Shown: piece by piece, positions 1 through 64,000 of the stretch
Layout: the number at the start of each line of letters is the position of its first letter
Numbering within the stretch: position 1 is the first letter of the stretch
NCBI GenBank assembly: GCA_048938855.1
Contig: JBHLLT010000001.1
Span: 416,124-480,123 of the forward strand
Length of the DNA: 64,000 bases
Source: Promethearchaeota archaeon
Lineage (GTDB): Archaea; Asgardarchaeota; Lokiarchaeia; Sigyniarchaeales; SOKP01
Reading direction: 5' to 3'
Notes under the pieces: model-generated
Database searches by the model: none
Told to the model about the DNA's origin: nothing
What the model saw: only the letters and a program-made list of their open reading frames with translations
Position numbers and translations under genes: made by a program

Positions 1-160
1 TTGCTTCCAGAGGAATCTCAAATCGTACAGGTGATTCTGGAGTAAATGAAATACAATTATATAACTCCTTGATTTTTCCTTCTTTTTCTAATATTTTCAA
101 ATACCGAGGTTTACCGAATTTTATCAGAGTAGCTTCTTTGATACGTTGTCGTATTCCCAT
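1..160 (-). CDS. 5' part of a hypothetical protein running off the left edge (MGIRQRIKEATLIKFGKPRYLKILEKEG...)
   Basis: ATG at 160-158 on the minus strand, GGAG upstream, frame open to position 1; no recognisable motif in 53 aa. Confidence 0.6.
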   Translation of the reverse strand, partial: MGIRQRIKEATLIKFGKPRYLKILEKEGKIKELYNCISFTPESPVRFEIPLEA

Positions 161-292
161 ATATATTATAAAGCTCCGTTATCTAAAAAATATTATTAAA
201 GACCGTAAATCTCTCCTTAATTTCTGATAATGATAATTCTATTTCCAAATAGATGCAGACATATTAATGATGTAAAATTAAAATAATATACC

Positions 293-880
293 ATGACAAA
301 GATGAATCCTAAGGTTGATGAATATTTAAGTAAAGTTGAAAAGTGGCATGAAGAAATGGAGAAATTGAGAATGATCATTCTAGACTGTGGGCTTGCCGAA
401 GAATTGAAGTGGGGCAAACCTTGTTACACGTTTCAGAAAAGCAACATAGTTATAATACAAGGATTTAAAGGATACTGTGCGATTATGTTTTTCAAAGGTG
501 TCTTGTTAAAAGATATCAATGGCATTCTAATCAAACCTGGAGAGAATACACAGGCAGGGCGCCAGGTTCGGTTCACTAATGTTCGGGAAATAGTTGAAAT
601 GGAACCCATCTTGAAAGCCTATATTTATGAAGCTGTTGAAGTGGAAAAAGCGGGTTTGAAAGTGAATTTTAAAAAGACTACAGAATTCATAATTCCTGAA
701 GAATTTCAAAACAAATTAGATGAAATCCCTGGCTTGAAAACTGCTTTTGATGCATTGACGCCGGGACGGCAAAGAGCATACATTTTTTATTTTTCCCAAC
801 CCAAACAATCCAAAACTCGGGAGTCAAGGGTTGAAAAATATATACCACAAATTCTCAATGGAAAGGGATTAAATGATTAG
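293..880 (+). CDS. YdeI/OmpD-associated family protein (DUF1801 + OmdA domain)
   Basis: EELKWGKPCY, FFKG.LLKD, FDALTPGRQRAY, KQSKTRESR motifs. Confidence 0.88.
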   Translation: MTKMNPKVDEYLSKVEKWHEEMEKLRMIILDCGLAEELKWGKPCYTFQKSNIVIIQGFKGYCAIMFFKGVLLKDINGILIKPGENTQAGRQVRFTNVREIVEMEPILKAYIYEAVEVEKAGLKVNFKKTTEFIIPEEFQNKLDEIPGLKTAFDALTPGRQRAYIFYFSQPKQSKTRESRVEKYIPQILNGKGLND

Positions 881-1053
881 TATATTCGATGAGAAAATAA
901 ATTAATCAAACTTTAAGATAATACTTTGAAATCTATAATAGCTTATATACAAGATTCTAATTTTCTTTAAAAAATACAAAATTGGGTGATTTTTTTAAAG
1001 AAAGAATTAATAACTAGTAGGAGATTTAATTATTTCTTCGTAGTTTCACTTAT

Positions 1054-1857
1054 TTAAAACTCATCCATATCATCATCATCTTCAAATTCTGCTTCTTCTA
1101 CTCGAGGTGCTAAAAAGTAGCTTAATTCTCCACCTTCCAGAAGGTTGAAGATCATTTTTAAGGGGTGATCAGTTTTCAATGAAATTTCTAACTTTTCCGT
1201 GATAGAAGCTATTTTAAGAATTGCTTTCAAAAAGGTCAATGAATATGCTCCACTACTCGTACCACTGATATCAGTCTCAATTAAATCATCTTCATTCAGA
1301 TCATATTCCATTTCACCAATCTGTCCTGTAGAACTGAATACTAAGCCTTGTCCTTCTGTTGCAATCATATTTAAGATTTCAGAATAGATTTCAGCGTCTT
1401 TAATGGCTTCAACTAAAAATTCAGGGTCAAGTACCCATTTTGCAGGGTATTCAATCTTTAAAAGGTTATCCATTGGAATTTCTTCTATCTCAATATCTAG
1501 TAATGCTAAGCTGAATGTTCTTGTGCGTGATACACCCTCACGTTGCATCTTTATTTTTATTTTCTGATCTGCTTCATTAAATTCAATTTCAACTGAATCG
1601 TTTGCTGCACTTCGTTTTAAGATCTTGTCTAAGTCATCTAAGTTCAATCCAACTTTTGTTTCTTTATCACACTGATAATCATCAAAATTCTCTTTATTAA
1701 TTGAGAGTTTTAGCAAACAAATTCTACTTGGATCCATAGCAGAGATGGTAAAGTTTTTAGGAGTGACTCGAAACTCTGTTTCGTCTATAATACTCGCGAG
1801 AGTTTCAACTATCCCTTTCAATATCCGACTATTTTCCAATTTTAATGTAAAAGTCAT
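1054..1857 (-). CDS. pcn: DNA polymerase sliding clamp PCNA
   Basis: AMDPSRICL, GLNLDDL.KIL, YSLTFLK, YFLAPRVE; acidic C-tail. Confidence 0.97.
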   Translation of the reverse strand: MTFTLKLENSRILKGIVETLASIIDETEFRVTPKNFTISAMDPSRICLLKLSINKENFDDYQCDKETKVGLNLDDLDKILKRSAANDSVEIEFNEADQKIKIKMQREGVSRTRTFSLALLDIEIEEIPMDNLLKIEYPAKWVLDPEFLVEAIKDAEIYSEILNMIATEGQGLVFSSTGQIGEMEYDLNEDDLIETDISGTSSGAYSLTFLKAILKIASITEKLEISLKTDHPLKMIFNLLEGGELSYFLAPRVEEAEFEDDDDMDEF

Positions 1858-2037
1858 AATCTTTCAGTATCTTTATTGAATGGTAATTAAGATAAATATG
1901 TTTTATTCACATTATTAATAATGTTTGATATTAGTCTTTTAATAATACCAATTTTAGGTATTAAATTAATTATTTATACTTATCCTAAATTTTCAAACAT
2001 GTATTATTTAATTAAATGATTCATATTTAAAAAAAAA

Positions 2038-2364
2038 ATGTCTTTTCAATACGCTAAGCAAAGAATAATTAAAGATATTTCTCTTGACGATGAACGAATT
2101 CAAGTAACTGGATACATTAAGAGTAAATCGAGTGAAAAGCAAATAGTTTTAGATGACAAAACTGGTGAAATTAATGTCAATCTTATGAATATTGATGATT
2201 TCAAATTCAAGGAAAATGATTTAATTAATATAATAGGAGATATCGAGTTCCAATCTTCTGGGGAAAAAGTACTTAATGCGGATATAGTCCAAGATATGAA
2301 TAAATTGAATTTTGAATATTATCAAAAGATATATAAAATTAAAAAGGAACTGAATTTAGATTAG
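2038..2364 (+). CDS. Single OB-fold protein, possible small RPA subunit (RPA14/RPA3-like)
   Basis: VTGYI...LDDKTGEI.V...IIGDI OB pattern plus C-terminal helix LNFEYYQKIYKI; divergent from PCNA. Confidence 0.6.
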   Translation: MSFQYAKQRIIKDISLDDERIQVTGYIKSKSSEKQIVLDDKTGEINVNLMNIDDFKFKENDLINIIGDIEFQSSGEKVLNADIVQDMNKLNFEYYQKIYKIKKELNLD

Positions 2365-2390
2365 ATGATATTTACCTTGTTCTATAAGTA

Positions 2391-2747
2391 CTAATCTAAA
2401 AATCTTTGAATTTCAATAGTATAACCATTAGGATCTTCAAAGAAAAAATGGTATATGTTAAATTTTTGATTAATCTTAGGTTTTTCTGGAATACTAGCTC
2501 CTTTTTTGATTAATCTGATATAGAAGTCATCAACATCTTCAGTTACAAGAGTCAAAATTGGACTTTTTTTATTATGGATAATTTGCATATGTTCACAAAA
2601 ACCAATTTTACTTTTACTATTTATGTTAAAAATTAGACAAACACCTTGATCTTTATATAAAGATAACCCAAGTAAATTTTTGTAAAAATTAGATGTGACA
2701 GTGAGATCATCAGTACCCAAAAATGTAATAAATTCTTTAAATTCCAT
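2391..2747 (-). CDS. VOC/glyoxalase family protein
   Basis: FYKNLLGL, FFFEDPNGYTIEI; ATG start preferred over the GTG at 2756. Confidence 0.9.
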   Translation of the reverse strand: MEFKEFITFLGTDDLTVTSNFYKNLLGLSLYKDQGVCLIFNINSKSKIGFCEHMQIIHNKKSPILTLVTEDVDDFYIRLIKKGASIPEKPKINQKFNIYHFFFEDPNGYTIEIQRFLD

Positions 2748-2910
2748 ATATATCACTTAATTTTAATAGAATTTTTACTATACTTAAAATTTTTAAAAAT
2801 TTATACAATTATTTAAAAAATTAATATACTATAATTCAAGATCATAAAATTTTTTAATTTTTTATGTTTTAATTATATAAATTTTACTTAAGTTTAGTGA
2901 TATTGGTAAT

Positions 2911-3249
2911 ATGGTTGAATTTTGTCCTGAATGTTCAAATCTCTTACGTAAAAAGATAATGAACGGTAAGTCATTTTTAGCATGTAAATGTGGTTATGAA
3001 AAACAACTAAACTCTGATAAAAAAAAAATTGAAAAATCTATCCAAAAGAAAAAAAAAGATTTGGAACAAAATTTAGTTATCATATCTGAAGAAAACAAAA
3101 TTACACCGAATCCGATCACTAGAAAAGAATGTCCTAAATGTAATAATATGGAAGCTGAAACGTGGCAAGTGCAAATTAGGAGTTCTGATGAACCCAGTAC
3201 CCATTTTTTCAAATGTACAAGTTGTAAATACACCTGGCGTGAGCAATAA
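2911..3249 (+). CDS. tfs: Transcription factor S (TFS; RNAP subunit M/TFIIS-like)
   Basis: Two Zn ribbons: FCPEC..CKC and CPKC..QIRSSDEPST.FFKCTSC.YTWRE. Confidence 0.93.
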   Translation: MVEFCPECSNLLRKKIMNGKSFLACKCGYEKQLNSDKKKIEKSIQKKKKDLEQNLVIISEENKITPNPITRKECPKCNNMEAETWQVQIRSSDEPSTHFFKCTSCKYTWREQ

Positions 3250-3296
3250 TAATAATTGACTCTATATTTCATATTACTGAGATATCGCAAAATCTA

Positions 3297-3316
3297 CGTG
3301 AAAGAACAGTTTCACG
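3297..3316. promoter_or_regulatory. 7-bp inverted repeat CGTGAAA-N6-TTTCACG, candidate operator or terminator hairpin
   Basis: Perfect inverted repeat in the tfs/membrane-protein intergenic region. Confidence 0.35.
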
Positions 3317-3406
3317 AATTATTTTTTAGTAAATGAGACTTAATAATTTAATAAATCATTGAATGATAAATTCAATTTGGAAATTAGAACATATGAGAGG
3401 GAAAAA

Positions 3407-3859
3407 ATGAAGAAATCAAAATTAGAAATTGGATCATTTCTGATACTTTTTATGGGAATGTATACTGCAGTATTGGCATTACTTTGGATATTTGTTACTG
3501 AGATAATGTTTGTAAGTGATTTTGCATATTATACAGGTTTTACATACCAACAATATTTAGCTATTGATCTTGAAGTTGCGCAGATTTACATTATAACAAA
3601 AAAGCTGGTGGGGTGTATCCTTTTAGCTAATGCTATTATGATTGTATTGATAAATCGAAAAAGTTATCGTAAAGCTGAAAAATGGTCTTGGTATGCAATT
3701 CTTATAGGTGGTGGGATATCTTGGTGCACTTTTATCATCTATAAAATTTACATAGGGTATATTGGAGCTAGTATGATAACATTTGTTGTGGGGATTACAC
3801 TTCTCGTGGTTGGTTTAGTTCTTCCTGTGAAAGAAATATTAACTAAAAAAACCGCATAA
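3407..3859 (+). CDS. Four-TM membrane protein of unknown function
   Basis: Four hydrophobic segments; GAGGG before ATG 3407. Confidence 0.75.
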   Translation: MKKSKLEIGSFLILFMGMYTAVLALLWIFVTEIMFVSDFAYYTGFTYQQYLAIDLEVAQIYIITKKLVGCILLANAIMIVLINRKSYRKAEKWSWYAILIGGGISWCTFIIYKIYIGYIGASMITFVVGITLLVVGLVLPVKEILTKKTA

Positions 3860-3997
3860 ATAACATATAAATTTTTGAGTAAGAAAAAAGTATCAAAGAA
3901 CGCTTAATTTAAAATTGCAAATTATTTTCTTTTTATTGTTTCAAATATCTTATGAGTTAAATTAAACTATAATGAGAATTTAATGAAAATTTTAAGT

Positions 3998-4204
3998 TTA
4001 AGAAAGAACTTCTAATATTTTAGTGAGAATACGAGCTTTGCCCCCTGTGGATTGAAGTAAAGTTTTTCCACAGACTAAACATTCTACATCAGTAGCAGAA
4101 CACCCAAAAATTATTTGTTGGTTTCCACAATTTAAACATTTTACACGTAAAAATCTACTTTTTGGTTGAGGGATAAGGTCCTTTTCTTTTTTTTTATGCA
4201 CCAT
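3998..4204 (-). CDS. rps27e: 30S ribosomal protein eS27
   Basis: [28 protein letters not shown]. Confidence 0.97.
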
Positions 4205-4259
4205 AATTTTTCAGTTCTTTCATACTTTTTGTAATTCGAGTTGTTTGATTATACCTCAC

Positions 4260-4541
4260 TTATGTTTCAGAGATTTCTAAACGTTTGACTCTATATGATT
4301 TAGCATATTGCTTTTTTCCACATTCAGAGCATTCCAATAAAGGAGTAGATCTCTTATTAATTTTAGCATTCTTGTGAAATATTTCTTTCGGAAATGAGCC
4401 ATATCCTCTCTTTTTTCGTTCAACTCTTCTGCGTCCATGATTTAACATACGTTCTTTACCTTTCTTATACAGAGCCACTGTATGCATTTGATGTGACCGG
4501 CATGTTGGGCAGTATCTTCGTACTGTGCGAGGGTATTTCAA
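4260..4541 (-). CDS. rpl44e: 50S ribosomal protein eL42 (L44e)
   Basis: YCPTC.SH, YKKGK, KRGYG, LECSECGK; probable TTG start at 4541. Confidence 0.95.
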   Translation of the reverse strand: MKYPRTVRRYCPTCRSHQMHTVALYKKGKERMLNHGRRRVERKKRGYGSFPKEIFHKNAKINKRSTPLLECSECGKKQYAKSYRVKRLEISET

Positions 4542-4702
4542 ATTTATCAAACCAATTTTATATGATAACCTAAAATAATTATTTATAAATTTTAAATTTT
4601 ATTAGTTCTGGTTAGTTCTTTTTGAAGAGCATCTTTATAATAAAAAATAATTTAAATCTTATTTACATAATGTTAATAAAAACATATTAATTGAGATTAT
4701 AA

Positions 4703-5620
4703 ATGTTCAAAGAGAAATTTAGCGAAGGAGTCATTAGTGCTAAGCAATTTGATAGAGAAGATATTGAATATATTTTAAAGAAAGGCAAAGAAATGATTAA
4801 TATAAAGAATTCCAATCTTCTTCAAGGAAAAATTTTAGCTACACTATTTTTTGAACCCTCTACTCGAACTCGTCTTAGCTTTGAATCTGCGATGTATAGA
4901 TTAGGTGGAAGTGTAATTGGATTTCATTCTGGAGATGTGTCTTCAATAAAAAAAGGCGAAAGTATCGCTGATACAATAAGAACTGTAGAAAATTATAGTG
5001 ATTGTATTGTTATGAGGCATTCGCTTGAAGGGGCAGCACGAATGGCATCTAAATTTTCTAAAGTTCCTATAATTAATGCAGGTTCTGGAAGTGGAGAACA
5101 TCCAACTCAAGCCTTATTAGATCTTTTAACGATTACAGAGGAAGTTGGTTCATTAGATGGTTTAAATATCGGTTTGATGGGAGATTTAAAATATGGAAGG
5201 ACAGTTCATTCCCTTTCAATTCTTTTATCGAATTTTGATATAAATGTTTATTTTATTAGTCCTATTGAATTGAGAATGAGAAATCGAGATAAAGATTTTC
5301 TACAACAGCAACAAGTCAAATATAAAGAAATCACTGACTACCGAAAAATTCTAAATATTCTAGATGTACTTTATATGACTCGGATTCAAAAAGAAAGGTT
5401 TGCTGATTTAGAGGATTATGAAAAAATAAAAGAGTACTATATTTTCAATGAAGATGACCTTAATGATACAAAAGATAATTTCAGATTGTTGCATCCCCTT
5501 CCAAGAATCACAGAAATTTCTCCATATGTTGATAGTTCCGAAAAAGCAATTTACTTCAAACAGACTTATTATGGAATCCCTATGAGAAAGGCTCTCTTAG
5601 CAGAATTGATGACAGATTGA
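4703..5620 (+). CDS. pyrB: Aspartate carbamoyltransferase catalytic subunit
   Basis: FFEPSTRTRLSFE, HPTQALLD, GDLKYGRTVHS, HPLPR. Confidence 0.97.
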   Translation: MFKEKFSEGVISAKQFDREDIEYILKKGKEMINIKNSNLLQGKILATLFFEPSTRTRLSFESAMYRLGGSVIGFHSGDVSSIKKGESIADTIRTVENYSDCIVMRHSLEGAARMASKFSKVPIINAGSGSGEHPTQALLDLLTITEEVGSLDGLNIGLMGDLKYGRTVHSLSILLSNFDINVYFISPIELRMRNRDKDFLQQQQVKYKEITDYRKILNILDVLYMTRIQKERFADLEDYEKIKEYYIFNEDDLNDTKDNFRLLHPLPRITEISPYVDSSEKAIYFKQTYYGIPMRKALLAELMTD

Positions 5621-5656
5621 TTTTTAAAATGTTCTTTTTCTTTTCAATTCAATCAA

Positions 5657-7609
5657 TTATTGAATAGAATCTTTTAGTAAAACAGCACTAATTTTGGATT
5701 CAATAACACTTTTTAGAGAATTTAGTAAAGTTTTTTCGTTTCTTTTTGTTTCTAGAGTAAACAAAGATCCTCTGTCGAAAATCTTTTGAAATTTTTTGAA
5801 TAACGCAATTTTTTTATTAAAAGAAAGATTGGACGTATCTCTTATTAAACTTGAAGAATAGCTTCTCATTTTCGTGTTATATTGTTTATCCCCATCATAC
5901 AGTTGATTGTTTAAATAAGAATCATAATGAGGCTGGCTTAGAACAAAATTTTTATCATGAGTGTTATTTTTTTCCATTATTATCATCTTCATTAGATTAA
6001 GTATTCTTAGGGCAAAAGATTCGCTATTTTCTGTTTTATCAAGTTCAATTCCACAATGATTACAAATAGCTTCATTAAGACCAAAAAAACTAATAGATTT
6101 TAAAGCATTTTTTAATATTTCGTTTTTATCACTTTTCAAAAGATTTGAAACAATGAAATTCCATTGTTTTAGTGAATTTAGTTTCTTCTGTACTAATTTT
6201 TCTTTATAATTGAACAATTCAAAAACAAGATTAATTTTTTCTTGTAAGAGTTCTAAAAATTTTTCATCATTTTGCTTAGCTTCTTCGGATATGCTGTGTA
6301 AGTTAATTAGAATTTTATCTAAGATTACCTGATCTATTTGCGGATTTGCTATTTGAATTATGGATGAATTAAAGAAATCTGAATTGGACTTATTATATAA
6401 AATAACATTATTTTTCAGATTATTAGTAATTAGATTTAGAATATTTTGATTTCGAGAATATTCGAATATGAAAAAAGGTGTGACACCGTTTTTACATCTT
6501 GAATTTATTGACTTAAGAAATGCTTCATCAATAAATCTTTGATCTGCAGGACACTCATCGTAACTAAACTCAAGAGTTACAGAAGATTTTATCTTATCAT
6601 TATTATTATTAAAACTAATAATTTGTGATGTTAAGATTGGGAAATCAGAAGATATTGCTTTTGTCAATGAAAATCTAGAAAGGAATTGGTTATTAAAATT
6701 CCCTAGTACTAAATCCTCAGAGCAAAATTGTCTCAAATTATACAGCAGATCTGAGAGAAAAATAATTAATTCTGAATGGCCTAGCTTCTCCTTTAATTTA
6801 TTTTTTAAATCGTTATGTTCATTAAGTAGATAATCCATTATTGTTTTAGAATCGATGTATATACTTAAAGGTCTTAAAGCCCAATAATTTAAATGCAAAA
6901 GAGCAATTTCTCCAGATAAATATAAATCAGCTAAATTTTTAGGAATAAGATTAAGAAGTAAAAACTGCTCTGAAACATCAGAACCTAATTTTTCAATAAA
7001 TGTAACAGGATTTATATCTATAGATTTAGATTCAAATAATTTAAATACTTCAAAAGGGGGCGTTCCCAGTCGAGTTAATTTATGCCTTACTTCTTCTAAA
7101 CCATTTTCTAGTAAAATTGCATTAATATATTCCCGCATTAATGGAGCAGTTAGATATTCTATATTTGTCTTAGAAAGACGTTCTTCTACTTCACGAGCAA
7201 TTTGTCGAGCCAAATATTGCTCCAATTCTCCCTCTGTTACTAAATATTCCTCAATTTTTCTAGTATCAAAAAGTTCCTTAGAATATTTTGAAGTTCTGAT
7301 CATTTTAGTTTGATATTGCTGATCTATAATCTCTTCAATAGATAAGATCTTATCGATAATTTGCGCTCCTAAAATTGTAATTGTATAACCTTCTTCAGAA
7401 GAATCTATCAATTCACTTTTTTTTAGCGTGTTTAAATGAAATGACAAATTTACTGAAGAAAGATCGTTTCCTAAAACCTCTTTTTGTATCACTGAAAATG
7501 GCAAAGGTGTTTGCATGTTTTTCAGCCTTTTTAGAATATCGATTCTAACCTTCTGACCTAAAGTTTTTAGTTGTTTTTCTAAGAGATTAGGATTTTTGTC
7601 GGTATCCAC
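5657..7609 (-). CDS. ArsR-type wHTH + ATP-cone + degenerate class III ribonucleotide reductase (NrdD-like) fusion
   Basis: R.DILK.L...LSFHLNTL...Y.IT.LG (wHTH); IRTS..FD..KI...YLTAPLMREYIN (ATP cone); LSGEIALLHL, SISFFGLNEA (NrdD barrel); no C-terminal glycyl-radical loop. Confidence 0.8.
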   Translation of the reverse strand: MDTDKNPNLLEKQLKTLGQKVRIDILKRLKNMQTPLPFSVIQKEVLGNDLSSVNLSFHLNTLKKSELIDSSEEGYTITILGAQIIDKILSIEEIIDQQYQTKMIRTSKYSKELFDTRKIEEYLVTEGELEQYLARQIAREVEERLSKTNIEYLTAPLMREYINAILLENGLEEVRHKLTRLGTPPFEVFKLFESKSIDINPVTFIEKLGSDVSEQFLLLNLIPKNLADLYLSGEIALLHLNYWALRPLSIYIDSKTIMDYLLNEHNDLKNKLKEKLGHSELIIFLSDLLYNLRQFCSEDLVLGNFNNQFLSRFSLTKAISSDFPILTSQIISFNNNNDKIKSSVTLEFSYDECPADQRFIDEAFLKSINSRCKNGVTPFFIFEYSRNQNILNLITNNLKNNVILYNKSNSDFFNSSIIQIANPQIDQVILDKILINLHSISEEAKQNDEKFLELLQEKINLVFELFNYKEKLVQKKLNSLKQWNFIVSNLLKSDKNEILKNALKSISFFGLNEAICNHCGIELDKTENSESFALRILNLMKMIIMEKNNTHDKNFVLSQPHYDSYLNNQLYDGDKQYNTKMRSYSSSLIRDTSNLSFNKKIALFKKFQKIFDRGSLFTLETKRNEKTLLNSLKSVIESKISAVLLKDSIQ

Positions 7610-7927
7610 TTTAATTATTAACCCTGTTCTAATTTGTTAATTTTGTATAACATAATATTATATCTTTTATATATATAAAAATTTAGAAATATTCTTCATG
7701 TTCTGTGGATAAGGATAATACGTGGGTGATATTAAACCACAATTTAAAAGAATTGATTTATATCTCAATCATTTTCATATTTTTGGCATTCAAATTTCTA
7801 AATTTTAATTCAATTTTTTAACTATAAAAACTGGACTACAAATAGCTTTAATAATTATATACCAATTTTTTAGATATTAACTAATTTTAAAGTATAGGTT
7901 GATAACAGAATCTTAAAAGTGTATTTT

Positions 7928-8602
7928 ATGAAGCCTAATGACATTAATAGAAAAATTAGATTAGGAACAATAGGATTGTGGACTATTTTTGCCATTGTTA
8001 CTATAGTAATGATCGCTCTAGTTTTTGGTCAAGTCTTTATGCCTTATGATTATTGGATTCCTATTATTCCTATTGGAGTATTATTAATATTATCAATTAT
8101 GGCTACAATTGTAGATTTTAGATCTGAGCAGAGGATTAAAATGGGGATAATTGGAGCATGGACCATATTTTTAATAGTTGTTGTTGTAATGGTTGCTCTT
8201 ATCTATGGTGGTATTTTCACCTCTGAAGAATATTGGATTCCTGCAATTCCAATTGGCACATTAGCTGTGCTAGCAATTATTGCCACCATTAGTGAATATG
8301 TGAGAGGAGAGATAAGATATTGTCATAAATGTGGAAAACGATTTGATAAAAAATGGGATTATTGCCAAGAATGTGGTGCTAGGGTACTCTTGGCGTGTCC
8401 TACATGTGGAATGAAAGTTAAGGGAAATCCCAAGTACTGTTATAAATGTGGAACTGATTTAAGTGAAATCAAGATCGCTCCAGTTTATAGACCCCCTGCA
8501 AAACCAAAAATAGATAATCACGCTAATTTCTGTCGTGAATGTGGGAGTATCAAAAATCCGGAAGCTAAGTATTGTGGTTATTGCGGCGCTGCTCACGCCT
8601 AA
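7928..8602 (+). CDS. Membrane protein with a duplicated 2-TM repeat and C-terminal double zinc ribbons
   Basis: Two copies of G.IG.WTIF.IV..VM.AL..G...YWIP.IPIG.L..L.I.ATI; six CxxC pairs. Confidence 0.85.
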   Translation: MKPNDINRKIRLGTIGLWTIFAIVTIVMIALVFGQVFMPYDYWIPIIPIGVLLILSIMATIVDFRSEQRIKMGIIGAWTIFLIVVVVMVALIYGGIFTSEEYWIPAIPIGTLAVLAIIATISEYVRGEIRYCHKCGKRFDKKWDYCQECGARVLLACPTCGMKVKGNPKYCYKCGTDLSEIKIAPVYRPPAKPKIDNHANFCRECGSIKNPEAKYCGYCGAAHA

Positions 8603-8655
8603 ATCTTTTTACTTTTTTTTCTCTTTTAAGAATTTTAGATTAAGAAGGAGTAATA

Positions 8656-9273
8656 TTATCTTGCAGAAACAGCAATTCGTTCAATCTCATCTTTACGTTT
8701 TACAGCTCTAGATTCTTGGCTATTATTTGCTGCTAATATTAATTCTTGTGCTAAATTTTCTTCAAACTGTTTCTCATTAGAATGGGATCTGGCACCTATT
8801 GCTTGAACGAGATACTTGATAGCTAAATCAATTCGACGCTGAGGCGCGATATCTACTGCTGATGCATAGGAAATACCACCCATTGCGATTTTGGTAGTTT
8901 CTTCTCTAGGTGCTGTATTAATTATTGCGTTTACTAAGATTTGTATAGGATTTTGACCTGTTATCAACTCAATTAATGTGAAGGCATTCTCCAAACTTCT
9001 TAACAGTTTCACTTTTTTACCAGAATTATATGAACTTTTATGACCTCTAATTTTTCCACTAATAAATCCGGGAGAAAGTAATCTATTATTAAACCTTTCA
9101 ATTATTGAGACTTTAGATGATTTCCAAAATCTTTTATGTTCATGTTTCCCAGCTGAATGCGGTACTATGATAGGCTTCAAATTGATATAATTTTCAAGTG
9201 TTATATCATCAACATTAATGTTTTCAAAAGACCATTTATTAAATAATTTTATTTCGTTCTTTGCTTTACTCAT
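8656..9273 (-). CDS. rps7: 30S ribosomal protein uS7
   Basis: KLFNKW, NPIQILVNAI.N.APREET, AVDIAPQRRID, ERIA.SAR. Confidence 0.97.
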   Translation of the reverse strand: MSKAKNEIKLFNKWSFENINVDDITLENYINLKPIIVPHSAGKHEHKRFWKSSKVSIIERFNNRLLSPGFISGKIRGHKSSYNSGKKVKLLRSLENAFTLIELITGQNPIQILVNAIINTAPREETTKIAMGGISYASAVDIAPQRRIDLAIKYLVQAIGARSHSNEKQFEENLAQELILAANNSQESRAVKRKDEIERIAVSAR

Positions 9274-9287
9274 AGCTTAATACCTCT

Positions 9288-9722
9288 TTAACGAAGCGGT
9301 TTCTCTTTCTTCCCTGCTAAAAGAGCGTCCAGGCTTACGCCATTAACTTTTACTACTTTATAACGAACACCTGGGAGATCTCCAATAGAACGTCCTTTTG
9401 CTCCTCCAATTCCTTCCACAATCACTCTATCATGCTCTTCTATGAAATTTAGTGCTCCATCTCCTGGAAGGAATGCCGTTACACCTTTTCCATTCTTTTT
9501 CAATTGCACTCTTACACATTTTCTTATTGCTGAGTTTGGTTGTTTGCTCTCACGTCCAACTTTTTGAAGAACAATACCTAGCGCTTGGCACGATCCTTCT
9601 AAGGGATCTACTCTTTTTTTCAATTGAAGCTTTCTTCTTTTATATTTTGTTTTGGACCATCGAAACTTCTTTCGATTTGTTTGAAGCTTTCGAGCAGCAT
9701 AAAGTCCTTTTGGGCTACCTAT
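9288..9722 (-). CDS. rps12: 30S ribosomal protein uS12; probable ATA start at 9722 (GTG at 9731 is the alternative)
   Basis: [28 protein letters not shown]. Confidence 0.96.
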
Positions 9723-9813
9723 ATAAAACACCTTAATATATTATTTGATAGAACTTAAGTAGTAGAAAAAATGTTTCCTTAAACTTAAAATTTATGTATA
9801 GGTAGAGTTATTT

Positions 9814-10290
9814 TTAGATATTTTTAGTATTAATAATTACATTATCCACTTCAAAATATCTCAGAACTAGTTCTTTTATTTTTCTTATCATGGAGCCGTC
9901 TTTACCAATTGCTTTTCCACGATCTTGAGGTCTAACAGTTATAACAACAGTTTTCTTTAGGTTTCTATTTTCTTTGATTTCAATATTTTGAACCATTATT
10001 GTATTTTTTGTTGTTTGTAAGATATTTTGGATAAATTTATCTAACTTTTCTGAGAAAGCGATGACATCAATCTTCTTTTGGAGTTTAGATTTTAGGTCTT
10101 TAACATGTTCACCAGATTTTCCAATTGCTTTTCCAACATCTTCTTCTTTTACTAAAAAAATAATGATTTCAGAGCCATTTTCAGGAGATTTAAAGATAAG
10201 ACAATCTTTAATGATGGCACCAGAGATATTATTAAATAGGGAAATAAGTTCCATTGCTTCCCTGTCAATTTTTATATTTTTTTTTAACAT
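9814..10290 (-). CDS. nusA: Archaeal NusA (two KH domains)
   Basis: GKAIGKSG and GKAIGKDG; position between rpl30e and rps12. Confidence 0.93.
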   Translation of the reverse strand: MLKKNIKIDREAMELISLFNNISGAIIKDCLIFKSPENGSEIIIFLVKEEDVGKAIGKSGEHVKDLKSKLQKKIDVIAFSEKLDKFIQNILQTTKNTIMVQNIEIKENRNLKKTVVITVRPQDRGKAIGKDGSMIRKIKELVLRYFEVDNVIINTKNI

Positions 10291-10321
10291 GAAAAAATCA
10301 AGTCTCTACTGTTTGTTAATA

Positions 10322-10696
10322 TCATTTAGTTTTTAAAGTAATTAAATCTGAATCTCCAAAATCAATTACTCCTATAATAGAGATCATATAAGGTTTAGCA
10401 CATGCTAAACCTAAATCCCAACTTGAACCTTTATATTTATAAATAAAAAGTTTATCCTTAAGAAGATAATTGTGATTATCTAACTCATTAATCAAATCTG
10501 TTGGACAATTATTGCTGACAATTAACATTTTATAGGGATTTTCTCTTCGTAGACTCTTAAGAACTTGTTCCTTGCCAAAAATAATTTTACCAGTTTTATA
10601 AGCGACTTTGATATTGGTATCTACATCAAATTCTTTCGTTTTTTTCCTACTAAGATCTACTTTCTCAACGGAAGTTTTAGTTTTTCTTTTTGGCAT
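10322..10696 (-). CDS. rpl30e: 50S ribosomal protein eL30
   Basis: KTGKIIFG, SNNCP, GSSWDLGLACAKP, GDSD. Confidence 0.95.
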   Translation of the reverse strand: MPKRKTKTSVEKVDLSRKKTKEFDVDTNIKVAYKTGKIIFGKEQVLKSLRRENPYKMLIVSNNCPTDLINELDNHNYLLKDKLFIYKYKGSSWDLGLACAKPYMISIIGVIDFGDSDLITLKTK

Positions 10697-10803
10697 GATA
10701 TATTCAAACAGTTTCTATATAATAAGTAATAAGAACAATACTTTTTTAATTTTTTTAGGCACACTTAAGTTATTTCGTCTTAATTAAAAGTTTTCGATTG
10801 ATT

Positions 10804-12003
10804 TTATTTTTTTTTCTTCTTCCTTAATAAATCTAAATTAGCATCAAGATCAAACATTACATTAACACGGCCAGAACCTATTGGACTAATTTGTCCTACA
10901 ATTACATTTTCGGGAATGCCCAAAAGACGTTCTTCCTCACCATAGAGCCCTGCATCAAGAAGTTGATTGACGGTAACTTCAAAGGCAGCTCGTGCAAAAA
11001 CACTTGATTTTGATCCTGAGATTCCATGTCTTCCAATGGACTGAATTGATCCAGAATAACACATTAGATCAGCTAAGATTAGAAGATGCCTTAGATCTAC
11101 ATCTAATCCTTGTTGTTCAAGCACTTTTTGAGATTCTAATATGATCATTTGACGTGCTGCTTCAATCCCATACAATTTTTCTATTTCATGAATATGGTTT
11201 GAAACAGTTCTAGTTATGTCAACTCCTTCTATTTGAATGACACTTTGCATGTTCGTTCCTTCGGTTTTTATTATCCATTCTTCCCCATCATCTGAGGGTG
11301 TTAATAAACCTCTTTTTACACCTCTTATTCCTTTTACAACTTTCTTAAGAATCTTCTCCCTTAATTTTTGTAAACTTTGTAGATCTTCTATCCCTGGATC
11401 AATAATAATCGAATTTCCTTCGCGTCTTATCGTCCCTTTCTTCTTATAACGCTTTAAAATTTCAGGTATTTCATCAATATCAATTCCCTTTTTTTCACAA
11501 ATTTCAGGGATTAAATTTATAACTATATTCCAATTTACAAAATCTAAATCAATATCATGTATAATTTGTTCTATACGAATTTGCTCAATTCGATTATGTA
11601 CATCAATTGCTTTTTCTTCAGATTCTGAATATGGTTTTTCAAGATATACAGACATTTGTGGGGTACTTGGAAAACGACGCGCATCTACAATCTCAATTAG
11701 TCGAGGTAGTCCTTGGGTAACAGAGAATTCTTCTACTCCTGCATAATGAAAAGTTCTTAGAGTCATTTGGGTTCCAGGTTCACCAATTGATTGTGCTGCA
11801 ACTGTACCAACAGGTTCTGAAGTTTCTACAAGAGCATTATTAAAATTGATATAAATCTTATTTAAAAGGTATTCCAGTTGTTCTTCTTCCAAATCTTCAT
11901 CAATAACTTTATTTCTTATTTTAACAATTAAATCTTCAGGAATACCATCTTGTTTTAGTATTTGTAATTGATCATCTAATAATTTTGGATTAACTTTTAC
12001 CAT
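10804..12003 (-). CDS. rpoA2: RNA polymerase subunit A'' (Rpo1C)
   Basis: [42 protein letters not shown]. Confidence 0.98.
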
Positions 12004-12033
12004 TTATATCTTCCTACACGTTCAAAAATTATT

Positions 12034-14961
12034 TTATTTATTTTGGTTTTCTTTCCATTCTTTATAAGCGTTGGTTTCTTTACCACGCCATATTGCCTTT
12101 TTTCCTGTTTCTTCTTCAAATTTTTGTTGTAAAGTTTCTTCATCAATTACTTTTTCAGCTGATTTTTTAGCAGATTCAACTTTTTTTGCTGGTTTTTTCT
12201 CAGAATCTATTTTTTCCTTAGATGTGGCTTTTTTTGAGGATGAGCTTTTTTTAATCTCTTCTCGTACCTCATTAACATTAAGAGCTTTTGCTTTTAGTAA
12301 CAAAACATCTAGATTCACTGCAGCACCATGATCAGTGTGCATTGCATCAATGCCATCGTCTCCAAAACAGAATTGAATGACATTTTTATCAGAGTTTCTC
12401 ACAGTACCATCATTTTCTACCACCATGTCCTGTAAAGCATTTACTAATCTGCGTTGCATATATCCAGATGTGGAGGTTCTTACAGCTGTATCAACTAATC
12501 CTTCTCTTCCTCCCATTGCATGAAAGAAGAATTCCACGGGTTTTAATCCATTTCTATACGAGGAAGAAACAAAACCTCTAGATTTAGGAGAGAGATCATT
12601 TATTTTAAAATGAGGAAGTGTTCTCATACTATATCCTCTATTAATTCTCTCCCCTCTGATTGCTTGTTGTCCTACCACAGCAGACATTTGTCCAAGATTT
12701 AATATGTTCCCTCTCGCTCCAGATTTAGTCATAATAACTGAATGAGCTTCATCTCCAATGAATTCAGCTGCAGTTTCTTCTGCTTTTTTTCTAGCCTCTG
12801 CTAATACTTGTCGGATTCTTAACTCCAGTGTTTCTCTCATTGAACGACCGGGAGCTCTTCGAAGGATTGTTGTATCATCCTCATAAAATGCTTTAATTAA
12901 TCTTTCAGATTCTTTATTTGCTTCCTTTAATATATTTTGGATAGCTTCATATGCATGCCCATGAACATAAACTTCATCAAGCCCCATTGTCATTCCATTC
13001 TGCCGAATAACATATAAAAGCATTTTTGTAGCGCTATCCAAAAATTTCCTACCTGTTGCATTACCATGATCCTTAATAATTCGTTGTAAAATACTATTGG
13101 ATTGCATAGCACCAAAAGAATTTTCATCAATAGTGCCTGTTATTAAATGTCCATTTCTGATTACAACATAAGCATCATATGGGCAGTTTTCTTCCTCACA
13201 TACTTCACATTTTTTACAGAATTTTGATTTAACTTTTATATTGAGATCATCTGGAAATAAAGTACTGAATATGTCCTTTCCAGAATACATTGGTTCTGGA
13301 TCAACAACTACAGGAATAAGTTGTTCCAAACTAAAATTAGGATGGTTTTCGAAAACATCACCAATATATAATAATTTTAAAGTGTCCATTTTAGTATATA
13401 AAGAATCTTTACTGGTAAATTGGAAAACACTTGAGATAAAATCCTGGATGCCACCTAAAATTGGACCACCAAATCTTGGAGATAATATATGTTCTTGAAC
13501 TTTTAGAAGCAGTTCTGCTTCTGTTCGAGCTTCTTCACTTTGAGGCACATGTAAATTCATTTCATCTCCATCAAAATCAGCGTTATATGGGGGACATACA
13601 GTTAAATTTAAGCGGAATGTTCTTCCTTCCATTATTTTTACTTCATGAGCCATTATTGACATTCGATGAAGAGAAGGTTGACGGTTAAATAAAACTAGAT
13701 CTCCGTTGTTTAAATGACGTTCAATTGTAAAACCGGGTGCAAGCATGTCTGCTATAATTTTTCTGTTTTTTACATATCGCAGGTCAATCCTTCTACGATC
13801 ATTCCGAATAATATAATTAGCTCCAGGATGTTTAAATGGTCCATTTAATACCATCTGTTTCATTTCTTCAATATTCCAATCATTAACATTAGTAGGAATA
13901 GTTAATATTTTAGCGATTTCTATAGGAACACCTACTTCATTAATACTAATATAAGGATTTGGAGATATTACACTACGAGCTGAGAAATCAACTCTTTTTC
14001 CACTTAAATTGCTTCTAAACCTGCCTTCTTTACCTTTTAATCTCTGAGTTAAAGTTCTAAGTGCTCTACCTGATCGATGTCTAGCTGGAGGTATACCTGA
14101 CACTTGATTATCAAAATATGTAGTGATATGATATTGCAATAATTCCCAAAGGTCTTCAACTATTAGATGAGGGGCTCCAGCATCAATATTTTCTCTTAAT
14201 CTTTGGTTAATTCTAATAACATCAACTAATTTATGTGTTAAATCATCTTCAGAGCGAATACCACTATCCAATGTAATAGAGGGTCTAGCACACACAGGGG
14301 GTATTGGCAATACGGTAAAAATAACCCATTCAAGACGAGCATTCTCGGGGGAAATACCAAGGATCCTAAGATCAACATCACTCATCTTTTTTAAACGTTC
14401 TAAAATCTCAATAGGAGTTATTCTTCGCGATCCTTTTCCTTCTTCTTCTTCGTAAAAAGTCGTTGGTTTTTCAATAATAATTTTTTTCTTTTTTGCTTCA
14501 CAATAAGGGCAAGTTTTTGCTTTTCTTGCTCGTTTAAAGACAATTTTTGCAGCATCTTCATCTCCTTCGAAAAAGATTTTTCGATGCTTAATCTGTTCTT
14601 CTCTGAACTTATCCTTTTCGTCTTCTGTAAGCATTAACCGAGAACATTCTGGACATATACTTCTCAATACTTTTAAAACTTTTTTGGCATAACCTACATG
14701 AATAACTGGTCGAGCTAATTCAATATGTCCGAAGTGTCCCATACAATTACTTACAAGATTGCCACATGTTTGACAGCGTTGACCTGGCTCGATTGTGCCC
14801 AATCGTTGATCCATTAATCCAGAAGGTATAGGTAATCCATCTTCATCATAAGTGTCAGCTGTTATTATTCTTGCTGCTGACATTTTACGGATCTCATCCG
14901 GGCTCAAAAGGCCAAATTTGATTTTTTCAATCATTTTTGTTCTTGAAAACGTATAGCTCAT
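12034..14961 (-). CDS. rpoA1: RNA polymerase subunit A' (Rpo1N)
   Basis: NADFDGD active site, FNRQPSLH, GHFGHIELA, GGREGLVDTAVRT. Confidence 0.99.
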   Translation of the reverse strand: MSYTFSRTKMIEKIKFGLLSPDEIRKMSAARIITADTYDEDGLPIPSGLMDQRLGTIEPGQRCQTCGNLVSNCMGHFGHIELARPVIHVGYAKKVLKVLRSICPECSRLMLTEDEKDKFREEQIKHRKIFFEGDEDAAKIVFKRARKAKTCPYCEAKKKKIIIEKPTTFYEEEEGKGSRRITPIEILERLKKMSDVDLRILGISPENARLEWVIFTVLPIPPVCARPSITLDSGIRSEDDLTHKLVDVIRINQRLRENIDAGAPHLIVEDLWELLQYHITTYFDNQVSGIPPARHRSGRALRTLTQRLKGKEGRFRSNLSGKRVDFSARSVISPNPYISINEVGVPIEIAKILTIPTNVNDWNIEEMKQMVLNGPFKHPGANYIIRNDRRRIDLRYVKNRKIIADMLAPGFTIERHLNNGDLVLFNRQPSLHRMSIMAHEVKIMEGRTFRLNLTVCPPYNADFDGDEMNLHVPQSEEARTEAELLLKVQEHILSPRFGGPILGGIQDFISSVFQFTSKDSLYTKMDTLKLLYIGDVFENHPNFSLEQLIPVVVDPEPMYSGKDIFSTLFPDDLNIKVKSKFCKKCEVCEEENCPYDAYVVIRNGHLITGTIDENSFGAMQSNSILQRIIKDHGNATGRKFLDSATKMLLYVIRQNGMTMGLDEVYVHGHAYEAIQNILKEANKESERLIKAFYEDDTTILRRAPGRSMRETLELRIRQVLAEARKKAEETAAEFIGDEAHSVIMTKSGARGNILNLGQMSAVVGQQAIRGERINRGYSMRTLPHFKINDLSPKSRGFVSSSYRNGLKPVEFFFHAMGGREGLVDTAVRTSTSGYMQRRLVNALQDMVVENDGTVRNSDKNVIQFCFGDDGIDAMHTDHGAAVNLDVLLLKAKALNVNEVREEIKKSSSSKKATSKEKIDSEKKPAKKVESAKKSAEKVIDEETLQQKFEEETGKKAIWRGKETNAYKEWKENQNK

Positions 14962-15243
14962 AAGTTAAAAACCTCTAAAAAAATACTTATATAATCTGAA
15001 GAAGAAGTACAAATCATGGGAGAAAACATCCTTTATAATGGTTATAATGTGCTATATTTAAAAAATAAGAATACGAGTCTTCCACTGTATATTAATTAAG
15101 GTAGCAATTTTTAAAAATTTTACTATTTTGGGCATTTCAAATAGAAATCTTTATACAATCAAGATACCAAATTTTATTTAATACCTAAATTTAAGATAAG
15201 GATTTGGAAGAGTTTAATTTTTTGAAATATTTAGTAAACATAA

Positions 15244-15861
15244 ATGAAAATAATTGAAATTATTAGAAGTAGGATTGTTCTTTTTATAATTCAAATATCA
15301 ATTTTATTTTTAATAATACAACTCTTAGGATATAAATTCGATTTAAATCTTTTATCAATCCACCGACCTGATAACACTACAGACGTGCAAATAGGTATAA
15401 TTGAGTGGTTGGTCACCTATCTTATGTATCAAGAATTGACAGAGTTAATTTTTATATTTATAATCTGGATTTTAATATCTACAATTCCAATAATTATCTA
15501 TAATAATTATAGAAAAGCGTATTCTATGAATTTAATGACATTTTTCTTTCCCAATTTCTTTTTTTATGTTTTTCTTTTTAACTATTATCAACCATATTTC
15601 AGTATTTATTTCCTCGCCCTTTTTATAAAAACTGTAATGCTTGGAACAACAATTATACTATATTCAATTGGTCTTTCTTTAATTTTAAAGAAGATTCTAG
15701 ATTTTAGAGGCGAAAAAAAAGGTATAGATTTAAGTGAAATTGCTAGTTCGGGAAAATTAATTTGCCCAAAATGTGGAGTTGAGTTTGAATCTATTCCAAA
15801 AGTATGTTATAATTGTAACACTGATTTAACAGTAAAAAGTGAAAACACAGTTGGAAAATGA
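15244..15861 (+). CDS. Membrane protein with C-terminal zinc ribbon
   Basis: Several TM segments; CPKC...CYNC. Confidence 0.75.
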   Translation: MKIIEIIRSRIVLFIIQISILFLIIQLLGYKFDLNLLSIHRPDNTTDVQIGIIEWLVTYLMYQELTELIFIFIIWILISTIPIIIYNNYRKAYSMNLMTFFFPNFFFYVFLFNYYQPYFSIYFLALFIKTVMLGTTIILYSIGLSLILKKILDFRGEKKGIDLSEIASSGKLICPKCGVEFESIPKVCYNCNTDLTVKSENTVGK

Positions 15862-15870
15862 GTCTAATCA

Positions 15871-16836
15871 ATGCTAGGAGAACTCGTCGCAATTTCAGCA
15901 GTACTTACATTTGTTGTGTCTAATGTTATTTTTCGTAAAACGGAAAAAGAAGTAAGTCCAATTTACATTAACTTTTTTCGAACTGCAATAGGAACTCTAA
16001 CATTTTTCTTGATTGGACTATTTTTAAATCAGTTTACTCTTATTTTTATTATTCCTTGGCAATTATGGATTTTATTGATTATAAGTTTTGTATTTGGTCA
16101 AGTTATTGGAGATACTGCATATTTTGTTGCTCAAAAAGAACTAGGTACCACGATAGCTCTTGCAATTTCAATGACATTTCCTCTTTTTACCTTTATATTA
16201 TCTTTAATATTTCTTAATCACCTATTTAAGCTCAATTTAGTATTTTCTCTAATTTTAATTGGTTTTGGAGTAATAATAATAGGAAAATCTAAGAACAAGT
16301 CTAAGAATGTAAAACAGGATGACAATTTTCTCCAAGATCAATCTAAACAGGAAAAGGTAAAGCAGAAATATATTAAAGCGATTGGGTTTTGTTTTACGGC
16401 TTCTTTAGGGTGGGCTATTGGTGCAGTTTTAATTGAATATGCAACTGATCAAATAGATCAGATTATTCTCATTAAAGAATTAAGTTCTATTATAGGAAAT
16501 ATAATTAGATTCCCTTTTGCGTTGATGATTTTAGGTTCAATGGTATTAAGGGAAAAAATTTTAACAAAAAAAAATAATAATGTTTTTTTTAAAAAGATTT
16601 CAGCAATGTCATGGGTATATTTATTAGTTGCTTCTTTAATTGGGACATCATTAGGAGCATATCTATATACTGAGTCAGTACATATTGCAGGAGCTAATGT
16701 AGTCTCATTAATAGCGACTACAAGCCCATTATTCGCCCTTCCATTGACATTCTTTATAAATAAAGAGAAAATATCTAGATTCGGTCTTATTGGAGTTATA
16801 TTAACTATTTTAGGTGTAGTTATTATTTTAATATAA
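15871..16836 (+). CDS. DMT/EamA family transporter
   Basis: Two 5-TM repeats, GQVIGD..YF, PLF..L.F..E.I. Confidence 0.9.
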   Translation: MLGELVAISAVLTFVVSNVIFRKTEKEVSPIYINFFRTAIGTLTFFLIGLFLNQFTLIFIIPWQLWILLIISFVFGQVIGDTAYFVAQKELGTTIALAISMTFPLFTFILSLIFLNHLFKLNLVFSLILIGFGVIIIGKSKNKSKNVKQDDNFLQDQSKQEKVKQKYIKAIGFCFTASLGWAIGAVLIEYATDQIDQIILIKELSSIIGNIIRFPFALMILGSMVLREKILTKKNNNVFFKKISAMSWVYLLVASLIGTSLGAYLYTESVHIAGANVVSLIATTSPLFALPLTFFINKEKISRFGLIGVILTILGVVIILI

Positions 16837-16847
16837 TTTAAATTAGA

Positions 16848-17927
16848 CTATTCGAAATATTGTTCAAATAGTTTTATTTCTTCTGAAATTTTTTTTAATT
16901 CTAATAATTCTGCTTCTGTCGGGGGATCTTCTTCATAAATATCATAGAGTTTTAACTTTAGGCTTTTTCTCACTTGCTTTTCTAATTTATTGATCTTTTG
17001 TTTTGTTGCGAAATACTTTATCATTTTAAATTTCAATTTAGTAATTTTTTTCTCCCATTCTTTAGTAAATTCCCCGCTTTGAATTTCTTTTAAAATTGTT
17101 TCGAATTTATTACGAAGGGGGAGTTTCCTAAACCTTATTCCTCTACTCATAGCGCCATATTGACTTGTCTGAGAATGGAAATCTACCTGCTTAACTAGTC
17201 CTACATCTGCCATTTTTTTATATGTATAGGACATTTCATTGCTCATATACATTTCAATTAATACCGCTTCTGGAGGATAACCTGCATCAATTAAAGTATA
17301 AATACTTGATAATAAAACTCTTCCAAAAGCAGGTCCAAACCCTTGTTCATTAAATAAATCTAATTCGGCTTCTTGTTTAAAAGTCAACATTATTGCTCCC
17401 TTTCTTAAAGTTCCAATTCCTTTAGCTAAAGCGAGTAAAATCTGTTTTGCTTGCCCTGAAGCATCTTGATCAATAGCAACAAAACTAAAATAACCTATAT
17501 CTCTCAGAAAGTTCTCTCTAACGCCTACTCCAATCATTCTAGGAGCGATTAATATAATATCTATATCTTCTGGAGGCTTTAGTAAGTCGAAACCAATATT
17601 ATACCCACTAGCAAACACAATTGCGGATTTTGGCTTTAAATTAGGTTTAATATTACTCTCAAATACGTCATTCATTATCTCATCTGGAAGAAGCAAAAAG
17701 ATTATATCAGACTTTTCTGTTGCTTCTTGGATTGTAAAAACAGAAAAATTATCATGTAAAGCTATATTCTTGTATCGATCTTCAACATTCCCTACAATAA
17801 CATTTAACCCTGAATCTCTCAAATTAAGAGCTTGTGCTCTACCTTGGTTTCCATACCCTATGATCCCTATTGTTTTATCTTTCAGTATTGAGAGATCTCC
17901 ATCGTTATCATGAAAAACGTCAACCAT
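16848..17927 (-). CDS. ilvC: Ketol-acid reductoisomerase (class I)
   Basis: IIGYGNQGRAQALNLRDSG, LLPDE, EAELDLFNEQ, HSQTSQYG. Confidence 0.92.
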   Translation of the reverse strand: MVDVFHDNDGDLSILKDKTIGIIGYGNQGRAQALNLRDSGLNVIVGNVEDRYKNIALHDNFSVFTIQEATEKSDIIFLLLPDEIMNDVFESNIKPNLKPKSAIVFASGYNIGFDLLKPPEDIDIILIAPRMIGVGVRENFLRDIGYFSFVAIDQDASGQAKQILLALAKGIGTLRKGAIMLTFKQEAELDLFNEQGFGPAFGRVLLSSIYTLIDAGYPPEAVLIEMYMSNEMSYTYKKMADVGLVKQVDFHSQTSQYGAMSRGIRFRKLPLRNKFETILKEIQSGEFTKEWEKKITKLKFKMIKYFATKQKINKLEKQVRKSLKLKLYDIYEEDPPTEAELLELKKISEEIKLFEQYFE

Positions 17928-17997
17928 ATTAAAACCACATCATAAATTATCTAAAGTCTATATATAAGCCTAAAAAAATTCAAAATATATAATTTCT

Positions 17998-18606
17998 TTA
18001 TGGTATTTTATCAAAATCTAATTTATTTTTCTCTAATATTTTAACAACAAGGTTTTTAAATACTACGTCAATATTGTAATTTTCTTTTGAAGAAGTTTTA
18101 TAAAAATCCTTCTCATCATGTCTTTCCATGAATCTTTTAACTACTAAATCATCTACTTTAGATTTCTCATCAGCATTTTTCACTAGATCATTCTTAGCTC
18201 CAATACACATTCTTGGAGTGTCTCCATGATTATAATCTCCTAATTTTTCATACCACCAATCTAATCTTAATAATGTTTGAAGATTGATTAGATCAAAAAC
18301 CATAAAAATTCCATTCGCACCATTAATATAATATGGAAACAACTTTTTGAATTGTTCTCGTCCACCAAAATCCCATATACTCAGTCGTACAAAAGAGTCT
18401 TCACCATTAACAATTATAGGTATATCTTTTGTGTAAAATTCGATTCCTAAAGTTTCTTTAGTATTTACATCAAAGGTATCAAAACACAACCTTTTTGCAA
18501 TGCAAGTCTTCCCTACCCGTTCCTGACCTAAAATTGTGATTTTAAAGATATATGATGGCTTTCCTTTAATATTCAACTCAGAAAGAGTATTTATAGGCTC
18601 ATGCAT
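17998..18606 (-). CDS. Rab/Roc-like small GTPase
   Basis: G1 GQERVGKT, G2 TLGIEF, G3 WDFGG, G4 AKND, G5 TSSK. Confidence 0.9.
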   Translation of the reverse strand: MHEPINTLSELNIKGKPSYIFKITILGQERVGKTCIAKRLCFDTFDVNTKETLGIEFYTKDIPIIVNGEDSFVRLSIWDFGGREQFKKLFPYYINGANGIFMVFDLINLQTLLRLDWWYEKLGDYNHGDTPRMCIGAKNDLVKNADEKSKVDDLVVKRFMERHDEKDFYKTSSKENYNIDVVFKNLVVKILEKNKLDFDKIP

Positions 18607-18734
18607 GGCGTTAAAAGATAAATTAAATTTATAAAAATATAAGTTTATTATTTAAAAATAAAAGCTGTATTTTATAGGTTATGAACATTTAAAAATAATT
18701 TAATGTTGAGAAGCAAAAAGCCTTATAACATTTC

Positions 18735-19805
18735 TTAAGATTTAATGATATTAGAAAAAGCTTTCAATTTCAATATTCCTTCTGATAAAATTTCGACATA
18801 GGAAGGCTGCACATGTTGCCAAGCACCATCATTTATTATTTCTACTCTTCGATTATTAATATTTCCATAAGCAATTCCACTGTGGTGAGAATGACCATAT
18901 ATTAGATGATTAATATTTGAAAAATCATAATTATTTTCTTCTAAAAATGCCTTGATTTCATCAAAATAATAATCTGGTTTACTTGCATGATGCCATCGCT
19001 TCATTACACGCATGTTCGCTTTAATTAAATTAAATTCAATATTACTCATTGTTGCAAATAAGTTATTGACAAATTCAAATGATTTATTTTTTAACTTAGC
19101 TAATTCAAATTTCATCAATTCATAAGTAATGGGTTTAATTTTTCTTCCATTCTTTATTATATAATTCCAAAAATAATCATAAGTCTCCTTTACTCCAAAA
19201 TTCTCATTGATAATTAGTGATTTCCATATTTGCCCTATAAAGAATCTATATACTTCACTATCAAACTGATACCCATGCGTCATAAGACATTCATAATCGT
19301 TATCTAAATCAAATCCCTTAATTTTTACTTGGTTAAGAGGATTAGCTCCAATTTCCTTTCTCTCATCGTACAATAAAAGTGTGTCCTCATTATTCCATTT
19401 TTTTAAGACTAGATATTGACTACACCATTCTTTATCAAAAATTTCGTTGTAATCAGTATTGTCAAACCTTTTTAAAAATCTTTCTTTTCGACGAAAAAAT
19501 TTCTCATCGTAATCTCCAGTAACAGGGATTTCATGATTTCCAAGTACTAAAATGAGATTAAATTTCTTTTTAATTTCTAATAATGTATTTAAAATTTCTT
19601 GGACTTTTTCTCTTTTTAATAGAGTTTCTATAACATCGGTACATAAATCAATAAAATCCCCTAAAATTATTAGCGCTTGAACCTTACTTCCATACTCTCC
19701 ATTCACAATACCGTTTAAAAATTGTAAAAATAACTCCCTTTCACAATCCAAAGAACCTAGATGAATGTCGGATACTACTAAGAGTTTAGAATTAATTTCT
19801 ATCAT
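18735..19805 (-). CDS. Calcineurin-like metallophosphoesterase (LpxH-like)
   Basis: SDIHLG, LGDFID, GNHE, THG, GHSH. Confidence 0.9.
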   Translation of the reverse strand: MIEINSKLLVVSDIHLGSLDCERELFLQFLNGIVNGEYGSKVQALIILGDFIDLCTDVIETLLKREKVQEILNTLLEIKKKFNLILVLGNHEIPVTGDYDEKFFRRKERFLKRFDNTDYNEIFDKEWCSQYLVLKKWNNEDTLLLYDERKEIGANPLNQVKIKGFDLDNDYECLMTHGYQFDSEVYRFFIGQIWKSLIINENFGVKETYDYFWNYIIKNGRKIKPITYELMKFELAKLKNKSFEFVNNLFATMSNIEFNLIKANMRVMKRWHHASKPDYYFDEIKAFLEENNYDFSNINHLIYGHSHHSGIAYGNINNRRVEIINDGAWQHVQPSYVEILSEGILKLKAFSNIIKS

Positions 19806-19865
19806 TTCTAAAAATGTAAAATTAATATTTTATATTTATATTTGGTTAAAATAAAATATAATGCA

Positions 19866-19895
19866 AGTAATAAGTAAATTCGCTACAATTTTAAT
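19866..19895 (+). repeat. 30-bp direct repeat, copy 1
   Basis: AGTAATAAGTAAATTCGCTACAATTTTAAT; 29/30 identical to 20600-20629. Confidence 0.9.
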
Positions 19896-19905
19896 AAAGT
19901 ATATA

Positions 19906-20538
19906 ATGAATATAGAAAATAAAATGAAACACTTAGACCAGTTAAAAAAAAAGGGAGTGAATGAAATGAGGGAAATTTTAGAAGATTTTACAAGTCCTGA
20001 CAAAATATTTCACCTCTCTATTGTAATGAGTGAAGATATTGAAATTGAGCTATTCAGAAAATGGGTTTCTTCTTTTGGGGAAAGTTACATCAAATCTGTA
20101 GGCGTTGAGCCTTATAGTAAAAATGTAGAAATTGATGGAAAAAACATAAAGTTAGTATTGCGATTATGTTCTTTAGAAGCAAGATTTTTTAGTATTGTTG
20201 AAGGTGTTATGAGAAATTTGCCATTAATTTTACTCTATAATGTCAGCAATAACAAAACTTTAAACAAATTACTTGAGAATCAATTTATCAAAAATCTAAA
20301 ACAAGATGTACCAATTTTATTAGTAGGAAATAAATCAACTTTAGAACAAAATAGAGAGGTTTCAAAAGAACAAATAGAAATGCTAAAAGAACAGTACAAT
20401 ATTTTAGCTTCTATGGAGATATCTTTAAACACAGGAGAAAATGTAGAAGAAATGTTTAGGACAACAGCAAAAATTCTATTGAAAGAATGTGAGGAAAGAA
20501 AGAAAAAAAAGAAAGGAAGAAAGAAAAGAAAGAAATAA
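19906..20538 (+). CDS. Degenerate Rab-like small GTPase (pseudo-GTPase) with polybasic tail; exact start uncertain
   Basis: YIKSVGVE, IDGKNIKL, PILLVGNKST, EISLNTGENVEEMF retained; P-loop and DxxG lost. Confidence 0.8.
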   Translation: MNIENKMKHLDQLKKKGVNEMREILEDFTSPDKIFHLSIVMSEDIEIELFRKWVSSFGESYIKSVGVEPYSKNVEIDGKNIKLVLRLCSLEARFFSIVEGVMRNLPLILLYNVSNNKTLNKLLENQFIKNLKQDVPILLVGNKSTLEQNREVSKEQIEMLKEQYNILASMEISLNTGENVEEMFRTTAKILLKECEERKKKKKGRKKRKK

Positions 20539-20599
20539 ATAGAATTTATAAAAAAATATCTTGTTTTGAATCCTTCTCCTCCCTAATTGAATTTTTTAT

Positions 20600-20629
20600 A
20601 GTAATAAGTAAATTCGCTATAATTTTAAT
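20600..20629 (+). repeat. 30-bp direct repeat, copy 2
   Basis: AGTAATAAGTAAATTCGCTATAATTTTAAT. Confidence 0.9.
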
Positions 20630-21018
20630 TAGTACAAAAAAGGATAAACTGATGTGTCAGAATTATTAAAATGTAAAAATTTGACATAAATTAATGCCCA
20701 TTTTTTTATCTCATATAATATATATAATGGTTGGGAGAAAATGTTCCACCAGAATATATTCATTCATCTAGTGTTAAAATTTGAATTTTTTATCTGAAAT
20801 CAAAAATTGATCCTTTTATAGTAATAGATTTTAATAGTAAATAATTACTCAATTTTTTTCGTCAATTTTTTTTGTCGACTACATTTGAGTGATCACATAC
20901 ATCGGATTAACATTGATCAACCAACACATTTAAATATAAGAAATACTAATTAAAATTTAAATACTCTTTAAAAAAAAGGTTAAAAAAATAATTATTAATA
21001 AAGTGGAGGAAAAATAAA

Positions 21019-21225
21019 ATGGCTGCATTTGCATGGAGTCCACTACGGGCTCTAATGAAAAAAGCTGGAGCGGAAATTGTAAGTCGAGCCGCAGTTGATA
21101 AATTAATGGATTATTTAGAAGAATATGCTAAGAGTTTAACTGGTTGTGCGCTTGATATTGCTAAACACTCCGGTAGAAAGAAAGTTACCGCTGCAGATAT
21201 GAAAATCGCTATTGGGTTAATTTAA
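21019..21225 (+). CDS. Archaeal histone (HMf family, tailless)
   Basis: 68 aa; MKKAGAEIVS..A, AKHSGRKKVTAAD; GGAGG SD; T-rich tract downstream. Confidence 0.95.
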   Translation: MAAFAWSPLRALMKKAGAEIVSRAAVDKLMDYLEEYAKSLTGCALDIAKHSGRKKVTAADMKIAIGLI

Positions 21226-21368
21226 AACCAAAATTAAGGTTTAAATTTATGCGATTTTATTATTTTCAGCTCTTATTTTTTTTTTATTTTTAAATTTGTT
21301 CAAAACAGCTTCTATTGAGTTTAGATTGGATTTTGTTTCCCTTCTTCTTCTTTGTTCATAATTAAAGA

Positions 21369-21635
21369 CTATTTTTCTGCTGTATAGTCTTTTAAAAAGA
21401 TTTTTCCATTATTACTTTCAAGAATGGACAAAGTTCCATTTTTATCTTTTCCTTCCAACACCAGTATCTCATCTTCAGCTTCTATTAGAATTCTCTTTAA
21501 TGTTCCACAACCATATTCTTTTACAAATTTCTCAGAGATATGTAGAACTGCTGCACTTATTGCAGCTATTAGTTTATCACCTTTATCTTCTGAATCAAGG
21601 GGGAGGCCTTCTTTAGTAAAATTAAAAGATTTCAT
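21369..21635 (-). CDS. Short roadblock/LC7 (MglB-like) protein, lacking the first helix
   Basis: EGLPL.S, IAAISAA, GTLKRILIEAE; in-frame stop two codons upstream of ATG. Confidence 0.75.
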   Translation of the reverse strand: MKSFNFTKEGLPLDSEDKGDKLIAAISAAVLHISEKFVKEYGCGTLKRILIEAEDEILVLEGKDKNGTLSILESNNGKIFLKDYTAEK

Positions 21636-21874
21636 AAATTACTCAAATAGTAATTATTTTTTTTACATATTTATCCTTTTTCTTTAGAATCGGGACTTTT
21701 GAAGAAAAAGTGATTTTTATATTTGTAAAGGCATATACATTTATGTATAGATTTAGAGATATCACATTCAGTAAAGATGATAAATATAAGAAATAAATTT
21801 TCTACTTCTTCTATTTTATTACAAAATCATCCTACTTAATTGATTTAAATATGGTTTGAAGTGTAATTTTAAAT

Positions 21875-22057
21875 ATGTTGTCAAATATCAAATGTGATAT
21901 ATGTGGAGACTTTTTGAATGCCAATTTTATAAATCGTGAGGGTTGCTCAGAGTGTACACAACACTATTGTTCTAAGTGTGGTTATCAATATGAAACAGGA
22001 TTTAGATATAATTTATTAATCAAACAATTTATTAGATATGTAAGATTCAACCCTTAA
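21875..22057 (+). CDS. Small zinc-finger protein (three CxxC)
   Basis: CDIC, CSEC, CSKCG in 60 aa; TTTAAATA about 24 nt upstream, consistent with a leaderless transcript. Confidence 0.55.
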   Translation: MLSNIKCDICGDFLNANFINREGCSECTQHYCSKCGYQYETGFRYNLLIKQFIRYVRFNP

Positions 22058-22082
22058 GTTACTAGTTATTATTTAAAAAAAA

Positions 22083-22127
22083 TAAGGACAATTATAATCC
22101 CAAAAAACCTTTGCTCGGTTGTCCTTA
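22083..22127 (-). other. 3'-UTR stem-loop of the Sec-peroxiredoxin gene (candidate SECIS or terminator)
   Basis: Perfect 9-bp stem TAAGGACAA/TTGTCCTTA, 25 nt after the stop, followed by a U-tract on the minus strand. Confidence 0.5.
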
Positions 22128-22152
22128 AACGTCTCCTTTTTATACGCTTAAT

Positions 22153-22692
22153 TCATTCTTTATTGGGATTTACAATTAATTTATCAATAACATCAGTCAT
22201 CATTTCAATTGAAGGTCTATCTGTTTTATCATTTCCAATATATTTCCAAACGATCTTCTCATCTTTATTAATTAGAAATTTGCTTGGAACCGCTTGTTTA
22301 ATTTTATAATCTTTTCCTCCTCCAGGTGCGTACCAATAAACATCGTATAATTTTGCTATTTTAGCACCTCTATCAGAAATCATATCAACATGAAAATTGT
22401 TTTCTTCTTTAAATTTACTCAAAAGTCTTACACTGTCGCTTGCAATAGATATTAATTTAATATTTCTTTTTTCAAATTCAGAGATTTTCTCTGTTAACAA
22501 CGCTAAATGTTTTTTACAGTGACTTCACCAATTTCCTCGGAAAAAGTCGATCATAACTCCATCATATGTTTTTAGAAGATCAGTTAGATTTATAGAATTC
22601 TCATAAATATCTTTTGTATCAATTAATGGTGCTGTTGTATTTAGATCCAAACCTTCAGGTCTTGGAGGTTCTTCTGGGTTAGCATTTATCAT
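22153..22692 (-). CDS. Peroxiredoxin-like (AhpC/TSA) probable selenoprotein, 179 aa, U56xxC59
   Basis: Frame continuous from ATG 22692 except one TGA at 22527-22525 in DFFRGNW-U-SHC; downstream ISIASD, ISD...IAKLY.V, AVPSKFLI, DRPS. Confidence 0.85.
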
Positions 22693-22797
22693 TTGAATAG
22701 CCTTTTTTTAGTGTAAATTAATGAATTTAGCATTTTAAACATATGTCTATTGATAAATAAATAGTTATTTTAAAGTAAGAAGATTTGGTAGAATTTC

Positions 22798-23334
22798 TTA
22801 CTCACTTGAAAACCTATCGAAGAGAATTTCTGTCATTACATTAAAAGTTTTTTCAACATTAGCCCCGGTTTTGGATGAAAGTTCCAAAAAGGATGCTAGA
22901 TTATACTTTTTTGTTGCTAATATCCCTTCCTCTCTGGGGATTACCCTAAATTCATCAAGATCTGCTTTTGAGCCAATTAACATAATCGGAATATCACCTG
23001 TGTGTTCTCTAATCACTTGGGTCCAATCAGGAAGATGATTTAATGATGATTGATTAGTGATGTCATATAAAAAAAGAGCACCATTAGCTCCTTTACAATA
23101 CTGGGAGAGTAAGAATCGAAATCTTTCTTCTCCTCCAAAATCCCATATTTGTAGCTTTACTTTTTTATTATTAAAGGTTGTTGTTTTGGAATAGAAATCT
23201 ACTCCAATTGTTAACTTTAAATCTTCTTGAAAAAACCCCGAAATATATCTTATTGTGAGTGATGTTTTACCCACAGAAGCATCACCTAACATTAGAATTT
23301 TAAACGTATAATCGTATAGTGTCAATTTAATCAA
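22798..23334 (-). CDS. Rab-like small GTPase
   Basis: YDYTFKILMLGDASVGKTSL, TIGVDF, QIWDFGGEERF, SKAD, ELSSKTG. Confidence 0.95.
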   Translation of the reverse strand: MIKLTLYDYTFKILMLGDASVGKTSLTIRYISGFFQEDLKLTIGVDFYSKTTTFNNKKVKLQIWDFGGEERFRFLLSQYCKGANGALFLYDITNQSSLNHLPDWTQVIREHTGDIPIMLIGSKADLDEFRVIPREEGILATKKYNLASFLELSSKTGANVEKTFNVMTEILFDRFSSE

Positions 23335-23489
23335 TAAATTTATATTTTTAGGTCATAAATTCAATAGGAATTTTGATTGGTTAAAGTCCAGTATAAGGGA
23401 GATTAAATTTTGATTTATAATATAAATATACCTAATAGTAATTAATTTTTATTTAATTTAAAAATAATAATTTCATCATAAAGCAGAAT

Positions 23490-24131
23490 TTATATAACCA
23501 TTACTAAGATATTAAAAAGTGAATGAGCAATAGAATTGGGAATTATTGAATAATTAAAGTATATATAAATTGAAGATAGTAAAAGTCCAAAAGTAAAGTA
23601 ATACCCAAAAAAAGTTATAATTGTTGAGAACGGGACTAAAAAAGGTGGAACATGATATAAAGCAAAAATGATTGAGGAAATAAGAATTGAGTATATTGAT
23701 TTCAATTTTAGATTAAACTTTTTAATAAGAAATCCCCTAAAAAAAGCTTCTTCACATGGCCCTGTTATAATGATTTGTAAAATAATTAGGATAGACATTT
23801 GAATTACATCAGGTTGAACAGGTGTAGTATCTATGATTCCCTCTTGAGCAGATTCAACAAATTCACTACCAAGTAAATTCCTAATAATAAAATCTCGAAA
23901 AAAAAGGATAAGATAACCACTTAAGAAAAAGAAGATTATACCGAAACATAGCCCAGATATGATTTTTCTAACCAATCTGTCATTCATTTGAAAACCCATC
24001 TCATTAATTTCAGTCATAAATGATTTCTTCTTCAAATTACTCAAAAATAAAGCTGGTAAAATAACAAAAAGAAGTTCAAAAAATATTAATCCAATTAAAA
24101 TCCATGGATTTTCTCCTAATTGTACAGTCAT
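23490..24131 (-). CDS. CPBP (Abi/Rce1-like) intramembrane glutamic endopeptidase
   Basis: EEAFFRG, FALYH, HSLFN all intact. Confidence 0.92.
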   Translation of the reverse strand: MTVQLGENPWILIGLIFFELLFVILPALFLSNLKKKSFMTEINEMGFQMNDRLVRKIISGLCFGIIFFFLSGYLILFFRDFIIRNLLGSEFVESAQEGIIDTTPVQPDVIQMSILIILQIIITGPCEEAFFRGFLIKKFNLKLKSIYSILISSIIFALYHVPPFLVPFSTIITFFGYYFTFGLLLSSIYIYFNYSIIPNSIAHSLFNILVMVI

Positions 24132-24224
24132 TTTATAATATTATGCTTTCCTTTCTCTGTGTTAAAAATCAAAAAATTATAGATCTCATTATTATTAATA
24201 TTAATAAGATTATTTGAACTTTTA

Positions 24225-25502
24225 ATGACAATTCGGGATAAATTCATCAATCCTGATGATAGGAATTTAAAAAATGCAATAAATAGTAATAAAATAGAGA
24301 AAAATGGTCTAACAAAAGAGCAAATTCTCTATGAGCACCTTAAAATTATTGCAAGGGAATATCTAGCGCTTGAAAAAATAAAGAATTCCTTTATAAAAGT
24401 CCTTCTTAAAAATGTGGATGATTTAGATTTTTCTCAATTTATTAATTATCCCAAATTTTATATTAAGGAAGACTCTTTGATAAAAGCGGTTCAATCTGCA
24501 AATATAAGAGGATTGAATGTAGTAAGTGTTGATGGAAGTTCTGTAACTAAGAAATATGTTAATGTAGATTTTTCATTTCTAAAAGCGATTGCAGTTAACT
24601 ATTATTTTAAAGAAAATCATGTTGCACATATTGCTTATTATCCTGATCTTAGTGGTTTTAATAATTATTTAGTGCAAGGCAATTTATTTAATCGAGATGA
24701 GACTCTGGTTGATACAAATATATCTATTGATATGACCTTTATGGAAATCAACCTCTTAAATAATATGATCGAGAGGATTTCTAATATTGATATGATAATA
24801 ATAGATGGATCGATTGTCATTATGCCTATAAATTTAGTATTTTCTAAGGACATTGAAACCTCAAAGAAGTATGACAGATTATTGAAAGAATATCATAAGT
24901 TATATTTGAATTGTAAGGAAAAGGGAATATTGTTAATTGGTTCGATCAAGGATACTAGAACTTCTGCTTTATGCCATTTATTAAGAGATTCTATTCAATT
25001 ATTAAAGCCAAACTATACAAGATTAACTGATTTTATTAAAGCTGATTATCGAAAAGTCATGGAATATTTTTCAGACATAGATTTATTCAATAGATTGATG
25101 AAAAAATCTGAGAGAACATGTATCTTCAATTGTAAAAGAGAAATTGATAAAATTAGAGATACTGGAATTAAAAAGGAAATACCTTATTACTTTCCTCTTT
25201 CATTTTATGCATTCTATCTAAAAACTGTCAAATATGATACTCCTTGCAGAATAGAATTTTTTATGGATGAGAAGCACTCATTTAAAAAGGCTTCGGAAAA
25301 AGCAGATTTAATTACTTCTATTTTATTGCCAATTTCAAGTCTAAATGAGAATTACGGTCTACCAATCCCTCAAATTGAAGCCCATAGAAGGGCTGTTTTT
25401 AAACCAACAGAAGTAGATATATTACTCAATAATTTGACAAGGACTCTTAATACACATGGTATATCTCTTTTAGAAAAAAGAAGAAATAGAAGACCATTTT
25501 AG
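24225..25502 (+). CDS. nurA: NurA-family nuclease
   Basis: SVDGSS, E, IIDGSI, GSIKD, YGLPIPQIEAH. Confidence 0.85.
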   Translation: MTIRDKFINPDDRNLKNAINSNKIEKNGLTKEQILYEHLKIIAREYLALEKIKNSFIKVLLKNVDDLDFSQFINYPKFYIKEDSLIKAVQSANIRGLNVVSVDGSSVTKKYVNVDFSFLKAIAVNYYFKENHVAHIAYYPDLSGFNNYLVQGNLFNRDETLVDTNISIDMTFMEINLLNNMIERISNIDMIIIDGSIVIMPINLVFSKDIETSKKYDRLLKEYHKLYLNCKEKGILLIGSIKDTRTSALCHLLRDSIQLLKPNYTRLTDFIKADYRKVMEYFSDIDLFNRLMKKSERTCIFNCKREIDKIRDTGIKKEIPYYFPLSFYAFYLKTVKYDTPCRIEFFMDEKHSFKKASEKADLITSILLPISSLNENYGLPIPQIEAHRRAVFKPTEVDILLNNLTRTLNTHGISLLEKRRNRRPF

Positions 25503-26182
25503 TGTTGAGTGTATATGAGTCTATTTAAATGAAGATCTTCAAAGAAGATGTGTATTTTGTAAACAATTTCATTCACATAACCTAGTTTATTAATTTCCTT
25601 ATTAAATGCTTTTAAATTAGTCCTACTAGATGTAGTGCAATAAATATAATGATCATGTTTTAAATTTAAAAATGGAACTACACTTTTTAGAAAATCTATT
25701 AAAATTTCATATCCTTTATTCCCGCCATCCCAACTATAATCAATAACTTCTTTCTCTTCTTTTTTTATCAACTGAGAGGAGGGTAAATAAGGTGGATTGA
25801 AAACAATAATATTAAATGATGCTTTTAATTGATTTGGAAAAGATTTAAACAAGTTTGATTTTATAAAAAATATTTCATCATCAATTCCATTTTCAATTTG
25901 GTTTAATTCTGAACATTTTATTGCTTCTTCTAAGATATCAGAAGCATAAATTTTTGGATTAAAATCTTGGAATTTATTTTTAATTAATTGAAAGAAAATA
26001 GCAATTATTCCAGTCCCAGTACCTAAATCAAGAATGTTTCTTATTTCACTTAATTTTATCCCATCAAAAGATGTAGAATTAATATGAGATTTGAAATAAT
26101 CTAATAACATATATGTATCATCAGAAGGAGTATAAACATTTTTATAATCACAGTTAATAATTGGATCTGGAAATGCTGACAT
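25499..26182 (-). CDS. HemK2/N6AMT1-like release-factor glutamine methyltransferase
   Basis: VYTPSDDTY.LL, LDLGTGTG, FNPPYLP, WDGG. Confidence 0.92.
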   Translation of the reverse strand: MSAFPDPIINCDYKNVYTPSDDTYMLLDYFKSHINSTSFDGIKLSEIRNILDLGTGTGIIAIFFQLIKNKFQDFNPKIYASDILEEAIKCSELNQIENGIDDEIFFIKSNLFKSFPNQLKASFNIIVFNPPYLPSSQLIKKEEKEVIDYSWDGGNKGYEILIDFLKSVVPFLNLKHDHYIYCTTSSRTNLKAFNKEINKLGYVNEIVYKIHIFFEDLHLNRLIYTQH

Positions 26183-26200
26183 ACTTTAATCCTATTTTAA

Positions 26201-27052
26201 TTAGCTTTTTGAATAAAAAAGTTTACAAATTTCAATATAGTCATCAATTTCAAAAGTAAATACCTTTCTATTTTCAAAACTATTCTTATGCAAAATCAAG
26301 AGAATATCATCTTTTGAATATTGAATATTTGTGTGATTTTTAAAAAATAACTCAATTGCATTTGCGATATTTCTATTCTTATAGGGCATTATTCCTGATA
26401 AAAATTTCAAAAAAAATTTAATTGCTTCATTCTCCAAGAAGAAGGCATTAGGTTCTTCTATAGGAATAAGTTTAATAAGTGATATGTCAATTTTTGGAAT
26501 AGGCCAAAAGCTTTTTCTTGGTACAGGTGATTTCAGAACAGGTTTCATGAAAGCATTCACATTAATACTAATTCGAGAGAATTTTTTATAAATTGAAGTT
26601 AAAAATATGCGATCTGCTATACTTTTTTCAATAGTTAATACTCCTATAGGGGGATTTAATCTAAAAAATATCTTTTCTAATATAAGCCCTGTAATAGTAT
26701 AAGGAATATTAGAAATTACTTTATCATGTTTTGGGAGATCAATTTTAAGAATATCACCATGAATAATTTCTATATTATCATATATAGAGAATTCATTGTC
26801 TAGATATGCATATAATCGGTGATCAATTTCAACAGCATATAATTTTTTTACTAATTTTATTAATTCTTGAGTTAAGCTTCCTAATCCGGGCCCAATTTCT
26901 AAAACAACATCATTCTGAGATGGTTTAGAGAGATTGATGATTTTCTTTGTAATATTTTTATCAATTATAAAATTCTGACCTAGATATTTGTTAGGTTCTA
27001 TTTTCAGTTGTTTTAAAATCAGTTGAGGTTCTTTAATTTTCATTTGATTCAT
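26201..27052 (-). CDS. ksgA: 16S rRNA m6,2A dimethyltransferase (KsgA/Dim1)
   Basis: LGQNF, VLEIGPGLG.LT, ISNIPY.IT, F.P.PKID. Confidence 0.95.
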   Translation of the reverse strand: MNQMKIKEPQLILKQLKIEPNKYLGQNFIIDKNITKKIINLSKPSQNDVVLEIGPGLGSLTQELIKLVKKLYAVEIDHRLYAYLDNEFSIYDNIEIIHGDILKIDLPKHDKVISNIPYTITGLILEKIFFRLNPPIGVLTIEKSIADRIFLTSIYKKFSRISINVNAFMKPVLKSPVPRKSFWPIPKIDISLIKLIPIEEPNAFFLENEAIKFFLKFLSGIMPYKNRNIANAIELFFKNHTNIQYSKDDILLILHKNSFENRKVFTFEIDDYIEICKLFYSKS

Positions 27053-27690
27053 TCATACTTTTGAGTCTTGCTAAAGAGGTAATATTTTACATCTCTTTGA
27101 AGTTCTTTAATAATTCTCTGTGCAATCAATTTAGCAGGATGAGAAATACTTGTTCTATCCGCAATATCTTGAAATGTTACAAATTTTTGTCTTTCTCTAG
27201 CATCAAGGATTTCCCACATATGCTTCTGACCAACACCGGGTAACAATTTTAAAGCGTGCATTCTAGGAGTAATTGAAGTAGAGTTATTAAAGAATTTGAT
27301 GAATTCCTCCTCATATTTTAATACTTCTTTTTCAAGAATTGGCAAAATTAATGCTTTAGAAGTACTAGTTAATTCATTATAGTCTATTTTCTTTAAAACT
27401 TCTTTTAACTTTTCTTCATTTAAAAATTCTTCATAGGTTTTATGTTCTTGAACTGCAATATCAGAATTTTTATTAAATTTAACCTCATAAAGGACAAAAT
27501 CTGGAAAAGTAAGAACTTGAGCTATTGGAGTTTTGGCCCAACTAGGTTTATCATCTTCGGGATGGCCATGTAATAATAGATCTAGGATTATAATTTCCCG
27601 AAATTTCTTTATGAATTGTTTCTTCTTCTTCGGCCCTCCACGATAATCTCTTCTGCGTGGAAGGTCTCTGTAACGCTCTCTTCTTTCCAT
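27049..27690 (-). CDS. DUF655 putative RNA-binding protein
   Basis: FFN....ITPRMH.L.LLPGVG.K.MWEIL..R; conserved position after rpo4. Confidence 0.9.
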   Translation of the reverse strand: MERRERYRDLPRRRDYRGGPKKKKQFIKKFREIIILDLLLHGHPEDDKPSWAKTPIAQVLTFPDFVLYEVKFNKNSDIAVQEHKTYEEFLNEEKLKEVLKKIDYNELTSTSKALILPILEKEVLKYEEEFIKFFNNSTSITPRMHALKLLPGVGQKHMWEILDARERQKFVTFQDIADRTSISHPAKLIAQRIIKELQRDVKYYLFSKTQKYE

Positions 27691-27847
27691 TATTACTAAC
27701 TTTTCTGTTTTTAACTTTTCCGATTACCATTTCAAAATTTTTATTTTAATAAACTACATAATTAGATGGGATTGCTCATTGAATTTAAAACAAAACAGAC
27801 TTATAAATTTTATTTGAATTTTATAGAATAGAATCGAAATTTAATAA

Positions 27848-28213
27848 TTAAGCGGATTTTAGTTCTTCCATCTCTTCAATTATAACTTCTAATTGATCAT
27901 CTGTTAATGTTTTACCTGTAAAACTTTTTTCTAATATAGGTCTAAGTTCTAAAATTGTCTTTGGATCGATATTAATAATGTTAATTGCGTAAAGTTCTTC
28001 AATCTCATACTTATCCATTAATAATTTTTTTATTTTTTTTGCAGTTTTTGCATCATACTTCGCAAATTTATTCACATAATTATAGGTAATTTCCTGAAAA
28101 TGAGACATACCTTCCTCTGAATCAATTTGTAATAATTGATCCTTTAAATTTTCCATTATTTCTTTCACTTCAGGGATAGAAACACTTTTTTCTTCTTTCT
28201 TGCGACCAGACAT
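27848..28213 (-). CDS. rpo4: RNA polymerase subunit Rpo4 (F)
   Basis: SIPEVKEI, Q.ITY.Y..KF, AI.IINI.P....ELR; position between eL21 and DUF655. Confidence 0.88.
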   Translation of the reverse strand: MSGRKKEEKSVSIPEVKEIMENLKDQLLQIDSEEGMSHFQEITYNYVNKFAKYDAKTAKKIKKLLMDKYEIEELYAINIINIDPKTILELRPILEKSFTGKTLTDDQLEVIIEEMEELKSA

Positions 28214-28235
28214 TTTAATTCAAATCATTTTTAAA

Positions 28236-28544
28236 TTATTCTTTAACAGAAACAGAATTTAACCTAAGATGCTCCTTCCCAATTATTAGCGTTTTTTTAG
28301 AATTCCCCAATTTTACTTCTACTAAATAACAGCGTCCTCTCTGAGCAATGATAGTACCAGTACGCCCGTGGTATCTACTATTTGGCATTCCTCGCTTATG
28401 TTGAGAAGGATCAGTGATAACATCCACTTTATCTCCTTGATTATAGTCAATTAAATATTTCTCGATGGAGCCAAGCCCTCTATCTCGTACATTTTTCCTG
28501 TGTTTATGTCTTGTTTTCTTACGGTATCCACGATGCTTTACCAG
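28236..28544 (-). CDS. rpl21e: 50S ribosomal protein eL21; probable CTG start at 28544
   Basis: GYRKKTR, GDKV....DPS, GMP..RYHGRTG, EHL. Confidence 0.95.
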   Translation of the reverse strand: MVKHRGYRKKTRHKHRKNVRDRGLGSIEKYLIDYNQGDKVDVITDPSQHKRGMPNSRYHGRTGTIIAQRGRCYLVEVKLGNSKKTLIIGKEHLRLNSVSVKE

Positions 28545-28660
28545 TTTCAAGCACCTACACAATTTTCATAATTATAACTAATCAATTGATTTGGTAGAAT
28601 TATGTATTATAATTTATTTATTTTTTGATTTTGACTATATAAAATTGAATAAAATCAACA

Positions 28661-30019
28661 TTAAATAGAAATTTTTAGAACATCTAATTCTATACAATTT
28701 AGAGGAATTTTAAAGACTTCTGAAAAAGAAGGAGTAGTGCGCCCTTCATCACCACTAATAAGCTCCTTTATATAAGTTCCACCTTGAGTTTCTATAATAA
28801 ACTCATATAAATTTGATTTTTTGAATTTTCCATCAATTTTGTAAATAGATTTTTCTCGTACTTTATCACTCCGCCGATGAGATACTCTATTTGGTGTTCT
28901 TTGCTGAATATTTTTATTTTCGAATATGCTTTTCAGAATGATTACTTTTTGGTCAAAATCCTCTTTATTTAGTTTAGTTTCAGATTTGATAACAGCTTTA
29001 TATATTTTTCTTGTGTTTCTTGCTTCTGTTTTAAGATTTATTACTTCTTTTTTGTTACTATATCTTAAATCAAAAATTCTCACTTTTTTTCTATTAATTT
29101 TATTGATCTTATTTTGGATTTTATCCAAATTTAAATCTCTAATTTCAGGATTTCTTAATTCAAGAATAAACGGTCTTCCATCGCCTAACATTCTTACATC
29201 AATATCCTCTCTTCCAGCACCGTGAAACTTCAAATCGGTAGCATTCGATTCCTTAATAAATTCGGAGCTTATTAAATCCTCTACGCTTGTTAAATATTGT
29301 TTACCAGTATAATTACACAGTTCACATCCAGCACCCTTACATTTTTTGCAAAACCAATGAGTTTGAGGGATCCCTCGTATTAATTTATTATATCTCCCAT
29401 AAATAAAGAGAGATTTTAGGATTAATTCAATTGAATAGTCATCATAGTCAAATGAGTAAATTAATAATACTTCGGGGTTAGAAAACTCTGGATTTTGATT
29501 TAAAACCGGTATTAACGCTTTACCTACAACACGATTAAAATGACTTTTAAAAGACTCTGCTCCTAAAAGATTGAACTCTGATTTGAATTTATCTTCTTGA
29601 TTAATAATTATAGAATCTGGCTTGGATCCAATTAAAAAGCTATTAAATTCTATTTTTTCAAGTTCTTCAATTGCTTTAGATGTATAATTATCAATATTAG
29701 AAAAAATGTTATGACATAAATAACAAATTTGATTTGAAGTACCATTCACATCACCTAACCCTTCATTTTCTAAAACTTTCTGGGCAGGAATAAAATTCGC
29801 ATTCTTAGCCAATAACTTTAGATTTTTGATTGACTGTTTTTGAATAGCTCCATTTCCTGATAGATAATTTCTATGATTTTCCATCGTTATTGTGAGCAGT
29901 AAAGAATATCCTCTATCATAGTTCGTCGTACTAGTTCCTAATAGAGAAAACATTCTACCAAGACAATGAATACATATCTGGTATCGCTGATAAATTTCTA
30001 AAACTTTATCAAAAATCAT
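28661..30019 (-). CDS. pus10: tRNA pseudouridine(54/55) synthase Pus10
   Basis: C.HCLGR, GRYNKL.RGIPQT, HGAGREDIDVRMLG.GRPF, GGTYIKEL. Confidence 0.96.
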   Translation of the reverse strand: MIFDKVLEIYQRYQICIHCLGRMFSLLGTSTTNYDRGYSLLLTITMENHRNYLSGNGAIQKQSIKNLKLLAKNANFIPAQKVLENEGLGDVNGTSNQICYLCHNIFSNIDNYTSKAIEELEKIEFNSFLIGSKPDSIIINQEDKFKSEFNLLGAESFKSHFNRVVGKALIPVLNQNPEFSNPEVLLIYSFDYDDYSIELILKSLFIYGRYNKLIRGIPQTHWFCKKCKGAGCELCNYTGKQYLTSVEDLISSEFIKESNATDLKFHGAGREDIDVRMLGDGRPFILELRNPEIRDLNLDKIQNKINKINRKKVRIFDLRYSNKKEVINLKTEARNTRKIYKAVIKSETKLNKEDFDQKVIILKSIFENKNIQQRTPNRVSHRRSDKVREKSIYKIDGKFKKSNLYEFIIETQGGTYIKELISGDEGRTTPSFSEVFKIPLNCIELDVLKISI

Positions 30020-30194
30020 AACTACGTAAATTAAGTAAACTATTATTTATTGATTTTATCCAAGAATAAAGTGTCTTTAAAAAGATTTTAAAATAAAAAT
30101 TGATTTTTTTATATATTCTAATAAATTTTACTATTATTAAAACAAGAGTATACGAGTTGTATTTATTTTTTAATTAAAAACAAGAGAGTTACAT

Positions 30195-30437
30195 ATGGCT
30201 AAAAAAAAGAATATCGAAAAAGGAATCGTCAAATGGTTTGATGCGAAAAAAGGTTTTGGATTCATAAGTGTTGTGGATCAAGAGGATGTCTTTGTACATT
30301 TCTCAAATATTGACATGTCTGGCTTTAAAAAACTGGATATGGGAGATGAAGTTGAGTTTGAAATTAAAAACTCAAATGATGGAAAAGGTCCTGAAGCTTT
30401 AAAAGTAAAAATCGTTTCAAAAGATAGACGATATTAA
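30195..30437 (+). CDS. csp: Cold-shock domain protein
   Basis: GIVKWF, KGFGFI (RNP1), DVFVHFS (RNP2), KGPEA. Confidence 0.95.
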
Positions 30438-30501
30438 TATTAGATTTTTGAGTTCTGTTTACTATTTTTATTTATTTTTATTATATTAATCATTAAAAGA
30501 G

Positions 30502-31839
30502 TCACTTGAATTCTTTTTTGTGTTCCCAATCAAAATCAACTTTAATAAACCTTCTGGAATATAAATAAGCACCAATTAAAATCAATGAGCAAATAGGACC
30601 CCACCAGATAAAAAATAGATTTCCTAGAAGAAAGCTTAAACCCGATGAAAAAAGTAAGCCTATCGCTTGGAAAATATTAAGTATTATACTAGAAAACCCA
30701 CGATATAAACCTGCTTTTAACTCCCCAGTCGATTTTTCATCATCTTCTGCGAGATCTGCATAGATTATATAAGGGAATAAATTCCAACCGCCAATAGAAG
30801 CAACTACTCCAATTATAAAGATAATTCCATATATTAGATATGTTTCCATTGGAATTAAACTTATTAATGTAAAGGGTAGCACAATAATTGCGAAGAGAAA
30901 AAGATATAGCAGACTCTTTTTTTTACCCAACCTTTCTATCAGTTTTCGCCAAAGATAAAGGAAAAAAAGAACCCCGAAAATAATGATTGAACCTCCAATT
31001 ATGAACTGCAAATTATCAAAATTTAAAATATCGGTTAAAAAGGCTAGCATCGTTGGTGTTACAATTGACCATGCAATACTCGCAAATCCTTGCATGAAAT
31101 TAAAAGACAAATAGTTTTTATTTTTAATAATAGCCTTTAAATTACTAATTAGAGTCGTTTTGATTTTGTAATATGGTTCTGTTGGCATCAAAATAGCTAC
31201 AAGATAAAATAATGGAATTGTGATAATTCCAAATATTAATACACCAAGTAAAAAATTATAAGGTAAAACACTTGGATTTAATTCTACTTGAGCAGCAAAA
31301 TCTGTTAATACCAATAAAGTAAAAATTTCGCCTATTCCTGCACCAAGATAGATAAAAAGATTTATGAACTGTGAAGCTTTAGGACGATCACCAACTTGGA
31401 ACTGCTCCGCCATCCATGCATTATGTACTGTTGTCACTCCATAACTTGCTTGAAAAAGTACATCCCATACCAATAACCAAGTAAATAAGGCGGTTGTATT
31501 TGAAATTGATAAAAACTGATTAGGAATTAGTAAGAATATAAATGAAATTGCGAGGAGAGGGCTTAATATTATTAAATATGGTTTTCTTCTTCCCCATTTA
31601 GTATATTTAGCATCACTTAACCAACCTAAAAGAAATTGAGAAAGGGCAATACTGAGTTTTCCTAAACTAGTAGCCAAGAAGGTTTGCCAAGCAGGCAAAT
31701 TAAACCCTATACTGTAAAGGGTTAGTAAGGCAAAATCTACTATAGTCAAAAGAATATTTGTTCCTAGTCGAGGTGTACCAAAAAGTATAAATTTTTTTAG
31801 TTTTCCACTATTTCTTTGTTCTATATCAAATTCAGTCAT
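30502..31839 (-). CDS. MFS transporter, GPH/MelB family
   Basis: GWLSD...TKWGRRKPY, AD..E.DE..TGE.KAG.Y. Confidence 0.9.
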   Translation of the reverse strand: MTEFDIEQRNSGKLKKFILFGTPRLGTNILLTIVDFALLTLYSIGFNLPAWQTFLATSLGKLSIALSQFLLGWLSDAKYTKWGRRKPYLIILSPLLAISFIFLLIPNQFLSISNTTALFTWLLVWDVLFQASYGVTTVHNAWMAEQFQVGDRPKASQFINLFIYLGAGIGEIFTLLVLTDFAAQVELNPSVLPYNFLLGVLIFGIITIPLFYLVAILMPTEPYYKIKTTLISNLKAIIKNKNYLSFNFMQGFASIAWSIVTPTMLAFLTDILNFDNLQFIIGGSIIIFGVLFFLYLWRKLIERLGKKKSLLYLFLFAIIVLPFTLISLIPMETYLIYGIIFIIGVVASIGGWNLFPYIIYADLAEDDEKSTGELKAGLYRGFSSIILNIFQAIGLLFSSGLSFLLGNLFFIWWGPICSLILIGAYLYSRRFIKVDFDWEHKKEFK

Positions 31840-31972
31840 AATAGTTCATAGAACTTGTAACATTAATTTTAAAATTATATATAGATTGGAGTCAAAATTA
31901 TTTAAAAGTTTAAAAATTAAATTAATTTTAGCAAAAAAACTGTAATTGTAGCACCGTAGAAAGTATGTAAGA

Positions 31973-32953
31973 TTAATCCTCTTCTTCCCATCCAAGATCT
32001 CTTAGAACAGACCCAAGTGCTTCTGATTCTTCTTCTAAAACAAATTCAGTATCATATTCAGAAGCAGAAACTTCAGATTCAAAATCTGGAGGTCCTAATT
32101 CTTCAAAGGAGGGTAATTCATCGAGTGGAGGTAGTTGTTTAGTAGGTACAGGTTCTTCTATAACAGGAGCTCTTTCTTCAGAGATAGATTCACCTTCAAT
32201 TTCCATTGGAGTATAATCTTCTAAGGGAATCGGAGGAACTTCATCTTCATATACTTTAAATTTGCTTTCTGCGGACACACTTTCCACCACAGGAGGTTGA
32301 GTTTCAGTGACTGCTTTCACTTCTTTATCAAGTCCTAAACCTACTGATTTTGGAATAGAAACAATACCACTTTCAGTAGTTGGTTCTAGTTCTTCAAACT
32401 CGTCGTCACCTCTTTCCCATTCATCTAAAAAACCAAGTAAGTCATCTAAAGCTTCTTTATCTTGTTTTACTGAGGGTTTTATTATAGGTTTAGCTTCTTC
32501 TTCGAATTTTTGCTTCTCTATTTTTTCTAACTCAGATACTTCGAGGGAAAGCATCATTTCAGTAACTTGATCACCTGAAATTAACCTATTTAATTTTCTT
32601 GCTAATTCTCTTAAATAACCTAAATAGTATCCAATTCGATAAATTTGAGAAAGCCCTCCAAATACAATATATTCGTCATTAATCGCCATTAAAATACTAT
32701 ATCCTGATGTGTTATGCAAAATTATTTCAGTCAATGCACCATGAACAGTAGCTTGATTTAATCTTAATCCTAAATCAATTAATGCAGTACTAGATGCAGA
32801 AGTGGCATCAGCATCTAATTCTGAAGAAGTTGAACTAGCTACTTTCATTCCTACTCGAGATAAAACTGCTAGGTTCTCTAAATCTGTTTTATGTTCCTCC
32901 TCTTTTAAAAGAAACATCATATTTTTACGAATATCTTCAGCAATTGTAGACAA
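31973..32953 (-). CDS. Roadblock/LC7 domain protein with a long acidic, Pro-rich tail
   Basis: LAVLSRVGMKVAS, SASSTAL...G.L.EIIL....GY; about 190-aa E/D/P-rich C-terminus. Confidence 0.78.
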   Translation of the reverse strand: MSTIAEDIRKNMMFLLKEEEHKTDLENLAVLSRVGMKVASSTSSELDADATSASSTALIDLGLRLNQATVHGALTEIILHNTSGYSILMAINDEYIVFGGLSQIYRIGYYLGYLRELARKLNRLISGDQVTEMMLSLEVSELEKIEKQKFEEEAKPIIKPSVKQDKEALDDLLGFLDEWERGDDEFEELEPTTESGIVSIPKSVGLGLDKEVKAVTETQPPVVESVSAESKFKVYEDEVPPIPLEDYTPMEIEGESISEERAPVIEEPVPTKQLPPLDELPSFEELGPPDFESEVSASEYDTEFVLEEESEALGSVLRDLGWEEED

Positions 32954-33032
32954 TTATTTTCCCACCTTATTAGAATAAAGATTGAATACTTTTTTTTAGG
33001 CTTTAAATTTATGTATAAATAGAAAGTCTATT

Positions 33033-33770
33033 TTAATATATTTTATCATCACTCTCTTTTAAAAAATTTAACAAATTCATCTGAGTTGAACCTGATTTTT
33101 CAATTTTATCAAAAGAATATCCTGATAATTGACTTATAAGTGTCTTCATTTTAAGGATTACATCTTCCGGAGTCAAATTTTCTGTGTCGATTGTAAAAAC
33201 TGATTCATTATTTGCTAAAAATTGCTTGTAAAATGAAATGATTCTTAATAGATATTCTCTATCATCCTCGTTCCATTCCTTTCTTATTTTTTCTAAGGAA
33301 CCTCTTTGGATAATCCTTTTCATAATTGTATTTGGTTCAGCGCTTAAATAGAATATGTAATTTTCTTTCCATTCTATTGATTTGTACGTGTCTAAAATAA
33401 GATTATAGTCCTTTTCTTTTAAATTCAAACTCTTAGAATAAATTAAAACACATAATGGAGTTCGATCTAAAATTATAATTCTACCATTATATTTATTATC
33501 GAAATTTACTACATTCTGATTGCGTCTAATAAGTTGTTGAAGAAAATGAAGTTCACTTCTAAATCCAATTTGTTTGTCAGATGAACCAAATGGGAAAGGA
33601 GGTTTTTTTACATATCTTTCAGGGAAAAATTTGAATTTGTTATTATCTTTCACCTTTTTATCTTTTTTAAATAGGTTGAATACAGTTGTTTTGCCAACCC
33701 CATGTACTCCAGCAATTGAGATTATGATATTATCCTTACTCCCTTTATTTCTATATAATTGTTTGCCCAA
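33033..33770 (-). CDS. Deoxynucleoside/thymidylate kinase family P-loop kinase with C-terminal PIP box
   Basis: IAGVHGVGKTT, ILDR, YL.A....I.KRI..RG; QMNLLNFL. Confidence 0.82.
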   Translation of the reverse strand: MGKQLYRNKGSKDNIIISIAGVHGVGKTTVFNLFKKDKKVKDNNKFKFFPERYVKKPPFPFGSSDKQIGFRSELHFLQQLIRRNQNVVNFDNKYNGRIIILDRTPLCVLIYSKSLNLKEKDYNLILDTYKSIEWKENYIFYLSAEPNTIMKRIIQRGSLEKIRKEWNEDDREYLLRIISFYKQFLANNESVFTIDTENLTPEDVILKMKTLISQLSGYSFDKIEKSGSTQMNLLNFLKESDDKIY

Positions 33771-33902
33771 ATTACTTACTCCAAACCTATTAGACTAAAT
33801 CATGTTAATAAAACTATGGTTAAAATAAAAAATAAATCTAGAGATTATTGATTTATTATATTTTATTAAATTTTATATTTAGGGGGTAATGATAAGGTTA
33901 AA

Positions 33903-34955
33903 TTAGAGAAGGATAAGAATAATCGAAATTATATTATTCAAGAGCCCAGCTATAATCGTATTATATAGATTTTGATTTATTTCATAAATAAATCCAAGCA
34001 AGATGTATGATAGGAAATAAAATAAAAAGAAGTAGATTCCAATTGGAAGTGTGAAAAACAACATAAGAAGTGAATAAACTGAAGCAACTATCAGAATTAC
34101 AATATAATTATTTTTAAATCTTTGTTTTAATGTATTGTGTAAAACCCCCCGAAAAGCAATTTCTGAAAAGGTTGTAACTCCACATAAAGATAATATTAGA
34201 AGTATATTCCAAAGTAATCCGGAATCTCTTATTACTTGATTATATGCTTCAATCCTAGGTGTAATATTAAAAACGTCTAAACCTAAATCTGATATGAAGC
34301 CAAAAAACTGATCAGAAAAGAAATTGAGTAATAATAACATCAGAGCTCCTAAAATACCGATTATTAATGCTAAAGGAATCTTTTTCGATTCAGAACGAAA
34401 TCCTAATTTGGTAAAACTATGCTTTTTGTTATAAATATACCATAGTGGATATATGCCAAATAACAATTCAGGAAGATAACTCAGTAATATTAGTTCAATA
34501 GTAGGAGTAGCTGATTCTGGTTGGAATAAAAATGTTGCTAATAAAAAATATACAATTATTAATATGTAAATACATGTACCAAAAACATTTAATCCCTCTT
34601 TTAAGTTCCAAGTATCCTTCCTTAGAATGAACTTCTGTTCAGGTTCAAGTTTTTTATTAGTAAAAATCAATCCAGGTTTTTTTTGAACAATACCCTTTCT
34701 AATTTCAGAAATTTTCTCTAATTTAGCATTACATATTGGACATTGATCCAAGACTGTTGATGTTATTATAGACTTACAATTTGGACAAGTTCTTGAAACT
34801 CCTTTTTCTGAAATAGGGTGAGGTTCTGGAATATTCTTCCCAGGTGCAATCTTAATAATTAGTTTACCGCAATTCGGACAATATGTCTTACTTTCTGTTA
34901 CATCTGCCCCACAGAAAACACAATACTTAATTTTTTTCTGGTTTCCTTTTGACAT
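33903..34955 (-). CDS. Double zinc ribbon + degenerate CPBP membrane domain protein
   Basis: CVFC/CPNC/CPNC/CPIC; SEIAFRG replaces EExxFRG and both His motifs are lost. Confidence 0.8.
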   Translation of the reverse strand: MSKGNQKKIKYCVFCGADVTESKTYCPNCGKLIIKIAPGKNIPEPHPISEKGVSRTCPNCKSIITSTVLDQCPICNAKLEKISEIRKGIVQKKPGLIFTNKKLEPEQKFILRKDTWNLKEGLNVFGTCIYILIIVYFLLATFLFQPESATPTIELILLSYLPELLFGIYPLWYIYNKKHSFTKLGFRSESKKIPLALIIGILGALMLLLLNFFSDQFFGFISDLGLDVFNITPRIEAYNQVIRDSGLLWNILLILSLCGVTTFSEIAFRGVLHNTLKQRFKNNYIVILIVASVYSLLMLFFTLPIGIYFFLFYFLSYILLGFIYEINQNLYNTIIAGLLNNIISIILILL

Positions 34956-35079
34956 TGCTCTTATTCTACTCTAAATCTAGATTATAATGTTATTTTGTAA
35001 ATTATATAAACTAGAAATTATATAATTTTTGTTTACATTTTATTCATTTAATCGGATATTACATTCAATTGATTTTATC

Positions 35080-35466
35080 ATGCTTAAAAAATTTTTCAAA
35101 AGAAGAATTAATGAGATACATCAAAAATATAAGGATAAAAAACTTCTGCTTGTAGATGATATCTCTAACTTTTTTGGATTAGAATCATCAGGAGTTTTGA
35201 AGGTTCGGGGGAATGGGGTTTTATTACTTACAGAAGAAGAATTATTTTTTGGAATGTGGAAACCTAAAATAGACTTAGTAATTTCTATTAAATCTATTAT
35301 TGAGGTTTTAAATCCAAAATCCCATATGCATAGATCGATGTTTCAACCTTTATTGAAGGTAGTTTTTACTAATGATAATGGTGTAGTCGATTCAGCTGCT
35401 TGGTATGTACGAAAATTAGATGATTGGAATAAAGCCTTTAATAAATTAATTCTGAAAGATAGATAA
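35080..35466 (+). CDS. Hypothetical protein, possibly PH/GRAM-like fold
   Basis: GVLLLTEEELFF...ISIKSI.EV pattern with terminal W-containing helix. Confidence 0.6.
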   Translation: MLKKFFKRRINEIHQKYKDKKLLLVDDISNFFGLESSGVLKVRGNGVLLLTEEELFFGMWKPKIDLVISIKSIIEVLNPKSHMHRSMFQPLLKVVFTNDNGVVDSAAWYVRKLDDWNKAFNKLILKDR

Positions 35467-35469
35467 CAA

Positions 35470-36717
35470 TTAATTATCATTTTGCTGCTTTGCATTCTTT
35501 TTTGCAATATTTGCTACTTCCATTAGTAAAAGTCCATGATAATAAGAAATAGAATCAAAAAACCCTTCTCCTAAATCTGATTTACCTGCATGAATTAATG
35601 CCATTTGAGCGTTTAAAGCTGCTCTCATTAAAATTTCAACTCCTTTGTAAATTAAATTTGGAGACCAAGTTTTATTGTATGGATTGGACCACCAGGTGGG
35701 ACAAGAGTAAATTCCACGATTGTAATAATATCTAGCAGTGTTGTAGTAGTTTTCAATTTCCCAATCTTTTGTAAGGTCTATCGTATCTGCTATACTCATA
35801 AGATTATTCAAACTTCTCATCAGTTTCCAATAAAATTTATGAACACTGTTATCAGGGTGATCCCAGAGGGGGTATGGAATTCCTGCTTTTAAATCTTCAT
35901 AAGTTGTACTCCAACTTGATTCTCGTGGAATAATTTTTTTCTTAGCTAAGGGAAAATGGAGATCCAAGTCGGATATAAAAATTGTCTTTAGATTTTTATG
36001 TTGGCCTATTAATTCTAGAACTGTACCTAAGAAAGTTCTATGATAATTTTTTATATGGTGCCCAAAAGTTTCTCCATCTAAGGCAGTTAAAATATAAGTT
36101 GAGTTATCTTTTTCTTTGTTTTTATGAACTGATTTAATATCACTTACAAATTTTTTTGGAGAAATATCCTTAAAAGCTATTTTATTGCTTAATATGTCAT
36201 CCCTAAAGAATAATTGAAGTCCATTTGGAGAGGTGAAGATTTTATCGTATGGCCATTCTACAGGACATGCAATTCCGCTCATTATAACCCATTTATAGCC
36301 TAGCTGACGAAGAAATTTCGCAATACTTCCTGAAATTGCCAATTCTGGTGGAAAGAAACCTTTTCTTTCCCATTGTCCGAATTCTTTCGTATTTATTTCT
36401 TCATTCATTTGAATTTGATGTAAAGCTTCTTTTTCAGGGATTAAAGGGAGGATTGGATGGAACTTTGCCGTTCCAACTATTTCAATTTTGTTTTCAGATA
36501 CTAAATTTTTCAGTAAATCCATTGTGTCAGACAAACCAAATTCATAAAATAACTCAATAAGGATCCCATTAATATTAAGAGAAAATTTTGCATTATCAAA
36601 TTCTTCTAGCAATGAAAACAGTGGCTTGTAACATTCTTTGTCTATAGTTCTTAGAACTTTAGGATCCTGTGTTGGGGGTTGATAAATGTGAAGTAAAGGT
36701 GCCCAATAAGTTATCAA
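35470..36717 (-). CDS. Glycoside hydrolase family 57 protein
   Basis: HIYQP, HPILPL, GFFPPELA, LDGETFGHH, SSW. Confidence 0.93.
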   Translation of the reverse strand: MITYWAPLLHIYQPPTQDPKVLRTIDKECYKPLFSLLEEFDNAKFSLNINGILIELFYEFGLSDTMDLLKNLVSENKIEIVGTAKFHPILPLIPEKEALHQIQMNEEINTKEFGQWERKGFFPPELAISGSIAKFLRQLGYKWVIMSGIACPVEWPYDKIFTSPNGLQLFFRDDILSNKIAFKDISPKKFVSDIKSVHKNKEKDNSTYILTALDGETFGHHIKNYHRTFLGTVLELIGQHKNLKTIFISDLDLHFPLAKKKIIPRESSWSTTYEDLKAGIPYPLWDHPDNSVHKFYWKLMRSLNNLMSIADTIDLTKDWEIENYYNTARYYYNRGIYSCPTWWSNPYNKTWSPNLIYKGVEILMRAALNAQMALIHAGKSDLGEGFFDSISYYHGLLLMEVANIAKKNAKQQNDN

Positions 36718-36788
36718 TTAAATTCCATCCATTTTTTTCATTTTTTACTTTAAATTTTAAAATAAATAATATTCCCATAATTTAAATT

Positions 36789-37904
36789 CTACTTTTCTAT
36801 TATGGTTTCTTTTATAAAGGTACCAAAATGTGTTGCTCCAGATCCAAGGTGGACAAGAATATTATCTCCAATTTTTATATCAACAACAGTTCTAGCTTTA
36901 CCATCAACTCCAATTAGTCGAACTGTTTCGGCATTTTGGCATATGCAACTTAATTGAATTTTTTTATCTTGGTCTATAGCTTCCAGTTCAAATCTAAGCA
37001 TTGGACGTGTTTCTACTTTTATTCTTCCTATAAATACAATTCTAGCATCTCCTTCAGAATTTACTGCTAAAATCTTATCTCCTCCTTTTAATTCACTCAG
37101 ATACTTTGTTCGATAAGTTTTATTTGGATCATCATCAGGTACTAAGATATAAGCTGAAACATCACCAGCATTAACACGAAATGGTCTGGGAGAAATAAAT
37201 TGATTTTTAAGTGTCTCAGAATGAATCAAACAAAACCCTTTTGCCGTTGAACCAACTAGTAATCCCTCTCCTTCATTTAGAAGTGATGTAGTGTCCACAC
37301 ACACTCTTTCACTTTCAGTTATAGTTTGAATTTTCTTAACTGTTGCATTAGTTAATTCTAAATGATATTTTAAGTTTAGGAGATTTTTCAATTCAATAAT
37401 TTCAGCGATACTTTTTGGTTTGATCATGATTCCATCAACACCAATTTCAAGTGTCTTTAGCATAGTCTCTGCTTCTTTTATGGTTTTAACTGAAGCTATT
37501 AGTTCAGTATCGTATGTATGTAATTCAGCTATAAGATTTTCGATAGGAATTATTTTCCAGTTACTTGTGGAGACAATAATAAGATCCACATTTCTACTTC
37601 TTGCTATTTCAATAATTTCTTTTTCGTCTTCTTTAGTTTTTAATTCAAAGAGAACTCCGAGACTTTTATTCTCTTGCTTTTGAAGAATTAAATTGTCCAT
37701 TAATTTTTCTTTATATTCATATATTAAGTATTTAGTAGGAATAAGAGTATTTTTGGAATATAGATTAAACCTCTTAAATTTCTCAAATTCTTTAAAAGTC
37801 TCCTGAGATACAAAAAAATTAAAAAAATTTCTATTTATAGCTTCTTGGACTAGATCCTTAAAAATTTCATTTTTGGATTCAAAATCTAGAATGACTTTTT
37901 TCAT
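36789..37904 (-). CDS. 3-dehydroquinate synthase type II
   Basis: WKIIPIENLIA, RVCVDT, RPFRVNAG, QNAETVRL, HFG..I.E.IIEK. Confidence 0.95.
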   Translation of the reverse strand: MKKVILDFESKNEIFKDLVQEAINRNFFNFFVSQETFKEFEKFKRFNLYSKNTLIPTKYLIYEYKEKLMDNLILQKQENKSLGVLFELKTKEDEKEIIEIARSRNVDLIIVSTSNWKIIPIENLIAELHTYDTELIASVKTIKEAETMLKTLEIGVDGIMIKPKSIAEIIELKNLLNLKYHLELTNATVKKIQTITESERVCVDTTSLLNEGEGLLVGSTAKGFCLIHSETLKNQFISPRPFRVNAGDVSAYILVPDDDPNKTYRTKYLSELKGGDKILAVNSEGDARIVFIGRIKVETRPMLRFELEAIDQDKKIQLSCICQNAETVRLIGVDGKARTVVDIKIGDNILVHLGSGATHFGTFIKETIIEK

Positions 37905-38056
37905 AGTGCTTAAATATTGGTCTATACTAAACTTTTTTGATGAGAATTATTTTATAATATTATACTAAATAATATTAAATTTTTAAGTCTAAAAAATTAT
38001 TTAACATATATAATCAGATAATATAAAATTAAAGTTCTAAATGGTGTATTGATAAA

Positions 38057-38707
38057 ATGGGGTTAAAAAAGAAACTATTTCCACGTAAAAGTAAAGAAAA
38101 AGACGACTTAGTAGCAAAAGCTAAAGGTCATATTCATAGATTGAATATGATGAACAAGAATTATAATAAAAGAGCAGAAATAAGCAGAAAAAACGCAAAG
38201 ATTGCTTTAAAGCGGGGTGAAAAGGATCGTGCAAAAACTTATTTAGTACAATATAAGGCATATCAAATGAAAGTTGACCGTAGTAACAATATCCGATTAA
38301 AGATTGAGAGACAGATTCAAGCAATTGAAGAAGGAATGCTTATATCACAAACAGGTGATGTAATGGGGGGGATTAGAGATGAATTAGAATATATAGCAAC
38401 AAAAGCATCCCCTACAAAAGTTGCTGAGATAGCTGAAGATTCTGAAGCATATGTTGCAGAAATCGAAGAAGCAGCCGACATTTTAGGTGGTGATCCAGAA
38501 ATTGATCTTGCAATTGATGTTACTGATGAATTAAACCAACTTGAAACGGAAATGCTCCTAGAACAAGGGGGAACTATGCCTGAAATTCCTGCTGATGATC
38601 TACAATATATACCTGAATATGATCTTGAAGAAGAGGAAGCTGAACTCAAATCGAAAGATCAACTAAAAGACGAGATCGATAAACTTAGAAAAGAATTGGA
38701 AGGATAA
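38057..38707 (+). CDS. ESCRT-III protein, Snf7/Vps20/32/60 group
   Basis: Basic N-terminal hairpin AK.ALKRG.K.RAK.YL, QIQAIE, acidic C-half with DELNQLE, terminal amphipathic helix. Confidence 0.85.
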   Translation: MGLKKKLFPRKSKEKDDLVAKAKGHIHRLNMMNKNYNKRAEISRKNAKIALKRGEKDRAKTYLVQYKAYQMKVDRSNNIRLKIERQIQAIEEGMLISQTGDVMGGIRDELEYIATKASPTKVAEIAEDSEAYVAEIEEAADILGGDPEIDLAIDVTDELNQLETEMLLEQGGTMPEIPADDLQYIPEYDLEEEEAELKSKDQLKDEIDKLRKELEG

Positions 38708-38767
38708 CTCATTTTAACGTAAATTTCTTTTACTTTTTGGAATTAATCCTAATCATTTTAATAATGA

Positions 38768-39787
38768 CTACTTTAATTCTTTCAAAGCAAGAACCATATT
38801 TTTTACTTTATTGATTGCAATTTCATATCCATCTTTTTCTCCAAAAACTTTTAAAGGAAGGAAACCACAATCTGGTTTAATAATTAGATTCTCTCTTCCA
38901 TACAAATCGATGCCCTTTTTGATGAATTTTTTGATAGAATCAATTTTTTCTACATAATCTTCAATTTTCTTATTCAATATTGGTGTAAATTTAGATTCAA
39001 CAGTTCCCATTGCTAATAATTTATCTGTTCCTTGGAAATGTTTTTTCTCATATATCTTAAAATTTTCCTGATTTGTGGTAAATTCATGATCTAAAATATT
39101 TACATTTGTTTTTAAGAGAAGGTCTCGTAGATAAGGACTAATTCTTCCACAAACATGTATTGAGGATAATCCTTTTATTCCAGATATAGCTTTATTAATA
39201 GTTTTAATGATAAAATCCTCTGTATGAAATAAAATCCTCTTCCCTATTAATAATCCTAGTACAGGTTCATCACATGAAATAATGTCTATATTCATTTCAC
39301 TATAAGCAGTTGCTATTTGCTTAATTACTTGAGCAAACGTATCAACAATCCAATCTACCATTACTGCTCTTGGTTCTTCGAAAATTATTGGTTTTAAACC
39401 TTTAGCAATATCATTTTTTAGTATTGTTTCGAATGCTAAGGTGAAGGGTCCGGTTATGCAAGCTTTTGTACCTTGTATAGAACTCTTTAGTTCTGGACGT
39501 TCAGTAAAATAATTGGTAATAAATTTTCCATATTCAAGGGCAATAGGTTCCTTAGGTTTATTAAATTCACCTGATAGATAAAATTTATCATCAATTTCTT
39601 CTAATTGAGGGACAATCTTTGATAATGGAGACAAAAATTGATAGGTCATGGATAAAAGTTGAGGGTAACAAGGGTAATCAATGCCAATTTGAATTAAATC
39701 ATCAAAAACCTTTAGCATATTGTTTAAAGTATTTTCTAAAGGCCAGCTTCCAACTAAAGTTGTAAATAATCCTTCCTTCTTATCCAT
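38768..39787 (-). CDS. Single-barrel (core) methionine synthase, MetE catalytic domain
   Basis: VGSWP, KACITGPFTL, DEP, IHVCG, HEF, PDCG. Confidence 0.85.
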   Translation of the reverse strand: MDKKEGLFTTLVGSWPLENTLNNMLKVFDDLIQIGIDYPCYPQLLSMTYQFLSPLSKIVPQLEEIDDKFYLSGEFNKPKEPIALEYGKFITNYFTERPELKSSIQGTKACITGPFTLAFETILKNDIAKGLKPIIFEEPRAVMVDWIVDTFAQVIKQIATAYSEMNIDIISCDEPVLGLLIGKRILFHTEDFIIKTINKAISGIKGLSSIHVCGRISPYLRDLLLKTNVNILDHEFTTNQENFKIYEKKHFQGTDKLLAMGTVESKFTPILNKKIEDYVEKIDSIKKFIKKGIDLYGRENLIIKPDCGFLPLKVFGEKDGYEIAINKVKNMVLALKELK

Positions 39788-39865
39788 ATGATATATTATT
39801 ATGACAAAAATATAAATTTAGAATAAAAAATAATGTAAATTTTGCATAAAGCTTGAAACAAAATT

Positions 39866-41827
39866 CTAACTATAAAAGCGCCTTTTATCAAAATTCCTAC
39901 TGTTTTTTTTTAGAGAGTCAATCTCTTCCAAATTTTCTTGTAAATCACCAATTTTTTTTTCAATTAAATAGATTTCTTTTTGAAGGTTTTTAAAAGTTTT
40001 AAAATAATCTACTTCAGAAATTATTCCTTGATCGAATTTATTGTCGAGTTTTTTCAACGTTTCTTTTAAACTATATCGTTCTTTATCTAATTCGAGCATT
40101 TTTTTATGTTTTTCTTTATCAATTTTAAACAACTTCCGTTTATATCTATAAGAATTATCTCGTGGAATATAATCCGAATCAAACAAGTCAGTTAAATGAT
40201 TCCTATTATAATCTTGAAACACAGCTTGGTTATCTAGGAAATTACCATCTTTCTCATTAAAATCTTCTATAAATTGGTTCTGATAATGTGGATTTAAGTT
40301 ATTATTAACATTTATTCTTTGGGCTCCATAATTTTGATACTGATTTGGATTTTGTAGGTTTTGAGAGAAGAAATTATTGTCATTATGATTTGGCATTTGA
40401 GAATTAAAGTTAAAGGGAGGATTTTGGTTAGGATTAGGACGATCATGGGAGACTCTATTAATTCGCTGATATATATTCGAAGCTCCCGGAAAATTTAGCC
40501 ATGGTTGAGCACTATTTTGGGGATTTTGAAACTGAGCAGGTGTTCGAGATGCAATGTTTGCTATTTGGTTGGGATGAACACCAAAAGGATAAGTTAAGTC
40601 TTTATTTGGACTATAAAAATTTTCAAAGTTTTTATTATATTGACATTTTATACTAAAAAATGAGTTAATACTCTCTTCAATGAAATTTGTTAAATCATTT
40701 AAATCTAATTCAATATATTGTAGTTTTTTTGCTGATTTTTCATCATATATAGTAGTCTCATCGAAAGATCTTGCCAAAAGGATATATTCAATCACTCGTG
40801 AAACCGCCTTAGAGGGTAATGTAAATTCATATTTCCCATAGTCGAATTCAATATAAAGCTTTTTGAAGACTTTACCTTTTTCTTTAATTCTTGTTAAATC
40901 TTGAACAGGAGCTTTAAAAATTAATTCGATTTTATTTTTCTTTACACCATATTTATGTATAAATGAAAGATCAAAATTTGTTATGAATAAGATACCTTTA
41001 TCTTTCTTGTATTTGTCATGCGTATTTAATCCATTTGTCAATTTAGCATAAATTGCATATACAGGTTTTTCCCCCTCAGCAAGGTGAAGTATTTTATTGT
41101 AACTTTCAAAGTAATGTTTAACTTTATCTATAAAACTTAAATTTTTTTCAAATGTATCAAAACCATCATTAAATGTTTCTAAATTATTTTTTATAAATTC
41201 ATCAATTAAATTGAAACTACGGGATAAATTTTCAAAAAGCCCCTCAATGATATTTATATTTGAGTTTGGTTGGGCATAAATATCAAAAAAATATTCTTTA
41301 TTTTGATTTACTTGATGAAATTGAACATTAACCTTTTCAAATAAAGTATTTTGAAGATAATTAAATAATTTAAAAAATGCTAATAAATCTGATTCCATTT
41401 GGGGAAAATGGTAATATTTATTAGGAGGATCTCTCACTTCCTTTATTTTAGATTGATAAAGATACAATTTATCAAGAATTTGTTTCAATGGATCGATGAA
41501 TGAGCGTGTTTTTTTAATTAATTCTAAGAAATTCTTTTCTAAATCTTCTTTTTTTTCATAGATATTTATAATTTGATGTGAATCACATTTTGGACAGGAT
41601 TTTAAGCGCTGATTGACTTTAACAACATTTTCTGCTCCACATTCCTTACAAACTTTCTTACTTTCAGAATTTAGCATATCTATATTTTTCGATTTGCACA
41701 CTTGACAAATATAGAAATCCACTTTTTTTTCATGAAGACATTCCGGACAACAACTGGATCCACATTCTTCACAATAATAAGCTAACTTCACATATCTGTG
41801 ACAAAATCTACATACTTGTTCTGTCAT
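39866..41827 (-). CDS. Multi-zinc-finger / coiled-coil / PH-like / Q-N-rich protein of unknown function
   Basis: Six CxxC in the first 90 aa; GILFITNFDLSFI PH-like segment; N/Q/P-rich tract; terminal coiled coil. Confidence 0.8.
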   Translation of the reverse strand: MTEQVCRFCHRYVKLAYYCEECGSSCCPECLHEKKVDFYICQVCKSKNIDMLNSESKKVCKECGAENVVKVNQRLKSCPKCDSHQIINIYEKKEDLEKNFLELIKKTRSFIDPLKQILDKLYLYQSKIKEVRDPPNKYYHFPQMESDLLAFFKLFNYLQNTLFEKVNVQFHQVNQNKEYFFDIYAQPNSNINIIEGLFENLSRSFNLIDEFIKNNLETFNDGFDTFEKNLSFIDKVKHYFESYNKILHLAEGEKPVYAIYAKLTNGLNTHDKYKKDKGILFITNFDLSFIHKYGVKKNKIELIFKAPVQDLTRIKEKGKVFKKLYIEFDYGKYEFTLPSKAVSRVIEYILLARSFDETTIYDEKSAKKLQYIELDLNDLTNFIEESINSFFSIKCQYNKNFENFYSPNKDLTYPFGVHPNQIANIASRTPAQFQNPQNSAQPWLNFPGASNIYQRINRVSHDRPNPNQNPPFNFNSQMPNHNDNNFFSQNLQNPNQYQNYGAQRINVNNNLNPHYQNQFIEDFNEKDGNFLDNQAVFQDYNRNHLTDLFDSDYIPRDNSYRYKRKLFKIDKEKHKKMLELDKERYSLKETLKKLDNKFDQGIISEVDYFKTFKNLQKEIYLIEKKIGDLQENLEEIDSLKKNSRNFDKRRFYS

Positions 41828-41850
41828 GTTAATGCTAAAACCCAACCAAA

Positions 41851-41869
41851 AAAGGTAAAATTTACCTTT
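41851..41869. promoter_or_regulatory. Palindrome AAAGGTAAA-A-TTTACCTTT, candidate operator
   Basis: Perfect 9-1-9 inverted repeat just upstream of the ATG at 41827. Confidence 0.45.
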
Positions 41870-41986
41870 AAAATCGTTATATCAGAAGAATAAGAAATTC
41901 CAAAACATAAAAAAAGTTATAATATTCTAGTATCATGTAATATCCGGATATAATAAAGTGGAGAAATTTATAGAAAAATAAGGATG

Positions 41987-42280
41987 CTATTTTATGATTT
42001 TAACCTTTTTTCCTAAGGCTTGACCAGGAACTCCCGCTTTTTTAAAGTGGGCTCTCACAGCACCATTATTTCCATGAGCTCGAGTTATTAGTCCTCTCAA
42101 TTCTTTACCTGTAGAAGAATTCCAAACAACGGTTCTACCGATTAGTTTATTTGCTTCTTTTCTAGTTTTTATATTAGAAAATACAATAATACAGTGTTTC
42201 TGGTGAACTGTATGGCGTCCACGCTTATAATTTGAAATTACACCTTCCATGCCTAAAATATTCAATTTGTTTAAAGACAT
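41987..42280 (-). CDS. rpl35ae: 50S ribosomal protein eL33 (L35Ae)
   Basis: YKRGRHT, G.ITRAHGNNGAVRA.F, PGQALG. Confidence 0.95.
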   Translation of the reverse strand: MSLNKLNILGMEGVISNYKRGRHTVHQKHCIIVFSNIKTRKEANKLIGRTVVWNSSTGKELRGLITRAHGNNGAVRAHFKKAGVPGQALGKKVKIIK

Positions 42281-42438
42281 TATTGATCCCTAGGTGCTTA
42301 TGTGAGAATATAAATTAATATCAAAAATAATCCAAAACTATTAAGTTTTTTTGATTATAAGAATTTCTTTAAAAATTATTTGAATTAATCAATTATTCTT
42401 ACGAACCAATTATACATATGAATATTTCAAAAATGTTA

Positions 42439-43605
42439 TTAATTTAATAACTCATAAGACTTATTCCACGCTTCTAAATTTAACTCTTTAATATTTTCAT
42501 TGAATTGCGTTTCGGAAATTTCATCACCTACCTTTATCAAATCCTCAACTCTAGTAAGAATCGAGTTCTCAACAGTTTTGAGTTTAATTTTCTTATTCAC
42601 TGGTTTAGATTTTGTATGTTTCCACCAGAACCATTCAGAGTTTATTTCCTGATAAGGTCCTGGAACATAATATTTTTGGCCTTCAATAGGAAAACTATAA
42701 GGTTTATAAACACTAATACATGGAAGAGAAGTGCCAGTTAACCAGTGGATAGATTTTCTTTTGCTTATTAAATGAGAAATTTGAGAACCAGTTGATTCAA
42801 AACCACCATGCATACAAATACCTGCTTCATGATCTCTTAAAATTTCCATCATTAAGCTTGATGTGATTTTACCCTTATTCTCATTTAATAGTAATGTTGA
42901 TCTTCCTCCTCTTGAGTAAGGTGAAGAGATAGTAGAAATTGACAGTCCGGAAAAAGTCTCTGCAAAATCGAAATCATTATCATTTTTACAGTAATTTTTA
43001 TCAATTGCATGTTGAATTATTCCTTTCTTTCTGAGGTCTCCCTTGCCTCTAATTGTCAGGCTGTTTGAGATTGAACGTACATTTTTAACTTTTTCAATAA
43101 TCCACCATTTATCAGCAGTCTCTAAAACATATGCTTCTTTTGGATCTGCAATTATAAATGAATTATGATACATCCAACTTGGATCATGATACGCGCAACC
43201 TCCTCCTTGTCCATATGTTTCTAATAAACTGATAATAATATTCATTGCATCTTTCGCTGTTTTTCCTCTCTCAAGACCCAACCTCAATAAATCCATTCCC
43301 AATAATCCAGTATTTCTTAGTGGTTCATGCGTATTTACAGCTTCATTTCCAATTACAACCCCAAACTCATTTATACCCATTTCTGCTCCCCACATCCAAT
43401 AGGGTTGACTCATTAAAATGGCATAGCTCTCAGAAACTTGGTTGATTTCTAAATATGTACATTTCAAAGTATCTCCTTTATTATAGTTAATTCTAGGAGA
43501 ATATGTAATTAATTGTACTTCATTAAAAGGTCTATCCGAATTTTTACCAAATATAACACTCCCATCTTGAGTTGAGTTACCAAGGGCAATTAAAGTATCA
43601 CACAT
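42439..43605 (-). CDS. C69 peptidase / secernin-like Ntn hydrolase, copy 2
   Basis: MCDT, FGKNSDR, WMWGAEMG.NE, MDLLRLGLERG. Confidence 0.93.
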   Translation of the reverse strand: MCDTLIALGNSTQDGSVIFGKNSDRPFNEVQLITYSPRINYNKGDTLKCTYLEINQVSESYAILMSQPYWMWGAEMGINEFGVVIGNEAVNTHEPLRNTGLLGMDLLRLGLERGKTAKDAMNIIISLLETYGQGGGCAYHDPSWMYHNSFIIADPKEAYVLETADKWWIIEKVKNVRSISNSLTIRGKGDLRKKGIIQHAIDKNYCKNDNDFDFAETFSGLSISTISSPYSRGGRSTLLLNENKGKITSSLMMEILRDHEAGICMHGGFESTGSQISHLISKRKSIHWLTGTSLPCISVYKPYSFPIEGQKYYVPGPYQEINSEWFWWKHTKSKPVNKKIKLKTVENSILTRVEDLIKVGDEISETQFNENIKELNLEAWNKSYELLN

Positions 43606-44811
43606 TTATTTAATTAATTCCTCAGATTTTTCCCATCCATAACTATTTACTTTTTTAATCAATTCTATAAATTCAAGGTCTGAAATATTTTCTTCTTTAC
43701 TAATTATATCATCTATTTGGTCGATCAAATCGTTTTCTACAGCTCTTAGTTTTCCATAATACTCATTTCGCTCAGGAATATCTCTTTTTGGTCGTTTCTT
43801 GTAGAAATTAATAAAATCAAAATGTCTAAACCAAAACCAAATAGGATCTATAGAAGAATAAGGTTTTGATACCATAACTTTTTGTGCATCTGCAGGAAAA
43901 ACATATGGTTTGTAAATGCTTAGACATGGAATAGTGCTTCCTGTAAACCAATGAATTGATTTCTTGTTATCTTTTCTTAAAAGCGAGACTTGAGAACCTA
44001 CTGATTGGTCTTTTCTAAGGTGTCTACATATTTCAACCTCATGATCTCTCAAAAAATTCATCATCTTAGGAACTGTGATCGTTCCCTTATTTGATGATAA
44101 TTGATGTAATGAAAAACCATCTCTATCAGTTATTGGAAACTGTTCCGGAAGGGGAACACGAGAAAAGGTCATTTTAAAATCAAAATCATTGTCATCTTTA
44201 CAATATCCCTTTTCAATAGCGTGCTGGATAATTCCTTTCCTTCTCATATCGCCTTTAAATCTTACGGATATATGATTAGAAATTGAACGAAAATCTCTAA
44301 CAATTTCTGCAATCCACCAATCCCCTGCAGTTTCTAGAACATAAGCTTCAGTTGGATCTGCTATGAGATATGAATTATGATAGTTATACTGTGTTAAACT
44401 ATGAGAACCACCTTGTCCATAATTTTCTAATAAATCAATAATAACCTTTAAAGCTTCTTTTGCGGTTTTTCCTCTTTCAAGTCCTAATCTCAGAAGATCC
44501 ATACCAGTAAGCCCAATATCTTTTAAAGGTTCTCTTGTTTGTATAGACTCATTACCAATAACTACATTATATTCGTTTGCACCCATCTCTGCCCCCCACA
44601 TCCAATAAGGTTGACTTAAAATAACAGCAGCAGATTCTTTTACGTGGGGAATTGAAATATGAGTACATCTTACTTCGTCACCATGAGAATAAGTTTTCCG
44701 CGGAGTATAAGTTATTAACTGGACTTCCGATTCATTTCTATCACTGTTTTTTCCAAATATAACATTCTGATTTTTAGACCAATTACTTAAACTTACGTAA
44801 GTGTCACACAT
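43606..44811 (-). CDS. C69 peptidase / secernin-like Ntn hydrolase, copy 1
   Basis: MCDT, FGKNSDR, WMWGAEMGANE; stop abuts the next ATG. Confidence 0.93.
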   Translation of the reverse strand: MCDTYVSLSNWSKNQNVIFGKNSDRNESEVQLITYTPRKTYSHGDEVRCTHISIPHVKESAAVILSQPYWMWGAEMGANEYNVVIGNESIQTREPLKDIGLTGMDLLRLGLERGKTAKEALKVIIDLLENYGQGGSHSLTQYNYHNSYLIADPTEAYVLETAGDWWIAEIVRDFRSISNHISVRFKGDMRRKGIIQHAIEKGYCKDDNDFDFKMTFSRVPLPEQFPITDRDGFSLHQLSSNKGTITVPKMMNFLRDHEVEICRHLRKDQSVGSQVSLLRKDNKKSIHWFTGSTIPCLSIYKPYVFPADAQKVMVSKPYSSIDPIWFWFRHFDFINFYKKRPKRDIPERNEYYGKLRAVENDLIDQIDDIISKEENISDLEFIELIKKVNSYGWEKSEELIK

Positions 44812-44887
44812 AATAGCTAATCCTTTTTAATGAATTAATTTATTACTAAATTCTATTTAAATGTATTTTTTATACAATAAATGGTTT

Positions 44888-45262
44888 TTATAGTACAGCG
44901 ATGGCATCAATCTCAATTAATCCATTTGGAAGTGGACAAGTCGCTTCAACTGTGCTTCTTGCAGGGAAGTTTTTGGATACACCATTTTTTTCAAAAAATT
45001 CTCTATATGCTTCGTTCATCTCCTTAAAATCAGATATTTTTTTCAAATAGACCGTGACTTTTACTATATTGGAGATACTAGCGCTTACGGTTTCTAATAC
45101 TTTTTTAATCTTTTCAAATGCAGCGAATGTTTGTTCTTTTATATCTCTTGTTTCTGGGGCAGCAACTTGTCCAGAAATGAAAAGAAGATTCCCCGCCTTT
45201 ATACCAAGATTATATGGCCCGGCTACAGGTGTACCAGAATCTACAATTTCAATATTTACCAT
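44888..45262 (-). CDS. ridA: RidA/YjgF enamine deaminase
   Basis: GPY, FISGQ, VKVTVYL, FPARS.V, IEIDAIA. Confidence 0.93.
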   Translation of the reverse strand: MVNIEIVDSGTPVAGPYNLGIKAGNLLFISGQVAAPETRDIKEQTFAAFEKIKKVLETVSASISNIVKVTVYLKKISDFKEMNEAYREFFEKNGVSKNFPARSTVEATCPLPNGLIEIDAIAVL

Positions 45263-45503
45263 TTTGTTTATCACTCAAAAATTTTATATTATACTTTTTG
45301 ATTGTTTCATATTTATAATGATAATTACGATCAACCCTTTGTTATTAAATTTATTTTTTGTCGTATTTGAGTCATACAAATCCAATTTTAATTAAGTTTT
45401 AATAAAATTCATTTTTTAACGAATTAGACTTAATTATATTTAACACAGTACATGATTTTTTGGTTTTAGACCACTAAATGCGTCGTAAAAAGATTGAGAT
45501 ATC

Positions 45504-47291
45504 TTGAATGAAAAAAAAGATAATGTTTGGGTATTTACTTTTGAATACGCGGGAATTGTTAAAGTAGGTGGGCTTGGAGAAGTACCTGCAAATCAAGTTA
45601 AACATTTAGCTAATGATTATGATATCACAGTATTTATTCCCTCACATGGTCTATTACAAAAGCTTGAAAAGTCTTTTAAGTGGGAAAAATTACCTTTCAA
45701 CTGCGTAGGGCAAGTTAATTCTTCTCAATTTGGAATAAATGAACCAGAAATGACATATAATATTGCTTTCTATAGAACTATAATAAATAATGTAAAAGTC
45801 GTTTTATTACACGGTGAAAATCCATTTACTAATAGGTTTTTAGATGATATAATTGTATATAACCCTGATACACTTAGTGGAAAAATCTGTCTTTTTAGTA
45901 TAGGAATGTGTTGTTATATTGAGTATTTAATTGATGAACATAAAGAATTTCTACCAGATATAATTCATATCCACGATTATCATGCTGTTATTCCTTTTAT
46001 TGGAATGAAACAAAAATTAGCTAAAAATGGATTAGATGTAGCTTCAATTATAACAATCCATTTATTAACTTGGCCAAGACATGGGATAGATTTTTATAGA
46101 ATATGTGGAATAGACCAGACTTCAATTTCAGTTAATCTAAAAGAGGGTATTAAATTGTTAAGCTTTTCTGAGATATTTTCAATTTGCGAGAGAATTAGCG
46201 GGGTGTATCAACCCCCAACTATAGAACAAATAGGTGCATTTGTCAGTGATTTAGTCACAACTGTAAGTCAATCATATTTAAAATCAGATATAATTCCTAA
46301 TTGTGGAAATGAGTTAATCGAATTCAAGTCTAATTTTGTTTGGGATGGTTGTGATTGGGATTATAATGAAATTTTACAACAAGTTCTAAAAAACCATGAA
46401 CAGGATATAAGAAAAGCCTTACAATTATCATATGATAAAGAACTAATCCAATCAGATATGAAGGAATATTTATTGACTTATAAATTATCTCATTTAGATA
46501 GGAGTCCCTTAATTCAATCAGAAAAAGTTCTAAAGGTTATAAATGAAATATCCAATGAGACTGTTTTCATTGAAAATGGATATATTAAAGCTTTTGAACA
46601 ATCTGGTCCTTTAGTAATTACCACTGGAAGAATATCCCCACAAAAAGGATTTGAGACTGTTTTTGAGTCAATTCCTAAAGTGATCAAAGTGATTCCAAAT
46701 GCGAAATTTTTATTCCTCATTTTGCCTACTGATTATAGTTTGAATGAAATTCGTAATTATACTCAATATGTTAAAAAATATCCTAATAATGTGAGAATTA
46801 TTTTTGGTGTAGCAAAAGATATATTTCATTTAGCACATATTGCTTCAGATGTTTATTGTGCTTTATCGAGATGGGAACCATTTGGTATTATTGCTTTAGA
46901 AGCTATGTCTACAAAACTTCCTGTGATTGCAACAAAGGTAGGAGGATTTCAAGAATCGATTATTGATATTAGAAATTTTCCAGAAATAGGGACAGGAATT
47001 CTAATTGATAAAGATAATCCCTCTCAATTTGCTAATGCACTAATATCTCTTTTTAAATTAAAGGAGATCTCTGAGAACGTTAAAGATAAGGATTCTATAT
47101 ATGAAACTGAAAATTTTCAGTTGGTTAATCAGATTCCCGATAAAATACTTGAATCTTTGGTATTATTAGATCCTCAATTTTTCAATAAAATTAAAGAGAA
47201 TTGTTATAAAAGGGTGGAACAAAATTTTAGATGGAGTATTGTCTCAAAGAAATTAATTGAATTATATAATCTTATAAAAAGTCTTCGTTAA
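45504..47291 (+). CDS. glgA: Glycogen synthase (GT5)
   Basis: KVGGLG, HIHDYH, TVS..Y, GR...QKG, SRWEPFG...LEAM. Confidence 0.9.
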   Translation: MNEKKDNVWVFTFEYAGIVKVGGLGEVPANQVKHLANDYDITVFIPSHGLLQKLEKSFKWEKLPFNCVGQVNSSQFGINEPEMTYNIAFYRTIINNVKVVLLHGENPFTNRFLDDIIVYNPDTLSGKICLFSIGMCCYIEYLIDEHKEFLPDIIHIHDYHAVIPFIGMKQKLAKNGLDVASIITIHLLTWPRHGIDFYRICGIDQTSISVNLKEGIKLLSFSEIFSICERISGVYQPPTIEQIGAFVSDLVTTVSQSYLKSDIIPNCGNELIEFKSNFVWDGCDWDYNEILQQVLKNHEQDIRKALQLSYDKELIQSDMKEYLLTYKLSHLDRSPLIQSEKVLKVINEISNETVFIENGYIKAFEQSGPLVITTGRISPQKGFETVFESIPKVIKVIPNAKFLFLILPTDYSLNEIRNYTQYVKKYPNNVRIIFGVAKDIFHLAHIASDVYCALSRWEPFGIIALEAMSTKLPVIATKVGGFQESIIDIRNFPEIGTGILIDKDNPSQFANALISLFKLKEISENVKDKDSIYETENFQLVNQIPDKILESLVLLDPQFFNKIKENCYKRVEQNFRWSIVSKKLIELYNLIKSLR

Positions 47292-47315
47292 TTTAAAGAA
47301 ATAGGGGTCTAAATT

Positions 47316-48500
47316 CTGATTATATCAAAAAAGTCTGTAATTTTTATTTTAGTATCAGTTTTTATTTTAAATACAGCTACTATCATAGTTTATACATATG
47401 TACCAGCATATATTATCAATTTGGGAGTAAATAACTCTTCAATGCAATTAATTATTACGATTTTTCCCTTGACTGCTTTTGTATTTCCTCCATTGTATGG
47501 TTATCTATCTGATAAAATTCAAAAGAGATTTATATTCATAGTAATTGGAACAATTGGATTAAATATTACTCTTCTTATTTTATTTTTATTTCGAAATCTT
47601 ATCTTATTGGTTATTTTACTATTCTTTTTTGGATTTTTTCTGGCTTCATCAAGCTTATTACTAACTTTATTTGCTGAACTCGTAGAGAATGATAAAAAAC
47701 TAATTTCTTATTATAACGCAATAGTTGTGGCGGGTTGGTTTGTTGGAGCTCAATCTGGCGGTATATTTATTCATCTCTACAATATTGAGAATATTTTTTT
47801 ATTTATTTTGATTCTTTCATTACCAGCCATTATTTCCGTTGCTTTCATAAAAGAAAAAAGGTCTTTAATAATAGAAAGATACAACAACAAAAAAGACCAA
47901 GATATTAATAGTTTAATTTTTAATAATCCTAATATTGAAAATCCAATTTCTCAATCAATTTATTATAGCTTGTTTTTTAGGAATTTTAGTATAAAACCAA
48001 TTATGCCAATACTTATGTTAATTATGAGACCCCATTTAAACAATGATACAACAGCAGTTGGGTTTTTGATAGGGATAAATTTCTTATTACAATTTTTTCA
48101 AACTTTATTAATAGGCCATATAATTTCTATTAAAAATATTAAGCAATTTATGATAATTGGTTATGCATTAAGTGCTATATCTATTTTTGGATATATTATC
48201 TCAAATAATTTCTGGAGTTATTTATTTTTTCAATTATTGGTTTCTTTTAGTTATTCTACACATTGGACAGCCACTACTATATATATTGCCCAAAACACAA
48301 ATCCAAAAAACAAAGGGCGATATGTGGGATATGCTAACACTAGTGTGGCTTCCGGGAGTTTTTTTGGAGGTTTATTTTTCAGTCTCTTGTTGACTATTAA
48401 TCAAGATTTTTATATTTCTATGTATTTTTTACTCATATTTCCTATAATTTCTACAATTATTATTTTACTTAAATTTAAAGTTCCAGAAAAAATCAGGTAA
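47316..48500 (+). CDS. MFS transporter; start extended to CTG at 47316
   Basis: GYLSDK motif A; N-terminus (M)IISKKSVIFILVSVF aligns with the adjacent paralogue. Confidence 0.88.
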   Translation: MIISKKSVIFILVSVFILNTATIIVYTYVPAYIINLGVNNSSMQLIITIFPLTAFVFPPLYGYLSDKIQKRFIFIVIGTIGLNITLLILFLFRNLILLVILLFFFGFFLASSSLLLTLFAELVENDKKLISYYNAIVVAGWFVGAQSGGIFIHLYNIENIFLFILILSLPAIISVAFIKEKRSLIIERYNNKKDQDINSLIFNNPNIENPISQSIYYSLFFRNFSIKPIMPILMLIMRPHLNNDTTAVGFLIGINFLLQFFQTLLIGHIISIKNIKQFMIIGYALSAISIFGYIISNNFWSYLFFQLLVSFSYSTHWTATTIYIAQNTNPKNKGRYVGYANTSVASGSFFGGLFFSLLLTINQDFYISMYFLLIFPIISTIIILLKFKVPEKIR

Positions 48501-48684
48501 CATTCCAAAAATCGAATAAGTTCTAGAGTCTTTAAGCATTATTAGATTCAAACTATTATAATAAAGTCAAAGAAAATTGCTATAAAAGAGTTGAAAATAA
48601 TTTTAGATGGAGCATTGTTTCTAAGAAATTAATCTAGTTATTATTAAAAATCTTCGAAAATCAAATTTATAAGGAGTTAATTAT

Positions 48685-49887
48685 TTGATAATCTCTAAAA
48701 AATCTGTTTTTTTTATTTTAATCTCTGTTTTCTTTATTTATATTTCCATTATGCTTTTAATAACATTTTTACCTTTGTATCTTGAATTTTTAGATATAGA
48801 ACCAGCAGGTATAACATTATCAATGACCATTATTATGTTCACCTTATTCATTTTTCCCCCATTGTTAGGAAAATTCTCAGATAAAATTCAGAACAGAATT
48901 TATTTTATCTATCTGTTCCCAGTTGGTATTGTTTTTTCTTTAATTTTACTTATTTTTACTAAAGATATAATATTACTAAATATCATTTTATTTATGTTTG
49001 GGTTCTTTATTTCATTTTTAACTGTATATCTTACTCTTTTTAGTGAATTGGTTCAAAATGATAAAAAATGGGTATCGTATTATAATGCAACCTGCTCAAT
49101 TGGAAATTTTATGGGAGTTCTAATTGGAGGTATGTTGATCTTTCTTTTTACAATTGGGAATATTTTCATCTTTACCTTAGCTTCTTTCTTAATAGCTATA
49201 GTTTTTATTGTATTCATTAGAGAAGATAGAAATTTAATATTAGAATCTAATAAAAAAGAATACTCGAATTTTAAAAATGGAAAATTAAACAATCTCTTCA
49301 ATGAAGAACGTAAAATTTCGAATTCTATATACTATAGTCTTTTTTTTAGGAGTTTTGCAATAGTTCCAATCTTAAATGTTCTTGTAAGTATCTTGAGTCC
49401 TCATATAGCTACTACTAGCATTGCTTTTTTAGTTGGTTTAAACCCTCTACTACAATTTTTCTTTATAATTATCATTGGAATCATATTAAATGAAAAAAAC
49501 ATAAAGATATTTCTGATTTTAGGTTATCTATTATCTACTATTATTATAATCGGCTATATTATCTCTTTTGATTTTTGGAGTGTTTTTATTGTTCAAATAA
49601 TGCTCGCTAGTGGTTTTTCAATGTTTTGGATGGCAACAATTGTTTACATAGCTCAAAATTCAAATCCTACTAATAAAGGTCGCTTTATAGGATATGCCAC
49701 GACTAGCACTTATGCTGGCACAACATCAGGTGGACTCTTTTTTAGCTTATTATTAACTGTTTTCCAAGGTAATTATGATCTATCAATGGTCTTTATGATA
49801 TTATTTCCAGCAATCTCAACTATGATAATAATCTTCTTATTCAAAATACCACAAAATAAGTCACATAGTAGCCCAAAAAGCGTATAA
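48685..49887 (+). CDS. MFS transporter, tandem paralogue
   Basis: GKFSDK, YIAQN..P.NKGR..GY; TTG start behind AGGAG. Confidence 0.9.
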   Translation: MIISKKSVFFILISVFFIYISIMLLITFLPLYLEFLDIEPAGITLSMTIIMFTLFIFPPLLGKFSDKIQNRIYFIYLFPVGIVFSLILLIFTKDIILLNIILFMFGFFISFLTVYLTLFSELVQNDKKWVSYYNATCSIGNFMGVLIGGMLIFLFTIGNIFIFTLASFLIAIVFIVFIREDRNLILESNKKEYSNFKNGKLNNLFNEERKISNSIYYSLFFRSFAIVPILNVLVSILSPHIATTSIAFLVGLNPLLQFFFIIIIGIILNEKNIKIFLILGYLLSTIIIIGYIISFDFWSVFIVQIMLASGFSMFWMATIVYIAQNSNPTNKGRFIGYATTSTYAGTTSGGLFFSLLLTVFQGNYDLSMVFMILFPAISTMIIIFLFKIPQNKSHSSPKSV

Positions 49888-51828
49888 GTTATGAAGAATT
49901 GCATTTGGTTTATCTGGTAATATTTCTAATTCTTTTCTTATCCAATCTGAAATCCATTTATATTTTACTTTAAATCTACTATCCATAAAAATTATTGCCC
50001 CTTTATCAGAAACTTTTCTGATAGGTCTTCCGGAAGCTTGATTTGCTCGTTGTACTGCGGGATATAAGTAAGCAAAGTTCCAACCTTGTCTATTAAATAC
50101 TTTATCATAGTAGTTAATTTTTGCTTCCACTCTAGGAGTTGGTAAATGATAGGGAAATCCGGCAATTATTACAGAATTCATATAATCTCCAGGATAGTCC
50201 TCTCCTTCAGAATTCCTCCCTCCACATACGCCTAATAAGACACCGCCTCCATTTTTAGCCATAGTTTTGAAACCATCCACCAATAAAGAATTTTCAGATG
50301 CTGATAATCCTGATTCTTCAATGAATAGTTTTTTCCTATTCTTTTCTACAATATTCTCAAATCCATTTTTTAACAATCCTTTAAGAATTGTATAGGAGGC
50401 ACAAAAAACTCCGATATTTGCTGGAGTACTTTGGAGCACTTCATCAACTTTTTCTATTATTTTTTTATACATAGTTGGATTTCTACTATCTCTTTTAGTA
50501 TCTACGCCCTCAGTTATAATAGCTTTAATATTTTTATTATTAAATGGTGAATCTGCAACAATTCCTTTATAACTCTTGCCACATTCATTTAATCCCATCA
50601 AATTATTGTACACATATGGATTTACCGTTCCAGAGAGATTTAAACATGTATATCCATTTTTTAAAATAGGAATTGTAACTTCTCTTGGATCTAAGGCAAC
50701 GATTTCAAGTGATATTAACCTCTTTCCCTTATTTTCCTTTGTATTATAACAAAAGAAGTAATTTTCTGATGTATAAGATTCTAACCACTTCAACCAAAAT
50801 TCTGCTAATGAACTAATAAAATCTCTTGAGATTTCTCCATTTGCCACTTTTTCTTCATGAACAGATAAGCTAAAATCATAAAGTTCATCAATAAAGATCT
50901 TAAATCCATTTAGATCAGAAAATCCTAATTTTTTATATATCGATGTTAAGTATCTATCTGGTTCTATGGCTTTTTCATTAACTCGTAGATTCTTTTTCTC
51001 TGTTTGTAATTGATCTAATAATATTTGTACGAAACTTTGCATTAAAATAGGTGATCTATACATTTCAAGATCTTTTAAGCATATTTTTAATGAATATGGG
51101 GTAATCTTTTTTGAATTAATTTCAGTTGCAATATCAATTATATTATGACATTCATCTAACACAAGAATACAATTTTGGAGTTCTTGACCTATAAATTCTA
51201 AAAAAGATTCACGAATATACGGATTAAAAATCCATTGATAATTGCAAATTATTACTCTCATTCCTTCAAGTAAAAATTTACTTAAGAAATAGGGACAGAA
51301 ATTATGTTCCTTACAGAATCCTATTAATTCTTCAGCGTCAATAGGTTTATTAAATAATTCTGGTGCGATTGATAAAGGATTTTCACTTTGTCCTTTCTTT
51401 TTTAATAAATTTAGAAAGTAAAGACAATTCCGGTTTTTTCTTAGATCGGTGCAAACAGACATTGCTTCTCTTGGATTTAACTTGAGAGATAATAATGTTT
51501 TATTTAGGCACATTTCATTCCTACCTCTTATTGAAAGACCATTTAAGTTGACTTTAAAATTGTCAGTAATTGTTTTTTGTGAAATTTTAGTCAATTCCTT
51601 AATTATTCTACGATTTTGAGAATGGGTCCTGCACATATAAATTATTTTTAGATTTTTCTCAAATGCTAAAGGAAGTAAACCACATAATGCAATAATTGTT
51701 TTACCTGTACCATTAGGAGCTGATAATAAAGTAATCTTCTTTAATCTAGAACTTTCTTCAATTTGACTAATGACTTTTTCTTGATTTTCTCTGAAATTCT
51801 CGTAAGGGAAAAAGGATGAATAATTTAT
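49861..51828 (-). CDS. xpd: XPD/Rad3 Fe-S DNA helicase; start extended to ATA at 51828
   Basis: FPYENFRENQ (Q motif), APNGTGKT, Fe-S cysteines, DECHN, SGT, SEGED, QASGRPIR. Confidence 0.92.
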   Translation of the reverse strand: MNYSSFFPYENFRENQEKVISQIEESSRLKKITLLSAPNGTGKTIIALCGLLPLAFEKNLKIIYMCRTHSQNRRIIKELTKISQKTITDNFKVNLNGLSIRGRNEMCLNKTLLSLKLNPREAMSVCTDLRKNRNCLYFLNLLKKKGQSENPLSIAPELFNKPIDAEELIGFCKEHNFCPYFLSKFLLEGMRVIICNYQWIFNPYIRESFLEFIGQELQNCILVLDECHNIIDIATEINSKKITPYSLKICLKDLEMYRSPILMQSFVQILLDQLQTEKKNLRVNEKAIEPDRYLTSIYKKLGFSDLNGFKIFIDELYDFSLSVHEEKVANGEISRDFISSLAEFWLKWLESYTSENYFFCYNTKENKGKRLISLEIVALDPREVTIPILKNGYTCLNLSGTVNPYVYNNLMGLNECGKSYKGIVADSPFNNKNIKAIITEGVDTKRDSRNPTMYKKIIEKVDEVLQSTPANIGVFCASYTILKGLLKNGFENIVEKNRKKLFIEESGLSASENSLLVDGFKTMAKNGGGVLLGVCGGRNSEGEDYPGDYMNSVIIAGFPYHLPTPRVEAKINYYDKVFNRQGWNFAYLYPAVQRANQASGRPIRKVSDKGAIIFMDSRFKVKYKWISDWIRKELEILPDKPNAILHNLYAFWATM

Positions 51829-51916
51829 TTTAGCACACCATAAATTAAAATATAATTTTTATACTTCAATAGAATTTATATTGCTATAGACTTTATAAAT
51901 TTAAAAATTTATAGTG

Positions 51917-53362
51917 TTAATCATGTAATATAGGGTTTCTTGCCGCTTGAACAGCATCTAATCGCTTAACATATGTATTATGAGGAGCAGTTTTAAGTAT
52001 TTCAGGACTAATTCTTGCTTCTTCATAAATTTTATTCATTATTTTAACAAAGTTATCTAAGGATTTTTTCGATTCAGTTTCAGTAGGTTCAATCATCAAT
52101 GCTCCTGAAACAATCAATGGAAAATAGATCGTGGGCGCATAAACTCCATAATCAAGTATACGTTTACCTATATCTTCAGTTGTAATTTCATTAGGCATAT
52201 TTCGATCAGAAAGTACAAACTCATGTTGGCAGATCCGGTTAAAAGGAAGAAAAAAATTCTTTTGTAAGAGAACTCTTAAATAATTTGCATTTAAAACAGC
52301 TATTTGGCCAACTCTTTTTAAACCTTCAGCTCCTAAAGCTAAAATATAAGCGTATGCTCTAATAATAACGCCAAAATTACCCCAAAAGGCTCGTATTCTT
52401 CCAATTGATTTATAATTGTTTTCTTTACATATAATTCCGTTTTGAGTTGAAATTAAGCAAGGTTCTGGAAGAAATGGAACGAGCTCATCTATAACTCCAA
52501 TAGGTCCTGATCCTGGACCACCGCCACCATGTGGAGTAGAGAAAGTTTTATGCAAATTCAAATGTATAATATCAAAACCCATGTCTCTAGGATGACAAAT
52601 TCCCAACATTGGATTTAAGTTTGCTCCATCATAATAACATAATCCACCACTTTCATGAACAATTTTAGTGATTTCCTTAATTTGTCTATCAAATACTCCT
52701 AATGTATTCGGATTGGTTAGCATTATACCGGCAACATCACCTTCTTTCATGGCAAATTCTAACTTATCTAATGGAACTTCTCCATATTTATTTGATTGTA
52801 TTTCTATTATTGAGAATCCCGCCATCCTAGCAGAGGCCGGATTAGTTCCATGAGCAGAATCAGGAACAATAATTTTATTCTTTTTAATGCCTTTACTCTC
52901 AAAATATTTTTTTATCATTAATAAGCCAACTAGTTCTCCATGAGCTCCTGCTGCCGGTTGCATTGTAAATCCATCCATTCCTGTTATTTCACCTAATAAT
53001 TCGGAGATATGATAGAGTAATGCAAGACACCCACTATTTTTCTCTTGTAAAGGATGGATTTGAGCAAAACTTGGCATTCTGACTATCTTTTCATTTATTT
53101 TAGGATTATACTTCATGGTACAAGAACCTAATGGATATATACCTGTATCTACACCATAATTCCGATTACTTAAATTAATAAAATGACGAACTATTTCAAC
53201 TTCTGGAATATTAGGAATTGGTAAATCTATTCTTTGGTAAGATTTTGGTAAAATTTCATTAATATCAGTTCCATCAATGTCCATTTCAGGAACAAAATTA
53301 TTCGATTTACTATCTATTTCCTTTTCAAAAATTAATTGAATGTTAGAATCTATGATTTTCAC
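51917..53362 (-). CDS. gcvPB: Glycine dehydrogenase subunit 2
   Basis: YPLGSCTMKYNP, SAHGTNPAS, HLNLHKTFSTPHGGGGPG, EPTETES. Confidence 0.97.
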   Translation of the reverse strand: MKIIDSNIQLIFEKEIDSKSNNFVPEMDIDGTDINEILPKSYQRIDLPIPNIPEVEIVRHFINLSNRNYGVDTGIYPLGSCTMKYNPKINEKIVRMPSFAQIHPLQEKNSGCLALLYHISELLGEITGMDGFTMQPAAGAHGELVGLLMIKKYFESKGIKKNKIIVPDSAHGTNPASARMAGFSIIEIQSNKYGEVPLDKLEFAMKEGDVAGIMLTNPNTLGVFDRQIKEITKIVHESGGLCYYDGANLNPMLGICHPRDMGFDIIHLNLHKTFSTPHGGGGPGSGPIGVIDELVPFLPEPCLISTQNGIICKENNYKSIGRIRAFWGNFGVIIRAYAYILALGAEGLKRVGQIAVLNANYLRVLLQKNFFLPFNRICQHEFVLSDRNMPNEITTEDIGKRILDYGVYAPTIYFPLIVSGALMIEPTETESKKSLDNFVKIMNKIYEEARISPEILKTAPHNTYVKRLDAVQAARNPILHD

Positions 53363-54705
53363 ACCTCTAATCTCTCCTTAGAAGCCAATTGAGCTGCTTC
53401 AAGGAATTTATCAATAGATTGTTTTGAATTTATTTCAGTTACACACACTAGAGCAATATTTCTCATTTCAGGATAGTAATTTGAGATTTTTAATGGAGGT
53501 AAAAGCTTTAATTGTAGGCAATGGGCAATTAAAGAATTAATATCAGGACACATCACAAGAAATTCATTGTATGTCGGCTTTTTATTTAATATTTTATATC
53601 CTTGAATTTTACTTAGTTTTTGTTTTAAATAATGACTCTTTTGAAAATTTTGATATGCAACCTCCTTTAAGCCATTTCTTCCTAACGCTGAGAGATAAGT
53701 TAAAGCAGCTAAGGAACATAATGCTTGGTTTGTACATATATTAGAACTTGCTTTTTCTCTTCGTATATGTTGTTCACGAGCTTGCAGTGTTAAAATAAAA
53801 CCTTCTCCATCTCCATTTATTTCTTTGGTTTTTCCAATCAATCGTCCCGGCATCTTTCTTAAAAATTTTTGTTTAGCAGTAAAAATTCCTAATCCAGGTC
53901 CCCCAAAAGTTGGGGTAATCCCAAAAGATTGCCCTTCTGCGACAAAGATATCAATATCTGTTGTTCCAGGAGGTTTTAATATTCCTAAGCATGTAGGATC
54001 TGTCATTGCTTGAATAATTAAACAACCAGGATTATTATCTCTTATAATATTTACTAATTTGGAAGAATCTTCAATATCACCAAAAAAATTAGGACTTTGA
54101 AATAAAACTGCTGCTATATTGTTAGATAGTAGTTCCTTTAAATTATCTTCAGTTGCTAAGATAACATTAATATCTTGCCCCCAACAATAGGTTCTAATGA
54201 CTTCTACATATTCCGGATGAATTCCTTCAAGCAATATAATAGAATTCCTTCGTGTAATAATTGTTGACATAATAGCTGCCTCAGCTAGGGCTGTTGATCC
54301 ATCATACATGCTAGCGTTGGCAACATCCATTTGGGTCAGTCTGGATATCATTGTTTGATACTCAAAAATAGCTTGTAAGTAACCTTGACTAGCTTCAGCT
54401 TGATATGGAGTATAGGCAGTATAAAATTCTGATCGAGAAGTCACAAAATCTACCAACGAGGGGATGTAATGAAAATAACACCCAGCTCCTAAAAAAGAAC
54501 TTGTATATAATTCATTTTTTTTAGAAATATTCTCTAATTGATGTAAAATATCTGGTTCAGATAATCCAGATGATATATTAAGTTTTTTAATAAGTAAATC
54601 ACTAGGCACATCTTTAAATAATTCTTGTAAAGTTTTTACACCAATTACATTCAGCATTTCTTCAATTGTTTGGTTATCGTGAGACACAAAATCCAATTTA
54701 AACAA
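53359..54705 (-). CDS. gcvPA: Glycine dehydrogenase subunit 1
   Basis: FYTAYTPYQAEASQG, NASMYDG, REQHIRREKASSNICTNQ. Confidence 0.97.
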   Translation of the reverse strand: MFKLDFVSHDNQTIEEMLNVIGVKTLQELFKDVPSDLLIKKLNISSGLSEPDILHQLENISKKNELYTSSFLGAGCYFHYIPSLVDFVTSRSEFYTAYTPYQAEASQGYLQAIFEYQTMISRLTQMDVANASMYDGSTALAEAAIMSTIITRRNSIILLEGIHPEYVEVIRTYCWGQDINVILATEDNLKELLSNNIAAVLFQSPNFFGDIEDSSKLVNIIRDNNPGCLIIQAMTDPTCLGILKPPGTTDIDIFVAEGQSFGITPTFGGPGLGIFTAKQKFLRKMPGRLIGKTKEINGDGEGFILTLQAREQHIRREKASSNICTNQALCSLAALTYLSALGRNGLKEVAYQNFQKSHYLKQKLSKIQGYKILNKKPTYNEFLVMCPDINSLIAHCLQLKLLPPLKISNYYPEMRNIALVCVTEINSKQSIDKFLEAAQLASKERLEV

Positions 54706-54752
54706 CTCAATTAATTTTTCAAAAATTAAATAAAACTATAAAGAAAAAGATT

Positions 54753-55148
54753 TTAATTTTTTTCATTTTGGATTATTTCTTTATATTCTTCATTAGACAA
54801 AAGCTCATCTATTTCACTTGGATGAGAAAACTTAATTTTAATCATCCAACCTTTTTCATACGGAGATGAATTAACTAGTTCTGGATTATTAGCAATATTA
54901 TCGTTAATAGCAATAATTTCTCCAGATAATGGCATGATTAGATCTCCAACTGCTTTTACGGATTCAATTTCTGCTGCGTTACTTCCTTTTTCGAACACCA
55001 TACCAATTTCAGGAAGTTCTACAAATACAATATCACCCAATTGATGTTGGGCAAAATCAGTTATTCCTACTATTGCTATTGAATCTTCAAGTTTAATCCA
55101 TTCATGAGTTGATGTATATTTTAAATTATTGGGTAATTTATGTTCCAT
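54753..55148 (-). CDS. gcvH: Glycine cleavage system H protein
   Basis: HEW, GITDFAQ..LGDIVFVELP, IESVKA lipoyl-Lys. Confidence 0.97.
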   Translation of the reverse strand: MEHKLPNNLKYTSTHEWIKLEDSIAIVGITDFAQHQLGDIVFVELPEIGMVFEKGSNAAEIESVKAVGDLIMPLSGEIIAINDNIANNPELVNSSPYEKGWMIKIKFSHPSEIDELLSNEEYKEIIQNEKN

Positions 55149-55186
55149 ATTTGTTCACCTTTTCTTCACTAAATATACTGTTATTT

Positions 55187-56284
55187 TTACACATTACGGT
55201 AAAAGGGTGTAGTTGCTATTTTTCCTTTCAAAAGTTTATTGCGAATTTCTATATTGATCTCAGTACCTACATCCTTATATTGTTTTTTTACAAGGCCCAA
55301 ACCTATTGTTTTTTTAAGAGTTGGGGAATACCCTCCAGAAGTAACAAATCCAATCTCATCACTGTTCTTAAAGATTTTATATTTTTCTCTAATAATACCT
55401 TTATCAATTAAATTAAGACCTACTAATACTCTATCTGTCCCCTCAGATTTCTGCTTCAATAAGATTTTTTTTCCTATGTAATCTATTCCCTCTTTTGGTT
55501 TTACTAACCAAAAAAGACCCGCCTCAATAGGAGAAATTGTATCACTTATCTCATGGCCGTAAAGTGAGTAACAGGCTTCTAGTCTTAAAGAATCTCTTGC
55601 TCCTAATCCTGCTGGTTTGGCACCAGTGGCAATTAAAATAGTCCATATCGTTTCTGCAAACTCATTTTCAAATGATATTTCAAATCCTTTCTCTCCGGTG
55701 TAACCAGTTCTAGCTATAAAAACAGGGTTTTCTTTAATTGAGCAATGAGTGAAAAAGAATCGATTGATCTTTGATAAATCTACATCTACTAATGGTTGTA
55801 GCAAAGTATCTGCATTAGGGCCTTGAAAAGCCATGCGAGTTCTTTTTTCCGATAGATTTGTAATCTTTACATCCATATTTCCAATATGATCTTCTAACCA
55901 TTTCAAATCTTTTTCGATATTACTAGCATTAACGATCATTCTAAAGCGTTCAGAAGTTTCCTCGTAATAAACAAGGTCGTCTACAACAGTCCCATTTTCA
56001 AAGCACATGCAAGAATATTGTCCTTTAGAAGGTTCCAATAAATTAAGATCATTTATCATCATATATTGAAGAAAATCAATTACATCTTTTCCTTCGAGAA
56101 GAAATTCTCCCATATGTGATATATCGAAAACTCCAGCATTAGATCGAACGTTTTCGTGTTCTTTTATAATACTATCATATTGAACTGGCATCATCCAACC
56201 AGCAAAACTAACCATACGCGCTCCAAGGTTTAAATGGGTCATGTAAAGAGGAGTCTTTTTATTATGTGTTGATTCAGAGTTCAT
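55187..56284 (-). CDS. gcvT: Glycine cleavage system aminomethyltransferase
   Basis: FAGW.MPVQY, FDISHMG, RTGYTGE.GFE, GLGARDSLRLEA. Confidence 0.97.
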   Translation of the reverse strand: MNSESTHNKKTPLYMTHLNLGARMVSFAGWMMPVQYDSIIKEHENVRSNAGVFDISHMGEFLLEGKDVIDFLQYMMINDLNLLEPSKGQYSCMCFENGTVVDDLVYYEETSERFRMIVNASNIEKDLKWLEDHIGNMDVKITNLSEKRTRMAFQGPNADTLLQPLVDVDLSKINRFFFTHCSIKENPVFIARTGYTGEKGFEISFENEFAETIWTILIATGAKPAGLGARDSLRLEACYSLYGHEISDTISPIEAGLFWLVKPKEGIDYIGKKILLKQKSEGTDRVLVGLNLIDKGIIREKYKIFKNSDEIGFVTSGGYSPTLKKTIGLGLVKKQYKDVGTEINIEIRNKLLKGKIATTPFYRNV

Positions 56285-56383
56285 AATTTCTACACAATGT
56301 TATAGTACTAATGTGTTTGGTTTATATAGTGGAATAGGAGAAATCATAAAAATTTATTTATTAGATATATTATAATAAAGAAA

Positions 56384-57256
56384 ATGAATGAAAAAAATAA
56401 TAATAATTATTATTTATCATTAAAAGACATTATATCTGAGAGTCTTTTAAGAGATTTGATACTATTCACTTTCCTATTTCTTTTAATCCTTACTCAAGGA
56501 TGGGAAAATATATTTTTATTATTATTTCCTTTAATTACATTTGTATTTTCATTGTTCTTTAGAATTCTTAGTAGCAGCAAATTGAAAACGGAATTCACTA
56601 ATAGTATTATTATATATAATCCGTTAGGGCTTGAAAAAAAAAGTGCGAACCGACTTTTCTATTGTACACTCTTCCAACTAATTTTGATATTTTGGATTGG
56701 AGGTGAGTCATTATATGATTCACACATTGTTCAAAATTATTACTCATTTTTTTTAGGATTTCTTGTGTTTTTATATACATTTAGTTTCTTTTGGATTTTT
56801 ACTGATTCTTGGAAATATACGAAAATAGAAATATTAGATGAATTATCTAAAGCTAATTCAATTTCATTATCATCGGAGGATGATAAAAAAATACTTTCCT
56901 ATCTTTCATTACAAAATATTAAGTTCGTAGCTTATATCACATTCTTAATTTTCATCTCAATTAACATTTTAAACATATTAATGCTTTTCATCACAAATTA
57001 TAGTAATATTGGAATGCAAGTAATTCTTCCTGGTTCTCAAATTCTAACAATTTCATATTTGTTCTTTGGATTTCTATTTATTTCACCAATTATAGCTGTT
57101 TTTATTTTAATTAAGAATTATAAAATTATCAATAAAATTGATAAAAAGAAATTAGAAAATATTCTTGAGTCATTACCTAGAAATGTTCAAATAAAAATAA
57201 CTGAAAACCTTAAAGCATTGAACATTAAAAATATAAAACAATTAAGACGTGAATAA
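56384..57256 (+). CDS. Multi-pass membrane protein of unknown function
   Basis: About six hydrophobic segments in 290 aa. Confidence 0.7.
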   Translation: MNEKNNNNYYLSLKDIISESLLRDLILFTFLFLLILTQGWENIFLLLFPLITFVFSLFFRILSSSKLKTEFTNSIIIYNPLGLEKKSANRLFYCTLFQLILIFWIGGESLYDSHIVQNYYSFFLGFLVFLYTFSFFWIFTDSWKYTKIEILDELSKANSISLSSEDDKKILSYLSLQNIKFVAYITFLIFISINILNILMLFITNYSNIGMQVILPGSQILTISYLFFGFLFISPIIAVFILIKNYKIINKIDKKKLENILESLPRNVQIKITENLKALNIKNIKQLRRE

Positions 57257-57298
57257 AACAAGAAATTTATTTAGTTAATTTCACAATTTGCATACTTT

Positions 57299-57832
57299 TT
57301 ATTCTAATTGTTCCTTATTTTTAAGAATTGTACGAGTAATTAGTTCAAATATCTTTTTATTATTTTCTCCGCTTTTTGAAGAAGTCTCAATAAAATAATT
57401 AATATTATACTTTTCCTTAAATTTTTCAGCTTGTTCAAAATTAACACTTCTCCTTTCATCTGCTAAATCTGCTTTTTCTCCTACCAAAATAAATACAGGG
57501 TTATTAGCATTAGAATTTACAATTTGATACCATTCCTCTAAATTATCAAAACTAATTCTGCGTGTTATATCATAACATAATAAGCAACCTGTTGCTCCTC
57601 TTGAATAATTAGGTAAAAAAATTCTAAATCGCTTTTCTCCTGCGAAATCCCAGATCTGAAGATTGGCATTTATTTTTCGATTGATTTTAATGCGGTGGAT
57701 TAAGAGATCTGTCCCTATAGTGATTTTTTGAGGAATAAATTGTCCTGTCGCCAATCTCTGTATCATTGTACTTTTTCCGACGCCTCCATCTCCTACAACG
57801 ACGATTTTAAAGAGAAGTTTTCGATTTGACAT
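57299..57832 (-). CDS. Rab-like small GTPase
   Basis: GDGGVGKST, TIGTD, WDFAGE, EKAD, ETSSKSG. Confidence 0.94.
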   Translation of the reverse strand: MSNRKLLFKIVVVGDGGVGKSTMIQRLATGQFIPQKITIGTDLLIHRIKINRKINANLQIWDFAGEKRFRIFLPNYSRGATGCLLCYDITRRISFDNLEEWYQIVNSNANNPVFILVGEKADLADERRSVNFEQAEKFKEKYNINYFIETSSKSGENNKKIFELITRTILKNKEQLE

Positions 57833-58009
57833 TGTTTTTGGTTTGAACTGAGAAATTAATATAATTATAATAAATATCGAATTTAATTAATTTTTGTTTC
57901 TATAAATAATAGATTAAACGGAGTTTTCATTCAAGTTGCAAAGAATCTATCATCATATAAGAAATCAGTTATTAAGTTAAAGTAATAATAAAAAATTAAA
58001 AATAATTAA

Positions 58010-58954
58010 TTAATCTTCCAGAATATCCTTTAATTCATCTATGTTAAGTTTCAGATAGTTAGCGGATATTAATTCTTTACCCAAAAGAGTTAAGAAATTT
58101 TTCTTACGTTTCTTATTTAAAAACTTCTTCATCTCAGATAAATCAGGATTTGGATCAGTAATTTCTATTAGTTTTTTTTTAACTGCAGTATCTACTACTT
58201 TTTGTCCCACATCAGTTCTAATTATAAGCAATGCTTCCCCAGAACCTTTTGGAGCACCCCATGGTGAGTATGATATATCCGAAAATTCCCCTGAGAAATC
58301 AGTACAATATTTGCATCCTGTCATTCCTCCAGATGAACACGCATATGCTATTCTCAAAGATGTACGTTCTGCTCCTGTATTGAAATCTGATGTTAATATT
58401 TTTGCTAGACCTTGAATATGACATGGATTAGCTAAAATACCAATATCTCGCTTATATTCTTTATAAGCTTTTCCAATACCAGTAATTAAAGGCCCAGCGT
58501 TGTCCATTGTAGCTTTTGGTATATATTTTTTTGCATCTTTTGCATTATCTACTACAACAGGAAAAGCAACAGGTGGTTTTTTACTTTTAACTTCGCTTAA
58601 AACCATATTTTTTACAATACCTGCTTCAAAACCTGCAACAACAAGATTATATAATATATCATCTTTATTTTTAGATTTAACTTGAATGATATCATTATAG
58701 ACCCCAACTGCTAAATCTATGCGTGTCTTACCGAATAATTTCTCTTCAATCTTCGAGATTGGTAAAAAACTTCTTGGACATGAATTATAGCAGAGCCCTA
58801 CAGTTTCAGCGCATTCATCTACAACGTAAGCTTCGCCCGTTTCTTTATTAAAATCCATATGTGGACAGAATGCATTACATGAACCGCAATGAATACACAA
58901 CCCAGAATAAATCACTTCATTTTCAAGATCTTGACTTGATTTTTCGACTTTCAT
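58010..58954 (-). CDS. FrhB/FdhB family (F420-dependent beta-subunit-like) Fe-S protein, shortened
   Basis: CIHCGSCNAFCP, LCYNSCPR, PCHIQG, GCKYCTDFSGEFSDIS, IIRT..G. Confidence 0.82.
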   Translation of the reverse strand: MKVEKSSQDLENEVIYSGLCIHCGSCNAFCPHMDFNKETGEAYVVDECAETVGLCYNSCPRSFLPISKIEEKLFGKTRIDLAVGVYNDIIQVKSKNKDDILYNLVVAGFEAGIVKNMVLSEVKSKKPPVAFPVVVDNAKDAKKYIPKATMDNAGPLITGIGKAYKEYKRDIGILANPCHIQGLAKILTSDFNTGAERTSLRIAYACSSGGMTGCKYCTDFSGEFSDISYSPWGAPKGSGEALLIIRTDVGQKVVDTAVKKKLIEITDPNPDLSEMKKFLNKKRKKNFLTLLGKELISANYLKLNIDELKDILED

Positions 58955-58979
58955 AAAAATTCACTTTATGCTTTGTATC

Positions 58980-58997
58980 AGTGTGAAATTTCACACT
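58980..58997. promoter_or_regulatory. Perfect 18-bp palindrome AGTGTGAAATTTCACACT, candidate operator of the frhB-like gene
   Basis: Lies between a TATA-like element (about 59027-59036, minus strand) and the ATG at 58954. Confidence 0.6.
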
Positions 58998-59149
58998 AAT
59001 TGAAATCTCCCACCAATAAAAAGGTTTTTTATATAATTTTAAGTTGAAACTAAGTCTTTTTGAATTATTTAAGACAAAAAATTGTATTTAAATGAAGAAC
59101 TGAAAGTTTTTAAGACTATGAAGTGTTAAAAATAACATATTTTTTAGAT

Positions 59150-59422
59150 TTAATCTAATAATCTAGAACAAGTATCATTGAGTTTTTTTATTAAATGATC
59201 ACGATCCTTCCAAGTAATCCATGTGCTACCTGATTTCTCAAAATGAAATCCATCATATTGTTCACTTATTTTTGTTAATGTTTTTTTAACAAAGCTCCAA
59301 GAGAAACCAGTCTCCTCAACAATTTCAGCAATAGCAACAGGATGATTTAATTCGAGAGAATTGTTAAAATAATCAACGATCCTGTCAAAACCAGTTTTGG
59401 GAGCATCTTTATCTTCAGACAT
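59150..59422 (-). CDS. Small winged-helix/HTH protein
   Basis: IAEIVEETGFSWSFVKKTL followed by a beta-wing (FEKSGSTWITW). Confidence 0.65.
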   Translation of the reverse strand: MSEDKDAPKTGFDRIVDYFNNSLELNHPVAIAEIVEETGFSWSFVKKTLTKISEQYDGFHFEKSGSTWITWKDRDHLIKKLNDTCSRLLD

Positions 59423-59592
59423 TACATTATTCCTCAATAATTATGCTTTTTTTAAAATTATATTTTTCTAATAACCAATATACAATAATAATGTGAAATT
59501 ATTGATTAATGTTATTTTGGATTATATATAATTAATTTATCTAAATATAATATTTAATTTGTATAAATTAATTGTATTTTAAACTTATTCTT

Positions 59593-60801
59593 CTATTTTC
59601 TCATTTGAATGAATTTACCAGATTTCATTAATTGACATGGAGTAAAATAGCCTAAATTTGATTCTCTGACAAAATTGTCAAGAAGATTTGTCCATTCTTT
59701 ATATTTTTTTTTTCCTACACCAAATGGTCCAGGTATATCCATTCCAGCAAGCATTGTATCATCTATAATTTTATAACCAGAAACTACTCCTTCCTCCAAG
59801 AGTTTACATCCCTCATTCAACTGAATTGCCAAAAAAAGTTCAAGATTGAGGATGTTTGCTTTTTTATCTGAGGTTATTAGTGGTTTCCCTTTGATCCATT
59901 TAAACAGACCTTCACCGGTTTTTCTACCCAATTTTCCTTCATTTACTAATCGTTTCAGGGTTTTACCAGGAGCAAAATCAGTAGAAACAACTTTTTCAAA
60001 GTATTTCATAGTGTTATAAATAACATCAAGACCTAAATAATCCCATTTGGCAAATGGTCCAATTTTCATTATCTCTTTTACATCAGCATCAAGTGTTTCT
60101 AATGGGATTTCTTTCTCCATTGCATAATCTAAAAGCCAATTTATATAAGCAGTAGTTCCTAACATTAGCCGATTTACAATGAATCCTGGACTCTCTTTTT
60201 GTAGAATTGGTAAAAGTCTTTTTCCTTTGAGAGCAGGTAATCGATTGCAAAGGTTTTTTGTAATTTCAATAGTCTCTTCTGAAGTTTCTTTCCCTTTTAT
60301 AATTTCAATTAATCTAAGTACTACTATAGGGGTAAAAAAATGACATCCGATTACTTTATCTGGTCTTCCTGATAAAGATGCGATTTTTGTTATACTCATC
60401 GTTGATGTATTAGTAGCTAAAATTACATGTTTAGGGGCAAACGTTCCTAATTTTTCAAAGAGTTCTTGTTTCAATTTCATTTTTTCTGGAATAGCTTCAA
60501 ATATAAAGTCTACATTAGAGATTGACTTCTTTAGATTTATTTCAGTTTTAAGATTTCTCATAAGAGAAGAAGCTGTATAACCTTCTTTTAATAGTCCTTT
60601 GTTTTCTAATTTTATCAACCCACTATGGATTTTCTTTTCTGCTAATTCGAGTATTTCACCATATAAATCATTTAAAATAACGTGTTCTAATCCTCCCATT
60701 AAAGCTACTTGAGCAATTTCATGACCCATTGTTCCAGCACCAATAACAGCAACTCTATTAATATCGTTTATCTTTCCCATTTTGTAATTCATCACTTTCA
60801 A
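59593..60801 (-). CDS. 3-hydroxyacyl-CoA dehydrogenase
   Basis: GAGTMG, EAIPE..K, TNTST, HFF.P, PGFIVNR, LGRKTGEG. Confidence 0.93.
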   Translation of the reverse strand: MKVMNYKMGKINDINRVAVIGAGTMGHEIAQVALMGGLEHVILNDLYGEILELAEKKIHSGLIKLENKGLLKEGYTASSLMRNLKTEINLKKSISNVDFIFEAIPEKMKLKQELFEKLGTFAPKHVILATNTSTMSITKIASLSGRPDKVIGCHFFTPIVVLRLIEIIKGKETSEETIEITKNLCNRLPALKGKRLLPILQKESPGFIVNRLMLGTTAYINWLLDYAMEKEIPLETLDADVKEIMKIGPFAKWDYLGLDVIYNTMKYFEKVVSTDFAPGKTLKRLVNEGKLGRKTGEGLFKWIKGKPLITSDKKANILNLELFLAIQLNEGCKLLEEGVVSGYKIIDDTMLAGMDIPGPFGVGKKKYKEWTNLLDNFVRESNLGYFTPCQLMKSGKFIQMRK

Positions 60802-60850
60802 TTAAAAATGATTAAATTATGGTTATATTTATAAAGAATTTGAATTCAAA

Positions 60851-61897
60851 CTAAAGGAAAAAAGTTGAGATTAAAAACCATGAGAGTAACATTGTCCCTA
60901 TTCCAAGAAATATTGATATAGGTAAACCTGGCAAAATTTTATTTCGTTTCAACCCTGAAATGGTAATTCCTGTTCCTATTATTGTTGCTAAAGCAGTTAA
61001 AATCATGACTATCAGATTATTAGTTTGGACTAAAGCACTCGACGTAAGCATACTATAAAAAGCTAAATCTCCAATCCCAATCTCTATTTTTGAAGTATCA
61101 TATTGATATTCCCCCTCTTTTATTTTTTTTTGTAATTCCTGTTCTAATATATCCACTTCTTCCTCTGGACTTGATGCAATATCTATTAATTGTTTGATAG
61201 GTCCACGCTTATATAAGACTGCAAAAATATCCCAACAGGAAATCCCGATTAAGATAGCTAAAGTTGTCCATAAAGGCATTAAGACGCCCATGGATGCTCC
61301 AATTAACAACCCAATATATAAAACGATAAAGTTTTTTATTTTTATTGATTTTGAGGTAAAATATAAATATAACATAACCATAGTAAAGAAAGCTGCTAAG
61401 AATATTAATTCATAATAAAAAACATAGAATGCTACAGGTGAATTAGAAAATATTAAATATAAAAATATCTCCCCAAAAAACCACGTTTGAAAAAAACCAA
61501 TTAACCCAAAACTAAATCCAAAAATATACATTAATGCTCCAATACCTTTTTTCTTAATTATGAAAATAATAATAAATGCAGAAATTCCCGCTAATGCAGT
61601 ATAAATTAATCCATTTAGTATTCCTCCTAATATACCATATTCGCTTTCCGGAATATAACCTCCATCAATTTGAATTCCAGCTTCAATATATGTTAAATAA
61701 GCTAGAATTGCTGCGATAGTTATTACTAAAATTATTGGTATTGGATATAAATTTCTTTTGATTCTGTAAGTGGGGAAAAAATGAGGAATAGAGTCTTTTT
61801 TTACTAAATCAACATCTTTTTCTTCCATATTTGTCGAGTTGTTAATCTGTTGTTCTTCTGTGTTTTTTTCAGCTAATTTCTCTGTTGTATCTGTCAT
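60851..61897 (-). CDS. Presenilin-family (A22) intramembrane aspartyl protease
   Basis: IS.WDIFAVL..RGP, IGIGDLAFYSML, LPGLPISI. Confidence 0.92.
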   Translation of the reverse strand: MTDTTEKLAEKNTEEQQINNSTNMEEKDVDLVKKDSIPHFFPTYRIKRNLYPIPIILVITIAAILAYLTYIEAGIQIDGGYIPESEYGILGGILNGLIYTALAGISAFIIIFIIKKKGIGALMYIFGFSFGLIGFFQTWFFGEIFLYLIFSNSPVAFYVFYYELIFLAAFFTMVMLYLYFTSKSIKIKNFIVLYIGLLIGASMGVLMPLWTTLAILIGISCWDIFAVLYKRGPIKQLIDIASSPEEEVDILEQELQKKIKEGEYQYDTSKIEIGIGDLAFYSMLTSSALVQTNNLIVMILTALATIIGTGITISGLKRNKILPGLPISIFLGIGTMLLSWFLISTFFL

Positions 61898-62051
61898 AAT
61901 TTCATAAAAATGATTATAAAAAATAATTAATCTAATTTATAATAGAATTTATGACTTAAATACCTATTAATAATAAATTTAAACCCACATTTACATGTTT
62001 ATTATCCATCCAAGAAACTTCTTATAGAACGTAACTTTTAAAACTCTGATA

Positions 62052-62798
62052 ATGCCAAGATTTCAGAAGTATGAGCAAAAAATTCGCAATTACAAAAATA
62101 AGTTAAAAAATTTAATTACAAGAATAGGAATAACTTACACGGACGAATTTGAATTAAATTTTGAAGCACCAAAAAAGCTTTCACTTCCTTGCCATATAGG
62201 AATTCTCTTTTTTGGAGATTTTGATGAAGATCTGTTTGAGAAAATTAAAATTTATTTAGAAAAAATATTTGATTCTTTTTTTTTTTCCGTCAAGAACTTA
62301 GGTACTTTTAACTTTTCTTTTGAATTAATCTCAAAAGGCGTTAGAACAGAATATCGAAAGATAAGAAAATCATCTGATAATATAAAGATACATCCTACTA
62401 ATAAGTTTTACCAGATTTTGATTAATAAAAGAGTAGAAGAAAACCTAGGGATGATAATTGCAGTGACAGATCTGCCTCTATATTCTAGTACTGATGATAA
62501 TGTTATATTCCTATTTGGAGAAGCTCATTTAAAACATCGTTGTTGTGTAATATCATCATTGAAATTAAAAGAACAGTTTTATAATAAAAAACCAAATTTA
62601 TCTATTTTTGAACAAAGAGTAATAAAAGAAACAATTCATGAAATTGGACACATCATATTAGGCTCAAATCATTGTCTTGATAACTCATGTGTTATGTGGT
62701 TCTCTCGTGATATAACAGAAATTGATAGTAAACTCTTTGATTTTTGTCACAGTTGTAAAGAAAAATTAGAACAAATTCGAGTAAACTATAATTTTTAA
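62052..62798 (+). CDS. Archaemetzincin (M54) Zn-dependent protease
   Basis: FLFGEA, R..KE.IHEIGH..LG..HC....CVM.FS, FC.SC. Confidence 0.9.
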   Translation: MPRFQKYEQKIRNYKNKLKNLITRIGITYTDEFELNFEAPKKLSLPCHIGILFFGDFDEDLFEKIKIYLEKIFDSFFFSVKNLGTFNFSFELISKGVRTEYRKIRKSSDNIKIHPTNKFYQILINKRVEENLGMIIAVTDLPLYSSTDDNVIFLFGEAHLKHRCCVISSLKLKEQFYNKKPNLSIFEQRVIKETIHEIGHIILGSNHCLDNSCVMWFSRDITEIDSKLFDFCHSCKEKLEQIRVNYNF

Positions 62799-62804
62799 AA
62801 AAAC

Positions 62805-64000
62805 CTAAAATGATACAATTGGTAATTTGTAAGTGAATTCCTTTACTAATTCTACTCGTTCTTTTCTTTCTCTTTTATAATAACGAAGTGGGTAAAGTTC
62901 ATTTATTATAAATTTATATAGTTTTATCCATGTTTTAGCTACTTTACTTATTTTGTAATTTTGGGCTATCATTTTAGAGTTTATAGCCATTTCTGCTCGT
63001 AAATCATCATCCTTAAACAATGTTACCACTTTATTCTTAAAATCTTCAAGATCATTTGCAAGGTATCCGGTTTTACCATGTCTAATTACATTGGATATTC
63101 CAGTGGCATTTGCTCCAATACAAGGCGTTCCTTGTGCCATCGCTTCGATTAAAACTAATCCTTCTGCTTCTACCCATGACCAAAGGCATGATAAATCAGC
63201 TGTATTATACAATTGCAATAAATCTCTAAAAGGTACCCGCCCTAAATATGAAACAATATCTTCATAATGCTTTCTTTTTATTAATTTCTTAACATGAGTA
63301 CTTGATGGTCCATCGCTACCAACAAGTACTAAATGCGTATCAGGAACTTCCTTTTGAATTTTCCTGAAAGTTTTAATTATGCTTAATTGATGTTTTTCAG
63401 GAGATAATCTTGAAGCATATAAAAGAATTTTTTTACTATCTAGATTATACTTATCTCTTATTCCATTTTCTCTTACATCTTTAAAATACAAATCTGAAAT
63501 ACCATTTGTTAAGCATATTATTGGTTCTTTAAATCGTTGTTCTCTGAGTAAATCTTTCTTGGATCTTGTTGGAACCGAAACAAGATCATACTTGTCTAAA
63601 ATATGTCTTTCATATCGCCATACCCAGTCTAATTTTGAGAGTGTTTTTCCAAAAACAGGTATATACTGAGAGGTATAAAAACTAAGGGGAGAATTATGAG
63701 TTCCAGCCATCGGAATACCTAAGTATTTTGCCCAATTAATTGCCATTGACCCATAACTTGCATGAGTATGAATATGCGCAATATCTAGATAATCATGGGA
63801 ACAGAAAAAATACCTATGTATTGGAAAGCTTAACACAAAACCAGTTTTTGGTCCTATTTTTGCTCCAAAAAAATTATAGAGGTGTAGATTCGTTGGTTTA
63901 ATCTTAGGTTTTTGAATCCCTGGGGCAAAGACATGAACATTGTGTCCTGTATATTTTGCAATACCTTCAGCTAGATTTCTACAAGCAATGGCAGTACCAT
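62805..64000 (-). CDS. Glycosyltransferase family 4; 5' end lies beyond the window
   Basis: Frame open to the edge (GTAIACRNLAEG...GHNVHVFAP); IHTH, RLSPEK, EAEGLVLIEAMAQGTP. Confidence 0.9.
   Translation of the reverse strand, partial: GTAIACRNLAEGIAKYTGHNVHVFAPGIQKPKIKPTNLHLYNFFGAKIGPKTGFVLSFPIHRYFFCSHDYLDIAHIHTHASYGSMAINWAKYLGIPMAGTHNSPLSFYTSQYIPVFGKTLSKLDWVWRYERHILDKYDLVSVPTRSKKDLLREQRFKEPIICLTNGISDLYFKDVRENGIRDKYNLDSKKILLYASRLSPEKHQLSIIKTFRKIQKEVPDTHLVLVGSDGPSSTHVKKLIKRKHYEDIVSYLGRVPFRDLLQLYNTADLSCLWSWVEAEGLVLIEAMAQGTPCIGANATGISNVIRHGKTGYLANDLEDFKNKVVTLFKDDDLRAEMAINSKMIAQNYKISKVAKTWIKLYKFIINELYPLRYYKRERKERVELVKEFTYKLPIVSF

Follow-up and report, generated by a model that had tools for sequence, protein, structure and literature searches.

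Introduction

Several regulators that sense metabolites are known to derive from enzymes, among them NrtR, which joins a Nudix domain to a winged helix-turn-helix (wHTH), and PurR and PyrR of Bacillus, which have the PRTase fold. All three are catalytically impaired enzymes of nucleotide metabolism that have been reused as sensors for their own pathway, and the gene described here, a fusion of a wHTH, an ATP cone and a dead class III ribonucleotide reductase (RNR), resembles them in this respect. Unlike them, it is built on an RNR scaffold, and sensing is apparently left to the allosteric cone, the old active site being eroded.

NrdR, the bacterial RNR repressor, likewise joins an ATP cone to a DNA-binding domain, in its case an N-terminal Zn ribbon, within about 150 aa, and has palindromic NrdR-box pairs as its sites; it is rare in archaea (PMC9110341). 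How RNR transcription is controlled in most archaea remains open. The class III enzyme NrdD (PDB 8P23, 9D3X and 4COI; TIGR02487), in its archaeal ATP-cone type, has the same order of cone and then barrel as the fusion, and ligands of the cone reorganise both NrdD and NrdR (PMC11226230, PMC9110341). ArsR/SmtB-type regulators (DUF7347, HTH_20) have a wHTH with a long C-terminal helix, as the fusion does. No description of the fusion family was found in the literature, most subscription papers being outside our coverage, and no earlier description was found of an RNR turned regulator.

Results

The locus is summarised in Table 1, where positions refer to the window, i.e. the whole stretch of 64,000 nucleotides that was analysed. 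To judge from how its nearest homologues are named, the window belongs to a Lokiarchaeia (Promethearchaeota) genome.

Table 1. Features of the fusion locus and the basis on which each was assigned.
Feature	Position in window	Strand	Basis or remark
pyrB (aspartate carbamoyltransferase), convergent neighbour	4703..5620	+	36 bp from fusion gene
wHTH, ATP cone and dead NrdD fusion gene	5657..7609	-	650 aa, GTG start
ArsR-like winged helix-turn-helix, aa 10-99	7313..7582	-	Pfam DUF7347 E 3e-9; HTH_20 weak; helices and wing in model; dN/dS 0.15
ATP cone, aa 101-185	7055..7309	-	Weak Pfam match; family conservation; NrdR spacing (PMC9110341); dN/dS 0.07
Catalytically dead class III RNR barrel, aa 196-650	5660..7024	-	Foldseek; dN/dS 0.29 (aa 251-650); homodimer model
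Ser249 in place of conserved first active-site Cys (RPLS vs RPFC)	6863..6865	-	Alignment with intact NrdDs
Remnant of thiyl-radical finger loop, aa 407-426, no Cys	6332..6391	-	Alignment
CCGACAAAA 9-bp element, candidate operator, inside codons 3-6 of fusion gene	7594..7602	-	Also present upstream of nrdD and nrdJ
TATA-like box TTTTTATATA of the fusion gene's own promoter	7672..7681	-	Sequence; conserved in orthologue loci; function inferred
Second conserved element ATATCACC-N3-TATTATC	7714..7733	-	31-33 bp upstream of TATA-like box

An earlier note, made from the DNA alone, had read the gene as a wHTH followed by an ATP cone and an NrdD barrel, and this architecture was confirmed. Pfam matched DUF7347 at aa 14-88 (E 3e-9) and NRDD at aa 433-637 (E 2.5e-15), while the match to ATP-cone at aa 103-174 was weak (E 0.018) and below the cut-off. 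NCBIfam models were matched without reaching their cut-offs, both for ArsR/SmtB-type NF033788 (23.6 bits, E 3e-5, cut-off 55) and for NrdD TIGR02487 (44 bits vs 326). The AlphaFold model, built from a 147-row alignment, has a mean pLDDT of 89.9 and a pTM of 0.81, with four helices and a wing in the wHTH, a long linker helix at its end and SVNLSFHL as the recognition helix. Compared with ArsR/SmtB regulators, the protein stays below the family cut-off, has no evident metal-sensing residues and carries some 550 aa of RNR-derived sequence. With the model as query, Foldseek returned class III RNRs at all of ranks 1-36 (E 5.7e-19 to 9DCA), the 10-stranded barrel fold of that class being present.

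Within the cone, R105, E112, F114, K118, E126, R159, E160, R175 and R180 are nearly invariant across the family; all but K118 are kept in 155-161 of 161 aligned rows, and the adenine-site residues R105, E112, F114 and K118 in 128-160. The spacing of E112-F114-K118 equals that of E56-F58-K62 in S. coelicolor NrdR, an E-x-F-x3-K adenine site (PMC9110341). The cone itself is of the archaeal NrdD type, unlike that of NrdR, and neither Pfam nor NCBIfam gave an NrdR family match. With a wHTH instead of a Zn ribbon, and a whole dead barrel in a chain of 650 aa, the protein is not an NrdR, as its DNA-binding domain and architecture are different.

Identity of the barrel to NrdD is only about 20%, and alignment with 13 intact NrdDs revealed the loss of most of what defines the enzyme. 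The first Cys after the HxHD segment, present in 13/13 intact enzymes, is replaced in the fusion just as the earlier note had claimed, and a Cys falls within the corresponding alignment interval in only 7/161 family rows. The note had placed this Cys after an HxHDL motif; that motif is itself eroded, reading ALLHL where the intact enzyme has HIHD. Likewise, the finger loop is shortened and, as claimed, has no Cys, the motif to be expected in this clade being CCR and not the GCR named there; motifs of the CCR/GCS type occur in none of the 161 rows against 11/13 intact NrdDs. The NxN flap, which together with HxHD constitutes the substrate-binding motifs of NrdD (PMC11226230), is gone from the fusion and seen in 7/161 rows (intact, 13/13), and loop 2 is eroded. 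R[IVT]xGY was found in 0/161 family rows and 13/13 intact enzymes. The chain stops at the last barrel strand, just ahead of where the CxxC-CxxC Zn ribbon and RITGY would follow, in accordance with the reading that it ends before both; the Zn ribbon is kept in 67 of the 161 aligned members, so its loss is limited to some lineages. In its first Cys, its finger-loop Cys, its C-terminal Gly-radical loop and (in this lineage) Zn ribbon, its NxN and HxHD motifs and its score against the TIGR02487 cut-off, the fusion fails on five defining features and is not an NrdD.

A split gene or frameshifted C-terminus was ruled out: tblastn with the Zn/Gly-radical tail of NrdD returned the intact nrdD only, and all three frames past the stop are closed. 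No separate Zn/Gly-radical fragment was found, either downstream or elsewhere in the assembly. The outcome which would have refuted the earlier reading, a recovered catalytic Cys with a radical domain encoded apart, was thus not encountered. That the protein might still be an enzyme, its radical supplied in trans or its chemistry changed, finds some support in the barrel fold and in the retention of N436, G510 and E513. However, with neither catalytic Cys, no Gly-radical loop, no NxN flap, HxHD and loop 2 eroded, no separate radical domain, and the gene kept in aerobic ammonia-oxidising archaea (AOA) without a detected activase, this is barely conceivable.

The working enzymes are encoded elsewhere in the genome (G000), where both an intact nrdD and its nrdG were located. 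The 711-aa NrdD has RPFC, QCCR, two CxxC and RITGY, and an NrdG2 activase scoring above cut-off lies on a different contig from the fusion gene, near which, as had been noted, there is no activase gene. An NrdJ-type enzyme bearing an ATP cone is also encoded; from its sequence, we read it as a putative monomeric class II reductase. An ATP-cone search of the genome, which is 97% complete, found no NrdR-like ATP-cone protein. A true pyrI is present separately, on another contig, by which a role of the fusion as a PyrI replacement was ruled out.

Selection on the gene was estimated over 24 disjoint pairs of orthologues from simple Nei-Gojobori counts with whole-gene dS. dN/dS came to 0.074 (cone), 0.148 (wHTH), 0.125 (aa 186-250) and 0.292 (aa 251-650). 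Purifying selection is strongest in the cone and wHTH. Full-length orthologues were found in 22 of the 24 genomes of the genus, with one more truncated by a contig end, and no internal stop occurs in any of the 78 complete coding sequences. A decaying duplicate, or a functionless chance fusion, might be imagined from the low identity of the barrel to NrdD and its evolution 2-4 times faster than that of the N-terminal domains. However, it is already refuted by the intact copies without stops, by dN/dS values that stay far below 1 in all segments and by conservation in both phyla, so that the decay which would have undermined the earlier reading can be set aside. It is almost certain that the fusion is a pseudoenzyme under selection.

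A wHTH-plus-cone profile detected the fusion in 64/68 genomes of family f1, 7/7 of family f2 and six further Asgard families, and in 189 of 301 sampled genomes of Thermoproteota, the phylum holding Bathyarchaeia. With the same profile it was not found in f11 (probably Thorarchaeia) or in several other families searched. Named carriers include Bathyarchaeia, Aigarchaeota-type Nitrososphaeria, Nitrosopumilus, Nitrosarchaeum, Nitrosotenuis, Freyarchaeum, Atabeyarchaeum and Harpocratesius; WP_007551497.1 and WP_211687395.1 are AOA orthologues. When cone and barrel were placed in a tree of 42 rows, the family formed one clade with support of 100/100, within which Asgard and Thermoproteota members lie roughly apart on weak branches. 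On this sequence evidence a single origin before the split of Asgard and Thermoproteota would fit, with the caveat that branches are long and transfers are not excluded. In f4, no full fusion protein was found (four genomes, 63-88% complete); these genomes encode wHTH-only homologues of 209-239 aa, whose orthology rests on best hits, partial synteny and profile E values of 4e-17 to 4e-11.

Modelled as two copies, aa 196-650 scored 0.74 in three runs, as against 0.03 for the best of 3 controls, with at least 81% of contacts shared between runs and pLDDT of at least 83; 20/30 solved homodimers pass the score mark applied, as against 1/23 monomers. The predicted interface comprises the long helix 198-213 and helices 276-295 and 321-332, which agrees with the description of the class III dimer surface, a long helix with alphaA/alphaB (PMC9531940). 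The pass may stem from likeness to solved NrdD dimers: the model shows a barrel surface compatible with a dimer, and actual binding by this copy is not shown. As far as the model goes, the barrel is a probable dimerisation scaffold.

A dimer surface that appears kept in the model, and the coexistence of intact nrdD with the fusion in f1 and many Bathyarchaeia, would also suit an action at the protein level, in which an inactive subunit pairs with active NrdD or tethers RNR to DNA. However, the 12 AOA-type genomes described below carry the fusion with no NrdD above cut-off and no NrdG found, and the same was observed for intact NrdD and NrdG in G356, G338, G032 and G038. Among the genomes that retain the fusion, with neither an intact NrdD nor an NrdG above cut-off detected, are two single-contig Lokiarchaeia genomes of f2. 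An obligate partnership with NrdD is unlikely, because the gene is kept where none was detected. Furthermore, dimers of class II enzymes have another geometry (PMC9531940) and selection is stronger on the wHTH than on the barrel. We regard protein-level action as very unlikely.

The gene neighbourhood connects the fusion to both class II and class III RNR genes. In 12 genomes labelled AOA-type from gene order and sequence (only four of them named), the fusion gene precedes class II nrdJ by some 130-215 bp, both genes being on one strand. It also stands directly upstream of nrdJ in G338 and two further contigs, and divergent from it in G356. With class III genes, it precedes an intact nrdD in G496 and is convergent with nrdD in G047. 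Two Thermoproteota genomes carry the fusion gene and also an nrdR-like gene before nrdD.

The second neighbour is pyrB, which in the window is convergent with the fusion gene, as the earlier note stated, and whose linkage, as persistent as that of RNR genes, recurs in several lineages of Asgard and Thermoproteota, whether convergent, tandem or divergent. It adjoins the fusion gene in every f1 locus that reaches so far; it is next to it in f2, f3, f5, f13, f17 and f19 with varying flanking genes and orientations, and in several Bathyarchaeia and Nitrososphaeria loci pyrB, pyrI or a pyrH-like kinase takes this place. Such persistence invites the reading that the protein regulates mainly pyrimidine synthesis (pyrB, pyrI, pyrH), its ATP sensing balancing purine and pyrimidine pools and the RNR link being secondary. 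Against this, only 1/76 f1 pyrB promoters has the promoter element shared by the fusion gene and RNR genes (below), and in the two AOA regions that were read throughout, nrdJ is the neighbour and no pyrB is near. A 'palindrome' before pyrB, TTATTTACATAATGTTAATAA (window 4659-4679), was examined as an operator and down-weighted, as it has no second copy in the genome, degrades in distant genera and shares positions with a probable TATA box. The linkage may in part be inherited gene order (thiolase/DUF35, fusion, pyrB, pyrI, ATPase), and PyrI is present separately. We consider a mainly pyrimidine role unlikely.

Upstream regions were searched for shared elements. In 79/80 f1 fusion loci the CCGACAAAA element follows the TATA-like box at a distance of about 78 bp; it mostly falls within codons 3-6, but in seven of these loci it stands in the leader, before a later ATG. 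The general form of the candidate operator in Lokiarchaeia is (C/T)CGACAAAA. Its Asp codon is GAC in 79 of the 80, as against 17% GAC among the other Asp codons of these genes, and the element is read in another frame in f3 and often reversed in f2, g13 and f4. The constraint is placed at the DNA level, because the GAC codon is kept and because the element occurs in other frames, in leaders and in reverse; its reversal in f2, g13 and f4 disfavours a reading at the level of RNA.

This element also stands before nrdD in 26/27 f1 genomes, against 0.4 sites expected. Before nrdJ it occurs in 11/30 f1 genomes in the looser form TGTCG/CGACA (2.2 expected) and in 12/12 genomes of f2 and f3 (2.3 expected); nrdJ of f1 also has CCGATAAAA variants, as in G000. 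These shuffle-based enrichments overstate significance, related genomes not being independent. For nrdD, many nrdJ genes and the f1 fusion gene, the element lies 70-80 bp downstream of a TATA-like box, whereas in f2 its orientation is usually reversed and its place further upstream. No enrichment was observed at nrdD of f11, a family in which the fusion was not detected, and the element was not seen outside this Lokiarchaeia order. In f4 it persists at the cone-nrdJ operon and stands upstream of 3/4 of the wHTH-only genes, a pattern compatible with the wHTH as its binder without proving it; with such homologues kept, f4 could not be used as a clean negative control.

The second conserved element, at 7714-7733, was found in 77/80 own promoters but is absent from the pyrB, nrdD and nrdJ sets, with a best score genome-wide of 29.7 vs 18.8 for the next, and was rejected as an RNR operator on that absence. 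A single operator for all phyla, with the half-site TGTCRR, was likewise rejected, as it was enriched in Lokiarchaeia only, being marginal in AOA and absent elsewhere. Upstream sets read without an NrdR-box model had no NrdR box that stood out, and the top shared f1 word was the non-palindromic CCGACAAAA. The AOA recognition helix differs (GKFAYHL vs NLSFHL); own and nrdJ promoters in AOA both have an excess of GATC (38 against 8 expected, and 39 against 12), and TGTHAA-N5-TTGA occurs in 10/13 AOA nrdJ promoters. The GATC richness is a lead only, because it is also seen at unrelated AOA genes.

The element is not specific to RNR genes. In G000, CCGACAAAA has 14 intergenic and 11 coding sites, and among five genomes it recurs before cdc6/orc1 (3/5 genomes) and, in at least two, before genes for histones, TFB paralogues, RHH proteins, a RadB-like protein and purS. 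Together with the co-occurrence of the element and the fusion's wHTH family across the order, this intergenic enrichment would accord with a wider role in Lokiarchaeia replication: sensing dATP/ATP, the protein would act on CGACAAAA not only at RNR genes but also before cdc6, histones, TFB paralogues and purS, and so tie nucleotide supply to S-phase entry. However, only the five genomes were surveyed, the clusters mix paralogues, the cdc6 orthologue of G000 has no site within 350 bp, the element is not seen outside the order and its binding protein is unidentified; we consider so wide a role unlikely. Another global factor could bind the element, since it is not RNR-specific. In the absence of binding data, that CGACAAAA is the fusion protein's own site is a possibility we hold slightly short of even.

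Discussion

The fusion arose from a duplicated class III RNR which lost its chemistry, kept its cone, with sensing inferred, and gained a wHTH. That it is a DNA-binding regulator is very likely, DNA binding being inferred, and RNR genes are likely to be among its targets, although there are no binding data. Our best explanation, held with reasonable confidence and with both DNA and nucleotide binding inferred, is a dimeric transcription factor that senses adenine nucleotides and controls RNR genes, analogous to NrdR. The earlier note had offered two possibilities, an NrdR-like factor or a partner of NrdD; the first is supported by gene context and the shared promoter element, whereas the second is contradicted as a general explanation by retention of the gene where no NrdD or NrdG was detected.

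The dead barrel would dimerise as NrdD does, via the same predicted surface of long helix and alphaA/alphaB, and hold two cone-wHTH arms. ATP or dATP bound in the cone, where the adenine-reading residues are kept, would change the position of the arms or the oligomeric state, and the wHTH would then bind or release operators of nrdD, nrdJ and the fusion gene itself, such that RNR expression tracks the dATP/ATP ratio. With a site on the downstream side of the TATA-like box, the data would be consistent with roadblock repression at high dATP; the sign of regulation is not fixed, because f2 sites are reversed and further upstream. Like NrdR, the fusion is linked to more than one class of RNR gene, with autoregulation probable, and it probably works like NrdR and controls the RNR genes of whichever class the cell has, as far as inferred binding of DNA and nucleotide permits. 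The candidate site is a non-palindromic 9-mer, and no paired NrdR boxes stood out in the upstream sets read.

Several observations were counted against the transcription-factor explanation. There are no binding data of any kind, and the Pfam score of the ATP cone is below the curated cut-off. No operator is common to the phyla, and f4 has the element without the full protein. Two Thermoproteota genomes carry both the fusion and an nrdR-like gene, and the pyrB link is equally persistent, yet f1 pyrB is without the element.

If the transcription factor is as proposed, it would be the second, independent case of an ATP cone controlling expression of its own enzyme, and the family would offer a widespread candidate, with a proposed operator, for the control of archaeal RNR genes. 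One may go further and suppose that a dead RNR has served as RNR transcription factor since the common ancestor of Asgard and Thermoproteota, governing in Lokiarchaeia a dNTP-sensing replication regulon (nrdD, nrdJ, cdc6, histones, TFB paralogues, purS) through CCGACAAAA; without binding data this is doubtful and offered as speculation.

In databases, members of the family are named anaerobic RNR, ArsR regulator or hypothetical; some are still called NrdD, from which the N-terminal wHTH and retention where no NrdG was found set them apart. Genes annotated as 'anaerobic ribonucleoside-triphosphate reductase' in Nitrosopumilus, Nitrosarchaeum, Nitrosotenuis, Freyarchaeum, Atabeyarchaeum and many Lokiarchaeia encode the dead fusion; the name is an annotation error and therefore no evidence of anaerobic dNTP synthesis.

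Additional NrdD copies and partial homologues

A second pseudo-NrdD of about 600 aa, lacking a wHTH and independent of the family of the studied gene, is encoded in many genomes of the Lokiarchaeia family f1; no copy was found in the genome of the window. This protein aligns with NrdD at 42–47% identity and is placed in the tree as the sister of Lokiarchaeia NrdD, with the catalytic Cys and the NxN flap absent and the sequence ending before the Zn ribbon. The Asgard family f30 has a third, apparently dead NrdD, in which the first Cys and the finger-loop Cys are missing and RISTY stands where RITGY is expected; it groups as sister to the NrdDs of f11 (probably Thorarchaeia).

Homologues consisting of the wHTH alone (209–239 aa) are encoded by the Asgard family f4, and are possibly truncated orthologues of the studied gene that have lost the cone and barrel. 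In the ESM Atlas, HTH + NRDD clusters with Nanobdellota as the commonest taxon suggest, as a lead only, that the pseudo-NrdD family, or a parallel fusion, extends to DPANN archaea.

Stand-alone ATP-cone proteins (141–200 aa) were found across the order; in f4 the gene opens an operon that also contains nrdJ, and the promoter element CGACAAAA lies upstream of it. Two Thermoproteota genomes with the pseudo-NrdD family also carry, directly upstream of nrdD-nrdG, an NrdR-like gene whose 148-aa product starts with a Zn ribbon. Enlarged intact RNR genes (L051:3545-7102 and several nrdD/nrdJ frames of >1000 aa) probably contain inteins.

Promoter elements

A conserved element at window 7714–7733 is unique to the promoter of the studied gene and is retained with the upstream gene either tandem or divergent. 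In ammonia-oxidiser-type archaea (AOA), the imperfect palindrome TGTHAA-N5-TTGA is present in 10 of 13 nrdJ promoters, and GATC-rich repeats occur at the promoters of both nrdJ and the studied gene. TACTCTA/TAGAGTA precedes nrdD in 7/10 family-positive genomes outside Lokiarchaeia (L357–L363), mostly related Thermoproteota, and is a possible lineage-specific operator.

Genome-wide in the genome of the window and in loci L229–L319, CCGACAAAA recurs upstream of cdc6/orc1, histones and TFB paralogues, and also before RHH regulators, a RadB-like gene and purS, consistent with a possible Lokiarchaeia replication regulon whose binding protein is not identified. One more CCGACAAAA site lies at window position 20870, divergent from a histone-like gene.

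Coordinates of the features by locus (G000, genome of the window; C34, one of its contigs)
Feature	Location	Remark
Second pseudo-NrdD	L045:4918-6720; L046:5742-7541; L047:5324-7132; L048:4613-6427; L049:5294-7108; L050:5775-7574	
Third, apparently dead NrdD	L156:5362-7554	f30
wHTH-only homologues	L499:1234-1863; L503:1318-2037; L507:1192-1863; L508:1198-1899	f4
Stand-alone ATP-cone protein	L003:1492-1917; L474:608-1165; L475:2733-3335; L054:3935-4498	L003 copy = G000 C34:322614-323039
NrdR-like gene	L354:704-1150; L355:704-1150	identified by eye
TGTHAA-N5-TTGA and GATC-rich repeats	L394-L409	AOA intergenic region, studied gene to nrdJ

Follow-up and report, generated by a model that had tools for sequence, protein, structure and literature searches.

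Near-cognate start codons behind Shine-Dalgarno sequences are probable translation starts in a family of Lokiarchaeia

Start sites in the window

The window, a 64,000-nt stretch of the forward strand of a Promethearchaeota archaeon genome (Lokiarchaeia; Sigyniarchaeales; SOKP01; assembly GCA_048938855.1, contig JBHLLT010000001.1, positions 416,124-480,123), holds 60 genes of 90 or more codons, matching the figure of about 60 given in an earlier note on this DNA. Near-cognate is used here for a start codon other than GTG and TTG that is one mismatch from ATG, and ATH for ATA, ATT and ATC. The four ATA and CTG starts that the earlier note placed 6-7 nt after a Shine-Dalgarno (SD) sequence (uS12, eL21, the first MFS transporter, and XPD) are all present in the sequence, and its weaker fifth, gcvPB, is backed by GTG in the column of the ATA in both orthologs (Table 1).

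Table 1. Start codons and SD sequences in the window.
Feature	Position	Strand	Remarks
uS12 start codon ATA	9720..9722	-	gene 9288-9722
uS12 SD AAGGTG	9729..9734	-	6 nt before ATA; GTG of the SD is in frame, a rival start
eL21 start codon CTG	28542..28544	-	gene 28236-28544
eL21 SD AGGTG	28552..28556	-	7 nt before CTG
First MFS transporter start codon CTG	47316..47318	+	gene 47316-48500
First MFS SD-like AGGGGT	47303..47308	+	7 nt before CTG
XPD/Rad3 helicase start codon ATA	51826..51828	-	gene 49861-51828
XPD SD TGGTG	51836..51840	-	7 nt before ATA
gcvPB start codon ATA	53351..53353	-	gene 51917-53353; rival start is the in-frame GTG overlapping the SD
gcvPB SD GAGGTG	53362..53367	-	8 nt before ATA
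Roadblock TTG start, ordinary	32951..32953	-	both orthologs ATG
Kinase TTG start, ordinary	33768..33770	-	TTG in 3/3 genomes
GH57 TTG start, ordinary	36715..36717	-	orthologs ATG and TTG
glgA TTG start, ordinary	45504..45506	+	TTG in 3/3 genomes
Second MFS TTG start, ordinary	48685..48687	+	agrees with orthologs
gcvPA TTG start, ordinary	54694..54696	-	TTG in 3/3 genomes

In this genome, uS12, eL21, and gcvPB each have a GTG or TTG in frame 2-3 codons before the near-cognate start, and public gene callers choose the TTG for eL21. For the first MFS transporter, an in-frame stop is found two codons upstream of the CTG, the next TTG is codon 36, and the MFS_1 profile match begins at residue 12; its ortholog and a neighboring paralog have TTG in the CTG column. 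The earliest ATG, GTG, or TTG in the XPD frame is codon 74, and the Walker A motif is encoded upstream of the first ATG. All five genes are internal cistrons, four of them separated from the upstream gene by 24-117 nt.

The TTG starts that had been counted as part of the same pattern agree with orthologs for the roadblock, kinase, GH57, glgA, and second MFS genes, but TTG is an ordinary archaeal start (PMC7531240) and they are not special; for eL42, a TTG start at 4541 is more likely than one at 4550. Against a genome rate of approximately 5%, five near-cognate starts among 60 genes are no significant excess (Poisson P about 0.19). The window therefore does not stand out, and genome-wide counts rule out an effect peculiar to it.

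Genome-wide counts and ortholog columns

A genome-wide tally behind GGTG, as the earlier note had proposed, gave 90 ATH codons at 6-7 nt where 27 were expected (p=3e-25), a rate far above that of the other sampled archaea and above any error rate. There was no genome-wide ATH excess at 8-11 nt after GGTG, nor at 6-7 nt behind GAGG, GGAG, GCTG, GATG, or GGTA. Enrichment over background at the GGTG register was 5.4-fold for ACG, 4.2-fold for ATA, 3.1-fold for ATT, 2.4-fold for CTG, and 2.2-fold for ATC, from small counts. A free-codon model, in which all 64 codons were allowed as starts and which was run genome-wide and on control sets, recovered ATG and seven one-mismatch codons; in SD-led genes it assigned ATG 611, TTG 179, ATT 83, ATA 54, GTG 40, ATC 14, CTG 13, and ACG 8 times. 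ATT is thus the commonest near-cognate start and the third commonest SD-led start, above GTG. Near-cognate starts beyond ATG, TTG, and GTG were modeled for about 170 genes, approximately 5% of all genes and 16% of those led by an SD, with ATH making up about 150 of 171.

Near-cognate codons sit 6-7 nt behind GGTG(A), a strong start-proximal SD that can pair with the 16S tail; only ATG starts range over 5-11 nt. The idea that initiation is fixed by SD position therefore holds for near-cognate starts, but not "mainly," as the earlier note had it, for the genome, where the model gives approximately 67% of genes as lacking an SD and starting at ATG or TTG; ATT and ATA are not among the top codons of this class, in which the model over-calls junk codons. 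Likewise, the weak discrimination that had been proposed amounts to toleration of near-cognates only at one exact register behind a GGTG or GTGA SD, which by these sequence counts is required. Of 45 ORFs with 25 or more coding-like codons before the first ATG, GTG, or TTG, 23 have an SD and a near-cognate codon at the onset (chance, 3.7%). Internal sites with GGTG followed at 6/7 nt by ATH are not depleted (1030 vs. 1043), nor clearly are those with ATG (268 vs. 304), which makes this a weak test.

The same codons are kept at homologous Met positions across related species, although genome counts within the genus are not independent. The uS12 start column reads ATA in 14, GTG in six, TTG in three, and ATG in one of 24 genus genomes; that of eL21 reads ATA in 10, ATC in five, ATT in four, CTG and TTG in two each, and ATG in none of 23, vs. 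ATG in four and TTG in three from other families; that of XPD reads ATA in 17, ATT in one, and ATG in two of 20. Codons in such columns interchange among ATA, ATT, ATC, CTG, TTG, and GTG, with nine (uS12), 11 (eL21), and three (XPD) parsimony changes on the tree. In uS12 and XPD, ATG occurs only in orthologs that lack the SD, i.e., ATG returns as the SD decays. For uS14, an upstream in-frame stop and the absence of ATG, GTG, and TTG force a near-cognate start in 10/10 genus genomes, whereas the same column holds ATG, GTG, or TTG in other genera; the contrast between genera in the ribosomal operon depends on uS14 and uL15. About 10 of 317 ortholog pairs have 23 or more conserved codons ahead of the first ATG, GTG, or TTG. 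Most likely, given this conservation, the ATT, ATA, ATC, and CTG codons are real translation starts, including those of essential ribosomal proteins.

Under the same model, the ATH share of SD-led starts was 0.166 in the window genome, 0.105 in two congeners, 0.006 in low-GC Asgard archaea, and 0.000 in Thermoproteota, a sharp contrast at similar AT content. The comparison covered other Asgard archaea and Thermoproteota; other Loki families, high-GC Asgard archaea, and other genera of the same family were compared by an alignment test instead of the model. A few CTG candidates were seen in Thermoproteota and in two Asgard families (f15 and f16), and one ATC candidate in a third (f18). Apparently forced cases in Thermoproteota were mostly core-column artefacts, with ATG or TTG a few codons further on. 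Broad near-cognate usage looks, from these genomes, like a derived trait of one Loki family. Since few such starts occur in the other sampled Asgard families, it does not look like an ancestral state leading toward eukaryotes, which weakens the link to eukaryotic start-site fidelity that the earlier note had drawn; any relevance to eukaryogenesis would be indirect. No report of near-cognate starts in Asgard archaea was found in the literature searched, most subscription papers lying outside that search.

Truncated gene calls, which had been predicted, do occur. XPD is called short, without Walker A, and 39 of 108 aIF1 homologs in the database lack the zinc knuckle, some of which may be contig-end pieces. 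Common gene finders shorten proteins whose starts most likely lie at ATT, ATA, ATC, or CTG. In this Asgard group, which has been studied intensively, approximately 100-170 proteins per genome may be truncated or overlooked in this way, affecting domain and phylogenomic analyses.

Initiation factors and competing explanations

The aIF1 gene, encoding a fidelity factor, itself has a disfavored start: it begins at ATT, two stops close the frame, and there is no ATG, GTG, or TTG until the C-terminal part. NCBI aIF1 proteins begin at this ATT, and NCBI annotation thus already places the start of some of the proteins at issue at ATT. ATA and CTG starts of aIF1 are found in three other Asgard families, and its sequence in one non-Asgard archaeon probably begins at CTG. 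By alignment, the zinc knuckle is kept and the loop-1 residues match R31/Y32/K34 of P. abyssi. Strand 1 has fewer basic residues than in other Asgard archaea. aIF1A is present as two paralogs, aIF2 gamma is extended at its N terminus, and the anti-SD of the 16S tail is normal. ARAGORN, Rfam, and pattern searches did not find the initiator tRNA in the assembly, where the sole CAU tRNA is of elongator type (G1-C72 pair).

The reading we consider likely is that these starts are genuine, are positioned by the SD, and are decoded as Met through an initiator tRNA that pairs with a single mismatch. The GGTG(A) motif 6-7 nt before the codon is complementary to CACC of the anti-SD tail; this pairing would keep the codon at the P site for the time that Met-tRNAi/aIF2 needs to clear aIF1 proofreading, and without it only ATG, TTG, and GTG would function. 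Ortholog comparisons show a trade-off in which weak codons go with a strong SD and ATG with a weak one; this possibly tunes output, and AT-biased mutation would also supply changes from ATG to ATA and ATT. Its ATT start may place aIF1 in a feedback loop like that of infC, by which stringency is set; one Lokiarchaeia family would run this loop so loosely that approximately 5% of genes (range 2-6%) use near-cognate starts. As a precedent, the Sulfolobus complex binds AUU mRNA when aIF1 is absent (PMC4705826). However, Sulfolobus aIF1 rejects AUU mRNA in vitro, so standard factors may not suffice; the efficiency of about 10% known from S. aureus also looks low for ribosomal proteins.

A rather less probable account, along the lines suggested by the earlier note and compatible with SD positioning, is that an altered machine (weaker aIF1, altered aIF2, a second aIF1A, or altered rRNA or initiator tRNA) lowers fidelity and the SD gives position only. 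The contrast between lineages at like AT content, the near-cognate starts of essential, abundant proteins, the loss of basic residues from aIF1 strand 1, the aIF1A paralogs, and the aIF2 gamma extension speak for it, but the key motifs of aIF1 are intact, the anti-SD is normal, and the family's proteins are divergent in general. The long aIF2 gamma frame is absent from some genus members and present in other Loki families that have 0/26 near-cognate starts; it does not follow the trait and was rejected as its cause. Starts independent of a strong SD, as expected of relaxed machinery of the Sui- type, were not seen behind GAGG, GGAG, or decoys at 6-7 nt, nor in genes without an SD. We regard third-position wobble as improbable. 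Under it, AUA, AUU, and AUC at starts would be read by an Ile-tRNA or by an initiator whose anticodon is modified as it is in animal mitochondria; the predominance of ATH fits this, and an initiator tRNA missing from the assembly leaves room for it. Yet ACG and CTG are as enriched as ATH after background correction (on small counts), the eL21 column alternates between ATH and CTG or TTG, and the strict need for an SD suits weak codon pairing. Internal ATA aligns with Ile in 70% of cases and with Met in 1.6%, which also rules out a mitochondrial-type reassignment of AUA to Met.

Re-initiation after an upstream stop without proofreading would fit the position of all five window genes as internal cistrons but is very improbable, and as a general cause is largely refuted by distances: an upstream stop is found at a distance of up to 20 nt for only 9% of SD-led ATH candidates, vs. 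32% for SD-led ATG and 39% for SD-led TTG, and the gaps in the window are mostly longer. Slimmer still is the chance of an artefact, whether from sequencing errors or pseudogenes or because translation truly begins at the GTG of the SD or a nearby TTG. An in-frame GTG is present in all 14 ATA-type uS12 genes and callers take the TTG of eL21, but in uS12 the spacer residues vary while ATA is fixed, and in one ortholog a stop separates GTG from ATT. For the forced cases (uS14, XPD, aIF1, and MFS) the absence of alternative starts refutes an artefact. Frames are intact in more than 20 genomes, and contigs from other studies spanning the uS12 start differ in 0-10 letters, with 9720-9722 unchanged among the differences listed; since near-cognate starts are kept in 20-24 genomes and these contigs agree, they are not assembly errors. 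RNA editing is not known to convert ATT, ATC, and CTG all to AUG.

Returning to SD-positioned initiation, a more far-reaching and doubtful extension is that one Lokiarchaeia family has re-set start fidelity: aIF1 would be kept low by its own AUU start, perhaps with weaker binding, AUU, AUA, AUC, CUG, and ACG would be routine, efficient starts in about one-sixth of SD-led genes, and the output of these genes, a regulon for ribosomal and information functions, would follow the aIF1 level. If true, no natural state of low fidelity would have been described before for the aIF1/aIF2 system, which eukaryotes share. In any case, these genes offer natural mRNA/factor pairs for studying SD pairing against aIF1/aIF2 proofreading, and a first candidate case of an archaeal aIF1 that regulates its own synthesis.

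Comparison with known systems

Archaeal reviews give only AUG, GUG, and UUG as starts on SD-led and leaderless mRNAs (PMC7531240; PMC12993045), although AUU is the third commonest SD-led start here. The family otherwise resembles archaea in general in its factors, normal anti-SD, SD use in a minority of genes, and frequent TTG. In H. volcanii, near-cognate sites appeared among alternative starts but were discounted because they might be false positives (PMC7261190). Belinky et al. found that GUG and UUG starts go with stronger SDs (PMC5622118). The same relation of weaker codon to stronger SD is seen here, but for ATT, ATA, ATC, CTG, and ACG instead of GUG and UUG only. Mammalian mitochondrial mRNAs are leaderless, and AUA is also Met internally. 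AUA and AUU are starts there (PMC11775629); ATH codons are routine starts in both systems, but those described here are SD-dependent and internal ATA is Ile.

In E. coli, infC is autoregulated through its AUU start (PMC4705826), and eIF1 through poor context (cited in PMC6237735). The aIF1 gene likewise has a start of the kind its factor discriminates against, but feedback is only a candidate by analogy, and ATA and CTG starts of aIF1 occur outside the family. A close parallel comes from S. aureus, where AUA and AUU starts behind extended SDs (infC, ccpN, cvfC1, and citZ) work at approximately 10% of AUG (PMC13009471): a start-proximal SD at fixed spacing rescues the near-cognate codon, conservation extends between species, and a fidelity factor is among the genes. 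In S. aureus there are four genes, with IF3 and identified by Ribo-Ret, whereas in the archaeal genome there are approximately 170 inferred genes, with aIF1/aIF2, ribosomal proteins among them, and codons that switch freely.

Near-cognate starts in the window and its orthologs

The four near-cognate start codons reported earlier for the window (uS12 ATA, eL21 CTG, first MFS transporter CTG, XPD ATA) and their Shine-Dalgarno sequences (SDs) are all present in the sequence, and the weaker fifth case, gcvPB ATA, falls in a column that is GTG in two orthologs. The TTG starts also listed were correct where checked, but they are ordinary for archaea and nothing unusual (PMC7531240). Among 24 genomes of the genus, uS12 starts with ATA in 14, GTG in 6, TTG in 3 and ATG in 1, the sole ATG gene being the one without an SD; contigs of other studies also carry the ATA. 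Two genomes of another family of the order (f2) have ATT, and in one of them a stop separates the GTG of the SD from the ATT. The eL21 start is never ATG in 23 genomes (ATA 10, ATC 5, ATT 4, CTG 2, TTG 2), and in several a stop lies directly 5′ of the SD; other families use ATG or TTG. XPD starts with ATA in 17 of 20 genomes, ATT in one and ATG in two, with the SD changed or absent in both ATG genes. The column of the MFS CTG is TTG in an ortholog and in the paralog. Mapped on the XPD tree, codon changes number at least 9 for uS12, 11 for eL21 and 3 for XPD.

Shortening of gene calls, as the earlier note anticipated, is common but not universal. A public gene caller begins XPD at a late ATG, losing the Walker A region, and eL21 at an upstream TTG; NCBI records begin aIF1 at the ATT, but many others are shorter.

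Features located in the assembly (C, contig; L, sequence code)
Feature	Location	Observation
Window	C34:416124-480123	
Cluster	window 31973-41881	Roadblock protein, kinase, GH57, ESCRT-III-like gene (38033-38707, named by eye)
Tandem MFS paralogs	window 47313-49887	N-termini match; one starts CTG, the other TTG
L7Ae	C34:340135 (+)	~76 kb before window; in-frame stop, then TTA ATA ATT behind GGAGA; forced ATA/ATT start
aIF1/SUI1 (L093)	C31:6300-6700	ATT start behind two in-frame stops
aIF1A paralogs	C13:35326; C55:53711	Duplication or contamination
aIF2 gamma	C22, frame ending near 2210	~100-residue N-terminal extension, helix-hairpin-helix-like by eye
Second XPD/Rad3 paralog	C49:333889-335790	51% identical
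eL21-like match	C39:6186-6461	Weaker
UCA-anticodon tRNA	C49:41349-41436	Long variable arm; probably tRNA-Sec

Genome-wide excess and lineage restriction

The assembly (3.95 Mb, 30% GC, 97% complete, 7% contaminated; close homologs carry the name Promethearchaeota or Lokiarchaeota) contributed 3293 ORFs to a genome-wide test. Near the coding onset, 263 in-frame codons lie 6-7 nt after GGTG (among them ATG 53, ATT 50, ATA 32, TTG 29, ATC 8, GTG 6, ACG 3, CTG 2); together, ATA, ATT and ATC make up 90 of these where 27 would be expected (p = 3e-25), which implies at least ~63 genes (1.9%). No such excess was seen at 8-11 nt after GGTG, or in the 6-7 nt register behind GAGG, GGAG or decoy motifs; weaker excesses occur behind GTGA, and behind GAGG and GGGT at shorter spacing. 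A mixture model leaving all 64 codons free assigned SD-led genes to ATG (611), TTG (179), ATT (83), ATA (54), GTG (40), ATC (14), CTG (13) and ACG (8), giving near-cognate starts in ~170 genes (5% of the whole set, 16% of those led by an SD); the 67% of genes lacking an SD start at ATG or TTG. In ~10 of 317 ortholog pairs at least 23 conserved codons precede the first ATG, GTG or TTG, a homology floor of 3%, and uS14, aIF1 and L7Ae are further forced cases.

In ribosomal-operon genes, ATA, ATT or ATC occupies this GGTG register in 12/27 cases in the genus, a figure that depends on two genes, and in 5/31 in the rest of the family, 0/26 in other Loki families, 1/174 in other Asgard and 3/169 in Thermoproteota (background ~6%). 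In the free-codon model the share of ATA, ATT and ATC among SD-led starts was 0.166 for this genome, 0.105 for two congeners (800 kb), 0.006 for 393 low-GC Asgard genes and 0.000 for 392 Thermoproteota genes. The refuting outcome named in the earlier note, a rate no higher than elsewhere, thus did not arise: the rate exceeds that of the other archaea sampled. Family f7, at 33-36% GC, showed no such starts, and AT content alone is therefore insufficient as an explanation. Separately, uS3 and uS5 genes of L164, L184, L163 (Asgard f16, f15) and L175 (f18) have no ATG, GTG or TTG before the conserved core, and their likely start codon is CTG or ATC. Apparent frame breaks close to the 5′ end of relatives' ribosomal protein genes (L126 eL32, L125 uS3, L139 and L141 uS8) are likely assembly errors.

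Mechanism and the initiation machinery

The sequences show directly where these codons lie and in which register, which codons are used, that they are conserved, that they trade off with SD strength and that the usage is restricted by lineage; judged from DNA alone, near-cognate start usage appears real. Start-proximal SD pairing may hold the codon in the P site, letting Met-tRNAi read it with one mismatch, and output would be lower than from AUG, as in S. aureus, where near-cognate starts measured ~10% of AUG (PMC13009471). Re-initiation after an upstream stop is argued against, since candidate starts do not lie near upstream stops. Changed initiation factors in this family are possible, though somewhat doubtful. 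The 16S tail carries an anti-SD of the usual kind, internal ATA is Ile, and of the factors found (aIF1, two aIF1A, and the alpha, beta and gamma subunits of aIF2) all but aIF1 have a canonical start; the aIF1 protein retains its zinc knuckle and the residues of loop 1, and its first strand is less basic. A search of the assembly gave no initiator tRNA. Many of the tRNA genes contain introns outside the canonical site, in the D arm, the anticodon stem or the variable loop. In this order the aIF2 gamma frame is typically long, 476-606 aa with some at ~400, against 397-474 aa in other Asgard.

Because aIF1 is the factor rejecting AUU in Sulfolobus (PMC4705826), its own AUU start could close a feedback loop, a candidate archaeal autoregulation. 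ATA or CTG begins 6 of 30 aIF1 genes from other Asgard families, the six falling in f11, f17 and f6, so a near-cognate start of aIF1 alone is spread wider than the genome-wide trait; a non-Asgard archaeon (L190/L233) probably starts aIF1 with CTG.

The one remark on this matter in a 2026 Asgard review is that SDs are rare in Lokiarchaea (PMC12993045), and the literature searched held neither near-cognate starts in ~5% of an archaeal genome nor a near-cognate aIF1 start. What would be new is this extent, aIF1 included; the mechanism itself was already known from a few bacterial genes.

Follow-up and report, generated by a model that had tools for sequence, protein, structure and literature searches.

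Where does translation of the XPD/Rad3 helicase gene begin in this genome, whose relatives belong to the Promethearchaeota/Lokiarchaeia? In the ORF list of the window, i.e. the whole 64,000-nt stretch of DNA that was analyzed, the gene is called from the ATG at 51636, yielding a protein of 591 aa that starts 64 codons past an in-frame ATA and downstream of both the Q motif and the Walker A motif. The features on which the argument depends, all on the minus strand, are as follows.

49861..51828, minus strand: full XPD/Rad3 helicase gene, 655 aa from the ATA (open frame, Pfam, T. acidophilum alignment, NCBI records)
51634..51636, minus strand: first canonical in-frame ATG, codon 65, probably an internal Met mistaken for the start (ORF list)
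51697..51720, minus strand: Walker A APNGTGKT, codons 37-44, aligning with SPTGSGKT of T. acidophilum XPD
51781..51810, minus strand: Q motif FPYENFRENQ, codons 7-16, aligning with the N-terminus of T. acidophilum XPD
51826..51828, minus strand: ATA, the putative initiation codon (orthologue column)
51830..51841, minus strand: out-of-frame ATG GTG TGC TAA overlapping the Shine-Dalgarno (SD) core, probably incidental (sequence)
51836..51839, minus strand: SD core GGTG, 7 nt before the ATA (16S complementarity, orthologues)
51859..51861, minus strand: in-frame TAA closing the frame, 10 codons above the ATA (sequence)
51876..51881, minus strand: ATATAA, probable TATA box, conserved (upstream alignment)

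Judged by its sequence, the gene codes for a complete XPD, a 5'-3' DNA helicase of the Fe-S, SF2 type. From the ATA the frame reads ATA AAT TAT TCA TCC TTT TTC CCT TAC, with no interruption until the stop at 49861; its product matches Pfam DEAD_2, HBB and Helicase_C_2, and the alignment with T. acidophilum XPD (E 1e-48) starts at the Q motif and continues onward, with four Fe-S cysteines (C107, C126, C135 and C178) falling on those of the T. acidophilum protein, DECH (Walker B, DEAH-type) at 225 and motif VI, QASGRPIR, at 597. Against archaeal XPD/Rad3 (T. acidophilum Ta0057, PDB 4a15, 2vsf and 9p55), the Q motif, Walker A/B, the four Fe-S cysteines, motif VI and the length are all alike, so that the protein is ordinary and the start codon alone is unusual here. 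The Q motif and Walker A belong to the N-terminus only with the ATA start, and in the interval from the stop to the Q motif no codon other than the ATA at 51828 differs from ATG by a single base. The original prediction held that the frame is closed by this TAA with no canonical start before 51637, that both motifs lie in frame upstream of the ORF call, and that GGTG precedes the ATA at the spacing seen in gcvH. These coordinates hold (ATG, GTG and TTG are absent in frame between 51861-51859 and 51636, the next ATG), the motifs are where they were said to be, and the gcvH leader does read GGTG-N7-ATG. As to the surroundings, the upstream neighbor gcvPB has its stop at 51917, just upstream of XPD, and the 3' end of XPD overlaps a convergent MFS gene by 27 nt (window 49861-49887), as it does in L291 and L292. 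The genome also carries a second XPD paralogue (G000:C49, plus strand, 333889-335790), 51% identical, with its main motifs intact and ordinary ATG/TTG starts available.

We gathered 93 distinct XPD loci, 84 of which, at ≥60% identity, were treated as close orthologues. At the start column, ATH is present in 53 of these 84 (49 ATA, 3 ATT and 1 ATC) and ATG in 12; in the remaining 19, an ATG lies farther upstream and the N-terminus is mostly longer. Several lineages (L056/L017, L074-L076, L082, L083, L090, L092 and others) have lost the SD and acquired up to ~80 extra N-terminal codons that follow an upstream ATG. In 41 orthologues including this one (40 ATA, 1 ATT) there is no ATG, GTG or TTG between the upstream stop and FPY, with the frame closed as little as 1-2 codons above the ATA in L019/L062, L007/L038 and L014/L047; in another 12 ATH orthologues the start is ambiguous because a TTG or GTG, mostly the GTG of the SD itself at 6-nt spacing, adjoins in frame just upstream. 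ATA and GGTG recur in ~50 independently assembled relatives, and a pattern search of metagenomes returned 11 contigs, all XPD, which speaks to recurrence only as ATA was built into the pattern. Codons 2-64 have a dN/dS of ~0.145 (52 non-independent pairs), indicating purifying selection on this stretch. The start codon itself is also under selection, as ATA is kept in 49 of 53 start rows vs. only 2 to 27 of 53 at the six internal Ile columns within codons 2-64. Taking the orthologue column, the conservation of GGTG and the dN/dS together, we conclude that XPD translation starts at ATA 51828 with a probability of roughly 0.92; the proposal of initiation at AUA, and the alignment of orthologues suggested as its check, are thus borne out.

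The first alternative is that translation starts at ATG 51636 after all, to give a 591-aa, ATPase-dead scaffold that lacks the Q motif and Walker A. In its favor, no canonical codon precedes this ATG, and public collections contain the 591-aa form. We consider such a start very unlikely, given that 1) codons 2-64 are under purifying selection; 2) 12 orthologues have ATG at exactly the ATA codon; 3) the first canonical codon in relatives ranges from codon 24 to codon 85, so that no downstream start is conserved. The public records are themselves uneven: NCBI entries MDX1797407.1 and MFW9818304.1, from relatives, are 655 aa with a Met start that automated annotation places at this same ATA, while other proteins in their cluster are cut to 591 or 622 aa, and the record for this window is also truncated. 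Since the miscall removes the ATP-binding loop, XPD could be misread as a dead helicase.

With initiation at the ATA as our preferred reading, the next issue is what would place the ribosome there. The 3' end of the 16S rRNA in this genome is GGATCACCTCCT, and it is this complementarity that identifies GGTG(A) as a true SD; the predicted SD:anti-SD duplex is -6.8 kcal/mol for XPD and -8.7 kcal/mol for gcvH. Of the 53 ATH-start orthologues, 52 have GGTG 6-9 nt upstream, vs. 0 of 12 ATG-start orthologues, and in several lineages ATG takes the place of ATA at exactly this codon, these lineages being without GGTG. The closest example of such a swap is L006/L035, with ATG and GCTG, nested among ATA genes with GGTG. 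A FastTree tree has 7 changes between ATH and ATG, and on it the coupling of SD and start codon is seen in 4 well-supported independent pairs with none discordant (sign test p = 0.125); the independent-pair tests (p = 0.125 and 0.5) are concordant but underpowered, and the tree-aware coupling is therefore suggestive, not significant. Further upstream, ATATAA is invariant or nearly so across 20 aligned regions, suggesting that XPD may have its own promoter and a leadered mRNA with ~25 nt of leader containing the SD. Two other leader elements were rejected: the mini-ORF ATG GTG TGC TAA, as the ATGGTG overlapping the SD is found in only 4 of 53 orthologues, and a predicted hairpin of -6.2 kcal/mol in this genome, as the structure is not conserved (0 consensus pairs).

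The original prediction treated XPD as a single-gene oddity, and in this respect it has to be revised, as non-canonical initiation looks to be a genome- and genus-wide habit. Genome-wide, we scored the codons that lie after an upstream stop but before the first canonical start for a GGTG exactly 7 nt upstream. In this genome, the motif precedes 47 of 3675 ATH codons vs. 33 of 21219 other codons (OR 8.3, p ~1e-19); at the frame-equivalent control spacings of 1, 4, 10 and 13 the rates were equal (1.28% and 1.29%). The relative G023 gave 20/2384 vs. 17/14899 (OR 7.4), and 120 kb of G032 gave 0 of 72 ATH at spacing 7, too small a sample to judge. The excess of ATH starts with GGTG at this spacing amounts to ~41 genes, vs. 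32 canonical first starts. Genome-wide, ATT is the commonest start of this kind (28, vs. 16 for ATA). In a pairwise comparison with G023, filtered for antisense frames and N-gaps, a column with ATH, ACG or CTG in one genome may have ATG or TTG in the other, the weak codon usually bearing the SD. Where one genome has a secure ATG start, the non-canonical codon facing it is near-cognate in 15 of 19 cases, and an SD-like motif accompanies 11 of 14 ATA/ATT/ATC/ACG partners vs. 26% for ATG. Of the 66 flags raised in both genomes, many with short extensions are conserved leaders and not starts. Collectively, SD-dependent AUH (sometimes ACG or CUG) initiation appears, from these codon comparisons, to operate in at least ~40 genes (>1%) of the genome, that of aIF1 included.

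Many members of this set regain a recognizable N-terminus, e.g. the glycine-rich loop of an SDR protein and the CxxC of a rubrerythrin. Canonical starts are also lacking from genes that probably encode uS10 (ATA; G000:C70, minus strand, 173845), eL21 (CTG here and ATA in G023; G000:C34, minus strand, 444667), eS26 (non-canonical; G000:C49, minus strand, 212990), phosphopantetheine adenylyltransferase (ATT; G000:C34, plus strand, 111608) and a small GTPase (ACG; G000:C74, plus strand, 20621). Within the window, MFS paralogue 1 (47316, plus strand) probably starts at CTG, its frame matching the TTG start of paralogue 2 (48685) codon for codon and its G023 orthologue having TTG here. Separately, G000:C11 near 2311 holds a very GC-rich stretch in a genome of 30% GC, possibly a contaminant contig.

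These genes also bear on a second alternative, in which ribosomes would use the GTG within GGTG, or the ATG that overlaps the SD, as their start and then enter the XPD frame through programmed +1 frameshifting. This GTG is indeed out of frame by one base, with A- and T-runs behind it. We nevertheless deem this even less probable than the truncated start, as that frame is closed two codons on (TGC TAA) here and in two more orthologues, with stops elsewhere scattered from codon 2 to codon 45, and the overlapping ATG is confined to the few orthologues mentioned above; in addition, the ~40 unrelated GGTG-N7-ATH genes have unrelated spacers with no shared slippery site, and where ATG replaces ATA it does so in frame, in that very column. 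A third proposal, editing of AUA to AUI in the mRNA to be read as AUG, could account for the strong preference for ATA over ATT and ATC at the start codon of XPD. However, ATT and ATC occur at that same codon and ATT is the commonest type genome-wide, neither of which an A-to-I edit could fix, and the leader shows no conserved RNA structure, making editing highly improbable.

One may also ask if ATA has been reassigned to Met as in mitochondria, in which case it would be a normal start. We did not detect TiaS (PF08489), the usual archaeal AUA-decoding enzyme, here or in any of 60 relatives (0/61 Lokiarchaeia), and four archaeal controls have it; a tRNA-Ile(UAU) or other AUA reader was not located, with only initiator and elongator Met CAU tRNAs seen. 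Failure to find TiaS meant that AUA as Met needed testing. ATA is a common Ile codon in this lineage, and across 1470 pairs of orthologues from this genome and G023, an internal ATA lies opposite ATH in 71.5% and opposite ATG in 1.9%, to be compared with 1.0% for ATT opposite ATG and 71.9% for ATG opposite ATG in the same pairs. Internal ATA is therefore Ile, pointing to an effect on initiation and not to a change of code; along with the use of ATT, ATC, ACG and CTG as starts, this leaves reassignment with hardly any credence. Finally, assembly error or a start-loss pseudogene is equally implausible, despite the 7% contamination of this MAG, because ATA is found in dozens of independent assemblies, the near-identical strain L291 among them, which answers much of the original prediction's concern about a miscalled base, and because neither the frame nor the motifs and Fe-S cysteines show any damage, and 53 relatives have ATH, at odds with the decay amid ATG-bearing relatives that it had also envisaged.

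We surmise that initiation at ATA 51828 would proceed by a simple route: the SD:anti-SD helix would fix AUA in the P site of the 30S subunit, and the ordinary Met-tRNAi, which is standard in this genome (CAU anticodon, A1-U72 and three G-C pairs), would accept AUA with a third-position mismatch, leading to a Met-initiated XPD of 655 aa. We are also inclined to believe that SD plus AUA and AUG without an SD are interchangeable routes to a similar, modest initiation rate, and that selection holds XPD at a low output, the level of which we infer. This idea, as well as that of feedback through aIF1 discussed below, draws on two precedents: in S. aureus, AUA and AUU starts rely on extended SDs and yield ~10-30% of AUG output (PMC13009471), while IF3 and eIF1 autoregulate via the weak starts of their own genes (PMC4705826).

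The single aIF1/SUI1 gene (G000:C31, plus strand, 6353; locus L244) has no canonical codon until 80 codons past its first cysteine. In 21 of 21 genus members, an ATT stands six codons before that cysteine with no canonical alternative, and the next Ile codon varies (18 ATT, 2 ATA and 1 ATC); in G006, an assembly gap covers the start. An SD-like GTGAT is found farther upstream than the SD of XPD. In other Asgard families, ATA or CTG candidates occur at the aIF1 start in several, and ATG, GTG or TTG in others. Based on this conservation, aIF1 appears to start at ATT, in an infC-like arrangement. It is conceivable, although we would put the odds at somewhat below even, that in Lokiarchaeia the SD largely licenses weak AUH starts and that an AUU-initiated aIF1 sets stringency by feedback, thereby controlling XPD and dozens of other genes together as an IF3-like regulon. 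Such an aIF1 would offer an archaeal parallel, open to testing, to the feedback of IF3 and eIF1.

There are practical consequences as well. Gene callers restricted to ATG, GTG and TTG would truncate or miss at least 1% of this lineage's genes, a lower bound based on one SD motif and one spacing. SD sequences have been reported to be rare in Lokiarchaea (PMC12993045), a claim that may be biased because the SD-bearing genes are the ones that most often get the wrong start. We found no description of conserved AUH starts in Asgard archaea in the literature, within an incomplete coverage of it. By itself, XPD is one clean example and not a new mechanism; the broader interest lies in what would be genome-scale use of near-cognate starts, obligatory and conserved, by the aIF1/aIF2 machinery inherited by eukaryotes.

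Among the closest known systems is the infC type of S. aureus and E. coli, in which, as here, a conserved third-position near-cognate codon is placed by an SD, kept across species and swapped with AUG. infC starts at AUU in E. coli (PMC4705826), and in S. aureus the SD-led starts are those of infC, ccpN, citZ (AUA) and cvfC1 (AUU) (PMC13009471). The gene of the fidelity factor itself is in the set, infC in bacteria and apparently aIF1 here. In contrast to the four genes and extended SDs of S. aureus, we estimate at least ~40 genes per genome, with a GGTG(A) core of 4-5 nt whose spacing is sharply fixed at 7 nt, and the SD of XPD, a 4-nt core only, is weaker than the extended ones. The host also differs from the bacterial infC systems, being an archaeon with the eukaryote-type factors aIF1 and aIF2; in S. 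solfataricus, 30S complexes bind AUU mRNA without aIF1, and aIF1 rejects AUU (PMC4705826). Eukaryotic eIF1 and Lokiarchaeal aIF1 are both fidelity factors with a weak start of their own, but eIF1 autoregulates through an AUG in poor context (Ivanov et al. 2010, as described in PMC4705826) and by scanning, whereas aIF1 has an apparent AUU behind an SD-like motif. Ribosome profiling of Haloferax volcanii gave near-cognate peaks at ~30% of putative alternative sites, set aside by the authors as possible false positives (PMC7261190); these signals of near-cognate initiation likewise come from an archaeon, but the sites are alternative, unlike the obligatory and conserved start proposed here for a core gene. 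The class of mechanism is known from bacteria; the variant described here differs in its scale, in the constancy of the spacing, in the way SD and start codon trade off, and in operating among archaeal/eukaryote-type factors.
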